This document shows positions 1 to 64,000 of a stretch of 64,000 nucleotides of DNA, in pieces. Numbering within the stretch: the first letter of the stretch is position 1; every line of letters starts with the position of its first letter. The position numbers were made by a program, and so were the translations under genes. Source of the DNA: Somniosus microcephalus (Eukaryota); NCBI GenBank assembly GCA_052327205.1, contig JBMRGM010000043.1, positions 30,380,001 through 30,444,000 of the forward strand, read 5' to 3'. The notes under the pieces are model-generated. The model ran no database searches and was not told the DNA's origin. It worked only from the letters and a program-made list of their open reading frames with translations.

Positions 1-1475
1 CCCATCCGCTCCTCAAAACCCTTCGCTCCCCTGTAGCTCACATATATGTCTATCTCTGCCTTGAATACAATCAATGACTCCGCCTCCACAGCTCACTGGG
101 GTAGAGAATTCCAAAGATTCACGAACCTCAGAGAAGAAATTACTCCTCATCGCCATTTTAAATGGGCGATCCCTTATCCTGAGACTGTGCTCCCTACTTC
201 TAGATTCCCCCACGAGGGGAAACATCCTCCCTAAATCTACCCTGTCAGGCTCCCTCAGAATCTTATATGTTTCAATAGGATCACCTCTCATTCTTCTAAA
301 CACCAATGTGTATGGGCCCATCCTGCTCAACGTTTCTTCAGAAGACAATCGCTTCATCTCAGGAATTAGCCTAGTGAACCCTCTCTGAACTATCTCCAAT
401 GCAGGTATATCCCGCCTGAAATAAGGAGACCAAAACTGCACGCAGTACTCCAGTTGTAGCAAGATTTCCCTACTTTAATGCTCCACCCCCTGGCAATAAA
501 GGACAACATTCCATTTGCCTTCCTAATTACTTTCTGTACCTGAATGCTAACCTTTTGTGTTTCAAATACGAGGACACCCAGATCCCTCTGTATGGCAGGA
601 TTAAATAGTCTCCCTCCATTTAAATAATAATTTGTTATTTTAATTTTCTTACCAAAGTTGATAATCTCACATTTTCCCACATTAAACTTCATCTGCGATA
701 TTTTTGCCCACTTACTTAACATATCTATATTTGCAAACTAATTGTGTACTCCTCACAATTTGTTTCCCACCTATCTTTGTATCATCAGCAAATTTGGCCC
801 GGTCATTACTATAGAGTGTAAATAGTTGAGGCCCCAGCACTGATTCTTGTGGCACCCCACTAGTTAAAGTTTGCCAACTGGAAAATGACCCATTTATCCC
901 GGCTTTTCATTTTTCTGTTAGTTATCCTATCCACTATCCATGCTAATATATTACTCCCAACCCCATGAGCTCTTATCTTGTGCAGTAACCTTTTATGTGG
1001 CACCTTATCGAATGCCTTCTGGAAATTCAAATACACCACATCTAATGGTTCCCCTTTATCCACCCTGCTCGTTACATCCTCAAAGAACTCTGGTAAATTT
1101 GTCAAGCACAATTTCCCTTCCATAAAACCATGTTCACTCTGCTTGTTTGCATTAGGATTTTCTAAATGTCCTGCTATGACTTCCTTAATAATGGATTCCC
1201 GCATTTTCCCAATGACAGATGTTAGGCTAACTGGCCTATAGTTTCCTGCTTTTTGCCTCCCTCCTTTCTTTAATAGAAGTGCTACATTTGCGGTTCTCCA
1301 AGGCACTGGGAGCTTGCCAGAATCCATGGAATTTTGGTCGATTACAAACAACGCATCCAGTATCTCTGGAGCCTCTTCTTTTAAGACCCTTGAAAGTAGG
1401 CCATCAGGTCCAGGGCAATTGTCAGTCTTTAGTCTCATTAATTTGCCTCGCAGTTTTTCTCTAGTGATAGTCATT
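1..1475 (-). mobile_element. CR1-type LINE fragment (RT region to near the 3' end), degraded
   Basis: ORFs 860-1561, 390-722 and 13-462 carry CR1 ORF2 motifs (GPDG, NYRPVSLTS, YLNFQKAFDKVPH, LEYCVQFWSP, RRMRGD) broken by frameshifts and stops. Confidence 0.93.
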
Positions 1476-1494
1476 GATTTAGAAAACATAGTGA

Positions 1495-3870
1495 ATTGAA
1501 AATTAGTAGCAGGAGTAGGCCATTCATCCCTTTGAGCCTGCTCGCCATTCAATGTGATCATGGCTGATTATCTATTTCAATATCATATTCGCGCTCTCTA
1601 CTCATACCCCTTGATGCCTTTTGTGTCTGGAAATCTAGCTATCTCCTTCTAAAAATATATTCAGTTATTTGGCCTCGACAGCCATCTGTGGTAGAGAATT
1701 ACATAGGTTCACCACCCTCTGAGTGAAGAAATTTCTCCTCATCTCAGTCCTAAATGTCCTACCCCGCATCCTGAGACTGTGACCCATCGTTCTAGACCCC
1801 ACCCGCCCAGCCAGGGAAACATCCTCCCTGCATCCCGTCTGTCTAGCACTGTCAGAATTTTATACGTTTCAATGAGATCCCCTCTCATTCTTCTAAACTC
1901 TAGTGAATACAGGCCTAGTCGACCAAATCTCTGCTCATCCGACAGTCCTGCCTTCCCAGGAATCAGACTGGTGAACATTCGCTGCACTCCCTCTGTGGCA
2001 AGTTTATCCTTTCTTAGGTGAGGAGACCAAAAATGCACAAGGTCTCACCAAGGCCACGTATAATGTAGTAAGATTTCCTTTTTCCTCTACTTAAGTCATC
2101 TTGCAATGGAGGCCAACATATAATTTGCCATCCTAACTGCTTGCTGCACCTCCATGTTTGCTTTCAGTGACTGGTGTACAGGGACGGCCAGGTCCTTCTG
2201 TAATTCAGCATTTCCCAATCTATCAACATTTAAATAATATTCAGCCGTTCTGTTTTTTGTACCGAAATGGATAACTTCACATTTATCCACGTTATACTGC
2301 ATCTGCCATGTATTTGCCCATTCACTCAACTTCTCCAAATCACCTTGAAGCCTCTTTGCATCCTCCTCACAACTCACAATCCCACCTGGTTTCGTGACGT
2401 CAGCAAACTTGGAAATATTACATTTGGTACCCTCACCTAAATTACTGATATATATTGTGAACATAGCCCCTTGATTACCAATTATTATTGTGATGCTTTT
2501 AGTGTATTCAAAGTCTCTGCCATTTCCCTATTTCCCATTATTAATTCCCCAGTCCCATCCTCTAAGTGACCAACATTTACTTTAGCTATTCTCTTCCCGT
2601 TTATATACATGTAGAAGCTCTTACTGTCTGTTCCTTTATATTTTGTGCTAGTTTCCTTTCATAATCTATTTCTTCCTCTTTATTAGTTTTTTATTCATCC
2701 TTTGCCGAATTCCAAAAATCTCCCAATCCTCTGACCTACCACTAATTTTTGCAACATTATCTGCCTTTTCTTTCAATTTGATACCGTCTTTAACTTCTTT
2801 AGTTAGCCACAGATGTTCATCCTTCTCGTAGAGTCTGCCTTTGACGCTGGAATAAATCTTTGCTGAGAGTTACGAAAAATATCCTTAAATATCTGTCACT
2901 GATTTTCTACCGTCTTACTCATTAATCTATTTTCCCAGTCTACGTTAGCCAACTCTGCCTTCATACCTTTGTAACTGCCTTTATTTAAGTTTAGGACACT
3001 AGTTTCAGACCCAAGTTTCTCACCCTCAAACTGAATTAGAAATTCATCATGCTATGATCACTGTTCCCTAGAGAATCCTTTACCATGAGATCATGAATTA
3101 ATCCTGCCTCATTACATATTGCCAGGTCTAAAATAGCCTTCTCCCTGGTTGATTCCACAACGTATTGTTCTAGCAAACCATCCTGAATCCATTCTATGAA
3201 CTCGTCCTCAAGGCTAACCTTGTCAATTCGATTTGTTCCATCTATATAAAGATTAAAATTGCCCATGATTATCACAGTACATTTCTTACAAGCCAATCTT
3301 ATTTCAAGATTTATACTCTGTCCTACAGTGTAGGTACTTTTACGAGGCCTATAGATTGCTCCCTCTAGTGACTTATTTCACTTATTATTTCTTATCTCCG
3401 TTTAAACTATATCTACATCTTGATTTCCTGAGGCAATTTCATTTCTCGTCACTGCACTGATATCATCCTTTATTAAAAGAGCTACCCAACTCCTTTTGCT
3501 TTCTGCCTATTCTTCCGAAATGTCAAATACCCCTGAATATTCAGTTCCCAGCCTTGGTCACCTTGCAACCCCGTCTCTGTAATGGCTTTCAGATCACACA
3601 CATTTATTTCTCTTCATGCCACCAACTCATCTATCTTGTTACGAATGCTGTGTGCATTCAGATAAATAACCTTTATTTATTTTATACCATTTTTACCGAC
3701 TCTGAATCTATGTGTAGTTGCAGGTTTATGTTTGTATGCTCTATCTCCTTCTGTCACTCTCTAGTTATCATTAACCCTATCGCTACCTTGCACTATTACC
3801 TTCAACCTTCTCTTTGACTTTCGAAGTTCCCCTTCACCTGATTCCCAACCCCCACTATTTAGTTTACAGT
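1495..3870 (-). mobile_element. CR1-type LINE, internally deleted (endonuclease remnant, RT C-terminus, 3' UTR)
   Basis: ORF 3036-3296 has APE motifs (IIMGNFN, AILDL, LGNSDH). ORFs 2096-2464 and 1739-2038 are RT C-terminal. The CR1 3' end (aggagtaggccattc) is at ~1510. Confidence 0.88.
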
Positions 3871-3978
3871 CCATGTGCCTCATTCCCACTGTACCAAGCA
3901 CAGGAATATCCCAACATTATCTAGAACTGTAATTATCATCTCCCTTAGCAACAGCAGCGAACAATTCACAGAATTTAC

Positions 3979-4044
3979 CGCATTCTCGTGACTTTCTGAT
4001 AGTGACCTCCGAATACACTAAATTGGCAGCATTTCCGGTAATAT
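3979..4044 (-). CDS. Gene A cytoplasmic exon with ITIM LVYSEV (DITGNAANLVYSEVTIRKSREC)
   Basis: Strong acceptor ttctctttttgtttctgtttag, 66 bp, phase 1-1, donor G|gtaaat. It could instead read on to a TAA about 60 nt further as a terminal exon. Confidence 0.8.
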
Positions 4045-4084
4045 CTAAACAGAAACAAAAAGAGAAAACAAGACAAAAACGAGG

Positions 4085-4300
4085 GATTAATATATAGATG
4101 ATAGAGAGACGATAGATATATATAGAGAAATAGGGAGGAAGACACGGGGAGATAGATAGAAAGATATAGATATTTGGAAAATAGATATAAAGATAGATAG
4201 ATAAATAGATAGAAACATATTGATGGATAAATGGACAGCCATTTACAAAGGTAGACTGATTGATTACTTGATATAAATTAATTGATAGCGATAATGAATT
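4085..4300. repeat. Degenerate (GATA/GA)n simple repeat
   Basis: Visible gatagata/gagaga tract. Confidence 0.75.
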
Positions 4301-4790
4301 GAGACAACCGTATTAGTATCCATATGAATATAGTGCATGGGAATAGATCATGTCATTTCCATCAGTTTAATAAGGATGATATATAATCATTAATTGAATA
4401 GCATTGATTTAAATGTCCAAGAATGGATGATGTTTGCCACCAAAAGTACACATTATTTGCCTTCAAATGTATCGATCGACTTATATTAAGCATTTGTTAT
4501 CGTCATTGCAGTTTATGGCAACACTAATAGTCCGGCCAGTTATGATGTTATCAAAAAACCAGAACAGGGGAGTTTGTGTGCAGGTTCTAAGGATACTAAT
4601 CCCGAGAGATGGAACTTACAAAGAGCCTATAGTGATTTTTTCTTTTACAAATACTGGTATTGTGGTGTCAGTCCTATAATGCATCAATCGATTCAGGCTC
4701 TTCCCAGATGACGTCTCACAAACTGAAGACAGACGCTACACTTACAGTAGTTAACAAGCCCTCTAGCAAAGTAATGCAGCGATTCCTTAC

Positions 4791-4847
4791 CTTCCATGGG
4801 CTTCGTGCCTTGTACTAAACTGTAGGTTACCTGATCAGAACTAGAAG
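4791..4847 (-). CDS. Gene A cytoplasmic exon with ITIM VTYSLV (xSSSDQVTYSLVQGTKPME)
   Basis: Acceptor ttcctctttctctctctacag, donor AAG|gtaagg, 57 bp, open in phase 1, V-x-Y-x-x-V motif. Confidence 0.85.
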
Positions 4848-6059
4848 CTGTAGAGAGAGAAAGAGGAAACTGCGATCAATGATAATCAAGGAAGCACTTA
4901 GATACCAGACCCATCCTACAATTCATGATTGGAAATTTACAGCTGTGTTCACTGGTTTTAAAAGCTAGCAACTATTTACGCTGATCAATACAAGCTGATC
5001 CAAAGTCCCGTGAGCAAAGTCATGAAGTGTCTTGGTCCCAAGCCATGGGGCTGGGCTGAGTCACTTGCTTATAAACAGGGTGGCGGTGAGCAGCACATTC
5101 TCTCATTCTCTCCATTCCTTTCACCCAGATAGCGGTGAGAGGTCCAGTTCCATCATTCTTTGCTTGGAAATTTGATTTGTAGTGGTTGTGAGGAGACAGG
5201 TCCCAATGTCAATTGAGTACTCAAGATATTGCTCATTATGTCTGATTATCAGTTTCTGAGATTAACACATATGGACTAGCACCCAGATGCCTTCCTATCA
5301 ATCCCGCCCGATTGGGACCCACTAACTTCAGAAAAAGAAGAATGAGAAGTAGAGGAAATAATTAATTCAAAAGGAAAAGGGAATAAGGGGTAGCTTTTTG
5401 TCTTGGCGTCGGAGCAGTTAGCATCATCTGCAAAGAGCGCAGACAGCTCAGTCTGCTGGGGCAACAGGCACATCCTTTACTGAACCACCTGCATTTCTTT
5501 CTATCAACATGGTTCAAATGGACCGTGCCAACGACCCCAAACTATTTCCCTTCGTATGCTCAACCCATGCGATGCTACCTGTCCAGGCAGTAAGTTATAA
5601 ATCTAACTAGAGTACGCTGAATGCTTGCAGATGAAGATCTCCAATGTCCATGGTCGATTTCCACCATGTCCCGTCGCAATGTCGGCGGAATATTGGTGCA
5701 AGTCATGTGAAACGGCCGTCTCCCTAAAGTTTTCACTGAACTTCCACTGATGTGACAGTGGGTTACCAGCAGAACAAATGTTACCGTGAACAATCTACCA
5801 TATTTTTCAAGTGTCAGTTCATGCTTACCAGTATTTGGGGCTGATCCCCCAACTGCATACTCGAAATTGCTCGCAGATGTTTCTTCACTCGGAGGTACAG
5901 ATCTATTTTCAGTTGTCACCCTTTGCACGAAAATATTCTTAGATATTAAGGATTCATGCATCAACAACTCAAAGTTCACTTTCAACGAAATGTTACAGCA
6001 TCATAGAAACATTCAGCAGTAGCTACAGAGAACATCGAACTCCTTGAAGGAGCAATCCT

Positions 6060-7640
6060 CCTTAGTTCCATATCCCTGGCTTTTGTCTGCAGCCCTGTAA
6101 GGTCCTCATCCTCAAAGATCCGTCCAATTAACTGCTAAAGTTATTGATGGAAATCGCTTCCACCAAATTTTCAGTTGGAGTGTTCTAGATACCGACAACT
6201 CTCTGAATGAAAAATAGTTCTCCACATCTCCCCTCAAGATCTTTTTACAATGATGTTAAATCTATGAACTCTAGTTATTGATCAAGAGGGAATATTGTTT
6301 CTCTATCTACTCTAACAAAACCTCTCGTCCTCTTGAAAATCACTATTGACTCACCCCTTAACCTTCTCTCTTCCACCTCCTAATTTTCCAACCACTCCTG
6401 GTAAATAAAGTCCCTCATCCCTGGTAATATCCTGTAAACATCCTCTGTATGCTTTCTTTGCCTCTTACACGTTTCCTGAAGTGTGATTTTATTCGTATTT
6501 GGGATGTGGGCGTCGCTGACAACGCCAGCATATACTTCCCATCGCTAATTGCCCTTGAGAAGGTGGTGGTTAGCCGCCTTCTTGAACCGCTGCAGTCCGT
6601 GCGGTGAAGGTGCTCCCACAGCGCTGTTAGGGAGGGATTTCCAGGACATTGGCCCAAGCGACGATTAAGGAGCGGCGATATACTTCTAAGGCAGGATGGT
6701 GTTTGACTTGGAGGGGAACTCGGAGGTGGTGTTCTGATGCGCCTTGTCCTTCTAGGTGGAAGAGATAGCGGGTTTCGGAGGTGCTGTCGAAGCAGCCTTG
6801 GCAAGTTGCTGCCTAGAATTGTCCAGCTGAGGCCTAACCACTGATTTCAAAAGTTCTAGCATGTTCTCTTTGCTTTTATATTCTAAGCCGCTATTTAAAA
6901 AATACAAGTGTTCCCTATGCTGCTTTAACCAACTTAGCAACTTGTCCTGCCATATTTAAGAATTTGTTTACAAGCACACCAAGTCATCTCTGCTCATCCA
7001 CCATTTTCAAAATCGAGTCCTTTATTGTATATTGTCTTTCCAGATTAGTTCTCCAGAAGTACATCACTTCACAGTTCTCAGGGTTGAACTCCAACTGCCA
7101 TGCTTCTGCCCATTTAACCATTCCTGTCTATGTTACCCTGAAGACTACAAGTATCCTCATCACTATCTACTACCTGGCCAAGTTATGTGTCATCTGCAAG
7201 TTTACAATGTTGCCCCCTACACCTTAATCTCGGTCGCTCATTGCAATTGCAAAGAGTTATGGACCCCAAACTGGCCCTTGGGGAACACAACTGCAAAACC
7301 ACCTCCCAGTCTGAGAAACATCCATCCACCACCACACTCTGCATCCTGTCACCGAGCCAATTCCCTATCCATACCACCACGTTCCCTTAATCCCATGAGT
7401 TTACATATTTTTTAACAAGCCTCGGTCGACTGCCTTCCGAAAGTCTATATATACATTTGCTACACTACCTTGATCAAAAGTTTCTGTTACCTCATCAAAG
7501 AATTCAATCGAGTTTGTCAGACACGATTTGCCTTCAACAAATCCATGTTGGATCTCCTTGATTAAACCATGATTTCCAAATAAAAGTTTATTTTTTCCCT
7601 AATAATGGTTCCAAATAACTATGTTAGGCTGACTGGCCTG
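6060..7640 (-). mobile_element. Old CR1 fragment with a nested 3' piece (about 6485-6820) of a second CR1/L2-clade LINE family
   Basis: Degenerate RT motifs (WIGNWLGDRMQSVVVDG, ADDT). The nested piece reads cttctcaagggcaattag on the minus strand, as at ~10000 and ~53165. Confidence 0.75.
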
Positions 7641-7648
7641 TTGATAAA
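7638..7648 (-). CDS. Possible 11-nt phase 2-to-1 microexon of gene A, or an exon start truncated by CR1
   Basis: Very strong acceptor tttttgtttttgctttttag|TTTATCAACAG followed by a GC donor-like gccagt. 11 nt is a length that would link the phase-2 exon at 7947 to the phase-1 ITIM exon. Confidence 0.3.
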
Positions 7649-7946
7649 CTAAAAAGCAAAAACAAAAATAAGGTAATATTTAGCTCTTAAAAATTGTAAC
7701 TGTCTCCAGCGGAGCTATATCAGATACTACGGGGAGAAATTCGAATTGGGCGTGGAGGAATAACTGACTGAAGAGCCCCTACCGCCCATCAATGTCCATC
7801 CAATATTCAGTTCAATTCAGGGGCGTATAAATGGTGGTAGATGCAATGCCGCCTGATTTGCAACCATGCCAAAGACGATTTTCACCCTTTCAGTATAATC
7901 ATGGATATAGTTATGACTGACAAATACAAATATTTTGCAGACTTAC

Positions 7947-7977
7947 CCCTGCGGCTGTGAAACACTTGAGGAATTGT
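7947..7977 (-). CDS. Gene A first cytoplasmic exon (DNSSSVSQPQG)
   Basis: Acceptor tcttcctattttatctag, donor GG|gtaagt, 31 bp. A paralogous 31-bp exon sits at 51605-51635. Confidence 0.8.
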
Positions 7978-8504
7978 CTAGATAAAATAGGAAGAGACAT
8001 ATTTCAGCAAGTTGTGCAGTAAATATTGCGCTCTTCCTGGCTAGAGCTGGCTTGAGTTACCTTAAGTAATCTCCAAACAGTAAACTTTTTCGTTGATTAT
8101 TAATCAGAAACTGTTGCAAAAGTGCATTTAAGTGAATCACTAAATAAAACAGAGGACGAATGCACAAAGAGCGTCTGGGAAACTTTAAGATGTTACCAGG
8201 CATTAGACATCCGCTATCAGATTTCACATTCTCTTACTAACCACCTGCCAGTTATTTGTCTGTCCCTCGCCAAGATGCAGACCTTTTCAAAATGGAAGAA
8301 GGTGGAAAAATACCCTCAAACCAGTAAGCTGACTTCATGATCCGAACTTATCCTGGTAATTAAGTCTTCGTTCTCCAGCCCACACTATTGGTCTCCCTCT
8401 CAAATCATTCTGTTACATTTCGAATGCTGCATCTGAATATGGAGGGGATTGAATCCCCTCACGTAACTGTCAAGCCACTCACCTGCCCGTAAGACACTGC
8501 TCAC

Positions 8505-8606
8505 CTTGTTTCTTTTTCCGAAGTTTGAAGAAAACCAGTGCAATCAGGGTAGCGATCAGAAAAAGTGGAACAACGGCTGCTGTGATCGCGGTTGTGTGAC
8601 TTTGTG
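8505..8606 (-). CDS. Gene A transmembrane exon, uncharged (AQSHTTAITAAVVPLFLIATLIALVFFKLRKKKQ)
   Basis: ttccag acceptor, AAG|gtgagc donor, 102 bp, phase 1-1; hydrophobic stretch followed by basic KLRKKK. Confidence 0.92.
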
Positions 8607-9477
8607 CTGGAATCAAACAAAATTATTCCATGAATCATATAAAACCGTTCCAATCATAACAAATTCAACCTCGCACCATACGCAGAATGAATTTTTATTT
8701 TTTAATCTGCACTAAATTGATTCCCTTTCTACCCACCTCAACCCCTGCACGCTGAAACACTGATCCGTGGATTTGTAAGCTCTAGCCTCGATTATTACAA
8801 TGACTTCCTTTCTGGGCTCCTGACCCCGCTGTCCACTAATTCCAACTAATCCAAACGTCCCTGTCCCACGTTAATTCTTACTCGCCATTGTTTTCATCTA
8901 GCTCCCTGTCCTCCAATGTAATAAACTTAAACTCCTGGTCCTCCTGTTCACTATATCTGACAAATCTCCTCCAATTTTATCTTTGTCTTTACACAGTTCA
9001 GTCAATTGATTTGTGGCTGATTGGGCATATACGCTTCCTTTGTCACACCATTAGTGAAAGTAATTTGATTCTGCTCTCTTAAACCATCTCATTAATCGCA
9101 TTTACATCTCTACTACAGCCTGCTTCAAACTTCCTACCAGACCCATATTTGCAGCCAGTTTTTTGCTCACCCCTTCCAATCTCTCCCTCTCTCTCGCTTT
9201 ATAACCATGGCTCTGCTTTTGACCTTATCAATTTCAAATTCTAAAGCGCTTGTGGGAAATTCTGCTAGTTTATTTCAGGTCTATTTCCATCTAGTTATGA
9301 TCAATTTCTTAATCAGAAACTAGACTTATAAATGTTCACCTGAGGTGTGATGTGTCCTTTATGACGTATAAATCATACGAAATCAATATACTGTTTGCGT
9401 TGTCGAAAGAAAAGTATTTCATGAAATCAGATCAAGCTTTATGAAACTTCTACCTGGTACCATGATATCGATATAGG

Positions 9478-10075
9478 GCAGAGGCTGGGTAATCCGCGGC
9501 GTGTGTCTCACCTCCTGACTCCCCAAAGCCTTTCAACCATCTACAAGGCACAAGTAAGTCGTGTGACGGAATACTCTCCACTTGCCTGGATAAGTGCAGC
9601 TCCAACAACACTCAAGAAGCTCGACACCAGCCAGTACAAAGCAGCCTCCTTGATTGGCACATCATCCAACAAGTAACAAATTCACTCCCTCCACCACCAG
9701 CGTATCATGGCTGCAGTGTGCACCATCTACAAGATGCACTGCAGCAACATGCCAAGACTTCTTCGGCAGCACCTCCCAAACCCGATACTTCTTCCATTTA
9801 GAAGGACAAGAGCAGAAGAGGCATGGGGACACCGCACCTGTAAGATCCTTTACAAATCATCTACCATCCTGATTTAAAAGTTTATCGCCGATCCTTCATC
9901 GTCACTGCGTCAAATTCCTGGAACTCCCTCCCTCACAGCACTACGGGAGTACCGTCAACACACGGACAGCAACGGTTCAAGAAGGCCGCTCAGCACTACC
10001 TTCTCAAGGGCAATTAGGGATAGGCAATAAATTCTGGCATTGCCAGAGATACCCACATCACATAAACGAATACAA
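9478..10075 (+). mobile_element. 3' fragment of a second CR1/L2-clade LINE family
   Basis: Reads as an RT C-terminus (STIYKAQV..EYSPLAW..; QRFKKAAQHYLLKGN*). The same 3' sequence occurs at ~6485-6820 and ~53125-53240. Confidence 0.75.
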
Positions 10076-10457
10076 ATATATTAGCAACAACTGTCGAGAA
10101 ATGGTGGTCTAAAACATATAGCCCAGAAACTACTACCTATGGCATTAAGTTTTGAGTCCTTAAATTATCCGTATTACTTCCCTCAATTTGTCAATTAAAC
10201 ATACTGATCGGCCTTTTTAAACCTACAAATAACTGTTGCAGTTTATAGACCAATACTTGATGCGATCAGATGACATTCTAGTTCTTTTTAGTAATTCACC
10301 TGTTTAATGTAAATGGTGCAGTGCCTCACTTCACATAGAGGAATGTCAAAGAAAATGTTACACCATCCAAGCTGATGGCACAAGCAGTGATTACCGGGCT
10401 CATCTGACTTTGAGCCACTTGTTTCGTTCTGCCTCAGGGGTACTTATAATAACTCAC

Positions 10458-10745
10458 CTATCACTGAAACTGTAACAACATCGCTTTGCAGAGGACGTCC
10501 TGTCGCTTTGTTTGAAACACCGCAACTATAATCCCCTTGGGTGCTTTGGTTGATTTCACTGATTTGGTAATTAATTTCGGTTAGGTTGGACTCCTCACGG
10601 AAGAGTTCTTTATCCGGGTCTTTGTAGAAAATGTAAGTAATCGGGGTAGAACCGTTGAACACTGAGCAGGTTAACGACGCTGTGTCTCCTTCTATTAACT
10701 CTTTACCAGGGCTGATTGCCAGTTCCGGTTTTGACACTGGGGTTC
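10458..10745 (-). CDS. Gene A membrane-proximal Ig domain D6 (FCRL D4/D5-like)
   Basis: 288 bp, phase 1-1, tttgcag / G|gtgagt; TPVSKPEL..EGDTASLTC...GSTPITYIFYK...GDYSC. Confidence 0.93.
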
Positions 10746-11435
10746 CTGCAAATTGTTAATTACATTGCTTTTGCAGAATTTGTAGCATTACTTTCAAAGT
10801 GAAATAGGGTTCTCATCATAATAAAGAAGGCTCGACATATAGGTTACCACACCAATATTGGGCGCCCGTCTCCCTCTCCTACTTTAGCAGTAGGTGGAAT
10901 TAATAGAGGAAAGCCTGATCCTGGAACGACAATGATTCCTACTGCAATCCACTTATGGCCACCCTACTATGTTGGCCTGGTCCTTATTCCTCCTGACTCT
11001 GCTAGTGAAAAGCAGGAACTCTGCACTATTCCAATACCATAAACATTACTCTACCTAAATGCAGTGGTATCTAACTTCACCGTTCCACCTGACAAATAAT
11101 TCTACTTTCCAGCAGTCAGCTACACATAAAATGTTCACGTAAGCGCTACCCTCTCGCTTTTAGTGATAATTATACTTTACTGATCCTCCTTCCTGTCTTC
11201 GCAAACAGAGGGAATAGCTTTCCCTAATCGCCCTATCTCGCAATTGGCATGTACTAAGCACTGATGAAATAACTCTTAGGCATGGCAACCCCGTGTTAGT
11301 CCCAGTGGCTCAAGTCTATCCTGTTGAATAAAATTTCCATTCCCTGGCATCATCTGTTGAATCAGCGTTACTCGTTCTCTATGATTTTCCTGTTCTCTTT
11401 AAAAGTGATAAACAATTATCTTAAATTGTACTCAC

Positions 11436-11714
11436 GTCTGACTGAAACTGAAACCTGATTACTCAGTTTCTTCACCTCACGGTTCAAAGTAGTTGCTTCA
11501 CACCGGTAAATCCCCGAATCTTCCGGCCGAGATGCTTCCCTGATGTAATAGCTGTGGTCTGCCGCTGAATTGAGAGGTTGTCCATCTTTGTAAAATACGA
11601 GTCTCAAGGAAGAATTGGATCGAAATATTTCTACCAAACAGGCGAGTTTTATCTGTTGGCCCTCAAATAATTGAGCTCCAGAATCAGCCCGCAAAGTAGG
11701 TTCGGAGAAGAGCT
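11436..11714 (-). CDS. Gene A Ig domain D5b (intact, FCRL D3-like)
   Basis: 279 bp, ttttatag / C|gtgagt; ELFSEPTL..EGQQIKLAC..FYKDG..EDSGIYRCEA..VKKLS. Confidence 0.93.
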
Positions 11715-12215
11715 CTATAAAATAGAACGAATTATGGATTTGACAGATTCCACAACTATCACAGACATTACAATTTCGGATTTGTGCAGCAAATGTTAAT
11801 CTTTGGAACATTGAGTGGAAGACACATCCTGCGGGTCCTGTGAGATTAGCCCACAACACCAGAACGCGCCCCTGATCCAGAATTTTAACTCAGCTCTCTG
11901 CCTAGATGATGCTTTGCGCCCAGGCCTTAAATACTGAAGTCTCCTTCGTCATTGTTGCAGCGCCTGCAAACTTTGCGACATTCATGCTAGAAGCTCAGCA
12001 ACTGACAATGCCATTCTTTGGAAATCCACTCCCAACACAGGATCGATAACTCCCACCTTGTCATCAGATTGCCTGCTCCATAGAAAATGCAAAGATAGCG
12101 TTATGATTGACCGGATCTAACGGAGTGGAAACGGAATTCCTGGGCATCAAAGGCTCACACTTTAGTGACCTCGGGCGTTTTTCCTCATCCTCTTCCACCT
12201 CTACTGAAATTGGAC

Positions 12216-12350
12216 GGGGTGAAATTTCAAATTTCGATGGGGTGCAAAACCGGTGGTCGCAGATTGGCCTCCCGTTATAAACACAGGCAAATTTCAATTC
12301 CATTGTCTGCTGATCCGCTACTGCGCTCTCAAAGTTAAATTTTACCCCCG
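12216..12350. mobile_element. Short MITE-like element (one of several similar ~130-190 bp elements)
   Basis: Termini ggggtgaaatt...aattttacccc are inverted repeats. Similar termini occur at ~7731-7888, ~51040-51208 and ~51323-51510. Confidence 0.5.
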
Positions 12351-12902
12351 AGTATTCAACTATCAAAGATTTCCGGGACTAGTAAGTGCTAAGGCTTTGT
12401 CTGATTAAACACCCTGCTATTCCTGACCAGGTTCTGCTGGTTTCTCATTCAGCCAGACAGAAACAGAGCAAGTATCTTTACCTTGGAGCCATGGGGTAAA
12501 ATTTCCAATATCGAAGCTTGCGCCAATTGTACACCACGCACGATCTTCCTGTCTGCTGAAGATGATGGGAAGCAAAAACGGGCGGGACAAATAATGGGAG
12601 GCAATTTCATAATCGCCCATTTCCACACTACTGAAGGAAGCTAATGTTACCCACTGAGAGTGGGCACTGGACTTCAAATTTTGCAGCTCCTACAAATGCG
12701 GTTTTCAGCAAATGTAAGGATTGTATAAGAGCCACGTGGTGATAAGATTTGAAAAGATTGCATTCAAATTGATTTATACCCGATAAATTTGAGGGTTAAC
12801 CCTTTACCAGACCGGATCCCTCCCGTATGGTTACTTAACTATAATGCCCTGAAGAATTCTTTAAATGAAAGATGAACAATAATTAAAGCTGGATGTCCAT
12901 AC

Positions 12903-13181
12903 CTGTTACCGAAATGTAAACCTCATCACTCTTCTTTTTCACACCAAAGTCGAAAGCATTTGCTACGCACTGGTAAATCCCTGAGTCCTTCAATGAAGCT
13001 GCCTCAGTGAGAATATATTTGTAGTATGGGGTCAAGATCAGAGCTGTGCCATTTTTGTAAAATGAATATTTTAAGCAAATATTTGACGGTATATTTTCAA
13101 TAAAACAGATGAATTTTAACTGGTCTCCCTCAAGTATTTCAACTGCAGGCTCAGACCTCAGTTTAGGTTTGGTGAAGAGTT
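12903..13181 (-). CDS. Gene A Ig domain D4b (intact; absent from the ORF track)
   Basis: 279 bp, ttttcacag / G|gtatgg; hand translation ELFTKPKLRSEPAVEILEGDQLKFICFIENIPSNICLKYSFYKNG...DSGIYQCVANAFDFGVKKKSDEVYISVT. Confidence 0.9.
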
Positions 13182-13276
13182 CTGTGAAAACAGAATATGG
13201 ATTGATAGGTAACAGTTCCTATCACTGTGTTAAACAAATAGCAGAGATTGATAATAAGAGCAAGCCAATACCGAGA

Positions 13277-14385
13277 AACATAGAAACATAGAAGATAGGA
13301 GCAGGAGTTGGCATTCGGCCCCACGAGCCTTCTCCGCCATTCAATGCGATCATGGCCGATCAACCAAATTCAGTACCTGGTCACTGCTTTATCCCCATAC
13401 CCCTTGATCCCTTTAGCATTAAGAAATATATACAACTCCTTCTTGAATATATTTAATGAATTGGCCTCTACTGCCTTCTGTGGCAGAGAATTCCACAGGT
13501 TCACCACTCTCTGGGTGATGAAATTCCTCCTCATTGCTGTCCTAAATGGCTTACCCCTTATCCTTAGAATGTGACCCCTGGTTCTGGACTGCCCGACCAT
13601 CGGGAACATTCTTCCTGCATCTAGTCTGTCCAGTCCCGTCAGAATTTTATAAGTTTCAATGAGATCCCCTCTCATTCTTCTAAACTCCAGCAAGGACAAG
13701 CCCAATCGACCCAATCTCTCCTCATACGTCATTCCTGCCATCCCAGGTATCAGCCTGGTGAATCTTCGCTGAACTCCTTCCATGGCGGGTTAGGTTGATT
13801 GGCTATGATAAATTGACCCTTAGTGTTAGGGGGATTAAATGGGGATAAGTTTTGGTGTAGGGGTTACGGGGATTGGGTGGGATATGTGTCGGTGCAGGCT
13901 CGATGGGCCGAAATGGCCTCTATCTGCACTGTGGGGTTTCTGTGATCTGTGATCCTTCCTCAGATAAGCTGACCAAAACTGCACACAATACTCAAGGTGT
14001 GGTCTCACCACGGCCCTGTATAACTGCAGCAAGACATCCTTGTTCCTGTACTCAAACCATCTCGCTACGAAGGCCAACATGCCAATTCCCTTCTTAACCG
14101 CCTGCTGCACCTGCATGCTTACCTTCAGCGACTGGTGCACTAGGACACACAGGTCTTGTTGCACTTCCCCTTCTCCCAATCTATTGCGATTCAGATAATA
14201 ATCTGCCTTCCTGTTTTTGCCACCAAATTGGATAACCTCACATTTATCCACGTTATATTGCATCTGCCACGCTTTTGCCCAATCACCCAATCTCTCCAAA
14301 TCAGCCTCGAGTTTCTTGGCATCCTCCTCATAGCACACACGCCCAGCAAGCTTTGTGTCGTCTGCAAATTTGGAGAGATTACATC
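13277..14385 (-). mobile_element. 5'-truncated CR1 with a nested HE1-like SINE 3' fragment (~13785-13951, +)
   Basis: ORFs 13370-13783 and 13835-14338, catagaaa-type tail at 13277. The insertion is absent from the paralogous introns at ~19350 and ~56040. Confidence 0.92.
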
Positions 14386-15202
14386 TAGAGAATAGCCACG
14401 ATGGGCGCCTATACTTAATGGTAACCAGCAGCTGTATTGTGGATCACTGGAGCAGGAAGCATTATTATGTTTTTATGGATTTCCTCTCGCTGCTTTGTTT
14501 GCGGAGAACTTAACCTGATTAATTTATTCTGCTGAAACCGGAATTCCATACTGGGCAAGGCTTAATTATCAGCAGGAATATCCTCCCTTAGATCTTTTCT
14601 CTTTTAGCCATTCTCTGCTGCGTCTTCACCATCTAGTATGACCAGGGTGAACTCCACCAATATCCACAGCTACATTGCTCTGTCCCTAGCCAGCCCCCAG
14701 CTCAGCTGTCACCATCTGAAATTAAAAAGACTCCCGATTCTCCCGGCCAGGGTGATGGATCAGTGATGATATAACTCACCCGTTGCGATGATAAGGGCAT
14801 CCAACGGCATCAGCGTACAGATTTTATTAGGAGCCTGTGATTAAGCTTATGCCAAACAGGTAAGTGGAAAGGGCAAAAGAGAGGGGAGAGGAGCACACTG
14901 CTTATTGTGTCCTTCCACACAGTCCATCAGCGGACCCACCACTGAATTTTCAGGAGTACCTGCTGGTGCATTTTGTCAACTCATCATCGTGGTTGTTAGG
15001 GAGAGAGGCACCATCATATTTCGGTTTAGTGGGGGAATACTCCCCGTCAGCCTCTTGATGTAACAGGCTGGTAATGGGAAGCCGCCAAATTCTCCTCTGA
15101 GGTGGGGCGGGAGGAGAAAGATAGCTGCCAGTGCGTGCACGGGAGGAGACCCACCCTGGGTTAATTATTGGCTAAAGTAGCACGGTGTTAGACAGCCATC
15201 AT

Positions 15203-15921
15203 GGGCCAAGTTTTCCAACCCCCACGGGTGCATACGAGCTGTGTACTCACCCATAGGGGCCTTGCAGGTACCGATTTCAGGTATGCGCTTAAAACCGGCA
15301 CCTGCGATCTGTCAAGAATTCTCTTGACAGATGATCCACTTGCCCAAGAAAAGAGCCTCTGTGGCTGGAGAGTTTGCACAACTTCCGGCAGCTGAAAGGC
15401 TGTAGAATTCGTCCGACTGGTAAAAGTAGGCATAAGAGTGATGAAAGTTAGAAATAACAAATTTGATCACTCACTTATAAGTTAGAAATACTCTTGAAAC
15501 GGTAAATTATTTATAGCCCAGTAAAAATGTTTAATTTTTTTTCTATAAATTATGTTTAAAATATTTAATTAAATGGAATTTTAATTCATTTTAATTTTGT
15601 AATTTTAAATAGTTTATTTACTGTTTTAGTGTGTTTTTAAATGTGGTTCCCAATCATACTTTTGACAGTTCAGTCCCTACAGACCTGTCAAATGTATGAA
15701 GGGGGATTCCCTTCTTTGATTTGTTCGCCTTTCTCACGTGATCCCAGGAGCGCTTGCAAACCGTATGTGCCCCTGGGATACCTGGGCCTCTGCGCATTTC
15801 CAACAGGAGAGGCCCAGGATCGGAAGCCTCGGGCTCTCCAAACCAGCAGGTAAGTTCGTAGATTTGTTTCCGATTGGAGGCATCTACCGGCAGGAAACCG
15901 CCGAACGGAAATTCAAGGCCT
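15203..15921. mobile_element. MITE-like non-autonomous DNA element
   Basis: Absent from the paralogous site at ~20172. Imperfect ggcc..tttcc / ggaaatt..ggcc termini, GC-rich arms and an AT-rich core; resembles 25241-26006. Confidence 0.65.
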
Positions 15922-16057
15922 CTATGACCTAACACGAACAAATTCTTCCGAGCTCACACAGCTATGCATAAATGTGGACAGATTCAGAACCTCTCGGACC
16001 TGTAATATGGATAAATATCCAAGAGCGATATCGCCAATTGAAATATTGCCGACGTAC

Positions 16058-16315
16058 CTTGAACGTGAACATGAACACTTCGTGATTCCTTATTGCCAAC
16101 AGTGCAATGCTATGATCTGCTGTCTTTTGAACTATTCACTCTAATGCTATGCAGAGCTCTCCGATCGGTCAACTTCATTGAGTGAATCCTTATATTGCCA
16201 TTGTAAAAGCCAACATCTTTATGCCTCCAATAATGCATTCTGAACCAACAATTCAGATTCAGAACACCTCCTTCCAAAACCGAAGGTGGGTCGACATTGA
16301 AGGCCACTTTGCGAT
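16058..16315 (-). pseudogene. Gene A Ig exon D3b with an in-frame TAG
   Basis: 258 bp with intact splice sites. TAG at 16110-16112 replaces the Tyr of DSxSYHC (TAC in D3a). Confidence 0.85.
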
Positions 16316-17387
16316 CTAATGTTGGGAACAAAATGTGGCGGTTTTAGCTTAACAAATGCTTAACTCAAACTGAGAACTGCTCCACAACAGCCCGTATACA
16401 TTGGACACGAGAAAACCCCAATCCCAACTCCAGGCAAGTCTGGGAAAAAGAAGAACAGAAAGGAAACAGCAGTCGGGTGGTGTTGAATTTACTGATGGTT
16501 GTAAATGGGGTTTATTGATAATCTATCCTCGTGCAGCAGCTCCCCACCATTTGGCCCAGCTCTTCTTAGTTTGATACACTGAAAATAAACTATTTTGGGA
16601 ACGACGGTTAAGCAACGCCCGAGCACATAAGGGATTAGAAAATCTAGCACTAATGATCACTTATTGCTTACCGAACTCACAGTAAATGTACTCCATTGAT
16701 CTCAACAGAAGGAAACTCCACCGGATTCTGTGAGGTGCATTCCATCCCCCCCTCCGACCAGATTATGGAAGGTGTGCATCCAGCTCCTTTTGCTTTCTGA
16801 GCCTCCCAGAGGGCACACAGTGCCCGAGTTGCGTTGTGACGATAAGGAAAGAGTGCGCCAAACCTTCCTGGCCTCAGCTACATGCCTGATTCAGCTACAC
16901 TCTCTCATCCATTAGCAAGAGATCTGCCTATGTTGGGACGGGCTTACGCTGGTTTCTGTAGGGCAGTGACAGGCGCACATCAGTAGGCCCGAGGGCACTG
17001 CCACTAGCCTCATGTTCACTGTAAAATTCTATCTAACTCCACCGCTCCACCTGGCAAATCATTCTATGTTCCAGCACTCGTCTATATAAAGAACGTCCTT
17101 CTAAGCGCTACCCTCCCGCTTTAATGATAATTATACATTACTGATCCCTCCTTCCTGTCTTCGCAATCAGAGAAAATATCTTTCCCTAATCGCCCAATTT
17201 CGGAATTTGCATTTAAAAACCACTAATGAAATAACCTTTAGCTATGGCTAACCCGGTAGTGTTAGTCCCAATACCTCAAGTCTATCCTGGTGAATACACT
17301 TTTACTTCCCTGGTGTACGCTACCCGTATTCTATGATTTTCATGTTCTCTTTAAAAGTGTTATAACATTGTCTTAAATTGTACTCAC

Positions 17388-17666
17388 ATCTGACTGAAAC
17401 GGAAACCTGATTACTCAGTTTCTTCACCTCACTGTTCAAAGTAGTTGCTTCGCTCCAGTAATTCCCCGAATCGTCCGGCCGAGATGTCTTCTTGATGTAA
17501 TAGTTGTTGTCTGCCGCTGAAGTGAGAGATTGTCCATCTTTGTAAAATACGAGTCTCAAGGAAGTATTGGATCGAAATATTTTAACCAAACAGGCGAGAT
17601 TTAACTGTTGGTCCACAAATAATTGAGCTCCAGACTCAGCCCTCAGTGTAGGTATGGAGAAGACCT
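17388..17666 (-). CDS. Gene A Ig exon D5a, open frame but F-strand Cys lost (DSGNYWSEA)
   Basis: 279 bp, splice sites intact; YWS where D5b has YRC. Confidence 0.7.
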
Positions 17667-18995
17667 CTATAAAATAGAATAATGCATGGATTTTCCGGGT
17701 TCCACATCCATCACAGACTTAACAATTTATGTGTTTGGACAACTCACGTTAATGAGCAGAAGAATGAAAAGCCGACAGCAGCTCAGAGAAAGAGGCTTTC
17801 AATAATCCTTGATTGCGCTCTGCCACGGGAATATACAGTTCGGGACATTGACACAGTTATCACTTGAGATCTGAACATCCTGTCGTGGCTAGATTTGGGA
17901 ACAAGTTAACCCTTCCATTGAAATGAATGGAAGAAACATCCTGCGGGTCCTCTGAGATTATCCCCCAACACCCCAACCCCACAACCCCATCATTTGAACT
18001 CTGCTCTCAGCCCAGGCGATGCTTTACTCCCGGGTCTTAATTACTGAAATATCCTTGGTCGTTGTGGCAGCACCTGTAAATTTTAGGACCTTCATGTTAA
18101 ACGCTCAGCTACTATCAATACAATTTTTCTGAAATCCACTGCCGACACAGGATTGATAACTCCCACCTTGTTTTCAGATTGCCTGCTCCATTGAAAATGC
18201 GAAGCTCGAGTTATGATTGGTCGGATCTAAAAGATTGGGAAGGAATCCCCGGGCACCAGAGGCACAGACGTTAGTGACCTCGGGCATTTTGCATCCACCG
18301 CTACTGAAATTGGAGGGAGTGAAAATTCAAGTTTGTCTGGGGTAAAAAACCGGTGGTAGCAGATTGCTCACCCTTTATAAACACAGGCCAATTTCAATTC
18401 AATTTTCTGCCGTTCAGTTTTAGCGCTCTCAATGTTAAATTTTACCCCCGAGTTTTCAACTATAAAAGATTTCCGGGGCTAGTAAGTGGTAAGGCATTGG
18501 CTGATTAATCACCCTGCTGTTCCTGACCAGGTTCTGCTCGCTGCTGAATATGCCAGTTAGAAACAGGGAAGGTAACTTTACCTTGGGGTTATGGGTTAAA
18601 ATGCACGGCATCGAATCTTGCACCAATTCTACACTACGCGCGATATTCCTGTCCATTGAAGATCAATGGATGCAAAAACGGTCGGGACATATAATGGGAG
18701 ATAAATTCAATATCGCCCAATTCCACACTATTTCAGGAAGCTACTATTACCCACTGGGAGTGGGCGCTGGTCCTTAAACGTAGCAGCTTTTAAAACCTCG
18801 GTTTTCAGCAAATGTATGGATAGTGTAAGAACCAGGTGGCGCTGTCATTTAGCAGGTTGCATTCAAAATTGATTATTACGTCATAAACTTGTGGGTAAAT
18901 CCTTTACCAGACTGGATCCCTCTCGTATGTTTATTTAAGTATAATCCCCTGAAGAATTCTTTCATTCAACTATAATTACAGCTGGCTGTCCTTAC

Positions 18996-19258
18996 CTTTA
19001 ACCGCAATGGAAACCTCATCACTCTTTTTCACAACGCGGTAGGAAATATTTGCTTCACACAGGTAAGTCCCCGAGTCCTTCAAAGAAGCTGTCTCCGTGA
19101 GCTTAAATGTGTTGTATGAAGTCAATATCAGAGCTTCGCCATTTTTGTAAAATGAGTATTGAAGCCCATTACTGTACGGCATTGTTTCAATAATATTGTT
19201 ATTGTTTCAAATATTTCAACTGCAGGGTCAGTCCTCAGTTTAGGTTTGAAGAAGAGTT
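18996..19258 (-). pseudogene. Gene A Ig exon D4a, frameshifted
   Basis: 263 bp versus 279 in D4b. The GDQLKFIC segment is replaced by a local attgtttcaa duplication, which removes the first Cys and shifts frame to a TGA. Confidence 0.85.
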
Positions 19259-20307
19259 CTGTGAAAGCAGAATCTGGATTGACAGGTAACATTTCCTATC
19301 ACTGAGTTAAACAGACAGCAGAGCTTTTTAATAGGAGCAAGGCAATACCGCAAATCGCCACGAGGGGCGTCTACAATTAACGGTAACTAGCAGCTGTATT
19401 GTGGAACACTAGAGCAGGAAGCATTACTATATTGTTGTGGAATTCCTCTCGCTGCTTTGTTTGCGGAGATCTTAATCTGCTTAATATAAAGCGCTGAAAC
19501 AGAAATTCCAACCAGGACAAGACTTATATTTCAGCAGGGATCCTCCCATAGCTCTTTTCTCTTTTAGCCATTATCTGCCGTGTCTCACCATCTACTATGA
19601 CCACGGTGAACTCCACAATTGTTCGCAGCAAAATCGCTCTGTCCCCAACAAAGCCCCCTGCTCAGTTGTCACCATCTGAATTTACAAAGACTCCAGATTC
19701 TCACGGTCAGGGCGATGGATCAGTGATGATATAACACACCCGCTGCGATGACAAGGGCATCCAAGGGAATCTGCTCCCATAGTTTATTAGGGGTCTGTGG
19801 CGAAGTTTGCGCCAAACACGTAAGTGAAAATAGCAAAACAGAGTGGAGAGGAGCACACTGCTTATTCTATCCTTCCACAATGTTCGTCAGCGGACCGACC
19901 ACTGACGTTCCAGGGTCTCACGAGGACCTGCTGGTACTTTATGTCAAATATACTCATCGTGCTTATTAAGGACAGAGGCAGCATCAAATTTCGGTTTCGT
20001 GGCAGAAAACTGCCCGTCAGCCTCTAGATGTCACATGGTGGTAATGGGGGAAGCCGCCAAATTCTCCTCAAAGGTGGGTCGGGAGGAGAAAGAAATCTGC
20101 TGGAGCTGGCATGGGAGGAGACCCGCCCGTGTTAAATATCGACTAAAGTAGCACGTTGTTAGACAAACATCATATGACCTAACGTGAACAAATTATTCCG
20201 AGATCACAGAACTATATATAATTTTGTACAGATTCAGAAATTCTCGGACCAGTAATATTTATAAATATTAAAGAGGGATATCACCAATTGAAATTTTGCA
20301 TACGTAC

Positions 20308-20562
20308 CGTGAACGTGAACATGAACACTTCGAGAAATTTTCTTGTCAATAGTACAATGGTATGATCCACTGTCTTTTGAACTATTCACCCTAATGCTAT
20401 GCAGAGCGTTCCAATAATACAACTTCATTGAGTGGATCCTTCTATTTCCTTTGTAAAAGCCAACATCTTTCCACAAATAATATTTTCTGTACCGACAATT
20501 CAGATTCAGAACATCTCCTTCCAAAACCGAAGGTGGGTCGACCTGGAAGGCCACATCGCCAT
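20308..20562 (-). CDS. Gene A Ig domain D3a (intact; FcR/FCRL D2-like)
   Basis: 255 bp, cattag / G|gtacgt; VAFQVDPPSVLEGDVLNLNC..GFYKG..DSGSYHC..VHVHV. Confidence 0.9.
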
Positions 20563-21539
20563 CTAATGTTGGGAACAAAATTTCGTAGTTTAGTTTAACA
20601 AATGATTAAATCAAACGAAGAACTGCTTCGACAACAGCCCGAATACATTGGACACGTTATATAATCCCAATCCCAAATCCAATCCAGGCTGGGGCAAATA
20701 CAGAACAGAAAGGAAGCAGTGGACAGTTGCTGTTGAATATACTGATGGTTCCAATTTGGGTTCATTGGTATTGCTCTCCTCCTGCAGCACTTCCCCACCA
20801 TTTGGCCCAGCTACTCTTAGGTTGGAACACTGAAAATAATCTACGTTGGGCACGGCGGTTAAGAAACTCATAAGCAGAAAAGGGAATAGAAAATCCGGCA
20901 CAAAGGATCACGTATTGCTCACTGAACCCGCCGTATATGTACACTTTTGATTTCAAAAGAAGGAAATTACGCCGGATTTTTTGAGGAGCATTCCATCCAC
21001 AGCACCAGATTCTGGAAGGAGTGCATCCAGCTCATTTTGCCTTCTGAATCGGCCAGTGGGCACAAGGTCCCAGAGATGCGTTGTCAACATAAGGTAAAGA
21101 GTGCCCCAAATATTCCAGGCCTCAGCTATAAGCCTGAACCAGCTACAATCTTCCATCCATTAGCATCAAATCCGCCTATGTTGGGATGGTCTTACGTTGG
21201 TTTGCATACACATCAGTAGGACCGAGATCACTGCCAGGAGACTCATGTTAACTTTGAAATGGGGCTTTCTGGTTGCAGTCACAAATTAGCAGTTCAAAAT
21301 CTTCCAATATCTACGATCGACAGGCAGGAGTTTGGGGTGTGAGAATTTAATTCAAATAACTACCTACCTTGTTATCACTTTAGGATGCCCTTGGATCCTC
21401 ACAAAGACTTTGGTTGGCAGATTAAGCGGACGAAAGCTCCACCACCAGTGTCCTTCAAGAGCCCTCCTCTCTTGGGGTCCGCCATTGTAAATGAATAGGA
21501 AACTTTTGTGGAAGACCAGAAACATCCCTCCTGACTCAT

Positions 21540-21765
21540 AGTACATTGTACACGATATTTACAGCAGAGAGCCAGGCCATTCGGCCTAATAGGTCCATGC
21601 AGGTGCTTATCTTCCACACGGGTCTCTTCCCAGCCTTCATCATCTACCCCATCAAGATATCCTTCAATTCCTTTCTCGCTCATGTAATTATCTAGCTTCA
21701 CCTTAATTGCAGTTCCCTCAACTACTCCCTGTGGGAGCGAGTTCCACATTCTAACCACCCTCTTA
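21540..21765 (-). mobile_element. CR1 3' end fragment
   Basis: VRMWNSLPQGVVE..KLDNYM motif and the ggccattcggcc 3' UTR. Confidence 0.75.
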
Positions 21766-22144
21766 TTACTAGCCCATATGCAGGCCTAATGATATGAGCA
21801 CGGGGATGCCCATGCAATCGCCCAGCAGCGTGAGAGCACGGAAATGAAATGCAGATGAACTCCAACGACATTTCCCGATAATTCTCAGGAGCAACCGAGA
21901 AGGAGACATGCACTCCTACGGATTCATGGGGCCCTTACAGTTAACGCAGTGGCTGATTTTGCCACATGCGACCCAGAAGCTTGCCTACAATGCACAGCTT
22001 GGAATGTTTTCCCAGTAATTGCAAATATTTACCAACTTCAACAAAAATTGTCGAGCCAAAGAATGTTCTTCGCATCGTTTTCCATCTTTCAGCAAATTAA
22101 CAAGCAGCAACTTTGGGAGGAAAACAGCAAAGCCAGCGACCAAC

Positions 22145-22405
22145 CTGTTACGGTGAGGTTTACTTCCTGCGAGACCCACTTCCTGTAGCCTATTTTGCAT
22201 TCACACCGATAAGATGCCCCATCTGCAATTTCTGCTTTAGTTATGATGTACTGAGATTGAGAACTTCCATGTATTATCTCTTCTTTCTGATACCACAGGA
22301 AGTATCCTCTCCCTTTCTGGTCAGACACCAAACAATTCAGGATAATTCTTTCACCTGACAGCGTGGCTCTTGGTTTTACTTCAAGAGTTAAAATCATATC
22401 AGAAG
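22145..22405 (-). CDS. Gene A Ig domain D2
   Basis: 261 bp, ttttcag / AG|gttggt; GERIILNC...FLWYQ...DGASYRC. Confidence 0.92.
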
Positions 22406-22989
22406 CTGAAAATATGTAAGAAATATTAAGTAAGTACAAATTGTAATATGTTAAACTACAGGTATGACATCCTATAGTATATTTCCATTAGAGTGCATCT
22501 ATAGTAATCACTTCAGTAAAGAACAACAGGCCTATAACCCGAAAAGCTGTAGTGACAAATGTGGCATTAGAAAGTCACGTGTCCCTTCTTATGTTCAGCT
22601 GATGCCCCGTATGTTGTCCTTCAAACGTTCATCAAATAACTTTTACTTCGAAACCCGATTCTACAAATCAGCAACAAACTCGGCACTCTTTCAAGGAACG
22701 ACTGGTATTTGTTCATTGGGTGTGGTGAGACTAAAGGAGCTGGGATTGTTCTATTTAGAGCAGAGCTGGTTGAAGGGAGGTGCGGCAGAATGGTATCATT
22801 CATCCCAGTGTCCACTTGGCAATTTTGCTCAAGTAAGTAATATGTTTGATACACTGTCTCACAATATATACTGAGAGTCCTCTTTAAAACAGTAAATTTT
22901 CGTGACAAGAGCTGAGCTGACTATGGGTCAAAGTTCAGCGACTGATGGTGGCCACTTCCAGCGGTTTGACTCAGCAGCCAATAATCAAC

Positions 22990-23350
22990 AGTAGGCGTGG
23001 CTCAATCGCCTCTGCGACAATAAGGCGTTGGTTCGAATCCCACACCAGAGACTCCCGGTGTCGTTATTGCAGGAAACGGTTCCTTTCCAATGAGACATTA
23101 TACTGAGGCCCCATATCCCCACTTAGATGGACGTCAAAAATCCAACAAAAATAATTGAAAGAGCAATCATTAGAGCAAGCATAGAAGTGTAAAATGATCT
23201 GGTCATTATTACAATGCTCTTTGTGGGAGCTTTGCTCTGCCCGAACTAGCTGTCACTTATCTCACGTTACATCAGTGACTATATTGAAAAGTAATTAATT
23301 GTCTGTGCAGTGCAATCGGAGGTCGTGATAGACGCTATATGAATGCTTAT
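22990..23350 (+). mobile_element. Degenerate tRNA-headed Deu-domain SINE (SacSINE1-like)
   Basis: gtggctca A-box-like, ggttcgaatccc B box, Deu-like 3' (gtgggagc..cagtgact..cgctatatgaatgc). Confidence 0.6.
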
Positions 23351-23402
23351 TATTCTGTCTTTTGTCTATTTTCTATGCTATTAAGTGTCAAAGTTCACCT
23401 AC

Positions 23403-23654
23403 CGATTGTGACCACTTCCAGAGCCTCACTCCTCTCCGATTTGTTTGACCATACATCACACTGGTAAGAGCCTCCACTGCTGCTGTCTGCTAGTGATTCA
23501 TAAAACTCACTCTGAGGTTCATGTAAATGTATATTATTTTTTAACCAATTAGTGTAAATAGCTTTGCCACTGTATCGACACTGCAGCTTAAATTCCTCTC
23601 CTTCCTTTACCACACCACTGCTGGGAAAACTAACCAGCACTTCCGGCCCAGGAG
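23403..23654 (-). CDS. Gene A N-terminal Ig domain D1
   Basis: 252 bp, tctttctgcag / G|gtaggt; KEGEEFKLQC..NWLKN..GGSYQC. Confidence 0.92.
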
Positions 23655-23989
23655 CTGCAGAAAGACAATAAATGGAATTTATGATTAGAAATTTGGAAAC
23701 TTCCAGTCTTTGCACTATACACTGTAGTAAGTACAGTGGGTAATTTCTACTCAGTGTCCCAACCAGGTGCGACATATCGGGTGTCTATTGATCGAAATTT
23801 CTATTCATGAAGTGAAATTAACTTGCTGAAATCGGGTGGTAACGGCCTCGACATGGGGTCGGTAGACTTATCATCCATTTAACGCCGATACTCTGCCCCC
23901 TACCATTTTCACAAGGACCAATGTTTGGGCGGCACAATCGCCTCCCTGTATCAGGTGGTAGGCGTTTTAAATCTATCAATTAACTTAAA

Positions 23990-24570
23990 TCTTAACAGTG
24001 TCTCCTTATTTACTGTATCAAAACCTTTCATGATTTTGAACACCTCTATCAAGTCACACCTTAAACTTCTGTGCTCAAAGGAGAACAGCTCTCGTTTCTC
24101 CATGCAACTGAAATCCCGTGTCCCTGGTGCACTTTTAGTAAATGTCCTTTGCAATTTCCAGCATTAATTTGCATCAGCCATGTGTCTGCCCATTTCACCA
24201 GTCTGTCTTTATCCTTCTGATGTCTGTTTCTATCTTTCGCATTGCTAGCTACATTTCCGAGCTTCATGACTTCTGCAAGGTTTGTAATTGTACCCCTGTA
24301 TACCCAAGTCCTAGTGATATATAATTATCAGACAGAACAGAGGTCCCAATACAGACCTCTGCGAGACACCACTGAATATTCACTTCACAACCAATCTCTG
24401 CTATTTGTCTCAGTCCATTTCTTATCCACACTGCCACTTCCCCTTATTCACATGGATTTCAATTTTGCTAACAAATCTGTTATGTGGAACTTCATTAAGC
24501 GCTTTTTGAAAGCCTATACACAACATTAACGCACTAATTTCATCAACACTTGCTGTTACTTCATCAAAGA
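23990..24570 (-). mobile_element. Old degenerate CR1 fragment
   Basis: QRTFTK..LRCDLIEVFKIMKGFD and DRLVKWADTW motifs. Confidence 0.75.
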
Positions 24571-24950
24571 ACTGTTTTTTTATCAATCCATATAATTACT
24601 CATTTATTATTACTCGCTGCCAATCCTCAGGTGACTGAGCTGGCAGTTACCGAGACCAATTTATAGGTCACTTTGTCTTTAACATATTGTGGTCGACATT
24701 AAATTTGGTGCTGAGGCTTAAAACTGCGGTTCTGATTGGCCGACCGTGAGAGAAACCGCCCACTTTACATTCCCACTGAATCAATGAAAATGATGATCGA
24801 ATGTTTCTCTTAACTTCGCGTATCCAGGTGGTCAGTTTTATGCTCGGGTGAACAACTGAAAATTACTCAATTGTTGGATTGTTACTGTCCTTTAGCTATA
24901 AATTGGAAGCGTTCATTCCACAAACCGAATGGACATTATTGTCATCATAC

Positions 24951-24980
24951 CTTGTGTGGTCGCCTGATGAGTAATTTGCA
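24951..24980 (-). CDS. Gene A 30-bp leader mini-exon S2 (xQITHQATTQ)
   Basis: Acceptor ttgtcttctctctttcag, donor AAG|gtatga, phase 1-1, joins D1 in frame, conserved in three copies. A split leader with a mini-exon is typical of FcR/FCRL/LRC genes. Confidence 0.85.
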
Positions 24981-25240
24981 CTGAAAGAGAGAAGACAATG
25001 TAAAATATGTTTCATTATCTGAGACCATCTTCAAGTTTGACCTAAGCTGCTAAGCTGTAATGCAGCTGACTAGAGGGAACACCGAGGGGGTGAAATTCGA
25101 CTTTGGCAGGGACATAAAATAGGCGGTACCGCATTTGCCGCCAGTCTATACGTGCCGCCAGGTATTCAGTTCAGTTGATGTGAATGTAAATAATAATACA
25201 TCGAATTATGTCGATTGACCCTCTCACGAACAAAGATAAG

Positions 25241-26006
25241 GGCCCAGAAATTCGGGTCGTGGGCTTCCCGCGGGTGCAAGCCCCCGACCTGCACTTACTT
25301 TGCGCGCCTGACGTTGAGCTGTGGGCCCGCGTGGAATTCCGATCCTGGGCATGCTCCAACTGCCGGCGCAGAGTGCTTGCGTATCCCAAGGGCGCAGTTA
25401 GTTCAATGCATTCCCTCGGATCACGTGCGCCATGGAGAGCCAATTGGAGCAGGGAATGCCCATTCATAAGTTTGACAGGAAGAGCTGTCATAACTTATCA
25501 ATACTACGGGACCCAAAACATCACTAAATCTTCAAATGATTTTAAAAATTCGTCACAGTTTTTTAAATAAACTATAAATTACATGAAATAACTATTTTAA
25601 ACAATAATTTACATTTATGAAAAGAATAATTTTATTTTCTAACGGGTTTAAAAATAAACTTACCTTGCTTTAAAGTATTTTAAAATAATAAACCTGAGGA
25701 AATTTTTTTTTAATTTTAGTTAATTCACCGCACTTACCTTGTAAAAAGCAGGCCTCACACCTGGTTTTTAACGTGTAACTTCTGGAGACATACCCTCCTG
25801 GGAAAATCTGCAAAATAAACGTAACTTGGATGCGCATGCGCAGCTTCTCCCGTGCACGCTGTCAACCTCTGAATCCCTTCTTTCGGGGGAACAGAAGCGC
25901 CGGTTTCCCCCGCATACAAAGTGCTTGCACTAAACCGGCACTTCCATTGGGCTTACGGGAGAGTACCCCATGCGTGCTCACCCGTGGAGAACCGAATTTA
26001 CGGGCC
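25241..26006. mobile_element. MITE-like DNA element with terminal inverted repeats
   Basis: ggcccagaaattcgg ... ccgaatttacgggcc termini; empty site at ~34560 and ~61657. Confidence 0.75.
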
Positions 26007-26314
26007 AAGGTTTTTTTTGAAGATCCTAATGGTCTGAGGACTACATGGAAAAGTTGCTGCCAGATGAAAGGGAACTGACAAAGATTGAAATGAATCATTG
26101 TTCCGAGAGCCACTGAGTGTGTTTGCTCTGTCATGGAGAAGGAAATTTTACTTTAAAATTTGTGATAGGCCATTTAAAATGGAAATGAAGAAGCACCTTT
26201 TCACACAATGCGTAGTGAGAAATTGCAACTCAATCCGCTAAGAACGCTGTGCAATCTGCGCATAAATTGGAACTTTGATTATGGAGATCAAGATTGATTT
26301 TAGTTAATAAAATA

Positions 26315-26650
26315 AAGACGTGCATTTCTATAGCGCCTATCACAACCTCAGGACTTCCCAAAGCGCTTTGCAGCCAAAGGTGTACTTTTGAAGTGTAGTC
26401 ACTGTAGGAAACATAGCTGTCAATTTTCACACAGTGTTGATAATAATGACCAGATAATCTGTTTTTGTTATGTTGATTGAAGGACAAATATTGCCCAGGG
26501 CTCCAGGGATAATCTCCCCGAAGGGGCCTCGCATTAACGTATCATCTGAAACACGGCACCACCGAAAGTGCAGCACTCCCACAGCACTGCACTGGAATTT
26601 GATCCCAGATTTTTGTGCTCAAGTCTTTGGTCTGCGACTTGAATCCACGA
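26315..26650 (-). mobile_element. Deu-domain SINE (SacSINE1/AmnSINE1-like), truncated
   Basis: tgcatttctatagcgcc..ctcaggacttcccaaagcgctttgcagcca..tacttttgaagtgtagtcactgt matches my recollection of the Deu 3' consensus. Confidence 0.7.
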
Positions 26651-27254
26651 ACATGAGCAAAGGGGGGTCATTGGAGTAGAGGTACAGTTCAACCGTGATA
26701 TAATTCAATAACAGAGCAGCCTCGAAGGGCTGAATGGGCTACTCGTTTTCATATGTTTCCATCATAATTTAAAACATCTTTATCCTAATCAGCATGTCAA
26801 GTTATGACTGGGTTGCAAATGTTGCTCGTGAAGACAGTACATGATCAAGCAGCTGGCTGCAGGAAGATTTTTTCACGCCTCAGACCAGAGGAATCACACT
26901 AATTAGGCAATATCTGATGCTGGTTCAATGATCAATTCAGATGTCTCTGTATTTCATTGTTTAACATGTAAAACCTGGGCCTTCTGTCCAGTTTGGATTC
27001 AATAGGGTGAATGTTTCAAGTATTCAATTTGGCCAATTATTTTCACAAGGTGGGTGTTATGTGCTGTGCAACAAATGAAACATGGGGGTGATTATAAGCT
27101 CAAGAACAAACAGGTTACGAATTACTAATTATCATTTAAGAATTAGCGCATTAAGCTGTGGAACTAGCTGTGGCTACCATGGTCCCACAACTAATGGCAT
27201 GTTATTAAAATAGTTGAGATTATGGTGAAAGAGTCGGTGGTACACTAAAGATGC

Positions 27255-27335
27255 AAACCCTGTTGTTTGTTCCTGTTTTCTGCTCTTGTGGTCCAGTGGT
27301 TAACAAGACAATAGAGTGCTGACGTCAGCATCTCA
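27255..27335. promoter_or_regulatory. Candidate enhancer/promoter module: CRE palindrome with ETS-like and RUNX-like sites
   Basis: TGACGTCA at 27320-27327 inside tgctgacgtcagca; ttcctgtt (ETS core on -) and tgtggt nearby; module conserved in all four duplicated units. Confidence 0.45.
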
Positions 27336-27654
27336 CAGCAAGTCAGTTTCAATGGCATTTGACCATAATCAGTCACTTCTGTCTAAATTCAAGTAAATTG
27401 CATCAGACATTAATATTAAAGATCCACAATTATAAAGTTCGCTGCCATAATCCTTGAAGCCGCCAGTTTAGGTCAAGTTAAATCAAAGTAAATGTTATCT
27501 CTTCAGCTTTGTTAACTCCAGGTTAGGCAGCAGATATTAAATGAGCCTGAAATTCAAAATGGTGCCCGGTTAGCACATTGCTGTATTTTGTTCTCCCTTA
27601 CACCAGGAATTAAAAAAATATAATTATATTGCTGCATTGAAAAAAATCCTAATG

Positions 27655-28320
27655 CTCTATCTCTGTCTCGCTATGTCGCTATCTGTGTGTCTCTCGCACT
27701 GCATATCTCTCTTTCGCTCTCTCTCGCTTTCTCTCACGAAAACTTTAGCCCACCGCCTCTCTGAATGTTTGCCTTCTGTTTGTCTGTTTCTCGCTCTCTC
27801 TGTCTCTCCCTCGCTGACTCAATCTCTCTCTTTCAAACTTTGCCAGTCTTCATCTGTTTGCCCGTAGATCCCTCGGCCTCACCCTCTCTCTGACCTACCT
27901 TATGTCAGTCTCACTTTCTGAATGTCACTCTCAGTTGCTCTGTCTGTCAATTTGACGCTCTCTCTCTCATTGACTATCAGTGTCACTGCATGTTGTTTCA
28001 TTCAATCTATGTCTCTCTCACTCTGAGTCTGCACCTCCTTGTCTCTCCCTCATTTTCTCTCTCTCTGCCTCTTTTTGTGTGTCTCTCCCAGTCATGTGTG
28101 TCTATGACTTGCTGTATCTCTTTGACTCTGTCTCTCTCGTGTGTTAATCTTCCACTTTCACTCTGACACATTGACTCCATCTCTTTCTCTCACTTTTGCT
28201 CTCTCTCTCTTTGACTCTATCTCTGCCTCGGTCTCTCTCCACATTTTTTGTTAGCTGTGTGTGTGTGTATGTGTGAAAGTTTCTCCCTCTCTTTAAATGC
28301 ATCTATCTCCCTGTCTCCCT
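27655..28320. repeat. CT-rich low-complexity tract
   Basis: Degenerate (CT)n/(CTGT)n; copies at 31240-31400, 36305-36960 and 63385-63560. Confidence 0.85.
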
Positions 28321-28428
28321 ATAGCAGATGTTAAACAAGAAGCCAGCCTGGGCCACACAAAATCATGAAGCAATGATACAGACCAAGATTAACAGCTAGC
28401 CACAGAGACCAAGCACAGCAAAGCTCAC

Positions 28429-28498
28429 CGCATTTATTAATAGCATTTAGTAAGAGTGAAACAACTGGGACAACGCTGACACTTGGTATGAATTGCAT
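28429..28498 (-). CDS. Candidate first coding (leader S1) exon of gene A: MQFIPSVSVVPVVSLLLNAINKC
   Basis: ATG to GCG|gtgagc is 70 nt (phase 1), in frame with S2. ATG, length and donor are conserved in four copies; hydrophobicity is only moderate. Confidence 0.5.
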
Positions 28499-29829
28499 AA
28501 AAATGTTAATTCCTACTTATAAACAAAACTACAAGAATTAGAAATTTGAAAGCAGTTTCTGCAGGTGAGGCTAAATAATTGGTAAATTAAAAAATATTAG
28601 GCTGTTTAGAAGCAATCCTATTGAGCTGCAACCTGTTATAGCAAAAGTGATCTCTTAGATGAGCGGAAAGATCCTGTTACCTTGAATAATCAAACTTAGG
28701 TCTGTTGTTGCACTAAATTCTGATTAAAACAGAAACATAGAAAATGACATTTCAACGCATTTTAAATGAATGTCTTCCTTTCAGAAACTGTCAATATCAA
28801 TTTAGTGCGTCGCTGACTTTTACAGAATGAGCCTTATTATTCTGATTGTGGGTCCGGGGTGAGTGACGCAGATTTTCAAAGGCACTGGCAATATTTGAGA
28901 ATCACTTACAGAAAATCAGAAGGCGACAGATGTGCTTCATTTCGAAAGCGGGGGCTCCAAGCAGAAGCTCCTTTCCCTCTGTGAAAAGGCTCCCTTCGTA
29001 TCAGCTGTTTTCAGTTCCTTTTATCTGGAAAGTGAAATTAAAAATCATACAGCACAGAAGGAGGCCATTCGGCCATGGTGCCTGTGCCGGTTCTTCGAAA
29101 GAACTTGCTAATTGTTCCCACTCCCCTGCCATTCCCCAACATTGCATTTTTCCACTTTGCAGACAGTCGCTCGCCTTTAAGAGAGCCAAGCCAATTTTTA
29201 AAACTCATGGATCATAATTCTGTTTATTTCAATGCAGCCTCTATTTATTCAGATTTGGGTTAACATTTCCACAGAGAGCCTGAACAGATCGAATCCATCA
29301 AACACAGAGCAACCTATTCCCAAGCGCATGGCTCCGCTTCCCACTCCTGCACCCAACAAATGTACCCGCCCACAATAAGCCGCTGACACTGTTCTACTTC
29401 TTCAGTACCAAACGCCCGCACGCGCAGATCCCGAGTCTGTACTTGCGGGGAATGAGGAGACAGCGGCTGGAGCGAGGTCCCCAGGAGCAGTCTGCAGCTG
29501 TGGAGCTCACTGGCCATGCTCCACGCGACTGCGCACTGAGATCACTATGACTTCTGACCAAATTGGAGAAAAGGGGAACTTAAACTTAACGTGATGATGA
29601 TTCCAACCTAACGCTGAAAAGTGAAATGAGCTCTTGCAATTTTAAAATAAATTCTAAACACAGGCTTATCCAGTGTATCTGCTTGAGCTGCCCAATCTAT
29701 TCCGCCTATCCGACTCACTCCAGGTAACCGTTAACTTTGCTCTACCAGAACAAATATTCTAATTATATTTTAACATTAATTTTTTGACTCTAGATAAGTT
29801 TACCCATCTCATTGCAGACAACGAAAAAA

Positions 29830-30215
29830 GGCCTTGCATTCCTATAGCGCCGTTCACTACCTCAGGGCTTCACAATGCGCTTTGCAGCCAATGGAGTACC
29901 TTTGAAGTGCAGTCACTGTAGGAAACGTAGCTGTCAATTTCCACACAGTGATGTTGATAATGACAGGATTATCTGTTTTTGTTAGGTGATTGAGGGTGAA
30001 ATATTGGCCAGGGCACCTGGGATAACTCCCCTGACGGGGCCTCACTTTAGCGTCTCCTCCGAAAGGCGGCAAATCCGACATTGCAGCACTCCCTCAGCAC
30101 TGCACTGGAGTGTCAGCTTAGTTGATTGTGCTCAAGTCCCTGTTGTGGGACCGGAATGGACGAACCTTCTGACTCAGAGGCGAGAATGCTATACACTGAG
30201 CCACGGCTGACACTA
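29830..30215 (-). mobile_element. Deu-domain SINE with tRNA-like head
   Basis: Head cagccgtggctcagtg..cgcctctgagtcagaagg on the minus strand; Deu 3' end at ~29835. Confidence 0.75.
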
Positions 30216-31501
30216 GTTGAGGAAGAGTAACATTGGATATTGAGCAAGGTGGGGTAATTGGAGTGGAGGTACAGATTAACCATGATATAGTTGAATGACA
30301 GAGCAGCCTCGAAGGGCTGAATGACCTACTCCTGTTGTTATGTTCCTATTATCAGTTAACTCATCTTTAACTGAATCAGAATTACAAGTATTGACTTGGT
30401 TGCAACTGATACTCGTGAAGACAGTACATGACCCAGCAGCTAGAAGCAGAAAGCAGCAGAAAGCTTTTGTCGGCCTCAGACCACAGGAATCACACTACTA
30501 AGGCAATGCCTGTTGCTGCAAACTTTGCAAAAATAATTGCAAAATGGTCAATGGTCAATGCAGATGTGTCTGTATTTCATTGTTCAACATGTCGAACCTG
30601 GGACTTGTCAAGCTAGGATTCAATAGGGTGAATGATTGAAGCATTCAGTTAGGACAATTCTTTCCAAAAAGTGGGTTTTACGTGCAGTGCAACACATAAC
30701 TCATGTGGCTTATTATAAGCTCAAGAACAATTTGAGATTAACCACATATTTTAAGCTCTACCTCATTAATCTGTGGAACTAGCTGTGACCAACATGGTCC
30801 CACAACTAATGTCAAGTTGTTAAAATAGATGAGATTCTGGCGAAAGAGTCGATGGTACATTAAAGATGCAAACCCTGTTGTTTTTTCCTGTTTGCTGGGC
30901 TTGTGATCCAGTGGTTAACAAGCCAATAGAGCGCTGACGTCAGCATCTCACAGGAAGGCAGCCTCAATGTCCTGTAACCATAAAGAGTCACTTCTGTCTA
31001 AATTCCAGTAAACAGCATCAGAAATTAATTTTAAAGATCCAGCATTTTAAAATTCCCTGCCAAACACCCTTAAGCCGTCAGTTTAGGTCAAGTAAAATCA
31101 TAGTAAATTTGTTCTCCTCAGCTTTATTAACTCAAGGGATGTCGTCCCGTTAATGTGTATTTTCTCCCTCACAACAGAAAATAAAATAAGCCCTTCATAT
31201 AGTGAATCTGCAAAACTGAGTTGAAAAAAAAACTCCTGCCCTCTCTCCCTCTCTCTGTCACTCTCCTTCGTGGACAGCTTCATTGTTACTTTCTTACAAT
31301 CTCTGTCTATCTGTCTCTCTCTGTCCCTATCTGATTGTATCTCGCTCTGACTCCCTCTCCCGCTCCGCCTCTCTCCCCCTCTCTCTCATTCTCTCTCTCT
31401 CTGTGGCAGTTGTTAACAAGAAGCGTGCCTGCCGCACTCGAAATCATCAAGTGCACCAAGTTTATCATCTACCCACAGAACCCACACACTGTAAATCTCA
31501 C

Positions 31502-31571
31502 CGCATGTATTAATAGCAATTTGTAAGAGTGAGTCAACTGAGCCAACGCTGAAACTTGATATGAAGCGCAT
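31502..31571 (-). CDS. Extra candidate leader exon S1 (MRFISSFSVGSVDSLLQIAINTC) in U2, with no S2 of its own
   Basis: 70 nt from ATG to donor G|gtgaga; nearly identical to the gene B copy at 63665-63734. Confidence 0.4.
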
Positions 31572-32799
31572 GAATTTTTTTTTTTTAATTAACAAAACGA
31601 CAACAATAAGAAAAGTGCAAGCAGTTTCTGCAGGTGAGGCTAAATAATTGGTAAAATAATAAATATTGGACCGTTTAGATGTGTCTAAAGTCGGCTGCAA
31701 CCTTAGATGAGCAGAAAGATCCTGTTAGCCTGACTAATCAAATTTATTTCTGTTGTTCCACTAAATTCTGATTAAAACTGAAGCATGGAAATGACATTTC
31801 AATGCAGTATAATTGAATGTTTGAACTTAATAAACTCTGAATATTAATTTAGTGTGATGATCCCTCTCACGGGATGAGTCTTATTAACCTGATTAACGGT
31901 CAGGGGTGAGTGGCGTTGATTTTCAAAGGCACTGGATATATTTGAGATTCACCTACAGAAGATCCGAAGGCGACAGATGTGCTTCAATTCGAATGCGGGG
32001 GACCTGAGCAGCAGTCCACCTCCCTCTGTGAAGACGCGAGCTTCGGATCAGCTGTTTTCAGTTCTGTTCACCTGAAAAGTGAGATCATAGAATCACATTC
32101 AGCCGCTGACTCTGTGCTAATTCTTCAGTACCAAACGCCCGCACACGCAGATCCCGAGTCTGTACTTATGGGGAATGAGGAGACAGCGGCTGGAGCGAGT
32201 GCCCCGACAGCAGTCTGCAGCTGTGGGGCTCACTGTCCATGCACCAGGCGACTGCACACTGAGATCACTTTGACTTCTGACCACATTTGAGACAAGAGGA
32301 AATTAAACCGTACACGGTGACGAATCCAACCTAACGCTGAAAAGTTAACTGAGCCCTGTCAGTTTTAAAATTAATTTTTATCAGAAGAGAACAGTTGGAT
32401 TCCAGGCCGGAGTCATCGCTTGAAACTGTTTTCAATATGATTTATTCTAACCGCAGTTTATAACGTTAAAAGAGAGACTGGCCTGCTCTGTGGCCCCAGT
32501 TTGAAGGCTTGTTTTTTTCAAGGGCTTAGGGAAGTGGTCACCCCAGCTCTGTGTGTGTGTGGCCTGGTACATCTGTAGAGGGGGAACGGAGGCGAAGTGC
32601 TAATACCAGTGAAACATCAGACCACTGAAACTGTTGCACCCTGGCATAATTAACCATTTAAGTCCCGAGAGTTTAATCCAGTCAGTAATGTTTAGCAACT
32701 AGGTGATTCGACTCAAATTAATGAAGCCTAAAACCAGGCTTATATGGGGCAACTCCTTGAGCCGCATAGTTCTGTTCCTCTCTGGAGCTCTCTCTAGGT

Positions 32800-33490
32800 T
32801 TCACCTACTGGTGCAGGTCTATGATTGCTGCCTCGACTCTCCCACTGCAGAATGTATGTCATCAGTACTTGACTCCACCACTAGTACAGGTCAGCTTTTA
32901 GTAGCTATACTGTCCCCATTGCCCAGATCGCCGATAAATACCAACTCTATACTACTGCAGTGAAATCTATTTAGAATCTCCACAGTTCTATTGGTGTTGG
33001 TCTAGAACTTGATGCGACACAGAGGCACTAGATAAGGAACTTTTAATTTACTACTCATGCAGTTAGTAATTACAACATATATAGCCCTAGTGGTGCTGGT
33101 CAATGCTCAGTACATTCACAGTCCTTCTGATACAGGTCTATGATTAATGCCTGCAGTGTCCGACTGCTGCATGTCTCTAATCATTATCTATCTATACCGT
33201 CCTATTGATGCAGGCCTATGATTAATACCTTATCTGTCATACTGGCTGAGGTATTTTGATGACTGTTTATGTTGTCCTATTGCTGCAGGTTTTTGATTTG
33301 TAACTATACTGTCCTTTTGGTATCGGCACATTTTTCAAACTTTATTTCCTACTCATACAGGCCTATGTTTATCAATTACACTGTCCTAATGATACAGGTC
33401 TATGGTTAGTACCTGGACTATTTTACTGATACAATTTATGACTGGAACCTAATCTGTCCTATTGGTGCCTGCCTTTGATTATTTGCTATA
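32800..33490. repeat. Degenerate minisatellite, unit roughly 35-40 bp (ctgtcctattgatrcaggyctatgattaatac-like)
   Basis: Motif recurs at ~32805, 33121, 33199, 33274, 33347, 33381 and 33454. Confidence 0.65.
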
Positions 33491-33599
33491 GTGTCGATGA
33501 ATAAACAGACAGATACTTAGATAGATGGTAAGACAATCAAAAAGAGATACATCGATATGTAGATAACAACAGACTGAAAATGTTGTATATTACTCAGAA

Positions 33600-36500
33600 G
33601 AAATATAAAGTAAGTATATATTGGAATATGTTAAAGTACAGGTATGACATCCTTTAGAATATTTCCTTAAAAGCACTTGATTAACGACCAATAGATCTAT
33701 AACCCGAAAAGCCATAGCGACAATCGTGGCAATTGAAGGTCACGTGTCCCTTCTTATGATAAGCTGACGCCCCTTATGTTGTCCTTAATACTTTGATTTC
33801 TATTTCACAAACAAGTCTATTATGTGGAACACAAGAGTAACACCCTAATTTCATCAACATTTGTTATTATTTCATCTTAGACCTGTCGATCTATCCATCC
33901 ATTTATTTACTCAATTATGATTACACGCTTCCAATCCTCAGCTGATGAGCTGACAGTTACCCACACCAATTTATAGGTCACTTTGTCTTTAATATATTGT
34001 GGTAGACATTAAACTTTACGTTGAGGCTTACAAATGGGGTTCTGATTGGCCGACCATTAGAGAAACCGCCCACTTTCAATTCACCCTGAATCAATGAAAA
34101 TGATGATCGAGCTTTTCCATTATAGGTGGCGATTCCAGAACGCAGTTTCACGCTCGGGCGGAAGCTGAAAATGACTTCATTGCTTGATTGCTGCTGTCCT
34201 ATAGCTATAAATTGGAAGCGTTCATTCCACAAACTGGATTATCAATAATGCAGATTATTGTCATCATACCTTGTGTGTTCGACTGATGAGTAACTTGCAC
34301 TGAAAGAGAGAAGACAATGTAAAATGTGTTTCATTATCTGAGACCATCTTCAAATTTGACCAAAGCTGCTCATCTGTAAGGCAGCTGAATAGAGGAAATA
34401 CCCAGGGGGAGAAATTCGAGTTCGGCAGGGACACAAAACAGGCGGTACCACATTTGCTGCTAGTCTATACGTTCTGCCAGGTATTCAGTTCTGTTGATGT
34501 AAATGTAAAATATTAATACATCGAATTATGTCAATTGACCATCTCACGAAGAAAGATAAGATGTTTTTATTGTTGAAGATCCTAATGGTCTGAGTACTAC
34601 ATGGGAAAGTTGCTGCCGGATGAAAGGAAACTGACAAAGATTGAAATGAGTCATTGTTCTGAGAGCCAATGAGTGTGTTTGTTCTGTCATGGAGAAGAGA
34701 ACATTTCTTCAAAATTAGTGATAGTCCATTTAGGATGGAAATCAGGAAGCACCTTTTCATGCATTGTGTATTGAGAAATTGCAACTCACTCCGGTAAGAG
34801 CGCTGTGGAATCTGGTGGTAAATTGGAACGGCCAATACGGCGATCAAGATATATTTTAGTTAAAAAAAGAAAGACTTGCATTTTTAGAGCGCCATTCACA
34901 ACCTCAGGACTTCCCAAAGCGCTTTGCAGCCAGTGGAGTACTTTTGAAGTGTAGTCACTGTAGGAAGAGTAGCAGTCAATTTTCACACAGTGATGATGAT
35001 AATGACCAGATAATCTGTTTATGTTATGTTGACTGAAGGACAAATATTGCCCAGGGCACCGGGGATAATCTCCCCGACGGGGCCTCGCTTTAACGTATCA
35101 TCCGAAAGACGGCACCTCTGAAAATGCTGCACTCCCACAGCACTGCACTGGAGTTTGATCCCAGATTTTTTGCCCAAATCTCTGGAGTGCGACTTGAATG
35201 CACGAGCCTTCTGACTCAGAGTCGAGCATGCTGCTCACTGAGCCACGGCTGACACTAGTTGAGTGAGGGCAACAATGTATATTGAGCAAAAGGGGGTCAT
35301 TGGAGTTGAGGTACAGATCACCCATTGTATAATTGAATGAAAAATCAGCAGCCTCGAAGGGCTGAATGGGCTACTCCATTTCAAATGTTTCTATCATCAT
35401 TTAAATCATCTTTAGCCTAATCAGCATCACAAGTTTTGACTGGGTGGCAAATGTTGCTCGTGAAGACAGTGCATGATCAAGCAGCTGGCTGCAGAAATAT
35501 TTTATCACGCCTCAGACCAGAGGAATCACACTACTAAGGCAACGCCTAATGCTGCAACCTTTTCAAAAATAATTGCAAAAAGGTCAATGATCAATGCAGA
35601 TGTGTGTGTATTTCATTGTTTAGCATGTAGAACCTGGGCCTTTTGTCCAGCTAGGATTCAATGAGGTGAATGATTCAAGTATTTAATTTGGCCAATTATT
35701 TTCACAAGGTGGATTTTATGTGCTGTGCAACAAATAAAACATGGGGGCGATTATAAGGCCAAGAACAGACAAGTTAAGAATTACTTATCATCATTTAAGA
35801 TTTACCGCATTAAGCTGTGGAACTAGCTGTGGCTGACATGGTCCCACAACTAATGTCATGTTATTAAAATAGATGAGGTTCTGCTAAAAGAGCCTGTGGT
35901 ACACTAAAGATGCAAACCCCGTTATTTGTTCCTGTTTTCATCTCTTGTGGTGCATTGGCTAAACAGACAACAGAGCGCTGACATCAGCATCTCACAGCAA
36001 GGCAGTCTCAATGACATTTGACCGTAAGGAATCACTCCAGTCTAAATGCCAGTAAATTGCATCAGACATTAACATTAAAGATCTACAATTATAAATTTCG
36101 TTGCCAAAAGCCTTGAAGCCGTCAGTTTAGTTCAAGCTAAATCAAAGTAACTGTTATCTCTTCAGCTTTGTTAACTCCAGGTTTGGCAGCATATATTAAA
36201 TGAGCCTGAAATTCAAAATGGTGCCTGGTATGTTGCTCTCCCTTACACCAGTAATTTAAAAAATATAATCATAATGTTTGCTCATAGGTGAGTGAAAAAA
36301 AACTAATGCTCTCGCTCTGTCCCTATCTGTGTGTCTCTCGCTCTGCCTCTCTCTCTTTCGCTCTCTCTCACGGAATCTTTAGCCCACCGCCTCCCTGAAT
36401 GTTTGCCTTCTGCTTGTCTGTCTCTGGCTCTCTCTGTCTGTCCCTTGCTGAATCTTTCTCTGTCACACTTTCCCGGTCTTCATCTGTTTGCCTCTATAAC

Positions 36501-37138
36501 TCTCGGTCTCACTCTCTCTCTGACTTGCCTTATATGTCAGTGTAACTGTCTGCATGTCACTCTCTGTTGCTCTCTCTCTGTCTATTTGACGCTCTCTCTC
36601 TCTCATTGGCTATCTGTGCCACTGCATGTTGTTCCATTCTACCTGTGTGTTTAACTATGTGTCTGTACCTCCTTGTCTCTCCCTCATGTTCTCTCTCTCT
36701 CTCTGCCTCTTTTTGTGTGTCTCTCTCTCTCAGTCATCTGTGTCTATGACTTGAGGTATCTCTGTGACTCTGTCTCTCTCGTGTGTTAATCTTCCTCTTT
36801 CACTCTGACTCATTGACTCCATCTCTCTCTCTTTGACTCTATCTCTGTCTCGGTCTCTCTCTGCATTTTTCGTTATCTGCTTGTGTGTGTGTGTTTGTGT
36901 CTGTGTGAAAGTTTGTCCCTCTCTATCTCTCTATAAATCTATCTTTATCCCAGTCTCTCTATAGCAGATGTTAAACAAGAAGCCAGCCTGTGCCACACAA
37001 AACCATGAAGCAATGCTTTAGACCAAGATTAACAGCTAGCCACAGAAACCTAGCACTGCAAAGCTCACCGCATTTATTAATAGCATTTAGTAAGAGTGAA
37101 ACAAATGGGACAATGCCGACACTTCATATGAAGTGCAT
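33600..37138 (-). pseudogene. Truncated third paralog: S1 with stop (37069-37138), S2 (34270-34299), Ig exons deleted
   Basis: S1 reads ATG CAC TTC ATA TGA. S2 is intact (xQVTHQSNTQ). 33600-33790 matches the intron just upstream of D2 (22420-22622), but no D1 or D2 exon is present. Confidence 0.7.
34870..35260 (-). mobile_element. Deu-domain SINE (duplicated with the segment)
   Basis: Same element and relative position as 26315-26650, 29830-30215 and 61970-62360. Confidence 0.75.
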
Positions 37139-38893
37139 AAGCTGTTAATTCCTACTTATAAACAAAACTAAAAAAATTAGACATTTGAAAGCTGTTTCTG
37201 CAGGTGAGGCTAAATAATTGGTAAAGCAAAAATATTATGCTGTTTAGAAGCAACCTGTTATAGTAAAGTGGATCTCTTTAGATGAGCAGAAAGATCCTGT
37301 TACCCTGATGAATCAAACCCAGTATTGTTGCACTAAATTCAGATTAAAATTGAAACATAGTAAGGACATTTCAACGCATTTTAAATAAATGTCTTACTTT
37401 CAGAAACTGTCAATATCAATTTAGTGCGTCGCTGCCCTTTACAGAATGAGCCTTATTAATCTGATTGTGGGTCCGGGGTGAATGACGCAGATTTTCAAAG
37501 GCACTAGTGATATTTGAGATTCCCTTACAGAGGATCAGAAGGCGACAGATGTTCTTCATTTAGAAAGCGGGGGCTCCAAGCAGAAGCTCCATTCCATCTG
37601 TGAAACCGCTCGCTTCGGTTCAGCTGTTTTCAGTTCATTTTAACTGAAAAGTGAGGTCATAGAATCATACAGCACAAAAGGAGGCCATTCGGCCCTTGGT
37701 GCCTGTGCCGGATCTTCGAAAGCACTTGCTAACTGATCCCACTCCCCTGCCCTTTCCCCAAATCATTGCATTTTTCCACTTTGCAGACAGTCACTCGCCT
37801 TCGAGAGAGCCAAGCCAATTTTTAAGAACTCATGGATCATATTTTTTTTTTTTCAATGCAGCCTCTATTTAGTCAGGTGTGGGTGAACATTTGCACTGAG
37901 AGCCAGAACAGATCGATTCCGTCAAACACAGAACAATCTATTCCCAAGCGCATTGCTCCGCTTCCCACTCCTGTTCCCGACAAATGTACCCGCCCACATT
38001 CAGCCGATGACACTGTTCTACTTCTTCAGTACCAAACGCCCACACGCGCAGATCCCGAGTCTGTACTTATGGGGAATGAGGAGACAGCGGCTGGAGCGAG
38101 TTCCACGAGAGCAGTCTGCAGCTGTGGAGCTCACTGCCCATGCACCACGCGACTGCGCACTGAGATCAGTGTGACTTCTGACCACATTGGAGAAAAGGGG
38201 AACTTAAACCGTGATGACGAGTTCACCCTAACGTTGAAACGTGAAATTAGCCCTGGCAGTTTTAAAATACATTCTTATCAGAAGCGAACAGTTGGAATAC
38301 AGGCCGGAGACATCTCTGGAAACTGTTTTGAACATGATTTATTGTAAGCGCATCTTGTACCGTTAACACATAGACTGGACTGATCTGTGGCCCCAGGCTG
38401 AAGGCTTGTTATTTTCACGGGTTTACGGAAGCGGTCAGACCCGCTCTGTGTGTGTGGCCTGGCACAACGGTTGAGAGGGAACCGAGGTGAAGGGCTGCAA
38501 CTAATGTGAGCTGTGACCACTGAACGTGTTTCACACTGGCACCATTAACCATTAAAGTCCCGAGAGTTTAACCCGGTGTTTTACAAAGAGGCGATTCAAC
38601 TCACAAATTACTGAAGCCTAAACACAGGCTTATCCAGTGTATCTGCTTTAGCTGCCCAATCTCGTCCCAGCATCTGGCTCACTCCAGGTAACCGTTAACT
38701 TGGCTCTACAGAGCCAATATTCTAATTATAATTTAACGTTAATTTTTGCACTCTAGATAAGTTTAGCCATTTAATTGCAGACATGCAGGGCAATGGAATA
38801 TCTTACACATTCAGTGCTGACTGTGTTTAAAAAATGTGTCCATTCAAGTTGTTATTGTGGTGGTGTAACATTCTAATTACTGAGTATGTGTTG

Positions 38894-39484
38894 TCACAGA
38901 AATCACAGAAACCCCACAGTGCAGATAGAGGCCATTTCGGCCCATCGAGCCTGCACTGACACATATCCCACCCGATCCCCGTAACCCCTACACCAACACA
39001 TGTCCCACCCGATCCCTGTAACCCCACGTATTTAATCCCCCTAACACTAAGGGTCAATTTATCATAGCCAATCAACCTAACCCGCACATCTTTGGACTGT
39101 GGGAGGACACTGGAGCACCCGGAGAAAACCCACGCAAACACGGGAAGAATGTTTTCTCCGGGTGCTCCGGTTTCCTCCCACAGTCCAAAGATGTGCGGGT
39201 TAGGTTGATTGGCTATGATAAATTGACCCTTAGTGTTAGGGGGATTAAATACGTGGGGTTACAGGGATAGGGTGGGATATGTGTTGGTGTAGGGGTTACA
39301 GGGATCGGGTGGGATATGTGTCGGTGCAGGCTCGATGGGCCGAAATGGCCTCTATCTGCACTGTGGGGTTTCTGTGATTTCTGTGAATGTGCAAACTCCA
39401 CACAGACAGTCGCCCGAGGCCGGATTCGAACCCGGGTCTTTGGCGCTGTGAGGCAACAGTGCTAACCACTATGCCACCGTGCTG
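38894..39484 (-). mobile_element. Full-length HE1-like (tRNA-derived, V-type) SINE interrupted by an inverted 5'-truncated copy of the same family (39151-39386, +)
   Basis: A box TGGCATAGTGG and B box GGTTCGAATCC on the minus strand; CR1-like 3' tail ggctcgatgggccgaaatggcct..(ctgtgattt)n; gaatgt repeated at both junctions of the inner copy. Confidence 0.9.
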
Positions 39485-39535
39485 TATGAATCTATTAACC
39501 ATATCAGTGTCCTACTGGCACGGGTATATAATTTT

Positions 39536-40030
39536 ATAGAAGCATGGGATAGTACAGCACAGAAGGAGGCCATTCGGTCCATCGAATCTGCACCGGCTCT
39601 TTCAAGGTACCACAGCACCGCTTATGCCCCATATCCCTGAAGTTTGTTTCTCCTACCAGTATTTATCCAATTCCCTATTGAAGGCTGCTATTGAATCTGC
39701 ATCCACCACTCTATTGGGCAATGAATTCAATATCATAACCACTCGTTGCATTAAAATAATTTTTCCTTATGTCGCGTCTGTTTTTATGCCAATCAACTTA
39801 ATTCTCTCCCCCCTGGTTATCGATCCTTCAGTCATTGGAAAGATTTTCAATTATTTAATCTACATAAACATTTCATGATTTTAAATACCTTTATCAAATC
39901 TCCTCTTAGCCTTTTCTGCTCTAAGGAGAACAACCCCAGCTACTGTAGTCTATCCACGTAACTGTAAACCCTGATCCCGGGAACCATTCTAATAAATCTC
40001 TTCTGCACCCTCTCTAAATTGCCCTATAAG
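39536..40030 (-). mobile_element. Degenerate CR1 3' fragment
   Basis: acagcacagaaggaggccattcgg 3' end followed by the ORF2 C-terminal remnant. Confidence 0.7.
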
Positions 40031-40729
40031 TTTGGGTACAGTCCCAATATTGACCCTCTCCGCTGCATCTCTATTAGTTCCTGCTCTCATACTGGCATCA
40101 ACCCTGTCCATTGCTGGTTCTCAAATTATACTTCAGATGTCCAAGTCTTTGGATGTTGGTAATAACTTTCATCCCCAACCTGCCTGCAAGTCATTCACAC
40201 CATCAGCTTCTATTTTATTTTGATAATTCGTGTCCCTGAGCAGGCTGGCTGTGAATCAATAATTGTACTCCTGTCCCAAGCATTACCAGAATATCGGTTG
40301 TCTAACAACAATCTAAATAGTAATGATTATAACACTTACTCAGTTTTGTTATCCTGTATTTAAAAAGTTATATTTTTACTAATATGTTATAAACCAATTA
40401 AATCTTGTCCATGTCGCTTTGTCTGGATTTTAACTGCAAAGGATAATACCATTGTTCCAGTCTGTAAAATGCAGTCTGTCAGCGAATCTTCAGTTCTCCT
40501 CGACATTCAGTCACAAAATACTATCCTCCCCAGTCTTTCTTCAAGGCACTAAAATGCCATGTGTCGAGCACCAATCCTGCCTGCCTCAGTCTGTGGCGAA
40601 ACTATTATGCTGTGAATCATTTACACCACATCAAACTGTGAGTAGCTTTTAAATATGCTTCAATATCATTGTCCTCACTAATCAATGATGCTGCCTGCAC
40701 TTATGCTGTCATCCATCTGAAATTGTAAA

Positions 40730-41660
40730 CTAGGAGGAGGGGTGGGCTCTGATGAGGATGTCAGGAGGCTACAGTGCGATTTGGACAGGTTGGGGGAATG
40801 GGCGGATACGTGGCAGATGCACTATAATGTGGATAAATGCGAGGTTATCCACTTTGGGGGTAAAAACAGGAGGGTGGATTATTATCTAAATGGCAATAGA
40901 TTGGGAGATGGGGAAGTGCAGAGGGACCTGGGTGTTCTTGTGCACCAGTCACTGAAGGAGAGCATGCAGGTGCAACAGGCAATTAAGAAGGCAAATGGTA
41001 TGTTGGCCTTCATATCAAGGGGGTTCGAGTATAGGAATAGGGATACCTTACTACAGCTGTACAAGGTGCTGGTGAGACCGCATCTGGAGTATTGTGTACA
41101 GTTTTGGTCGCCCCATCTGCGGAAGGATGTTCTTGCCATGGAAAGAGTGCAGCGGCGATTCACCAGGCTGATACCTGGAATGGCGGGAATGACCTACGAG
41201 GGGAGATTGAATAGTTTGGGCTTGTACTCACTGGAGTTTAGAAGGTTGAGAGGGGATCTCATCGAAACATATAAAATTATGGCAGGCCTGGACAGGCTGA
41301 ATTCAGAGAGAATGTTTCCAATGGCAGGGGAGCACAGAACCAGGGGCCACAGTCTAAAAATAGCGGGCAAATCATTTAAAACAGAGATGAGGAAGAATTT
41401 CTTCACTCAAAGAGTGGTGAGCCTGTGGAATTCCCTGCCACAGAGGGCTGTGAAGGCTAATTCAATAAATATTTTCAAGAGAGAATTGGATATATTTCTG
41501 AAGGCTAAGGGGATTAAGGGTTACGGAGAAAAGGCGGGGACGGGGTACTGAACTGGTAAGATCAGCTATGATCTCAGACGAAGATCAGCCATGATCTCAT
41601 TGAATGGCGGAGCAGGCTCGAAGGGCCGAATGGCCTACTCCTGTTCCTATCTCTATGTTT
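40730..41660 (+). mobile_element. Young 5'-truncated CR1 with an uninterrupted ORF2 C-terminus
   Basis: 269-aa ORF 40742-41551 has no stops; 3' UTR hairpin and ctatctctatgtt tail present. Confidence 0.95.
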
Positions 41661-42574
41661 ACCCAATGTATCAGTAAATTACCTGTACCGCTGTCGACTT
41701 CCTTTAAGTCACATACTGTGCTTGGACTAACTGCAGCAACATTTTCATACACAGCAGCGTTAAACATGCAAGAGTCCCCCCCTCCACCCCTCCATCACTT
41801 TCAGTGAGTCAAGTCACGGGTGATACAGGTCAGGTTAATAAACAAGTGTATCAGACCCGGCGCTCATGTTCAAACTATCCAACACGGCATCTCCACACTC
41901 AGATTTATTTCAAAAATTCGCACTTCTTCACCCTTTCAACCAGAGATTCGTCCCCTTCCCCAGTCTGTTCAACAATAACCAACGTAGCTATTTCATGTTC
42001 AGGCTTACTAATAGTTAATCATTCATCTAATTAGTTATCTTATAAGAAAGACGATTCATGTTACAGATCAGTCAGAATATTCCCTTCCTAAGATATTGAT
42101 TACACCTGCCATTGAAAAGCAGAATGCGCTCAGTACTGTGTTGTTCATTCAGTAATAGGGAACAGACTTCAGACGGGTACGTTACCAAAATTCCTGATCA
42201 TATGTGTTGCAATAGTAATTGCGATTATTTTTATATTGGAAGAGCCCACTGTGCTTACAATCAGCCAATCAGTTTTCTCCGAATGCCATGAGAAATGTTC
42301 GAATATCCCGTCACTGAAAGAGGGCAGCCAGCAGAGAATCATTCCGGTTAAAATTATGTATTCAGCTGCCAAAATAGAGTGCCAAGTTTACATAAAGCCA
42401 ATCAGCTATTACGTGAAAATATCGAGGCCCGAACCTAACTGATCAGGAGCTGAAATGATACAGCCAAGTTAAAATCGGCCAATCGGTGTGCTCCAACGTC
42501 AATATGTTATATTCAAGGAAACATAGCACTGAAATAAATTGTCCTGCAGAGAATTATTAGGGTAACAAATATTC

Positions 42575-45500
42575 GGAATGCTTCAGAAAGAATAGCTTCA
42601 GGGCTGTAGAGAGGGCTTTAAACTAATAAGTGGTGGGGGGGAGGAGGGAGGTTTCTAGAGAGCAAATAATAAAAATGACAACGGAGAAGGTCATAGACCT
42701 AGGTAACAGTAGGGGAATTAAAAATCAGAGCGTGTCAGGAAGGGACAGAAGGTATGGAGTAAAATGTAAAGTAGTAAAAGGGGAAAAAGCAAGGACTAAG
42801 TATACAAAACATATTTGAATGTTCTTTATCTGAATGCATGTAGCATTCGTAACGCAATGGACGAGTTAACGGCACAAATAACTACATATGGGTATGATCT
42901 TGTGGCCATTAGAGAAACATGGCTGCAGGTTGACCATGACTGGGAATTAAACATACCAGGGTATTTAACAATCAGAAAGGACAGGCAGGAAGGAAGGGGA
43001 TGTGAGGTGGCTATGTTAATAAAGGAAGGAATCACTAATACAGAGAAATGATATTGGGTCAAAGGATCAGGATTGTGAGATACAGTTTGGGTGGAGATAA
43101 GGAATAATAAGGGGAAGAAAACACTAGTGGGCGTAGTCTATAGGCTTCCTAAAAGTTGCAAATCTGTTGGACGGAGTATTAATCAGGAAATAGTTGGGGC
43201 TTGGAATAAGGGAACAGCTATAATTATGGGGGATTCTAACTATCATATTAACTGGACAAATCAAATTGGGCAGGGCAGCCTTGAGGAAGAGTTTATTGAG
43301 TGCATTAGGGATGGGTTTCTTGAGCAGTATGCAACTGAACCGACCAGGGGGCAAGCAACCTTATATCTGGTCCTGTTTAATGAGTCAGGATTAATTAAAA
43401 ATGTCCTAGTAAAGGATCCCCTTGTAATGAGTGACCATAACATGGTTGAATTCCATATTCAATTAGAGGGCGAGAAGGTTGGATCTCAAACAAGCGTACT
43501 GAGCTTGAATTAAGGAGACTATGAAGTTATGAGTGCGGAATTGATTAGAGTGGACTGGGAAAATAGATTAAAGGGTAAGACGGTACATGACCAGTGGTGT
43601 ACATTTAAGGAGTTATTTTACAACTTTCAAAAAATATATATTCCACTGAGGAAAAAAGGGTGTAAAAGAAATGACAGCCATCCGTGGCTAAGTAAAGTAA
43701 TTAAGTAAAGTATCCATCTAAAAACAAGGGCATATAAGGTAGCCAAATCTAGTGGGAGGATAGAAGATTGTGAAGCCTTCAAAAGACAGTAAAAAGTATC
43801 TAAAAAATTGATTAAGAAAGGGAAGATAGATTATGAAAGTAAATTAAATAAAATATAAAAACAGATAGCAAGAGTTTCTATAGTTATATAAAAAGTTAAA
43901 GGGTGGTTAAAGTAAATGTTGGTCCCTTAGAGGATGAGACAGGGATATTAATGGTGGGAAACATGGAGATGGTAAAAACGCTGAACAAATATTTTGTTTC
44001 AATCTTTATGGAAGAGGACACTAGGAATATCCCTACACTGGACAAACAGGGGGCTCTAGGGGGGGAGGAGCTAAATACGATTAAAATCAATAAGGAATTG
44101 GTACTCGGTAAAATAATGGGACTCAAGGCGGATAAATCCCCTGGACCTGATGGCTTACATCCTAGGGTCTTGAGGGAAGTGGCGGTAGGGGTTGTGGATG
44201 CATTGGTAATAATTTTCCAAAACTCCCTGTATTCAAAGGTCCCGGCAGATTGGAAAACTGCTAATGTAACACCCTTATTTAAAAAGGGTAGTAGGCAGAA
44301 GGCTGGAAACTATAGACCAGTTAGCCCAACATCTGTGGTTGGTAAAATTTTGGAGTCCATTAATAAGGAGACAGTAACGGGACATTTGGATAAACATAAT
44401 TTAATAGGACAAAGTCAGCATGCTTTTATGAAGGGGAAGTCATGTTTGACAAATTTGCTTGAGTTTTTTGAGGACGTAACATACAGGGTGATTAAAGGGG
44501 AACCAGTGGACGTAGTGTATTTAGACTTCCAAAAGGCAATTGACAAGGTGCCACACAAAAGATTTTTGCTCAAGATAAAAAATCATGGAATTGGGGTAAT
44601 AGTCTGGCATGGGTGGAGGATTGGTTATCTAACAGAAAGCAGAGAGTTGGGATAAATGGTTAATTCTCAGACTGGCAATCAGTAACTAGTGGTGTTCAGC
44701 AGGGGTCGGTGCTGGGTCCTCAACTCTTTACAATCTATATTAACGATTTGGAGGAGGGGACCGAGTGTAACATATCAAAGTTTGCAGAAGATGTAAAGAT
44801 GGGAGGGAAAGTAGTGAGTGTGGAGGACATAAAAAACCTGCAAAGGGACATAGACAGGCTAATAAGTGGGCAGAGATTTGGCAGATGGAATACAATACTG
44901 GAAAGTGTGAGGTTATGCACTTTGGCAGGAAAAATCATAGAGCAAGTTATTATCTTAATGGCAAGAAACTGGAAAGTACTGCAGTACAAAGGGAACTGGG
45001 GGTCCTGGTGCACGAAACTCCAAATGTTAGTATGCAGGTGCAGCAGATGATCATGGAATTGGGGAAATAGTCTGGCATGGGTGGCCAATGGAATGTTGGC
45101 CTTTATTGCTAGGGGGATAAAATATAAGAACAGGGAGGTATTGCTGCAGTTATGCACGGTATTGGTGAGACCGCACCTGGAATACTGCATACAGTTTTGG
45201 TGTCGATACTTAAGAAAATACATACTTGCTCTCGAGGCAGTACAAAGAAGGTTCACTCGGTTAATCCCGGGGATGAGGGGGTGGACATATGAGGGGTGGT
45301 TGAGTATATTGGGACTCTACTCATTTGAGTTCAGAAGAATGAGTGGCGATCTTATTGAAACATATAAGATTGTGAAGGGGCTTGATCGGGTGGATGCGGT
45401 GAGGATGTTCCCAATGATGGGTGAAACTAGAACTAGGGGGCATAATCTTAGAATAAGAAACTGCACTTTCAAAACTGAGATGAGGAGAAACTTCTTCACA

Positions 45501-45735
45501 CAGAGGGTAGTAGGTCTGTGGAACTTGCTGCCCCAGAAAGCTGTGGAAGCTACATCATTAAATAAATTTAAAACAGGAATAGACAGTTTCCTAGAAGTAA
45601 AGGGAATTAGGGGTTACGGGGAGCGGGCAGGAAATTGGACATGAGTCTAGGTTCGGATCGGTCATGGCTCTGTGGGTGGCGGAGTGGGCCCAGGGACCGT
45701 GTAGCCTGGTCCTGCTCCTACTTCTTGTGTTCTAA
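42575..45735 (+). mobile_element. CR1 LINE with near-complete but disrupted ORF2 (APE endonuclease + RT)
   Basis: LYLNACSIRN..ETWL, GVVYR, MSDHN, GPDGLHPRVL, YLDFQKAIDKVPH, LEYCIQFW motifs spread across frames. Confidence 0.95.
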
Positions 45736-46152
45736 TTCTGTGCTACATTTCAGGAGATGGTTCTATTCACAGGAATTAGTGGAGACCTCGGGAACAGGCT
45801 GCCAGCTAGGTGTCCTTCAAGAGTAAATTGGGCCTGTTGCTGGCTGGGGTGGAGGTCACCTTTTACAGAAGGTAAGTACTGTAGGAATAACATGGACAGA
45901 GTGCTCTCCTGGACGAGTTTCGATCGCCTAGATAGGTCGGAGAGGAATTTCCCAGATTTTTTCTCCCAAATTGGCCATTGGGTTTTTTATCTGGTTTTTC
46001 TCCTCTCCTGGGAGATCACATAGGTTCGGGTGGGATGGAGAGTGGAAGTAGATTTGAGGTTAGGATCAGATCAACCATGATCTAATTCAATGGCAGAGCA
46101 GGCTCGAGGGGCCGATTGGCCTACTCCTGCTCCTATTTCTTATGTTCTTATG
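45735..46152 (+). mobile_element. Mosaic of LINE 3' ends
   Basis: A second CR1 terminus (gcaggctcgaggggccgattggcctactcctgctcc..ttcttatgttcttatg) at ~46095-46152; the intervening piece is unclassified. Confidence 0.55.
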
Positions 46153-47219
46153 AATAAGGCTTACACATGAAACTGTCCAGAACCTAATCCAATTCTTCAG
46201 TAGCTGAAATGATACATCCAGGTTTATAAGCAGACAATTAGTACCAATACAGAAACTCCAGGCGAAATCAATCAATCAGAAGATGTCCCGAAACATCTGG
46301 GAGGTAAGCAGTTATTAATCTGGCGTATACAAGCGAAATGTCCAAGCGATCGAAAGTCATTTAGGTCAGAATGAAAATATTTCAGGCACAGTCAGGAAGC
46401 TAGTTTACCAAAAGTTTCATTAGATCATTGGCCTCATGGCATCTACATCCAGAAACAGATGCTGAAGTTATTCAACTTGGGCCCCTTATTCTCTGTGATG
46501 AGGCATCAACAGCTGTATACAGCAATGAAATGAATCAGGTTCTGTACATAGAGGCTCTTGTGAAGAAAAATCCAAATCGTGGTTGAATCGTGACGATTGA
46601 CAGTTTTTGCTTTGAATGAACATCACGAACTGAGGTGCTCCCCAGCAATATTGTTCTTTAGTCACTTGTAGGAATAACATGCTTGCTTCAACTATTGCCT
46701 TCAGAATTTTCTGTAGATTCCTGTAGACTCCGAACATCTGTATTTATCTTCTTGGTGCTCAGGCTCTCGATTGCCTTCCAGTTGCTGATGATTCATGTCA
46801 CATGAGCCTCGTTACAGTCAGAAGATTCAAACTTTCCATGAAAGGAAATTAACATTCTATCAATGCAAAATTCTCTATTGTATTGCACATTTTGAGTCCA
46901 TTTCTGTTACTCGTTTGATATGTTTTCACAAGGAATTAATTATCAGATCGAATATAAAGATTAAGAAAAAGATATCTAAGGACAGTAAGATCACTTTTAT
47001 TTCGTTCGACCGAGTGGTGGAGAAGGAAATCCATCTCGGCTCTTAAGAGTATCCAAGTAAATTAACTGCAATATTAGTATAATTTAACTTTCTGATTCTT
47101 TACATAAGGCACAATTTTATTCTGTAGAGAGCCATCATATTTCACTCAGGATTTACACAGTTTCGCAAGCAACAGGTGTCCATAAGAGTACGACTGTAAT
47201 ATCAGAGATTAATGACGGT

Positions 47220-47920
47220 TTAGAGAAAGAGATAGGGAGTAGAGATTTTAGACAGAGGTAGAGATAGAGACAGAGATAGTGATAGTGATAGAGATAAAGA
47301 TAGAGATAGAATATAGAGAAAGAGGGATATAAATCGAAATAGATATTGATAGGCACAGAGGCAGAGAGATGATTGAGACGGACATAAATTTGGAGTTACT
47401 GGTAGACAAATAACTAGAGCCAGTGATAGAGATACTAATAAATTATTTGATACAAATAGAGGTGCATAAACATATAGAAAGAGTCTGGCATAGACGTAGA
47501 GATAGGGGAGCTAGAGATCGATATCTAAATGGACATAGACAGAGAGAGATAGAGTTGTAACCAGCAAGACAGAGTGATCAATAGAGATAGATACAAATAG
47601 ATAGATAGAGAGAGAGATGGAGCGATGGAAAGCGAGATAAATGTAAAGAAATATAGTGAGGCATGATGATAGATTGCGAGAGACTGGGATATACGTAGAG
47701 ATAGAGAGATGGAGGTGGATAAAGAAGTAGAGATATAAAGATAGAGCTAGACATAGATATGGAGATAGGTAAAGACTGATTGATGGAGGTGGACATAGAG
47801 ATCAACATAGAGTTCGAGATAGGAATAGACATAGAGAGAGACATAGACATAGACACAGATATAGATGTAGACCAGCCACTGACATAGACTTTGAGATAAT
47901 GTTAGAGATATAATAGGTCA
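47220..47920. repeat. Degenerate (GATAGA)n / GA-rich satellite
   Basis: Visible tract; it produces the low-complexity ORFs 47153-47356 and 47578-47856. Confidence 0.85.
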
Positions 47921-49329
47921 ATATCCAGACAGTGAAGAAGAAAACCTAACGCTAGATTGTGCTGAGTGTACGCAGAGAAGGAAATAGAAACTCTATGTGG
48001 TTTTTCCCAATGTCTCGTCGTAACGTTGGTGGAATTTCCGTGGAAAACTTGCAGAAAGGGTGATCTCTCTGGAGTTGTAGCCTAACTTCTGCCGAAGTGA
48101 TAACGATATTGGAGAGAACTTCCGATGGAAATGTTACCCCAAACAATCTACGGTTCATCACATGCTGATCAGGTTGAACTTACCGGTGCTTTGAGCTGAT
48201 CGCACACCTGCAGACTCGGAATTGCCTGCAGAATTCTCTTCACTTGGAGGTCTGTTTCTAGTTGCCTCCCTAAGTGCGGAAATGTTCACAGAGATTAAAG
48301 TTTAACAATAATCGTGGACAACGGAAATGTTACTTTCAAATAAGATGAAATAGTAGAATAAATATCAAAAACAAGCAAGCAGTTTACAAGAGACATAACC
48401 TTAAACTTGCAAGTCCACATCCATTGGACCAGTTGAAGAAGCTCAAGGTAGACAGGTTGCCGATCCGTGGCACTTTCCTCCCCAGGGGTCTAACGTCGTT
48501 CTCTCAGCAGATCCTGAATTACCTCAGATATTTTCCAGATTTCCCTTATCATGACTCACTTCAGTAGAAATTGGTCCTTGAAGACACCGCAAAGCGAAAT
48601 GTAGCGAATCGGCTGTCCATTTAGAAATCCTCTAGATCATTTTTGATCCATTGAAATTTATGGAAAATAAAATCGGTCGAGTCCAAAATGTGCAATAGAT
48701 TCGTTAGTGCTCGCTGTGTGCTGCGGCCCCAAATTAAGTTATACTGATTATGGTTGAAGATTGTAACGTAGTAAGAGTGTCTCCTGGCGGGGGGTATATG
48801 ATCCACATTACTGCTGGGCAGTAAGAAACAGCACTCGCCGGATTTTCATAGCTTCGAAATTGTTTCACAGGATAATCGGGCGCAATCTCAATTGGACGGC
48901 TGACCAGAAATGGCAGTTTATGCCCGAGCGGCAAGTTGGAAATTTGAAGTTAATATTCACTTTTACCGTCCAGCAGAATATGGGTGGTAAAGGCTCAGCC
49001 GCTCGTCTTACACTCCAGCCGAATTTGGAAATGGAAAGTAGGCTGTGTGTAAAACTGGCCGGCCATCCCTTACCACCTGCTTTCAACTCCATTGGAAAAG
49101 CAAATTTGACCCATTGTGTCCTAAATGGAAGGGAGGATTCAATACCAAATAAAAGGAAGAATGTATCATTGATATTTGGGTATCAGTTTAAAAAAAAAAG
49201 TGGGTGCAGTGTTGAAAGTGAATTAGGAACTGTAGAGAATGTTGAGATATATCACCACCGTGTAACTTATAAATCACGGGAGATAACCTTAAAATTATAG
49301 TTGGTATTGGAGCATGTCCTTTGTTAAAA

Positions 49330-50685
49330 ACATTTTTTCTATGATTTTTGTGCTAAAAATCACGTTGGAGGAAATCAAAGAGGAACCTGGTGGAGAGGTT
49401 CACACATCATTTACAGAACAGGCAGGATTTTCCTTGCACGCAGCTTAATGGAACAGGGAGCAAGTGGTTCTGCTTTCGGCAAGAGCTCCTTCCCAACCAA
49501 GCTTCCTTTCTGTGTTCTGCCCAGCAGATGTCCCACATCTGGCGCAGGGAGTACAGTGCTGGTATCATTTTAATAAAATAAACATTGATTCTTTTGTTGA
49601 ATATAAAGGGCGTGTCACGAGCTTACATTCAAAACCAGGGCGATAGAGCCTTGAAAGGAGTTGGAGTATTGTGATAAAATTCAGTCTTGAAAGAATAATG
49701 CGAAGTTTAGCAATAATTATTTATGATTAAGAGGTTTTTGGGAAATGTGCATACAGATGTGTTTTATATGTGTTTATATCAAGCGGTTCTGCGTTCAGCA
49801 AGGGATACCTTCCAACTGAACATACGTTATGCTGTCAGCCCAGCAGATGTCCCACATCTGGCGCAGTGAGTACAGTGTTGATATCATTTTTATAAGAGAA
49901 ACATATTAGACTCTTGATGAATGTAAAGGCAGGATCATTAGATTAGTTCCAAAACCAAGGGGACAGAGTGATGAAAGGAGTTGGAGTATTTTGAAAAAAT
50001 TAGTCTTGAAAGAAGAATGAGAAGTTTTTTGAAATATTATTTATGATTATGACAGGATGGTGGAATGTGCTTAGAGATGCGTTTTAATACCGAAGCTCAA
50101 GAAGAGTGCCACAGTTACAAATTGAGGGCCACAGAAATCAAGAAAGATAACCGTAAATTTATAATTGGTATTGATGCAAGTTCATGGGGTATCAATGATT
50201 TTTCCTGCCATTTGTTTGTTAAGAATCATGTTGAAGGAATGCAAAGATGAGAATATGGTGGAGAGGTTAACACATCTTTTACAGAACATGCAGGATTTTC
50301 CTTTCACGGTACTTAATGGAACAGAAATCAAGCGTTTCTGCTTTCAGCAAGAGATCATTCCGACCAGATCTTCCTTTCTGTGCTCTGCCCAGCAGATGTC
50401 CCACATCTGGCGCAGTGAATACAATGTTGATATCTTTTTAATAAGAGAAACATACTAGACGCTTGTTGAATATAAAGGCTGGGTCACTAGATTAGTTACA
50501 AAACCAGGGAGATAAAGCCTTGAAAGGAGTTGGAGTAATTTAAAAAAAAATCAATCTTGAAAGAAGATGGAGAAGTTTTAAAAATTATTATTTATGGTTA
50601 TGACAGGATTGGGTAATGCGTATAGAGATGTGCTTCCATACCGAAGCTCTAGAAGAGTGCCACAGTTTCAAATTGAGGGCCACAC
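49330..50685. repeat. Local tandem triplication (partial units up to ~500 bp)
   Basis: cccagcagatgtcccacatctggcgcag at ~49520, ~49840 and ~50387; tgaaaggagttggagta at ~49652, ~49972 and ~50521. Confidence 0.85.
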
Positions 50686-51604
50686 AAGCGTATCGAAAGT
50701 TCAAGCAACATTCAGTCAGAGGTTAAAACACATGTGGAATGATGTCCAGCATAGGGGAGTCGGAAAATAAACAGCGACTGGATTCACAAGGGGACTAGAT
50801 ATTCCAAGCCAACAAACACTGTTCAAGCTGATCAATAGTAGAACTGTATCCAGAAAAGCTTGTTCAGTTAAATGGACCACTGCCTGAGATAGTCACTGTG
50901 TGAATGTTACTAAAATTAACTACATGCGCAATCGCCCTGCACACCAAATCCTAGAATGCTTCAGGTCCCTGTGATTTACATGAGGATTAAATTGGAGGAT
51001 TAAAGAATAGTCCAGCTCACTGAGTGATTGAAGAGTTTGGGGTATAATTTCTTCTTGGGCGGTGGTGGAGAGCAGGGTTAAACGAAACTCCAACAGTTTT
51101 TACACTCCGCCCAATATTTGTTTACAAGTCACTGGAATCTAATCTGCGGACTGTAAAACGATTTGTAATCACCCCTTTTACTGTGCCACGCAGGGCGAAT
51201 TTCACTCTGTTTAAGTTAGGAAGTTCAGGTACAACTGACATAACTTAGAAAATGATCACTCCTTATAGACTGCAGGGAGTGTAATCGTTTGAGTGCGAGC
51301 TACAGTAAAGGCTTATCGTCAATGGGGCAGATTTTCCAACTCGGTGCCCGGAATAAAAAGTGGTGTAGCAGAACAGACACGCGTTGTAGAAACCACATGT
51401 TTTTCAATCCCATTCAACTCAAATTAAATTAAAATATGGTGTTTTCTATAACAGGAGGCTGATCCGTAATGCCAGATTAAAGTTCAATGCAATTGATAAA
51501 ATCTACCGCACAAGCATTTACCGCGTTTAGTTCAGCTATACAGAGACTGAGTATATTCAGGGATATAGCTATGGCTTATTCAGCTAAAAATTGCGTGGAC
51601 TTAC

Positions 51605-51635
51605 CCAAACGATTGTGAAATTCTTGAAGAATTTT
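51605..51635 (-). CDS. Gene B first cytoplasmic exon (ENSSRISQSFG)
   Basis: ttttatccag / GG|gtaagt, 31 bp, paralog of 7947-7977. Confidence 0.78.
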
Positions 51636-52159
51636 CTGGATAAAACAGGAAGAGACCTACTTCAGCAAGTTGTACAATAAATATTGCTGTACAGGTGGAT
51701 TTGTTTAACTGCAAACGTATTCATTCACATTAAATCTAAACTTTTACAAACGTGCATTAAATGACTTATTAATACAGAATCAATACAGAAAAGATATACA
51801 GAAACATGTAAGATATTACCATATACCGCGTTACAAATCCTTTAGGATGCATCGTCTCCTCACACTAACCACGAATGATGCTGCCACTTATTGTTCTACC
51901 CCTCGGCCACATGCATATCAATTCTGAACAGCACAAAGGGAAATAAAAACACTTAACTGGGCAAATTCGCCCCAGTCTTAAGCTCCTGTCTGTTCTGAGA
52001 TCGTCATTTCAAATAACATTTTTCTTTTTCCAGCCCAGACTATCCCTCTTTTGCCCAAATAATATGGTTGCATTTTGAATGTCGCAACTGAATATAGAAT
52101 ACACTGAAGCCCTTCACGTGACTATAGAGCCAATCACCTGCCTGTAAAACATGACTCAC

Positions 52160-52261
52160 CTTGTTTCTTGTTGGGACGATTGACGAGTACCAGTGCAATC
52201 AGGGCAGCAACAAGAAAAAGTGTAAAAACTGAGGCTCTGATCGCGGTTGTGTGAATCTGCA
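52160..52261 (-). CDS. Gene B transmembrane exon with Arg (VQIHTTAIRASVFTLFLVAALIALVLVNRPNKKQ)
   Basis: ttattccag / AAG|gtgagt, 102 bp. AGA at 52236-52238 where gene A has ACA (8581-8583). Confidence 0.9.
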
Positions 52262-52454
52262 CTGGAATAAAATAAACATATCCCATGAATAACATAATAC
52301 GGTTTCAAGTATGTACGGATATATTCATTTATTTATACAGTGCATCTTAAACATATAGATAAGCCCTGTGCCAGAATGAAGAATCCCATTGTGTGCATGT
52401 GTTGGTAATTTAGTGGATGAAAGATGATAGATAATTGCAGTAAATTGTACTCAC

Positions 52455-52641
52455 GTCTGACTGAAACTGAAACCTGATTGTTCAGTTTCTTCACCTCGCT
52501 GTGCAAAGTAGTTGCTTTGCCAAGGTAAGTCCCCGAATCGTCAGGCCGTGATGTTTCCTTAATGTAATAGTTGTGGTCTGCCGCTGAACTGGAGTGAAAT
52601 ATTTCAACCAAACAGGCGAGTTTTAACTGTTGGCCCTCAAG
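52455..52641 (-). pseudogene. Displaced, broken D5-type Ig exon of gene B
   Basis: EGQQLKLACLVEIF then an internal deletion, YLG in place of YRC, 5' end cut by CR1; lies downstream of D6. Confidence 0.8.
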
Positions 52642-52645
52642 TAAC

Positions 52646-53122
52646 TTATCTGAGGAAGGATGTTCTCCTTATCTGAGGAAGGATGTTCTCGCCATGGAGG
52701 GAGTACAGCGCTGATTAACTGGACTGATACCTGGGATGACAGGAATGCCGTATGAGGAGTGATTGGGTCAATTGGGCTTATATTCACTGGAGTTTTGAAG
52801 AATGAGAGGGGATCTCAATAAAACGTATAAAATTCTAAAAGGACTCGACAGATTAGATGCAGGAAGGATGTTCCCGATAGTCGGGGAGTCCAGAACCAGG
52901 GGTCACAGTCTAAGGATAAGGGGTAAGCCATTTAGAACAGAGATGAGGAGGAATTTCTTCACCCAGAGAGTGGAGAACCTGTGGAATTCTCTACCACAAA
53001 AGGAAGTTGAGGCCAATTCATTAATTATTTTCAAGAAGGAGTTAGATATGTTGCTTAAGGCTAACAGGATCAAGGGATGTGGGTAGAAAGCAGGGACAGG
53101 GTACTGAATTTGGATGATCACC
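52646..53122 (+). mobile_element. 5'-truncated CR1
   Basis: ORF 52802-53086; 23-bp tandem duplication cttatctgaggaaggatgttctc at its 5' junction. Confidence 0.9.
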
Positions 53123-53620
53123 ACGTGGACTGCAGCGGTTCAAGAAGGTGGCTCACCACTACCTTCTCAAGGGCAATTAGGGATGGCCAATTAAAGCAAA
53201 TGTTGCCAGCGACGCCCAATCCCATATACAAATACAAAAGTATTAGCAGCTACGGTTAAGAGATGATGTTCTAAAATTTATAGCCCAAAAATTACTGCCG
53301 ATGGTATTAAGATTTGAGTCGTCATTAACCTCTCCGTATAACTTCTCTCAATTTGTCAATTAAACAGACTGATCGGCCGTTTTAAATCTACAACTAACAG
53401 TTGCAGTTTGTAGACCAATACTTGATGCAATCAGATGACATTCTTGTTCTTTTTAGGCATTCACCTGTTTAATGTAAATGGCGCAGTGCCTCACTTCACA
53501 CAGAAGAATGTCAAAGAAGATGTTACAACGTCCAAGCTATTGGCAAAAGCAGTGATTCCCGGACTGTTCTCACTGAGTCACTTGTTTCGTTCTGCCTCAG
53601 AGGTATTTATAATAACTCAC

Positions 53621-53908
53621 CTAGCACTGCAACCGTAACAAAATCGCTGTGTAGAGGACGTCTGGTCGCTTCGTTTGAAACACCACAAATATAATCCCCT
53701 TGGGTGCTTTGGTTGACTTTACCGATTTGGTAAGTAATTTCGGTTAGGTTGGACTCCTCTCGGAAGAGTTCTTTATTTGGGCCTTTGTAGAATATGTAGG
53801 TAATCGGGGTAGAACCGTTGAACACTGAGCAGGTTAACGACGCTGTGTCACCTTCCAGTAACTCTTTACCAGGGCTGATTGCCAGTTCCGGTTTGGACAC
53901 TGGGATTC
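53621..53908 (-). CDS. Gene B membrane-proximal Ig domain D6 (intact)
   Basis: 288 bp, tttacag / AG|gtgagt; 15 aa differences from gene A D6 by manual count. Confidence 0.92.
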
Positions 53909-55670
53909 CTGTAAATATAACCATTTGTCAATTACATTGCTTTTGTGGAATTTGTAGTATTACTTTCAAAGTGAAATAGGGCTCTCATCAAAATAAAGAG
54001 CCTCGTCATTTAGGTTACCACTCCAATCTTGGGCGCCCGTGCCCCTCTCCTACTTCAGCAGTCAGTGGAATTAATAGAGGAAAAACTGATTCTGGAACTG
54101 CAATGATTCCTATTGCAATCCACTAGTGGCCACCCTACTATCTCTGGCCTGGTACTGATTCCTACTAACTCTGCACTATTCCAGTACCATAAACACTATC
54201 TACCTAAATGCAATTGCATCTAACTCCACTGCTCCACTTGGCCAATCATTCTTTGTTCCAGCAATCCTCGAATAAAGAACGTTCTTCTAAGCTATCCTCC
54301 CGCTTATATTGATAATTATACATCAATGATCCCTCCTTCCTGTCTTCGCAATCAGAGTAAATACCATTCCCTTATCACCCTATCTCGGTCTTATCATGTA
54401 ATAAACAGTAATGAAATAACTCTTAGCCATGGCTACTCCGGTAGTGTTCGTGCCAGTAGCTCAAGTCTATTCTGGTGAATAAGGTTTTCCATCCCTGGCG
54501 TCATCTGGTGAATCAACGCTTCCCGTTTTCTGTGATTTTACTGTTCTCTTTAAAATGGAAGGCAGGACATTGGACACAGTATCTGTGGCCTCACGAATGT
54601 GTTGTATAAACATGCTATTATTTCCTTTCCCCTGTTGTCTATGCGACAATAATTTAGTTATTTATGTATTCAGTGCATGTTGAACATATAGGTAAGGCCC
54701 TTACTTCACGGATCAATCCCCGTGTGCGAACCTTCACATTTTAGGACATTCATGTTAAACGCTCAGCTATGGACAATGCAATTCTTTGAAAATCCACTGA
54801 TGACACAGGATCGATAACACCCACTTGGTGTTCTGATTGCCTGCTCCTTTTAAAATGTAAAGATAGAGTTATGATTGGCAGATTCTAACTGAATGCAATC
54901 GAGAGGCCGGACATCAGAGGCTCAGCCTTCAATAGCCTCCGGCGTTTTGCCACCCCGTCATCCCCCTCTACTGAAATTGGAGGGGTGGAAATTCAAGTTT
55001 GTCTGGGGTGCAAAACCGGTAGTAGCTCATTGGCCATACTATCTACACACAGGTGAAATTCGATTTTCTTGTCTGCCAATTATCTACTGCACTCTCCAAG
55101 TTAAATTTTAGCACCGAGATTTCAGCTAGCAACGATTGCCGGGACTAGTAAGTGGTAAGGCACTGTCTGATTAAACACCGTGCTGTTCCTGACCAGGTTC
55201 TGCTCGTTGCTGATTCAGTCAGACAGAAACAGAGGAGGTAACTTGACCTTGGATCCATGGTGTAAAACGCGTGGTATCGAATCTTGCACCAATTGTACAC
55301 CACGCACGATGTTCCTGTCCAATGATAATGATGCGACGCAAACACGGGAGGGACATATAATGGGAGGCAAATTCAGTATCGCCCATTCGACACTATTGCA
55401 GGAAGCTAATATTAGCCACTGGGAGTGGACACTGGTCTTCAAACGTTGCAGCTATTACAAGTGTGGGTTTCAGTAAATGTATGGATTTTTTATAGAACCA
55501 GGTGGCGCTTTGATTTAAACAGATCACATCCAAAATTGATTTATTATGTGATAAAGCTGGGAGTAAATCTTTTTCCACATTGGATCCCTCCCGTATATTT
55601 ATTTATCTATAATCCCCTGAAGAATTCTTTAAATGAAAGATGAACAGTAATTACAGCTGGTTCTATTTAC

Positions 55671-55947
55671 CTTCTACCGTAATGGAAACCTCATCACTCT
55701 GTTGTTATCACGGTGGTAGAAAGCATTTGCTCAACAAGGCTAAGTCACCGAGCCCTTCAAAGAAGCTGCCCCCATGTGCTTAGAGTTGATGTATGAATTC
55801 AACTGCAGAGCTTTGCCATTTTTGTGAAATGTGTATTGAAGCCTAATATTGAACAGCATTGTTTCAATAAAAAAATGAATTTTAACTGGTCTACCTCAAA
55901 TATTTTAACTGCAGGCTCAGTCCTCAGTTTAGGTTTGGAGAAGAGTT
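55671..55947 (-). pseudogene. Gene B D4 pseudo-exon
   Basis: Acceptor AG mutated to CG (55948-55949), 277 bp, first Cys codon lost in a T run, frameshifted. Confidence 0.85.
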
Positions 55948-56735
55948 CGGTGAAAACAGAATATGGATTGGGAGGTAAGAATTCATCTCATATAGTTAAA
56001 CAAATAGCAGAGATTATTGATAACAAGAGCAAGGATATACCAAGAACCACCACGAGGTGCGACTGTACTAAATGGTAACCAGCAGCTGTATTGTGGAACA
56101 CTCCAGTAGGCAGCATTACTATATTGTTATGGATTTCCACTCGCTGCTTTGTTTGCGGAGAACTTAATCTGCTTAATATATTCTGCTGATACAGGAACTC
56201 CACGCTGTGCAAGACTTATTCAAGTATGAATCCTTCAATAGAACTTTGCTCTTTTCGCTATTCCCTGCTGTGTCTCAACATCTACTATGATCACTGTGAA
56301 TTCTGCAAATATTCACAGTTACATCACTCTGTCACCACCCAGCCACCACATTGGTTGGAAGGTATGATTCTGTGATCATCACTATGACAGGCTATTGCTT
56401 GACTGGTCTGTGGGACAGCTGTCCCAATTTTTGCAGAAGTCCCCAGATGTTAGGGAGGAGGGCTTTGCAGGGTTGACTGTGTGTCTTATCTGTGTCCGAA
56501 TATGATGCCTAGTTCAATGCCAGGTGTTCCTCCAAGTTTTAATCTTACAGTTTTTTCTAGTGCTTTGATAAAACTTAGTAGCTTGCCAAGCCATTTCAGA
56601 GGGGATTAAGAGTCAACCACATTTCTGTGGTTGTGCAGTCATATATAGGCCAAGGATTCTTAGAATACTTCACATCCTTCAACAGCTCATTACCAGATCA
56701 AATAAAGAAAATGAAAAAGAAAAGCAGTGACCAAC

Positions 56736-57002
56736 TTTTTATGGTGATGGTTACATTCGGGGAGATCCACTTCCTGTAACGTATTTTGAGTTCACACCGA
56801 TATGGTGCCGTATCTGACTCTTTTGCGTTTTCTATGGTGTACTGAGATTCGTCAGTTTCTGCTATTAACTGTTTATCTCGATACCACAGGAAGGGAAAAC
56901 CTTCTCTCCATTTCCAGGAAGGCATCAAACATTTCAGGATAATACTGTCACCTGACAGTGCGGATGTTGGATTCACTTCCAGAGTTAAATTCATATCAGA
57001 AG
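56736..57002 (-). CDS. Gene B Ig domain D2
   Basis: 267 bp, ttttttttgcag-type acceptor, A|gttggt donor; GDSIILKC..FLWYRD..DTAPYRC. Confidence 0.9.
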
Positions 57003-58818
57003 CTGCAAAAAAAGTGAAACATATGAACGAAATACAAATTAAAATATGTTAAAGCACCATTCTTCAATGTTAAAAAACATTGGCTTGAAAGTGCAGCTCA
57101 ATATCCAGAGCAATCGGTATCACCTCAGTAACTAAAAGTAATTTTAAGACCTGAAAAGCCAAACTAATGTTTATTGGTTCAGAGAGTGACCGTTCCCTTT
57201 CTAATGCTGAGCTATCACTGCTCATATTGCCCTTCAAGGTTTCATCAACGAAGTTCAATGGCGAGGATCGATTCAACAGCCAGGCAGATGCCCAGCCCTC
57301 TCTAAATAAACGTCTGGTATTTGTAAATGTTGTGCAATCAAGATATTAAAACCGTGGCCGCTTTCACCTGTTCAGGTGCTTCTGATATCAGTTAAAAATC
57401 CCATTGAACGACGCCAAGACGAAGAAGTCGTTCCAGTGTCCTGGGGTATTGCTCGTTCGTCCAGCAAGACCAAACAAATTAGCTGCTCATTGTCCCATTA
57501 CCTTTTGTGGAAACACAGGGCAATTTCCTGCCTTCGCTCCTCCGCTGTAACTTCGCCAGGTGTGCGGAAGGGAACCCCATTTATGTATGTAAAGGGTTTT
57601 TGCACTGCACATACAATAAACTTGTGGCAGTGCTCAAGGAGCGCCCCTAGTTAGTCACCTATCAACAATTTTTCTAGCATTGCTTATTACCTAGATAAAA
57701 GCATTCGTTGCACCTCATAATAATTTGTTTTCTGAGAGACACAAGATAAATGTACACTCCACTTCTCACCATGCCTCGGGTCTGCAGATGCACTTCCAAC
57801 CAATCCTGATCCCAGGGGAGCGCCGGGAGGATACACTTGAGCTACTTTTCACTTTTACCGCCAAGAGGCCAAAGGGCAGTAATGGAGCAGCCATAAGTTT
57901 CAAACCACTCTCGATTTATTTAACACTGAAGTAAATAGAAATGCGACTCCACCTGAATCTAAAACATGGCGATTGATTGGACCTCGCCTGTTTATTTCAC
58001 CCTGCGACGAAAGGTAAAGTTATTCCCACTCCGGTATAAATTTGCAATACACATTGGCGGCAAATGAGCGAATACGAAACAGCAGTCGGTTTTATGACTT
58101 TTACATTTGATTTGTAACAGGGTTGGAGAGAGTAGAGCCCATTACGTGCTTCCACCAAAGTTGGATTTTAAACCTGTGATGGGTCACCCTACAACCTATT
58201 TCGCAGAGGATGAAGTAATGTTTAAATGGAGAAGTCATTGCATATCAGACCAGCGACACAACGCAGCCAGAAGGCGACACAGCAATTCTCAGATGTCATT
58301 ATTATTAATATAAACTAGTTTGCAGATCACAGATTTTGTAGTTTGAACTTTGGAAATAGAATTTAAGCTTTCAACACAGTCTTAAAATTACTCTAGGAGA
58401 TATTAACGGTGGCTTTCTCGTATCTGCTGTTTTAGAGAGCCGCTGTTCCATGCACAATTAGCGGTTTAAGGTCTCTCTTGAAATAAATAACATTTGATTG
58501 ACCTAACAACATGTAAGAATTTGGGTAGATTTAGACTCTGTGCGATATTTCAATTGAAGTTAATGTGATATAAATGGGAGGTGAAACTGGCTGATACTAC
58601 CGCACAAAATAGCGGCATATATTTCAACTCTGGGGAAACCGAGAGGTCCCCCTGTTAGGAGGAGGGATGAAGGTACACTTCTGCCCAGTGGTCCAATTTT
58701 ATCCCAGTATTGCATGTGCTTGATATCCTGTACTATATTTGACTGTGAGGCCCCTTTATAAGCGACACATTTCTCGACTAAAACTGAGCTATGATCATTG
58801 GTGTCGAAGTTTACCTAC

Positions 58819-59067
58819 CAATGGTGACTAAATCCAGAGGTTTACTCTTCTCAGAGGAGGACCAAGGCACTGAACACTGGTAAGACGCTCCACTGCGACT
58901 ATCTGCATATCTTTCAAAGAACATATATTTAAAATGAATATAAGTCTCATCTTTATACCAATAAGCCCAGTTATTCATGCCTCTGTATCGACACTGCAGG
59001 TAAAATGTCTCCCCTTCTTTCACGATTCCATCGCTCGGATTGCTAAGGACTACTTCTGGGACATGGG
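58819..59067 (-). CDS. Gene B N-terminal Ig domain D1
   Basis: 249 bp, ttcattctacag / G|gtaggt; KEGETFYLQC..YWYKD..SGASYQC. Confidence 0.92.
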
Positions 59068-59377
59068 CTGTAGAATGAAATTAAAATAATGTTCTGATTA
59101 GAATTGTTGAAACTAATCTGTGCAATATCCACTACAGAGAATTTCTAGTCGCTGTCCAAAATGGGCGCTACCTATCGGGTGCCCATGGATCGATCTTTTG
59201 AGTTGGTGATGACTTTACATCGTTGATATCGACCTCAGCACGTTGTAAACGGAAACTCCCTGGCTGCTTAAACTTTTAGAATGGCCGACCTTTGGGCGGC
59301 AGAAGCACCTGCCTTTTCCTGGCGGTACTCCTCTGTCACCATGCAAATCAGGATTTTGTGATTTACACCGGACCCAG

Positions 59378-60425
59378 CATAGAAACACAGAAACATGGAA
59401 AAATAGGAGAAGGAGTAGGCCATTCAGCCCTTCGAGCATGCTCTGCCATTCAATATGATCATGGCAGATCCTACGTCTCACAAACATATTCCAGCTCTCT
59501 CCCCATGCCCCTTGATGCCTTTTGTGTCTAGAAATCTATCTATCCCCTTCTTAAATATATTCAGTGACTCGCCCTCCACAGCCTTCTGTGGTAGAGAATT
59601 CCACAGGTTCACCACCCTATGAGTGAAGACGTTTCTCCTCGTCTCAGTCCTAAACTTCCTACCCCGTATCCTGAGACTGTGACCCCTCGTTCTAGACACG
59701 CCAGCCAGGGGAAACATCCTCCCTGCATCCAGTCTGCGTAGCCCTGCCAGAATTTTAACCGTTTCAATGAGATCCACACATTCTTCTAAACTGTAGTGAA
59801 CACAGGCCTAGTCGACCCAGTCTGTCCTCATACGACAGTCCTGCCATCCCGGCAACCAGTCTGGTGAACTTTCGCTGCACTCCCTCTATGTCAAGTACAT
59901 CCTTTCTTAGGTAAGGAGACCAAAACTGCACACAGTACTCCAGGTGTTGTCTCACCAAGGCCCTCTATAACTGTAGAAAGACATCCTTGCTCCTGTACTC
60001 AAATCCTCTTGCAATGAATATCAACATAGCACTTGCCTTCCTAACTGCTTGCTGTACCTGCATATTTGCTTTCAGTGTTTGGGGTACAAGGACACACAGG
60101 TCCCTTTATACATGAACATTTCCCAATTTATCACCATTTATTTAGTACTCTGACTTTCTGTTTTTCCCACCGAAGTGGATAACTTCACATTTATCCACGT
60201 TATGCTGCATCTGCAATGGTTTTGCCCACTCACTCAACTTGTCTAAATCTCCTTGAAGACACTTTGCCTCCTAATAACAACTCACGATCCCACCTCGTGT
60301 CATTTCATCAGCAAACTTGGAAATATTATATTTGGTTCCCTCATCCAAATCATTGATATTTATTGTGAATAGCTGGTGCCCAAGCACTGATCCTTGCAAA
60401 ACACCACTAGTCACCGCCTCCCACC
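59378..60425 (-). mobile_element. 5'-truncated CR1
   Basis: ORFs 59478-59777 and 59764-59958; catagaaa-type tail at 59378. Confidence 0.92.
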
Positions 60426-60544
60426 CCGTATGTCATTGCAGAACAGAATGGTCGGAGTGTGCTCCATGCACTCTCCCATCAGGTTTACTAGCGAAAGCAT
60501 AAAAGCGACACAGAATAAGTACGCTTTCCATATATTTCCATATC

Positions 60545-60740
60545 ATCATGAAATGGTAGATGCAGGAACCCTCACAACATTCAAGAAGCATTCAGATGAG
60601 CACTTGAAACGCAACAGCATACAAGGCTACGGACCAAGAGCTCGAAAATGGGATTAGAATAGATAGGGCTTGATGCCTGGCGTGTACACGATGGGCCGAA
60701 GGGCCTCTTTCTGTGCTGTATAACTCTATGACTATGAATA
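60545..60740 (+). mobile_element. CR1 3' end fragment
   Basis: MVDAGTLTTFKKH..QGYGP..KWD* and the atgggccgaagggcct..ctctatgactatga tail. Confidence 0.8.
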
Positions 60741-61366
60741 ACACTGAATATTCCCTTCCAATCACAGAAAACGAAAATTGAAAACTATTCTCTGCTTCCT
60801 TGTCTCAGACAATTTCTTATCCACGCTGTCCGTACCCCTTAATCGCAATGATAACAATACGATTTTTGCGAACAAATCAGTTGTGTGGTACTTCATTAGG
60901 CATTTTTTGAAAGTCTATATACACGACAGTGAACTGCACTAATTTGATTAGCATTCCCTGTTACTTCAACAAAGAACTCTCTATCTATCCATCCATTTAT
61001 TTACTCAGTTATGATTACTCGCTGCCAACCCACAGTTAAATGATCTAGCAGTTACACAGACAAATTTCTAGGTCGCTTTTTCTTTAATATATTGTGGTAG
61101 ACATTAAACTTGGCGCCGAGGCTTAAAACTGGGGTTCTGATTGGCCGACCGTGAGAGAAACCGCCCACTTTACATTCCCACCGAATCAATGAAAATGATG
61201 ACCGAAAGTTTCTCATAGGTGGCGAGTCCAGAACCACAGTTTTACGCACGGGCGAACAGCTGATAATTACTCCATTGCTGGATTGTTGTTGTCCTATAGA
61301 TATAAATTGGAAGCGTTCATTCCACAACTGGATTATTATCAATAAAGGACATTATTGTCATCATAC

Positions 61367-61396
61367 CTTGTGTGGTCGCCTGATGAGTAATTTGCA
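61367..61396 (-). CDS. Gene B 30-bp leader mini-exon S2
   Basis: Same exon sequence as 24951-24980; tcttctctcttgcag / AAG|gtatga. Confidence 0.85.
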
Positions 61397-61969
61397 CTGC
61401 AAGAGAGAAGACAATGTAAAATATGTTTCATTATCTGAGACCATCTTCAAGTTTGACCTCAGCTGCTCAGCTGTAAGGCAGCTGAATAGAGGAAACACCC
61501 AGGGGTTGAAATTTGACTTCGGCAGGGACACAAAACAGGCGGAAACACATTTGCTGCCAGTCCATACATGCCACGAGGTATTCAGTTCAGTTGAAGTAAA
61601 TGTAAAATATTAATATATCGAATGATGCCAATTGTCCCTCTCACAGACAAAGATAAATTGTTATTTTGTGGAAGTTCCCCATGGTCTGAGGACTATATGG
61701 AAAAGTTGCTGCCGGATGAAAGGAAACTGACAAATATTGAAATGTATCATTGTTCTGAGAGCCAATGAGTGTGATTGTTCTGTCAAGGAGAAGGGAATAT
61801 TTCATTAAAATTGTTTATAGGCCATTTAGGATGGAAATCAGGAAGCACTTTTTCACACAATGTGTAGTGAGAAATTTCAACGCTCTTTACAAAAACCGCT
61901 GTGGATTTTGCGGGTAAATTGGTACTTCCAAGACGGAGATCGATAGATCTTCGTTAAAAAATGAAAGAA

Positions 61970-62360
61970 ATAGTTGCATTCCTATAGCGCCTTTCAAGAC
62001 CTCCGAACTTCCCAAAGCGTTTTAAAACCAATGAAGGACATTTAAAGTTTAGTCAGTGTAGGAAATGTGGCAGCCAATGTTCACACAATGATGTTGATAA
62101 TGACCAGATTATCTGTTTTTGTCATGTTGATTGAGGGACAAATATTGCCCAGGGCACCAGGGATAAACACCCTGGAAGGGGCCTCACTTTAACGTCTATT
62201 ATAAAAAACGGCCAATCCGACAGTGCGGCACTCCCTCAGCACTGCACTGGAGTATCAGCTTAGTTGATTGTGCTCAAGTCCCTGTAGTGGGACCGGAATC
62301 ACACGAACCTTCTGACTCAGAGGCGAGAATGCTATACACTGAGCCACGGCTGACACGAGT
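61970..62360 (-). mobile_element. Deu-domain SINE (duplicated with the segment)
   Basis: Closely similar to 29830-30215. Confidence 0.75.
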
Positions 62361-63019
62361 TGAGTAAGCGTAACAATGGATGTTGAGCAAAGTGGGGTAA
62401 TTGGAGTGGAGGTACAGATTAACCATCATATAATTGAATGACAGAGCAGCGTCGAAGGGCTGAATGGCCTACTCCTGTTGGTATGTTCCTATCATCAGTT
62501 AACTCATCTTTAATCGATTCAGAATCACAAGTATTACCTGGGTTGCAACTGATACTCGTGAAGACAATACATGACCCAGCCGCTAGCAGCAGAAAGCAGC
62601 AGGAAGCTTTTGTCGCGCCTCAGGCCACAGGAATCAGACTACTAAGGCAATGCCTGCTGCTGCAAACCTTGCAAATATAATTGCAAAAGGGTCAATGGTC
62701 AATGCAGATGTGTCTGTATTTCATTGTTCAACATGTAGAACCTGGGACTTTTGTCCAGCTAGGATTCAATAGGGTGAATGTTTCAAGCATTCAGTTAGGC
62801 CAATATTTCCAAAAAGTGGGTTTCATGTGCTGTGCAACAAATAAATCATGGGGCCTATTATATGCTCAAGAATGAACAACTTGAGGTTAACTTCACATAT
62901 TTTAAGCTCTACCTCATTAATCTGTGGAAGTAGCTGTGACCAACATGGTCCCACAACTGATGTCAAGTTACTAAAATAGATGAGATTCTGGTGAAAGAGT
63001 CGGTGGTACATTAAAGATG

Positions 63020-63100
63020 CAAACCCTGTTGTTTGTTCCTGTTTGCTGGGCTTGTGATCCAGTGGTTAACAAGCCAATAGAGCGCTGACGTCAGCATCTC
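63020..63100. promoter_or_regulatory. CCAAT + CRE + ETS-like module (gene B copy)
   Basis: agccaatagagcgcTGACGTCAgc with the CRE at 63086-63093; same arrangement at 30921-30944. Confidence 0.45.
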
Positions 63101-63518
63101 ACAGGAAGGCAGCCTCAATGTCCTGTGGCCATAAAGAGTCATTTCTGTCTAAATTCCAATAAACAGCATCAGAAATTAATTTTAAAGATGCAGCATTTTA
63201 AATTTCCTTGCCAAACACCCTTAAGCCGTCAGTTTAGGTCAAGTATAATCATAGTAAATATGTTCTCCTCAGCTTTGTTAACTCAAGTGTTGTCGTCCCG
63301 TTAATGTCTATTTTCTCCCTCACAACAGAAAATAAAAGAAGCCCTTCATCGTGAATCTGCAAAACTGAGTTGAAAAAAAAACTCCTGCCCTCTCTCTCTC
63401 TCTCTGTCACTCTCCTTCGTGGACAGCTTAATTGTTACTTTCTTACAATCTCTGTCTATCTGTCTCTCTCTGTCCCTATCTGATTGTCTTTCGCACTGAC
63501 TCCCTCTCCCGCTCCGCC

Positions 63519-63552
<34 letters not shown>

Positions 63553-63664
63553 GCACTGTGGCAGTTGTTAACAAGAAGCGTGCCTGCCGCACACGAAATC
63601 ATCAAGCAATGACATGGACCAAGTTTAACATCTAGCCACAGAACCCACGCACTGTAAATCTCAC

Positions 63665-63734
63665 CGCATGTATTAAGAGCAATTTGTAAGAGTGAGTCAA
63701 CTGAGCCAACTCTGATACTTGAGATGAAGCGCAT
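63665..63734 (-). CDS. Candidate leader exon S1 of gene B (MRFISSIRVGSVDSLLQIALNTC)
   Basis: 70 nt from ATG to G|gtgaga, phase 1, in frame with S2; only weakly hydrophobic. Confidence 0.42.
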
Positions 63735-64000
63735 AAAACATTTATTTTTTTCTAATAAACAAAACGACAACAATAAGAAACGTGCAAGCAGTTTCTGCAG
63801 GTGAGGCTAAATAATTGGTGAAATAATAAATATTGGACCGTTTAGATGTGACTAAGGTCGGCTGCAACCTTAGATGAGCAGAAAGATCCTGTTTGCCTGA
63901 CTAATCAAACTTATTTCTGTTGTTCCACTAAATTCTGATTAAAACTGAAGCATGGAAATGACATTTCAATGCAGTATAATTGAATGTTTGACCTTAATAA

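Follow-up and report, generated by a model that had tools for sequence, protein, structure and literature searches.

Structure of the two receptor genes

Do two tandem minus-strand genes of Somniosus microcephalus, here called A and B, encode paired receptors of FcR/FCRL kind, one inhibitory and one activating, and how did such a pair arise? The window, i.e. the whole stretch of 64,000 nucleotides that was analysed, probably holds two members of a cluster of FcR-domain receptors, of which, by analogy with known families, A likely dampens leukocyte signalling and B would activate it via FcR-gamma. From family knowledge, ligand binding would lead to phosphorylation of the ITIM tyrosines of A and recruitment of SHP-1/2, and in B the Arg would form a membrane pair with the FcR-gamma Asp, the signal then coming from the ITAM of that chain.

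The gene structures proposed in the initial annotation were recovered. Both genes have a split leader (70 and 30 nt exons), phase-1 Ig exons with AG/GT ends, a transmembrane (TM) exon of 102 nt and a first cytoplasmic exon of 31 nt, and the outer limits were exact: 3979 is the donor of the second ITIM exon of A and 63734 the ATG of B. The neutral TM and two ITIM exons of gene A were likewise found. The exons are as follows.

Gene A
28429..28498 (-), leader exon 1, 70 nt, with ATG
24951..24980 (-), leader exon 2, 30 nt
23403..23654 (-), Ig exon 1, D1a, subtype weakly D1-like
22145..22405 (-), Ig exon 2, D1b; among solved structures closest to D1 of FcgRIII/FcgRI
20308..20562 (-), Ig exon 3, D2 type; 16 of 16 solved matches are FcR/FCRL chains
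18996..19258 (-), Ig exon 4, D3 type; frameshift, but both splice sites kept; undamaged in the next A copy
17388..17666 (-), Ig exon 5, D3 type; Trp in place of the second Cys; a stop arises at the join with exon 7
16058..16315 (-), Ig exon 6, D2 type, internal stop
12903..13181 (-), Ig exon 7, D3 type
11436..11714 (-), Ig exon 8, D3 type
10458..10745 (-), Ig exon 9, D4/D5 type; PECAM1 domains score too
8505..8606 (-), TM exon of the neutral kind; the key residue is Thr; stop-transfer stretch basic
7947..7977 (-), cytoplasmic exon C1, 31 nt
5829..5902 (-), cytoplasmic exon C2, Tyr motif FEYAV
4791..4847 (-), ITIM exon C3, VTYSLV (4847-4791)
3979..4044 (-), ITIM exon C4, LVYSEV (4044-3979)
C43:30379603-30379572 (-), 32-nt exon left of the window
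from C43:30378088 (-), last exon, VTYAIV and VYENF, left of the window

Between A and B
31502..37141 (-), three orphan leader exons, at about 37138-37069 (with a stop), 34299-34270 and 31571-31502

Gene B
63665..63734 (-), leader exon 1
61367..61396 (-), leader exon 2
58819..59067 (-), Ig exon D1a
56736..57002 (-), Ig exon D1b; weak-looking donor, also in the inhibitory twin
55671..55947 (-), dead D3 exon; acceptor lost, frameshift, stops; dead in the twin too
53621..53908 (-), D4/D5-type exon; protein sequence the same as in the inhibitory twin
53117..53121 (-), fusion point between twin-type sequence (upstream) and the Arg-cassette LINE (downstream), with a 3-nt shared word
52447..52660 (-), 3' remnant of a D3 exon without acceptor, cut by a LINE insertion
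52160..52261 (-), TM exon with Arg, AGA as against ACA in the neutral class
51605..51635 (-), cytoplasmic exon C1, 31 nt
48184..48257 (-), cytoplasmic exon C2, homologue of the Tyr exon of A, Tyr replaced by Ser
47153..47193 (-), candidate last coding piece; frame after C2 without Tyr

The FEYAV exon and the two exons left of the window are additions to the initial annotation and bring gene A to about 734 aa in total. Three of its nine Ig exons (4, 5 and 6) are defective, yet keep their AG/GT ends; the chain without these three is open over 681 codons. The reading of gene A depends on the skipping of three exons whose splice sites are intact.

Gene B, which has three intact Ig exons and no D2, is open over 383 codons; its default splice path stays open because both dead exons lack acceptors. 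The claimed TM Arg is there (TAIR) and stands where the hydrophobic stretch begins. The chain has no Tyr past the TM. A scan behind the TM gave one ITIM-like candidate segment near 51019, which would shift the frame.

Identity of the Ig domains

The domains had been likened to D3 and D4/5 of FcR/FCRL; the D3 part of this stood, and the D4/D5 exon scores equally on PECAM1 (49.7, against 47.5/45.9 for D4/D5 profiles). An FcR/FCRL type was borne out for D2 and D3 by PDB searches, profiles and trees. In the PDB searches, the D2 exon of A matched FcR/FCRL chains only, its D3 exon matched FcgRI D3 and FCRL5 D3 best, and FcgR D1 and FCRL5 were favoured for D1b and D4/D5. The profile scores were 37.8 for D2 and 50.9/57.3 for D3, while LRC-type profiles scored 14-27.5. 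D2 and D3 grouped with tetrapod FCRL domains in quick trees of 95-column alignments with moderate support (88-92 for D2; for D3, one tree of the two gave 88). None of the window's domains scored best on, or grouped with, IGSF1-like (LRC-type) domains, represented by one LRC reference protein.

A predicted model of a horn-shark relative, not of gene A itself, superposed on the whole FcgRI ectodomain (TM-score 0.72-0.79 by target length, rmsd 3.7-4.6 Å), which suggests an FcgRI-like D1-D2-D3 arrangement in that relative; the prediction may lean on the solved FcgRI. The Trp in the FcgRI BC loop has a role in Ig binding, and it aligns to Arg in the D2 of gene A.

It is very improbable that these genes encode adhesion or checkpoint molecules of the PECAM1/Allergin kind with no more than a likeness to FCRL. 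PECAM1 has ITIM tails, the D1b and D4/D5 searches peak on its profile, neither profiles nor trees separate D1 and D4/D5 from it, and some relatives are auto-named PECAM-like. However, D2 and D3 group with tetrapod FCRL, and the closest relatives, which are from sharks and a ray and bear out a shark origin, are followed mostly by frog and mammal FCRL. Moreover, the one-to-one grouping with an adhesion gene that would have spoken against an immune receptor was not found: separate PECAM1-like exons lie on C21, and in place of a single gene with a fixed six-domain order, the number and order of domains differ between the genes of the C43 cluster.

A two-exon signal peptide is an FcR/FCRL feature that A and B share. 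The rule of 30/21-bp leader exons, which all mammalian FCRL1-6 but just a part of the Xenopus FcR-like receptors (XFL) obey (PMC2413239), fails in A and B, with 70/30 nt.

The cluster on contig C43

The supposition of an expanding cluster was supported: contig C43 has at least 42 TM exons. The contrast between A and B also held across the cluster: one class has a neutral TM followed by ITIM exons, the other an Arg TM without them. Among 30 translated loci, the TM residue is Arg in 21 and neutral in nine. No C3, C4 or last ITIM exon lies behind an Arg TM in the mapped stretches, while all were present every time a neutral TM was mapped with enough downstream DNA. The key codons, AGA for Arg and ACA for neutral Thr, differ by one base, and the TM exons of the two classes are homologous, with 74-84 of 102 bases in common. 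The Arg is constant in all seven Arg-class variants, as are 17 of 33 codons overall; half of the TM codons being constant, this invariance is weak evidence.

The Tyr of exon C2 is kept in 6/7 Arg-class variants, so a lack of Tyr is not general in the class. In the Arg genes, C2 is followed by a conserved stretch that reads YxHL in some frames; it was rejected as a conserved ITIM exon, since its acceptor and frame fit the upstream phase in only one of seven copies.

Decay is widespread in both classes: a clean path was found in two of nine mapped Arg-class loci, both B-type, and three of nine mapped neutral-type loci were clean or nearly so. D3 is the most frequent domain type.

It is improbable that the copy number is largely an assembly artefact. 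Numerous exons occur 10-11 times at 99-100% identity, and an inverted duplication has arms that agree at 99.85%, but units next to each other diverge by 1-2% and have gained, lost or fused exons; many gene types are 10-25% apart in exons, so that the family would survive a collapse of near-identical copies.

Origin of gene B

As a receptor pair, A and B stood as representatives of paired classes but not as each other's partners. Identical residues number 41/83 in domain 1, 45/86 in domain 2 and 80/95 in domain 3; with the first two domains about 50% identical, the ectodomains of A and B are not near-identical. The partner of B is a twin outside the window. The 5' 11 kb of B (window 64000-53118) match a gene at C43:31.753-31.778 Mb, 1.3 Mb from B, with 99.1-99.3% identity; this gene has a neutral TM and ITIM exons. 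B and this twin are thus a case of near-identical ectodomains (99% of DNA over 11 kb) with opposing TM/tail modules.

Gene B appears from its sequence to be a fusion of the 5' part of an ITIM-bearing gene with an Arg-TM cassette. The fusion point is present in all six B copies and in none of four neutral twins tested, and within the cluster the Arg cassette is joined to two different ectodomains. The B copies are young, their TM exons being 99-100% identical. The inhibitory class would be old, because sharks and a ray have the same tail layout, and the Arg class a derivative that arose in this lineage, with Thr turning into Arg on the way; B would then have formed from the 5' part of an inhibitory gene and an existing Arg cassette and multiplied with a 70-kb unit. 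The cluster also shows how an activating partner comes into being: inhibitory ectodomain and Arg cassette meet at a junction that is exact to the base.

As to function, the N-terminal domains most likely recognise self or pathogen decoys, B being the activating counter-copy of its twin, and not classical Fc binding. Ig binding by gene B is unlikely, because its D2 domain is missing.

Relatives, adaptor and expression

The tail layout of the inhibitory class is identical across sharks and a ray. Genes auto-annotated as 'Fc receptor-like protein 2/3/5' in sharks and rays belong to the family of gene A, with the same domains, TM and tail layout; they differ from gene B in that none of the 23 TM-bearing relatives returned by our searches, isoforms included, has the Arg, all 23 being neutral. 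A protein search with the B TM exon for Arg-type relatives, a weak search, ended with none of 113 candidates scoring. FCRL-like shark genes already carry automatic annotations; no publication was found on the Arg form, the pairing or the location, and term searches of one file of the elephant-shark supplement and of the whale-shark main text gave no matches. Bamboo-shark B cells are reported to express genes annotated as fcgr1a-like, fcrl3 and fcrl5 (PMC11372145), which may be of the C43 family.

An FcR-gamma-like gene on C40 is known from its TM exon (E 8e-13 for FcR-gamma, 1e-9 for CD3-zeta). A complex prediction for the B TM with two FcR-gamma TM peptides scored 0.08. Splicing of gene B was not borne out: two RNA runs of unknown tissue, read without a positive control, gave no exon-exon joint among 15 of the 26 joints, and their depth was 0 in the bin of the first Ig exon and at most about 1x in those of TM and D5. 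The sequencing-run search for gene B gave no RNA run among those listed.

These results bear on the doubtful alternative that the family is real but inhibitory only, the Arg class being a short-lived by-product, mostly of pseudogenes, and B silent or a non-signalling decoy. The relatives without Arg and the two RNA runs speak for it, as do the seven of nine mapped Arg-class loci that are damaged or have no ectodomain or no leader; and, given how recent the B copies are, an open frame in them is no sign of selection. On the other hand, the Arg, the loss of basic stop-transfer residues and the loss of ITIM exons go hand in hand in every variant, although variants are up to 17 of 102 bases apart, and the cassette was joined to two different ectodomains; decay is about as frequent in the neutral class, and the relatives are a search-returned set. 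A reading with an inhibitory and an activating class is preferred.

Genomic neighbourhood

TTYH1 lies at C43:26.9-27.1 Mb, between the two sub-clusters, PRPF31 at C43:16.3 Mb, and four LRC-type Ig exons flank the cluster; CNOT3 is apart, on C28. The 1q21-23 markers looked at were FcR-gamma and one VANGL (C40), PRCC (C41, one weak exon match), PIGM (C5) and RGS-like ARHGEFs (C26 and C12). The FcR region was not found by way of PIGM or the RGS-like genes. The C43 locus is linked to the LRC markers TTYH1 and PRPF31, though not to CNOT3, and to none of the tested FcR-region markers.

In mammals, TTYH1 is described as lying between LILR clusters (PMC6557307). We tentatively suggest that C43 may be an ancestral jawed-vertebrate locus, with FcR/FCRL- and LRC-domain receptors around TTYH1 before their split and a working FcR-gamma-coupled pair, the Arg being re-invented from an inhibitory TM, as KIRs did with Lys. 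A different history alone, in which ordinary FCRL genes of the FcR region moved secondarily to the TTYH1 chromosome and the site is silent on FcR/LRC origin, is a serious possibility, just short of probable. Against such a move, all 118 D3 exon matches are on C43 and none on C40 or C41, TTYH1 stands between sub-clusters as in mammals, and the LRC-type Ig exons flank them.

Comparison with known receptor systems

The Xenopus XFL family, as described in PMC2413239, resembles the shark cluster in its large size, two-exon leader, shuffled D1-D6 types, repeated D3, an N-terminal-Arg TM class beside a neutral class and many aberrant exons. However, the Arg TM of XFL is a conserved NxxR module unrelated to its neutral TM, whereas the shark TM exons are homologous, and XFL is linked to SLAM-type genes, the shark cluster to TTYH1. 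The Arg position is as in NxxR receptors (PMC2413239, PMC6557307); gene B reads TAIR, NTIR occurs in one of seven Arg variants, and the module's Asn and DYT are missing in the TM of six of seven.

Mammalian FCRL1-6 and FcgRI share the D2 and D3 types, a D4/D5-like domain, the predicted D1-D2-D3 geometry and ITIM tails, but have 30/21-nt leaders in place of 70/30; the shark genes add two D1-like domains and an Arg-TM partner class, and are not on contigs with FcR-gamma, VANGL or PRCC matches. The LRC receptors (LILR/PIR, KIR, FcaRI, GPVI, NKp46, chicken CHIR) have the same paired logic, N-terminal TM Arg and neighbour TTYH1, but the shark Ig domains group apart from those of LRC type (IGSF1-like). 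In KIR, as in the shark cluster, the activating TM is reported to be close to the inhibitory one (PMC6557307).

Teleost LITR is likewise an expanded paired fish family with FcR-like D1/D2; it is described as lacking D3-D5 types (PMC2413239), whereas D3 is commonest in the shark. The skate MDIR, also of a cartilaginous fish, are paired activating/inhibitory receptors with V-type domains of CD300/pIgR kind; the shark domains are C2-type.

According to papers of 2014, 2017 and 2026, FCRL genes are missing from cartilaginous fishes; the first two say the same of FcR-gamma, and that of 2014 also of C2-only LRC genes. This genome has candidates for all three. The C43 cluster offers candidate receptors by which shark leukocytes may sense antibody, self and pathogen decoys, and its position among marker genes of the mammalian leukocyte-receptor region would date the receptor system to the earliest jawed animals.

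Exon structure of genes A and B

Genes A and B lie on the minus strand of contig JBMRGM010000043.1 (C43), in the window C43:30380001-30444000, gene A with a neutral transmembrane (TM) segment and ITIM exons and gene B with an Arg in the TM segment. The exon layout that the initial annotation described as common to them was borne out when both genes were read through by AG/GT ends and phase. Gene A consists of a leader (70 + 30 nt), nine Ig exons, a neutral 102-nt TM exon and a 31-nt exon, with ends set by AG/GT and phase, followed by tail exons with FEYAV, VTYSLV and LVYSEV. Two extra exons, with the final motifs VTYAIV and VYENF, were located directly left of the window via the tails of shark relatives. 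Three Ig exons of gene A are defective, each with its splice sites retained. The chain without these three has 681 open codons, and including exon 5 leads to a stop; therefore, the window copy yields a full receptor only via skipping. A gene A copy at C43:30455109-30478771 has lost the last D3, D5, TM and first cytoplasmic (C1) exons and retains ITIM exons.

Gene B comprises, in order, a leader, two D1-like exons, a dead D3 exon without acceptor, D4/D5, a LINE-cut D3 remnant, the Arg TM exon, the 31-nt exon and the second cytoplasmic exon (C2), in which Tyr is changed to Ser. Its chain with a candidate last piece has 383 residues and zero Tyr after the TM; by read-through, it has 346 or 378 residues. 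In one of its introns (window 49271-50687), a 300-500-bp unit occurs three to four times in diverged form (78-83%), and LINE (reverse transcriptase) fragments lie at window 1-3700, 13300-14400, 40700-45700, 52660-53120 and 59400-60400.

The gene cluster on C43

The search of the genome gave 118 D3 exon matches, on C43 only, 42 D4/D5 matches (39 on C43) and 40 TM matches, every one on C43 (40 of 46 candidates scored). With two extra exons in fetched DNA, at least 42 TM exons are present, at 21.5, 25.3-25.5 and 30.3-31.9 Mb, in agreement with the expanding cluster proposed earlier. Identity between neighbouring 70-kb units is 98-99%. A large inverted duplication has its centre at ~30.67 Mb (near 30669000), and its two arms agree at 99.85% over 10.6 kb or more. 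Both sub-clusters are flanked (C43:25649416-25652338 and 30285614) by a more distantly related Ig gene (35-40% identity), whose D4/D5 domain is the sister of the cluster family's.

Among the 30 of 40 loci translated, 21 TM exons were Arg and nine neutral; four further neutral exons were read in additional C43 stretches. Exon mapping covered ~0.8 Mb of ~2 Mb. A clean path was found in only two of the nine mapped Arg-class loci, both B-type, while the remaining ones lack a leader, ectodomain or splice site, or contain stops. Three of nine mapped neutral-type loci are clean or nearly so, and two have lost the TM exon. Since broken loci occur in both classes, the decay is general. In the Arg-class gene at C43:25365221-25379633, no Ig exon was found between the leader and TM exons.

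Two RNA runs (tissue unspecified, without control, 24-31% read) were mapped on window 46300-62200, that is, on gene B only. The depth sits on repeats, with LINE fragments taking nearly all of it; in these two runs, the bin of B's first Ig exon had no depth, and no gene B exon joint was among the joints shown. We lean towards a working paired receptor system; a family that acts only through its inhibitory members, its Arg class being dead, is less likely.

Pairing and origin of the Arg class

Genes A and B had been presented as an opposing pair. The contrast in TM and tail holds, but A is not B's partner: the first two domains of A and B have only about half of their residues in common, whereas the twin of B, a gene at C43 31.753-31.778 Mb, shares 99.1-99.3% identity with window 64000-53118 and then runs on into another Ig exon, followed by ITIM exons behind a neutral TM. 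For window 53123-44116, the match (98.9% identity) is with the 3' part of a different Arg gene, the ectodomain of which is unlike B's and which is 85-93% alike to an inhibitory gene at C43 25.43-25.48 Mb. The sequence switches at a shared 3-base word in all six B copies tested and in none of the four neutral twins tested. From these sequences, we infer that B arose by fusion of an inhibitory 5' part to an older Arg cassette.

The TM exons of the two classes are homologous, with 74-84 of 102 bases in common, and a single base separates the Arg codon from the Thr codon of the neutral class. Arg was found at that position in none of 23 TM-bearing relatives, most of which retain the ITIM layout; these came from nine named shark/ray species plus five unnamed proteins, isoforms included, and one more protein, outside this count, had no TM. 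Activating KIRs derive from inhibitory ones (PMC6557307), in parallel to a shark Arg class that would derive from the neutral one.

Domain types

Compared with solved structures, exon 3 of gene A matched FcR/FCRL chains only (16/16, D2); the top matches were FcgRI D3 for exon 7, FcgRIII/FcgRI D1 for exon 2 and FCRL5 for exon 9, and exon 1 gave nothing clear. Tetrapod-domain profiles assigned exon 3 to D2 and exons 7 and 8 to D3, with exon 2 scoring highest on PECAM1 and exon 9 tied between D4, D5 and PECAM1. Of the FcR/FCRL likeness first noted, the D3 part stands, and the D4/D5 part is shared with PECAM1 in the profiles. In quick trees, D2 grouped with D2 (support 88 and 92), D3 with D3 in one of two trees, and no domain joined the IGSF1-like domains of the leukocyte receptor region (LRC). 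The predicted model of a horn-shark relative can be superposed on FcgRI across all three domains; its top-ranked PirB and adhesion hits have an rmsd > 13 Å and match at domain level only. PECAM1-like exons are separate, on C21, as two similar sets 120 kb apart (69783231-69788705 and 69906471-69910704); this contig also carries a second Tweety gene.

Chromosomal location and adaptor

Two zeta-family TM exons were found: one at C40:10607082-10607165, nearer FcR-gamma than CD3-zeta, and a CD3-zeta-like one at C14:86659861-86659947. FcR-gamma has been reported missing from cartilaginous fishes. VANGL genes lie on C40, C14 and C1 and RGS-like ARHGEFs on C26 and C12, both identified at family rather than paralogue level; PRCC is on C41 and PIGM on C5. 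One VANGL gene occurs twice with identical scores (C1:309052-321916 and C14:77357105-77369962), possibly a duplicated or misplaced segment.

A Tweety gene, one exon of which matches human TTYH1 alone, lies between two sub-clusters at C43:26.9-27.1 Mb, and PRPF31 at C43:16.3 Mb. In mammals, TTYH1 and PRPF31/CNOT3 mark gene groups separating LRC clusters (PMC6557307). Four Ig exons on C43 (22.84, 23.09, 24.91 and 35.86 Mb) score best on IGSF1-like domains and group with them (support 94), as does a fifth on C28; Atlas leads point the same way. CNOT3, on C28 at 0.2 Mb from the IGSF1-like exon, counts against a simple linkage picture, and markers of seven families in a single genome are no proof of ancestry. 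The LRC-type exons at these C43 positions and at 42.237 and 42.243 Mb of C28, IGSF1/A1BG/KIR3DX1-like, are candidate shark LRC genes. A long LTR-retrotransposon-type polymerase frame (C28:42226254-42228653) adjoins the LRC-like gene, and dozens of near-identical Ig-type exons on C40 (20-52 Mb) and C39, matching the C28 domain weakly, are possibly immunoglobulin cluster genes.

The family was not assigned to the LRC because its domains and the Arg-bearing NxxR motif did not agree with this, nor to positional FCRL orthologues because the linkage did not.

Previous reports and proposed function

In elephant shark, two fcrl genes and a single LRC-like gene are reportedly described by a 2021 paper in Immunogenetics. 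Public annotation names shark/ray relatives 'Fc receptor-like'. PMC4016189, PMC5742104 and PMC13337447 state that FCRL genes are absent in cartilaginous fishes. For bamboo-shark B cells, fcrl3/fcrl5 are reported in PMC11372145, and background on NxxR TMs and on the LRC chromosome is found in PMC4536121 and PMC8302630. No paired, expanded, TTYH1-linked shark FCRL-type cluster was found in the literature covered; subscription journals are mostly outside it, and supplements may bear on the point.

Gene B has no D2, and the FcgRI loop Trp is missing from A's D2 in the alignment; classical Fc binding by A or B is thus doubtful, judging from sequence. Divergence among paralogues is greatest in the N-terminal domains, as would fit change driven by ligands or pathogens. 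By analogy with known ITIM and Arg-TM receptors, the tail of A would recruit SHP-1/2, and B may couple to FcR-gamma in the manner of the Xenopus NxxR receptors (PMC2413239). The anatomy, TM classes, twin and adaptor gene were found here; these FcR/FCRL-domain genes are a genuine family of the paired type, predicted, by analogy, to work like the Xenopus FcR-like receptors (XFL) and LILR.

What the first reader, a model, noticed from the sequence alone, without database searches (positions are those of the whole stretch)
11069..21260. Internal three-exon duplication with complementary decay that leaves exactly one good D3-D4-D5 set
Seen, in transcript order: D3a intact, D4a frameshifted, D5a lacking Cys, D3b with a stop, D4b intact, D5b intact. 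The three damaged exons are contiguous, so one splice from 20308 to 13181 (VHVHVH-ELFTKP) gives a clean six-Ig receptor. All three damaged exons still have AG/GT sites. Inference: either selection kept the gene functional via multi-exon skipping, or inclusion yields NMD or soluble isoforms.
Basis: partly seen in the sequence, partly recalled or inferred. Interest (0 to 1): 0.7.

Follow-up and report, generated by a model that had tools for sequence, protein, structure and literature searches.

The report
Broken copy in shark FCRL array
This shark-type immune receptor gene is one of eleven near-identical copies, four of which have unbroken reading frames, so its seemingly neat pattern of damaged exons is likely a chance mix of mutations shuffled between copies, not a splicing trick kept by selection.

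Summary
The anatomy is as described. D3-D4-D5 is repeated; D4a is frameshifted (net -13), D5a lacks a Cys, D3b has TAG, and all keep AG/GT. The triple skip 20308>13181 is the only minimal in-frame rescue of this copy.

The 'complementary decay' reading fails. The gene has 11 copies about 99% alike in a 1.3-Mb array, and 4 of 11 encode an open 998-aa, nine-Ig, ITIM-bearing FCRL-like receptor. The frameshift is in 3 of 11, the stop in 4 of 11, both in 1 of 11 (1.09 expected by chance). The D5a Cys loss is in all 11, open copies included. Other copies break D3a or D5b, exons the rescue needs. Copies are recombinant mosaics (p=0.0005).

Most likely this is a pseudogene copy in a birth-and-death array. 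Splicing is untested, because the RNA runs barely cover the exons. One result cuts the other way: DNA run X1 shows only the stop allele of D3b. The scan has already noted this cluster on neighbouring DNA of the same genome.

The parts
28910..28940 (-). Leader exon 1 (ATG; 31 coding nt), nearest upstream candidate
24951..24980 (-). Leader mini-exon 2 (30 nt)
23403..23654 (-). Ig exon D1, open (weak FcR D1-type hits, not the top hits)
22145..22405 (-). Ig exon D2, open (FcR D1-type)
17028..21260 (-). Block a of the repeat (part of D2-D3 intron, D3a, D4a, D5a, part of the D5 3' intron)
20308..20562 (-). D3a, open here (FcR D2-type); 23-nt deletion in copy c06
18996..19258 (-). D4a, frameshifted here and in c04, c09; open in 8 of 11 copies
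19195..19206 (-). D4a lesion: 12 nt repeating adjacent sequence in place of 25 nt (net -13)
17388..17666 (-). D5a, open; YWS (17460-17452) instead of YRC in 11 of 11 copies; last base T makes a stop if joined to D4b, D5b or D6
17027..17030 (-). Block junction: D5 3' intron joined to D2-D3 intron; continuous in 11 places of G000
11069..17027 (-). Block b of the repeat (D3b, D4b, D5b), with repeat insertions at about 15922-15203 and 14384-13274
16058..16315 (-). D3b; TAG at 16112-16110 here and in c02, c05, c10; TAC in 7 of 11 copies
12903..13181 (-). D4b, open in 11 of 11 (FcgammaRI/FCRL5 D3-type)
11436..11714 (-). D5b, open here; stop in c05, deleted in c02 (FcR D3-type)
10458..10745 (-). D6, open (best hit: a membrane-proximal FCRL5 domain)
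8505..8606 (-). Transmembrane exon, no charged residue in the hydrophobic span
7947..7977 (-). Cytoplasmic exon 1
5829..5920 (-). Cytoplasmic exon 2
4791..4847 (-). Cytoplasmic exon 3, ITIM-type VTYSLV
3979..4044 (-). Cytoplasmic exon 4, ITIM-type LVYSEV; two more exons lie just outside the window (L131)

Best explanation
The window holds one of eleven near-identical copies of a nine-Ig, ITIM-bearing FCRL-like receptor gene, and this copy is likely a pseudogene that picked up two independent null mutations through sequence exchange between copies. Steps: (1) An old non-homologous join put a second D3-D4-D5 block behind the first. The junction is shown; whether it arose inside one gene or by fusing two neighbouring paralogues is open. 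(2) The D5a Cys loss was fixed before amplification (shown: 11 of 11 copies). (3) A unit of about 70 kb was amplified to 11 copies 0.4-1.1% apart (shown). (4) Single lesions arose in D3a, D4a, D3b and D5b (shown) and were reshuffled by unequal crossover or conversion (mosaic pattern shown, mechanism inferred). (5) Ordinary splicing of this copy would include D4a, stop at aa 320 and likely trigger NMD, while the four open copies would supply the 998-aa receptor (inferred; no transcript seen).
For: Exactly 11 copies by D4b protein search and by the junction sequence. 4 of 11 (c03, c07, c08, c11) are open over 18 exons, with AG/GT at every site in all copies. D4a frameshift 3 of 11, D3b stop 4 of 11, both 1 of 11; expected 1.09, P(at least one)=0.79. 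All four combinations of the two lesions occur. Incompatible site pairs rise from 0.12 (under 100 bp) to 0.62 (over 5 kb) among 258 sites, permutation p=0.0005, and the nearest relative of this copy changes along the gene. Lesions also hit the 'good' set: D3a deletion in c06, D5b stop in c05, D5b-to-C1 deletion in c02. Amino-acid variant density is not raised in D4a/D5a/D3b (11 of 634 sites, 0.017) against D3a/D4b/D5b (9 of 636, 0.014) or unduplicated exons (23 of 1061, 0.022). Run X3 (another organism label) has contigs across the block junction, with Tyr and Gly in D3b, and intact-type D4a loose ends. Neighbouring paralogues differ in domain number at the DNA level, as reported for Xenopus XFL genes (PMC2413239, passages seen).
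Against: No transcript was seen, so skipping is not excluded. In DNA run X1 the contig over 16110 carries only the stop letter (depth 27.6). Stop-bearing D3b may therefore be common in that animal, which fits tolerance of D3b loss. All 5 small lesions (D3a deletion, D4a indel, D3b stop, D3b insertion, D5b stop) fall in the six duplicated exons and none in D1, D2 or D6 (chance about 0.13 by Ig exon count). Variant counts are small and show only weak purifying selection anywhere (intron rate 0.025). D5a keeps one unpaired Cys in all copies, so the nine-Ig protein may itself be impaired. Some mosaicism could be assembly switching between near-identical copies.
Confidence: 0.8

Rival explanations
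1. Selected multi-exon skipping: this copy makes a six-Ig receptor (727 aa) by splicing D3a to D4b, and the skipped exons decayed because they are unused.
For: The frame is open and this is the only minimal rescue. Every other exon of this copy is intact. The five small lesions are confined to duplicated exons. X1 shows the D3b stop.
Against: Splice sites of the three exons match those of the open copies at AG/GT and in the displayed flanks. Each skipped exon has only one lesion and no excess of variants. The combination occurs at the chance rate. It needs a 7.1-kb triple skip over three canonical exons.
Confidence: 0.08
2. Soluble decoy: inclusion of the frameshifted D4a gives a secreted D1-D2-D3 protein with a short foreign tail (stop at aa 320) that has a function.
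For: The same frameshift is in 3 of 11 copies. The leader and the three N-terminal domains, including the FcR D2-type domain, stay intact.
Against: The stop lies about a dozen exon junctions upstream of the end, a classic NMD target (general knowledge). I did not look for, and have no sign of, a polyadenylation site after D4a. Other copies truncate at unrelated places (aa 224, 530).
Confidence: 0.08
3. Assembly artefact: the two lesions are real alleles but were joined into one copy by switching between near-identical copies or haplotypes.
For: Copies are only 0.4-1.1% apart. The haplotype seen in X1 (stop plus Gly) is a minority, 2 of 11, in the assembly.
Against: The lesions lie 3.1 kb apart, within one long read. 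Copies carry private insertions and deletions. The complex indel is identical in 3 copies, so it is not a base-calling error.
Confidence: 0.04

Closest known systems
Horn shark protein P0001, named 'Fc receptor-like protein 5 [Heterodontus francisci]' by NCBI/UniRef (automatic name)
   Same: 57% identical to D4b; similar leader, D3-D4-D5-D6 order, TM and tyrosine-motif tail.
   Different: It has no D1-D2, a single D3-D4-D5 set, and an extra Ig domain before the TM.
Human FCRL5 and FcgammaRI (PDB 9loc, 8din)
   Same: Best structural-sequence hits. D2 is FcR D1-type, D3 is D2-type, D4 and D5 are D3-type, D6 is FCRL5 proximal type. FCRL5 also has nine Ig domains (PMC4016189, passages seen).
   Different: Domain order D1-D1-(D2-D3-D3)x2-proximal differs from FCRL5. 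The leader mini-exon is 30 nt, not 21. Ligand untested.
Xenopus XFL family (PMC2413239; abstract and passages seen)
   Same: Large lineage-specific array, many domain architectures, repeated D3-type domains, intergenic exon recombination, two-exon leader.
   Different: The passages I saw do not describe near-identical copies with segregating null alleles; orthology was not tested.

Membership tests
FcR/FCRL family | Ig domains of the FcR D1-D5 subtypes | tested here: met
   Top PDB hits are FcgammaRI, FcgammaRIII, FcepsilonRI or FCRL5 for D2, D3a, D4b, the D5 alignment and D6. For D1 such hits are weak and not on top. No tree with human domains was built.
FcR/FCRL family | One Ig domain per phase-1 exon | tested here: met
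FcR/FCRL family | Signal peptide split over two exons | tested here: met
   31-nt and 30-nt exons; predicted from sequence, no cDNA
FcR/FCRL family | 30/21-bp leader rule of mammalian FCRL1-6 (met by only a fraction of XFLs, PMC2413239) | tested here: not met
   Second leader exon is 30 nt
FcR/FCRL family | ITIM-type tail or charged TM | tested here: met
   VTYSLV, LVYSEV, VTYAIV in the open copy; uncharged TM. ITIM consensus recalled.
FcR/FCRL family | Synteny with the human chromosome 1 FcR locus | tested here: inconclusive
   0 of 20 pentraxin matches lie on C43; one marker only
FcR/FCRL family | Binds immunoglobulin or MHC II | not testable with these tools
   needs a binding assay
Complementary decay rescued by exon skipping | Lesions fixed together and confined to the skipped exons | tested here: not met
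   3 of 11, 4 of 11, both 1 of 11; lesions also in D3a and D5b
Complementary decay rescued by exon skipping | Skipped exons evolve without constraint | tested here: inconclusive
   No excess of amino-acid variants, but few sites; dN/dS 0.5-1.25 in all comparisons
Complementary decay rescued by exon skipping | Transcripts with the 20308>13181 junction | tested here: inconclusive
   RNA runs X5 and X6 barely cover the exons
Birth-and-death multigene array | Recent tandem copies, a mix of open and broken, exchanging sequence | tested here: met
   11 copies, 4 open and 7 broken; recombination signal

The most novel reading that the evidence does not exclude
The array uses its phase-symmetric duplicated exons as cassettes. 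Copies with a null in one duplicated exon stay alive by skipping it (c04, c09: D4a; c06: D3a; c10: D3b; this copy: all three), so one gene type yields inhibitory receptors of six to nine Ig domains, and null alleles act as length switches. One search shows that 6 of the 7 broken copies have such an in-frame rescue; the X1 contig suggests the D3b stop can be common.
Probability: 0.1. Interest if true: 0.55.

Novelty: new member of a known kind. Interest (0 to 1): 0.2.

Why it matters
As a pseudogene copy it matters little: broken copies are normal in immune receptor arrays. It is a useful caution that a tidy 'one good set' pattern in one copy can be chance. The wider locus matters more. Two papers state that FCRL genes are absent from cartilaginous fishes (PMC4016189, PMC13337447; passages seen), whereas NCBI names and a shark single-cell study already list fcrl3/fcrl5 (PMC11372145, one passage seen), and this genome holds a large, fast-evolving array. 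The scan has noted that point before. If null-triggered skipping were shown, it would be a new way to vary receptor length.

Tried and rejected
RNA. The look-up of sequencing runs gave no RNA holder listed. Same-species RNA runs X5 and X6 (24% and 31% read) gave mean depth of about 1.5 or less in the exon bins. None of the 15 displayed joints was exon-exon; 184 were not shown, and repeat reads swamped the table. On 16000-20620, X6 laid 5 reads and no joint. This is uninformative on splicing.

My first idea, that skipping only D4a and D3b would rescue this copy, was wrong: D5a joined to D4b makes TAA.

dN/dS between blocks and paralogues (0.46-1.25, single exons) does not separate used from unused exons.

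Pentraxin as a synteny marker gave no match on C43.

A fold prediction of D5a never returned, so nothing is claimed about its stability.

The homologue search returned one protein among 163 candidates (longer lengths only).

Trees used 8, 10 and 12 chosen paralogue exons for D3, D4 and D5. I left out near-identical duplicates and frameshifted or deleted fragments, including three D5 remnants that also lack the Cys. Only part of the array was fetched (one search lists the blocks), so a closer relative of block b may exist.

Five paper searches listed no study of this shark array or of skipping in it. Subscription journals are not covered and no supplements were read.

Full report
Observation. 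The minus strand carries a multi-exon Ig receptor gene. D4a is 263 nt and out of frame, D5a reads YWS for YRC, and D3b has TAG at 16112-16110. Self-comparison gives blocks 21260-17028 and 17027-11069. With all exons included the frame stops at aa 320. Skipping D4a alone stops at 438, skipping D4a and D3b stops at 370, and skipping all three gives 727 aa. The shape itself is not improbable: any three consecutive exons of a three-exon repeat are one of each type, and 4 of 20 triples are contiguous (arithmetic).

What the gene is. It has two leader exons, nine Ig exons, an uncharged TM and six tail exons, two of them just outside the window. The domains score as Ig_2 or ig. The one homologue returned is a horn shark protein named Fc receptor-like protein 5, 57% identical to D4b, so the source is probably a shark (inference). 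Against solved structures, D2 matches FcR D1, D3a matches FcR D2, D4b and the D5 alignment match the D3 of FcgammaRI and FCRL5, and D6 matches FCRL5 proximal domains; D1 is less clear. The tail has ITIM-type motifs (consensus recalled). It is an FCRL-like receptor, predicted to be inhibitory.

The decisive result is the set of sister copies. D4b has 11 matches at 99-100% identity between 30.39 and 31.73 Mb of G000:C43, and the block junction is continuous in the same 11 places. Six of the ten spacings are 69-72 kb. Copies differ by 0.40-1.08% and carry private insertions. I reconstructed all 11. Four (c03, c07, c08, c11) are open for 998 aa over 18 exons. The D4a frameshift is in c01 (the window), c04 and c09. 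The D3b stop is in c01, c02, c05 and c10; c02 and c10 also share an 847-nt LINE-like insertion. c06 has a 23-nt deletion in D3a, c05 a stop in D5b, and c02 lacks D5b through C1. YWS in D5a is in 11 of 11. The two nulls meet once, against 1.09 expected (P of at least one 0.79). So the 'damaged' exons are intact in most copies, D5a is not a private lesion, and exons of the 'good' set break elsewhere.

How the mix arose. All four combinations of the two nulls exist. Among 258 informative sites, incompatible pairs rise with distance from 0.12 to 0.62 (p=0.0005). The window copy is closest to c04 over D3a-D4a and to other copies elsewhere. This is the signature of unequal crossover or gene conversion (mechanism inferred; assembly switching could add to it). 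The D4a lesion replaces 25 nt by 12 nt that repeat adjacent sequence and is identical in three copies, which looks like one repair event, not a base-calling error. Amino-acid variants are no denser in D4a/D5a/D3b (11 of 634 sites) than in D3a/D4b/D5b (9 of 636) or the rest (23 of 1061); introns show 459 of 18417. The counts are small.

Origin of the repeat. Block a exons are closer to single-block paralogues (best 92.9, 94.5 and 92.8%) than to block b (84.9, 81.3 and 89.9%). Block b is mostly 79-86% alike to every paralogue I fetched. The junction joins a D5 3' intron to a D2-D3 intron. Its left arm is 85.9% alike to another gene type (95% over the last 121 nt) but 78.6% to the gene's own D5b intron. 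'Internal duplication' is therefore one option; fusion of two neighbouring paralogues, or an old duplication with later conversion, fits as well. Neighbours show at least six other domain layouts.

Other runs. DNA contigs of X1 and X3 span the junction. X3 has Tyr and Gly in D3b. Both show loose ends reading as intact D4a, though close paralogues may contribute. Against my reading, X1 shows only the stop letter at 16110, with Gly at 16118, a haplotype that is 2 of 11 in the assembly. Contigs drop rarer variants, so stop-bearing D3b may be the commonest form in that animal. Also, all five small lesions lie in the six duplicated exons (chance about 0.13), and 6 of 7 broken copies have some in-frame skip. 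In two open copies (c07, c11), however, D3b cannot be skipped alone without a stop. RNA runs gave almost no exon reads, so splicing is untested.

Comparison. Lineage-specific expansion, variable architectures and intergenic exon recombination are described for Xenopus XFL genes (PMC2413239; abstract and passages). PMC4016189 and PMC13337447 (passages) say cartilaginous fishes lack FCRL genes, while PMC11372145 (one passage) lists fcrl3 and fcrl5 in bamboo shark B cells. Earlier notes of this scan describe the same cluster; they are unchecked leads.

Verdict. The best reading is a doubly broken copy in a birth-and-death FCRL-like array (0.8). Triple-skip rescue is at 0.08, soluble decoy at 0.08, artefact at 0.04. 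Interest 0.2.

Noticed in passing
G000:C43 30.3-31.9 Mb and 25.3-25.5 Mb: Large FCRL-like cluster with several domain layouts and many pseudogenes; genes at 30.39-30.64 Mb lie on the minus strand and those from 30.69 Mb on the plus strand. Two papers say cartilaginous fishes lack FCRL.
   Followed up: partly
window 59128-48179, minus strand: Second gene (B): D1, D2, no D3, D4 with frameshift and stops, no D5 exon found before D6, then a shortened Cys-less D5 remnant and a TM. It looks like a pseudogene and is amplified with gene A in a unit of about 70 kb.
   Followed up: partly
window 37584-37510, 34324-34247, 32001-31932: Extra leader-exon copies between the two genes with no Ig exons after them, inside long 5' repeats.
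   Followed up: no
window 17388 (last base of D5a): C/T variant among copies (6 T, 5 C). With T, joining D5a to D4b, D5b or D6 creates a stop, so this base decides whether D3b can be skipped.
   Followed up: yes
window 13181-12903 and 17666-17388: D5a has one Cys and D4b has three; D2 also has three. Whether the odd cysteines pair is unknown.
   Followed up: no
G000:C43 25395300-25410832 (L116, L117): Six-Ig paralogue that is block-a-like up to D5 and closer to block b in the intron after it, as if one block had been removed by a D5a/D5b crossover; it carries frameshifts.
   Followed up: partly
window 16118: Most assembly copies (9 of 11) have Arg for the conserved Gly in the D3b motif before the Tyr, while contigs of X1 and X3 show Gly: the array's make-up seems to differ between animals.
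   Followed up: partly
window 14384-13274: LINE-type fragment with a nested short element in the D3b-D4b intron; related repeats are abundant in both RNA runs.
   Followed up: no

Follow-up and report, generated by a model that had tools for sequence, protein, structure and literature searches.

Gene B of a shark Fc receptor-like cluster: an arginine-class receptor gene, probably made by a recent deletion-fusion and probably activating

Genes A and B and their family

The window is a stretch of 64 000 nucleotides of Somniosus microcephalus DNA (GenBank assembly GCA_052327205.1, contig JBMRGM010000043.1, positions 30 380 001 to 30 444 000). Positions given below without a contig are counted from its first letter. 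Models of two genes, A and B, both on the minus strand, were built on splice signals and homology.

The model of gene A comprises two leader exons, six Ig exons, a transmembrane helix and a tail with tyrosine motifs. The leader exons and the Ig exons occupy 10458..28940; the six Ig exons are open, and three further ones interspersed among them are degenerate. The tail exons carrying the ITIMs VTYSLV and LVYSEV lie at 4791..4847 and 3979..4044, and an additional Tyr-motif exon is found about 2 kb to the left of the window. Between the two genes the leader/upstream block is repeated several times (24000-38700). Extra leader exons occur there, first-leader exons near 31987 and near 37559 and one second-leader exon at 34299-34270; none leads to Ig exons, and these orphans are remnants of truncated genes. 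At 38894-39386 two arms of 236 nt, 97% complementary and 21 nt apart, form a near-perfect inverted repeat.

Gene B is modelled as an open frame of 374 amino acids with two leader exons, three Ig exons, a helix and a 59-residue tail lacking tyrosine. The first leader exon (31 nt) falls approximately 125-155 bases past the window end and the second (30 nt) at 61367..61396. The Ig exons were placed at 58819..59067 (its end set by the observed donor site), 56736..57002 and 53621..53908, the protein sequence of the last being identical to the matching domain of three ITIM-bearing genes. Downstream of the transmembrane exon, tail exon 1 (51605..51635, 31 nt) is homologous to tail exon 1 of gene A, tail exon 2 (48184..48269) has Ser in place of the Tyr of the family EYAxV motif, and the last exon, predicted from splice signals and conservation, runs to the stop at 47153..47193 without encoding Tyr. 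All nine exons have GT-AG ends and an open frame, and the tail exons form conserved islands within diverged introns. The second tail intron contains three diverged tandem copies of a unit of about 400 bases (49271-50687). A further Ig exon at 55670..55947 (minus strand, ends approximate), common to gene B and the ITIM genes described below as donors, has CG at its acceptor, a frameshift and a stop, and is predicted to be skipped. A frame-broken pseudogene, against which the preliminary description had cautioned, is ruled out by a model that stays open throughout. Read depth over the gene B exons was zero in two RNA runs bearing the species label of a DNA run that matched (tissue unlabelled, a quarter to a third of each read), and a search of RNA data sets with an Ig exon returned no RNA run among its matches.

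The best PDB match of Ig exon 3 of gene B was FCRL5 (E 6e-32); for the homologue P0003 it was again FCRL5 (E 2e-59), followed by FCRL4 and FcgammaRI. The best database relatives of the last Ig domain, at 55-66% identity, were proteins of sharks and rays with the automatically assigned name Fc receptor-like. With Ig domains closest to FCRL/FcgammaRI, genes A and B are classed from these comparisons as FCRL-like. The leader is divided between exons of 31 and 30 nt; a 30/21-nt split-leader rule is described for part of the FcR-like family in PMC2413239. A search with PF06214 for linkage to SLAM/CD2 genes was blank here, as it was in the controls. Some members of the FCRL family bind immunoglobulin.

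The searched genome amounts to 6.4 Gb. At least 46 transmembrane exons of the family were found on contig C43 by merging two genome searches, each of which scored 40 of 46 candidates; these copy counts may be inflated where the assembly lays near-identical copies in tandem. The family occupies three places on C43 (21.5 Mb, 25.3-25.5 Mb and 30.3-31.9 Mb). Near-identical genes are common to the 25.3 and 30.3 Mb blocks, and the segment at 30.38-30.64 Mb is inverted with respect to the rest. At three loci (L098, L099 and L100-L101) tail exons persist without a transmembrane exon, each through a separate deletion; the receptor cluster is prone to deletion. More distant Ig exons, 33-40% identical to the last domain of gene B, lie on C21 (69.79-69.91 Mb) and C28 (42.24 Mb), possibly marking other FcR-like or PECAM-like loci.

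Arginine and threonine classes of transmembrane exon

The transmembrane exon of gene B (52160..52261, minus strand, 102 nt, AG/GT ends) is paralogous to that of gene A (8505..8606, minus strand). The preliminary description had read TTAI-R-ASVF in gene B against TTAI-T-AAVV in gene A, and a weaker basic cluster after the helix of gene B; direct reading bears out both points. The translations are ..TTAIRASVF..NRPNKKQ for gene B and ..TTAITAAVV..KLRKKKQ for gene A, with the codons AGA at 52238-52236 and ACA at 8583-8581, respectively. Three basic residues follow the helix in gene B (NRPNKK) and five in gene A (KLRKKK). Over the 102 bases, the two exons show 22 mismatches.

The copies on C43 comprise 21 exons with Arg and 25 with Thr at this column. 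The codon is AGA in 21/21 Arg exons and ACA in 25/25 of the others found, and since it is constant within each class the difference is not due to chance. Consistently across all 46 copies found, the two classes can be told apart by 11 of 102 bases and by six of 33 residues together with the split first codon; nucleotide identity between Arg and Thr exons is 78%. The gene B exon is present identically in 11 genomic copies. The arginine occurs in 21 copies from seven lineages and is not peculiar to gene B, which rules out a private mutation of that gene.

Tail exons were sought in the 10-20 kb downstream of each transmembrane exon, with (I/L/V/S)xYxx(I/L/V) as the ITIM consensus. An ITIM exon follows 25/25 Thr exons (24 of them in the downstream DNA examined, that of L061 counted by genome position) and 0/21 Arg exons. 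The LVYSEV-type exon has 27 genome matches, of which 25 follow Thr exons, two are remnants without a transmembrane exon and none follows an Arg exon. The last exon of the Arg class shows the reverse distribution: a homologue follows 19/21 Arg exons and 0/25 Thr exons, these 19 and one remnant accounting for its 20 genome matches. Arginine thus tracks tail type, the association for which the preliminary description had proposed a tally across paralogues. The Arg class is not purely ITIM-less, because SxYxxV is kept in tail exon 2 of 10/21 copies from six lineages; it is also present in Thr-class and outgroup genes. In the gene B lineage 11/11 tails lack Tyr. Motif counts exclude the tails of L060, L061 and L075, whose exons were counted as present. 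In a tree of the helix and the first two tail exons, the Arg and Thr classes form two clades (100/100) separated by one change. As the class split is a single branch, the perfect agreement of Arg with tail type represents one evolutionary event and not 46.

Neither class is free of damage. Splice sites are damaged in the Arg copies L046/L047, L045 and L043/L044; L049/L050 yielded no last exon in the DNA downstream of the transmembrane exon; and the Thr gene L062 contains stops. In L053-L056, the ITIM genes described below as donors, tail exon 3 is duplicated, with Tyr replaced by His in the second copy, and the membrane-proximal Ig exon, intact in other sharks, is frameshifted. Three Arg genes (L091, L103 and L092) have an Ig exon broken by a LINE, with an intact acceptor and a stop soon after; these might produce a secreted form or require exon skipping.

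For polarity, 17 distinct related helices from other species were used as outgroups, ten of them named as sharks or rays. Database proteins with homologous transmembrane and tail exons were obtained from Heterodontus, Heptranchias, Mustelus, Scyliorhinus, Carcharodon, Cetorhinus, Narcine and Pristiophorus. Unlike gene B, none of the 17 distinct transmembrane segments retrieved from such Fc receptor-like proteins has Arg, and nine of the 17 have Thr at the column; Arg is hence the derived state. The Arg genes form a branch (100/99) in the outgroup tree, where monophyly of the Arg and Thr genes with respect to other sharks gave a p-AU of 0.30. Arg and Thr genes have their flanking introns and tail exons 1 and 2 in common. 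On these comparisons the Arg exon is read as derived from a Thr-class exon and as having arisen once. The earlier proposal of descent from an inhibitory type of ancestor agrees with this polarity and with the ITIM exons of the Thr class. Its further step, that gene B originated by a single base change, is not supported: the Arg branch is long and also carries an altered helix end, loss of the ITIM exons and gain of another last exon, and gene B acquired its Arg by fusion with an older Arg gene. Relatives of the Arg class elsewhere were sought by a profile search for shorter proteins, with a P0058 transmembrane-tail query and among the 150 best representatives; none appeared in this database, which has few shark models.

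The alternative that the Arg segment is a shark homologue of the ancient NxxR type (LILRA, FcalphaRI, Xenopus XFL), later homogenized with inhibitory genes, appears very improbable. The register is equal, with 'IR' at the outer edge, and NxxR, an Asn three residues before the Arg, is present in 2/21 Arg copies; gene B has Thr there. Against this stand the 78% nucleotide identity to the Thr exon and the introns and tail exons held in common. The YT-xxN/DYT motifs and the acidic C-terminal end are absent from Arg-class genes. According to PMC2413239, Xenopus XFL Arg segments are NxxR and share a single exon with a short tail, whereas the shark Arg exon is closely derived from its inhibitory counterpart, mostly without Asn, with its 59-residue tail on several separate exons. 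A 38-residue frog NxxR segment, a weak query, gave no match in the shark genome.

Helix placement was based on Kyte-Doolittle windows alone. The highest 21-residue window opens two residues before the Arg in gene B, so that AGA (52236..52238, minus strand) encodes its third residue, and likewise two residues before the Thr in gene A. The best 21- and 23-residue windows both take in the Arg; the best 19-residue window begins directly after it (2.53, versus 2.49 with Arg included). By this hydrophobicity measure the Arg is predicted to sit at the outer edge of the helix, as the preliminary description supposed. It precedes 18 uncharged residues. Counted from it towards the inner side, the first polar residue comes at a distance of 19 residues, compared with 17-20 in eight Arg-bearing FcR-like database proteins, three of them named as frog (P0125 was left out of this comparison). 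A PDB search with the helix gave a chance match only. The transmembrane segment shows no sign of special constraint: pN/pS of the exon is 0.96 among the seven Arg lineages and 1.94 among the Thr lineages (few sites). As 17 of the 33 residues are invariant in the Arg class and pN/pS is about 1, the invariance of the Arg itself is not special.

These values bear on two other accounts of gene B. Were the Arg to lie outside the bilayer, gene B would be an expressed decoy with no adaptor and no signal, weakening inhibition by competing for ligand. We consider this unlikely: the 18 uncharged residues would suffice for a short helix, the best 19-residue window leaves the Arg out, and the absence of NxxR, a pN/pS near 1 and a tail without Tyr are all compatible with it, but the register agrees with frog Arg-type segments, the two longer windows include the Arg, and the joint appearance on one branch of Arg, loss of ITIM exons and an altered helix end is the pattern of activating paired receptors. 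Alternatively, the Arg class may consist largely of decaying DNA that tandem duplication has carried along, with gene B an unexpressed by-product of deletion. The same pN/pS, the dead donor or acceptor sites of several Arg lineages, the many dead Ig exons, the three remnants lacking a transmembrane exon and the two RNA runs without exon reads (uninformative, as their tissue is unlabelled) fit such decay. It is nevertheless rather improbable in view of the open frame and GT-AG ends of gene B, the absence of stops from the transmembrane exon in 21/21 Arg copies of seven lineages and the tail exons conserved amid diverged introns; moreover, pN/pS is not low in the Thr class either.

The junction in gene B

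From 64000 (or the start of the DNA compared) to 53118, gene B is 99.1-99.6% identical in DNA to four ITIM genes, and there the identity ends; from 53120 on it is 96-97% identical to three native Arg genes. The partners overlap by a three-base microhomology, TGA, at 53118..53120 (minus strand). They are a cut repeat in an intron of the ITIM donor and a cut LINE end in an intron of the Arg parent. The LINE and SINE labels of the repeats are those that we presume, with reverse-transcriptase-like frames aiding the former. A LINE fragment inherited from the Arg parent follows at 52661..53117 (plus strand), and beyond it lies the 3' remnant of the LINE-broken Ig exon (52455..52660, minus strand), its acceptor deleted by the fusion. 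A native Arg gene retains that acceptor and has a stop after it, at the edge of the LINE; with the acceptor gone from gene B, both of its dead Ig exons lack one.

The coding exons show the same division. The last Ig domain of gene B has the same protein sequence as in three ITIM genes and is 99% identical to the domain of the fourth, but only 73-74% identical to that of five genes with exactly its helix exon, and a last-Ig tree places gene B with the ITIM donors (100/100). DNA identity to the four ITIM genes is 95-100% over the Ig exons. Ig exon 1 diverges most (95-97%, versus 98-100% for the other exons), a hint of fast change in the distal Ig domain; it is also six bases shorter than in the donors (58820-58900).

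The repeat runs unbroken across the junction point in the gene A intron and in the ITIM donor, and a native Arg gene has the complete LINE end, inside an Ig exon. Gene B is therefore the product of the join, and its being the parent is ruled out by the same observations. It is likely a young hybrid, with what the alignments indicate to be the ectodomain of an ITIM gene on an older Arg transmembrane-and-tail module.

The junction is present in 6/11 copies having the identical helix exon. These six differ pairwise by 5-19 substitutions in 5.3 kb, and each adjoins a gene-A-type gene or its remnant; their 3' parts form no resolved clade. One of three hybrids examined and three of four donors contain a 727-base piece that includes a fourth Ig exon. 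Its presence and absence in both hybrids and donors suggests that exchange has continued.

A real Arg class with a junction or copy number produced by the assembly, through haplotypes laid in tandem or a mis-join, is quite improbable. The tandem blocks are near-identical, and no contig bridged the junction in four sets from two other samples; those samples diverge by about 0.5% from the window, and a gap in such contigs proves nothing. The join itself is base-sharp and non-homologous, and its position is shared by six copies distinguished from one another by substitutions and by the 727-base indel segregating in the donors, which argues against an artefact.

Predicted coupling and its significance

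A search of the genome with PF11628 identified two exons, on C40 and C14. The best PDB match of the C40 exon, which is on a contig other than that of the receptor cluster, was FcRgamma (E 4e-12); the C14 exon, as the other zeta-family member, is taken as CD3zeta. The Asp is kept in both exons and lies 16 residues from the inner side, the Arg of the receptor being three residues farther out (19). Near-identical ectodomains with differing signalling ends, ITIMs in the inhibitory member and a basic transmembrane residue without tail Tyr in the other, give the gene B lineage the pattern of paired receptors.

Published accounts describe several comparable systems. Xenopus XFL genes likewise form a large mixed FcR-like cluster, have two leader exons and divide into an Arg class and an uncharged class whose tails have Tyr motifs; the Arg lies at equal depth, and receptors of the Arg kind either require FcRgamma or are raised by it (PMC2413239). 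Activating KIR have a transmembrane segment that, a basic residue apart, nearly matches its inhibitory counterpart and is read as derived from it, but with a central Lys and DAP12, compared with an outer-edge Arg in a shark receptor of FcR-like and not LRC family (PMC6557307). FCGR2C is also a hybrid in a duplicated block, joining an inhibitory ectodomain to an activating signalling end (PMC6563257). Unlike gene B, it arose by unequal crossing-over of homologous sequences and carries an ITAM itself; gene B has a 3-base microhomology between unrelated repeats, and its signalling would require an adaptor. In FcalphaRI (CD89), LILRA, GPVI, NKp46 and PIR-A the Arg is near the helix top, and its pairing with both Asp residues of the FcRgamma or CD3zeta dimer is proposed (PMC13107469, PMC6557307). 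CD89 mutagenesis shows that the Arg position matters (PMC13107469). That group differs in being of LRC family with NxxR and in having its binding demonstrated by experiment, the shark receptor being known from sequence. By these likenesses gene B would work in the manner of paired receptors and FCGR2C, as an FCRL-like gene, and is not of the NxxR type.

The proposed course of events has four steps. By the tree and outgroups, a Thr-class, ITIM-bearing ancestor gave rise to a single Arg lineage (ACA to AGA), which also lost a mid-helix Pro/Ser, acquired a remodelled helix end and was left with no ITIM exons and with a different last exon. In this assembly, the join at 53118-53120, likely a recent deletion, attached an ITIM gene's 5' block to the Arg module and removed the acceptor of the LINE-broken, stop-bearing exon. 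The hybrid exists in six non-identical copies in this assembly. Finally, hybrid and inhibitory donor would bind the same ligand, the Arg would pair with the two Asp of the adaptor and the signal would be opposite to that of the donor. By analogy with the systems above, we give slightly better than even odds to this last step, in which the receptor activates and opposes an inhibitory twin with the same ligand. For the reading as a whole, gene B as an Arg-class receptor likely activating through FcRgamma/CD3zeta and likely made by a recent deletion-fusion, we estimate a probability of about 0.55.

A 2014 survey recorded neither FCRL genes nor FcRgamma in cartilaginous fish (PMC4016189). No account of an activating class or of FCRL pairs in sharks was found in the literature searched, most subscription journals lying outside that search. 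A wider proposal is offered tentatively, at somewhat less than even odds: sharks may have invented an FcRgamma/CD3zeta-coupled activating class independently, from their own ITIM FcR-like genes and without an NxxR exon, in convergence with the outer-edge Arg of LILRA, FcalphaRI and XFL, and may re-use it as a portable module grafted by deletions between repeats onto inhibitory ectodomains. Gene B would then be a young, possibly still polymorphic, activating twin after six-fold amplification.

If the coupling holds, the earliest-branching jawed lineage would possess paired FcR-like signalling, and an Arg at the outer edge would be a solution reached at least twice. The cluster offers the same Ig domains on opposite signalling ends, a single codon difference to probe and both adaptors in the genome. 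Within one locus, an activating twin would be seen to arise in two ways, by slow divergence and by sudden fusion.
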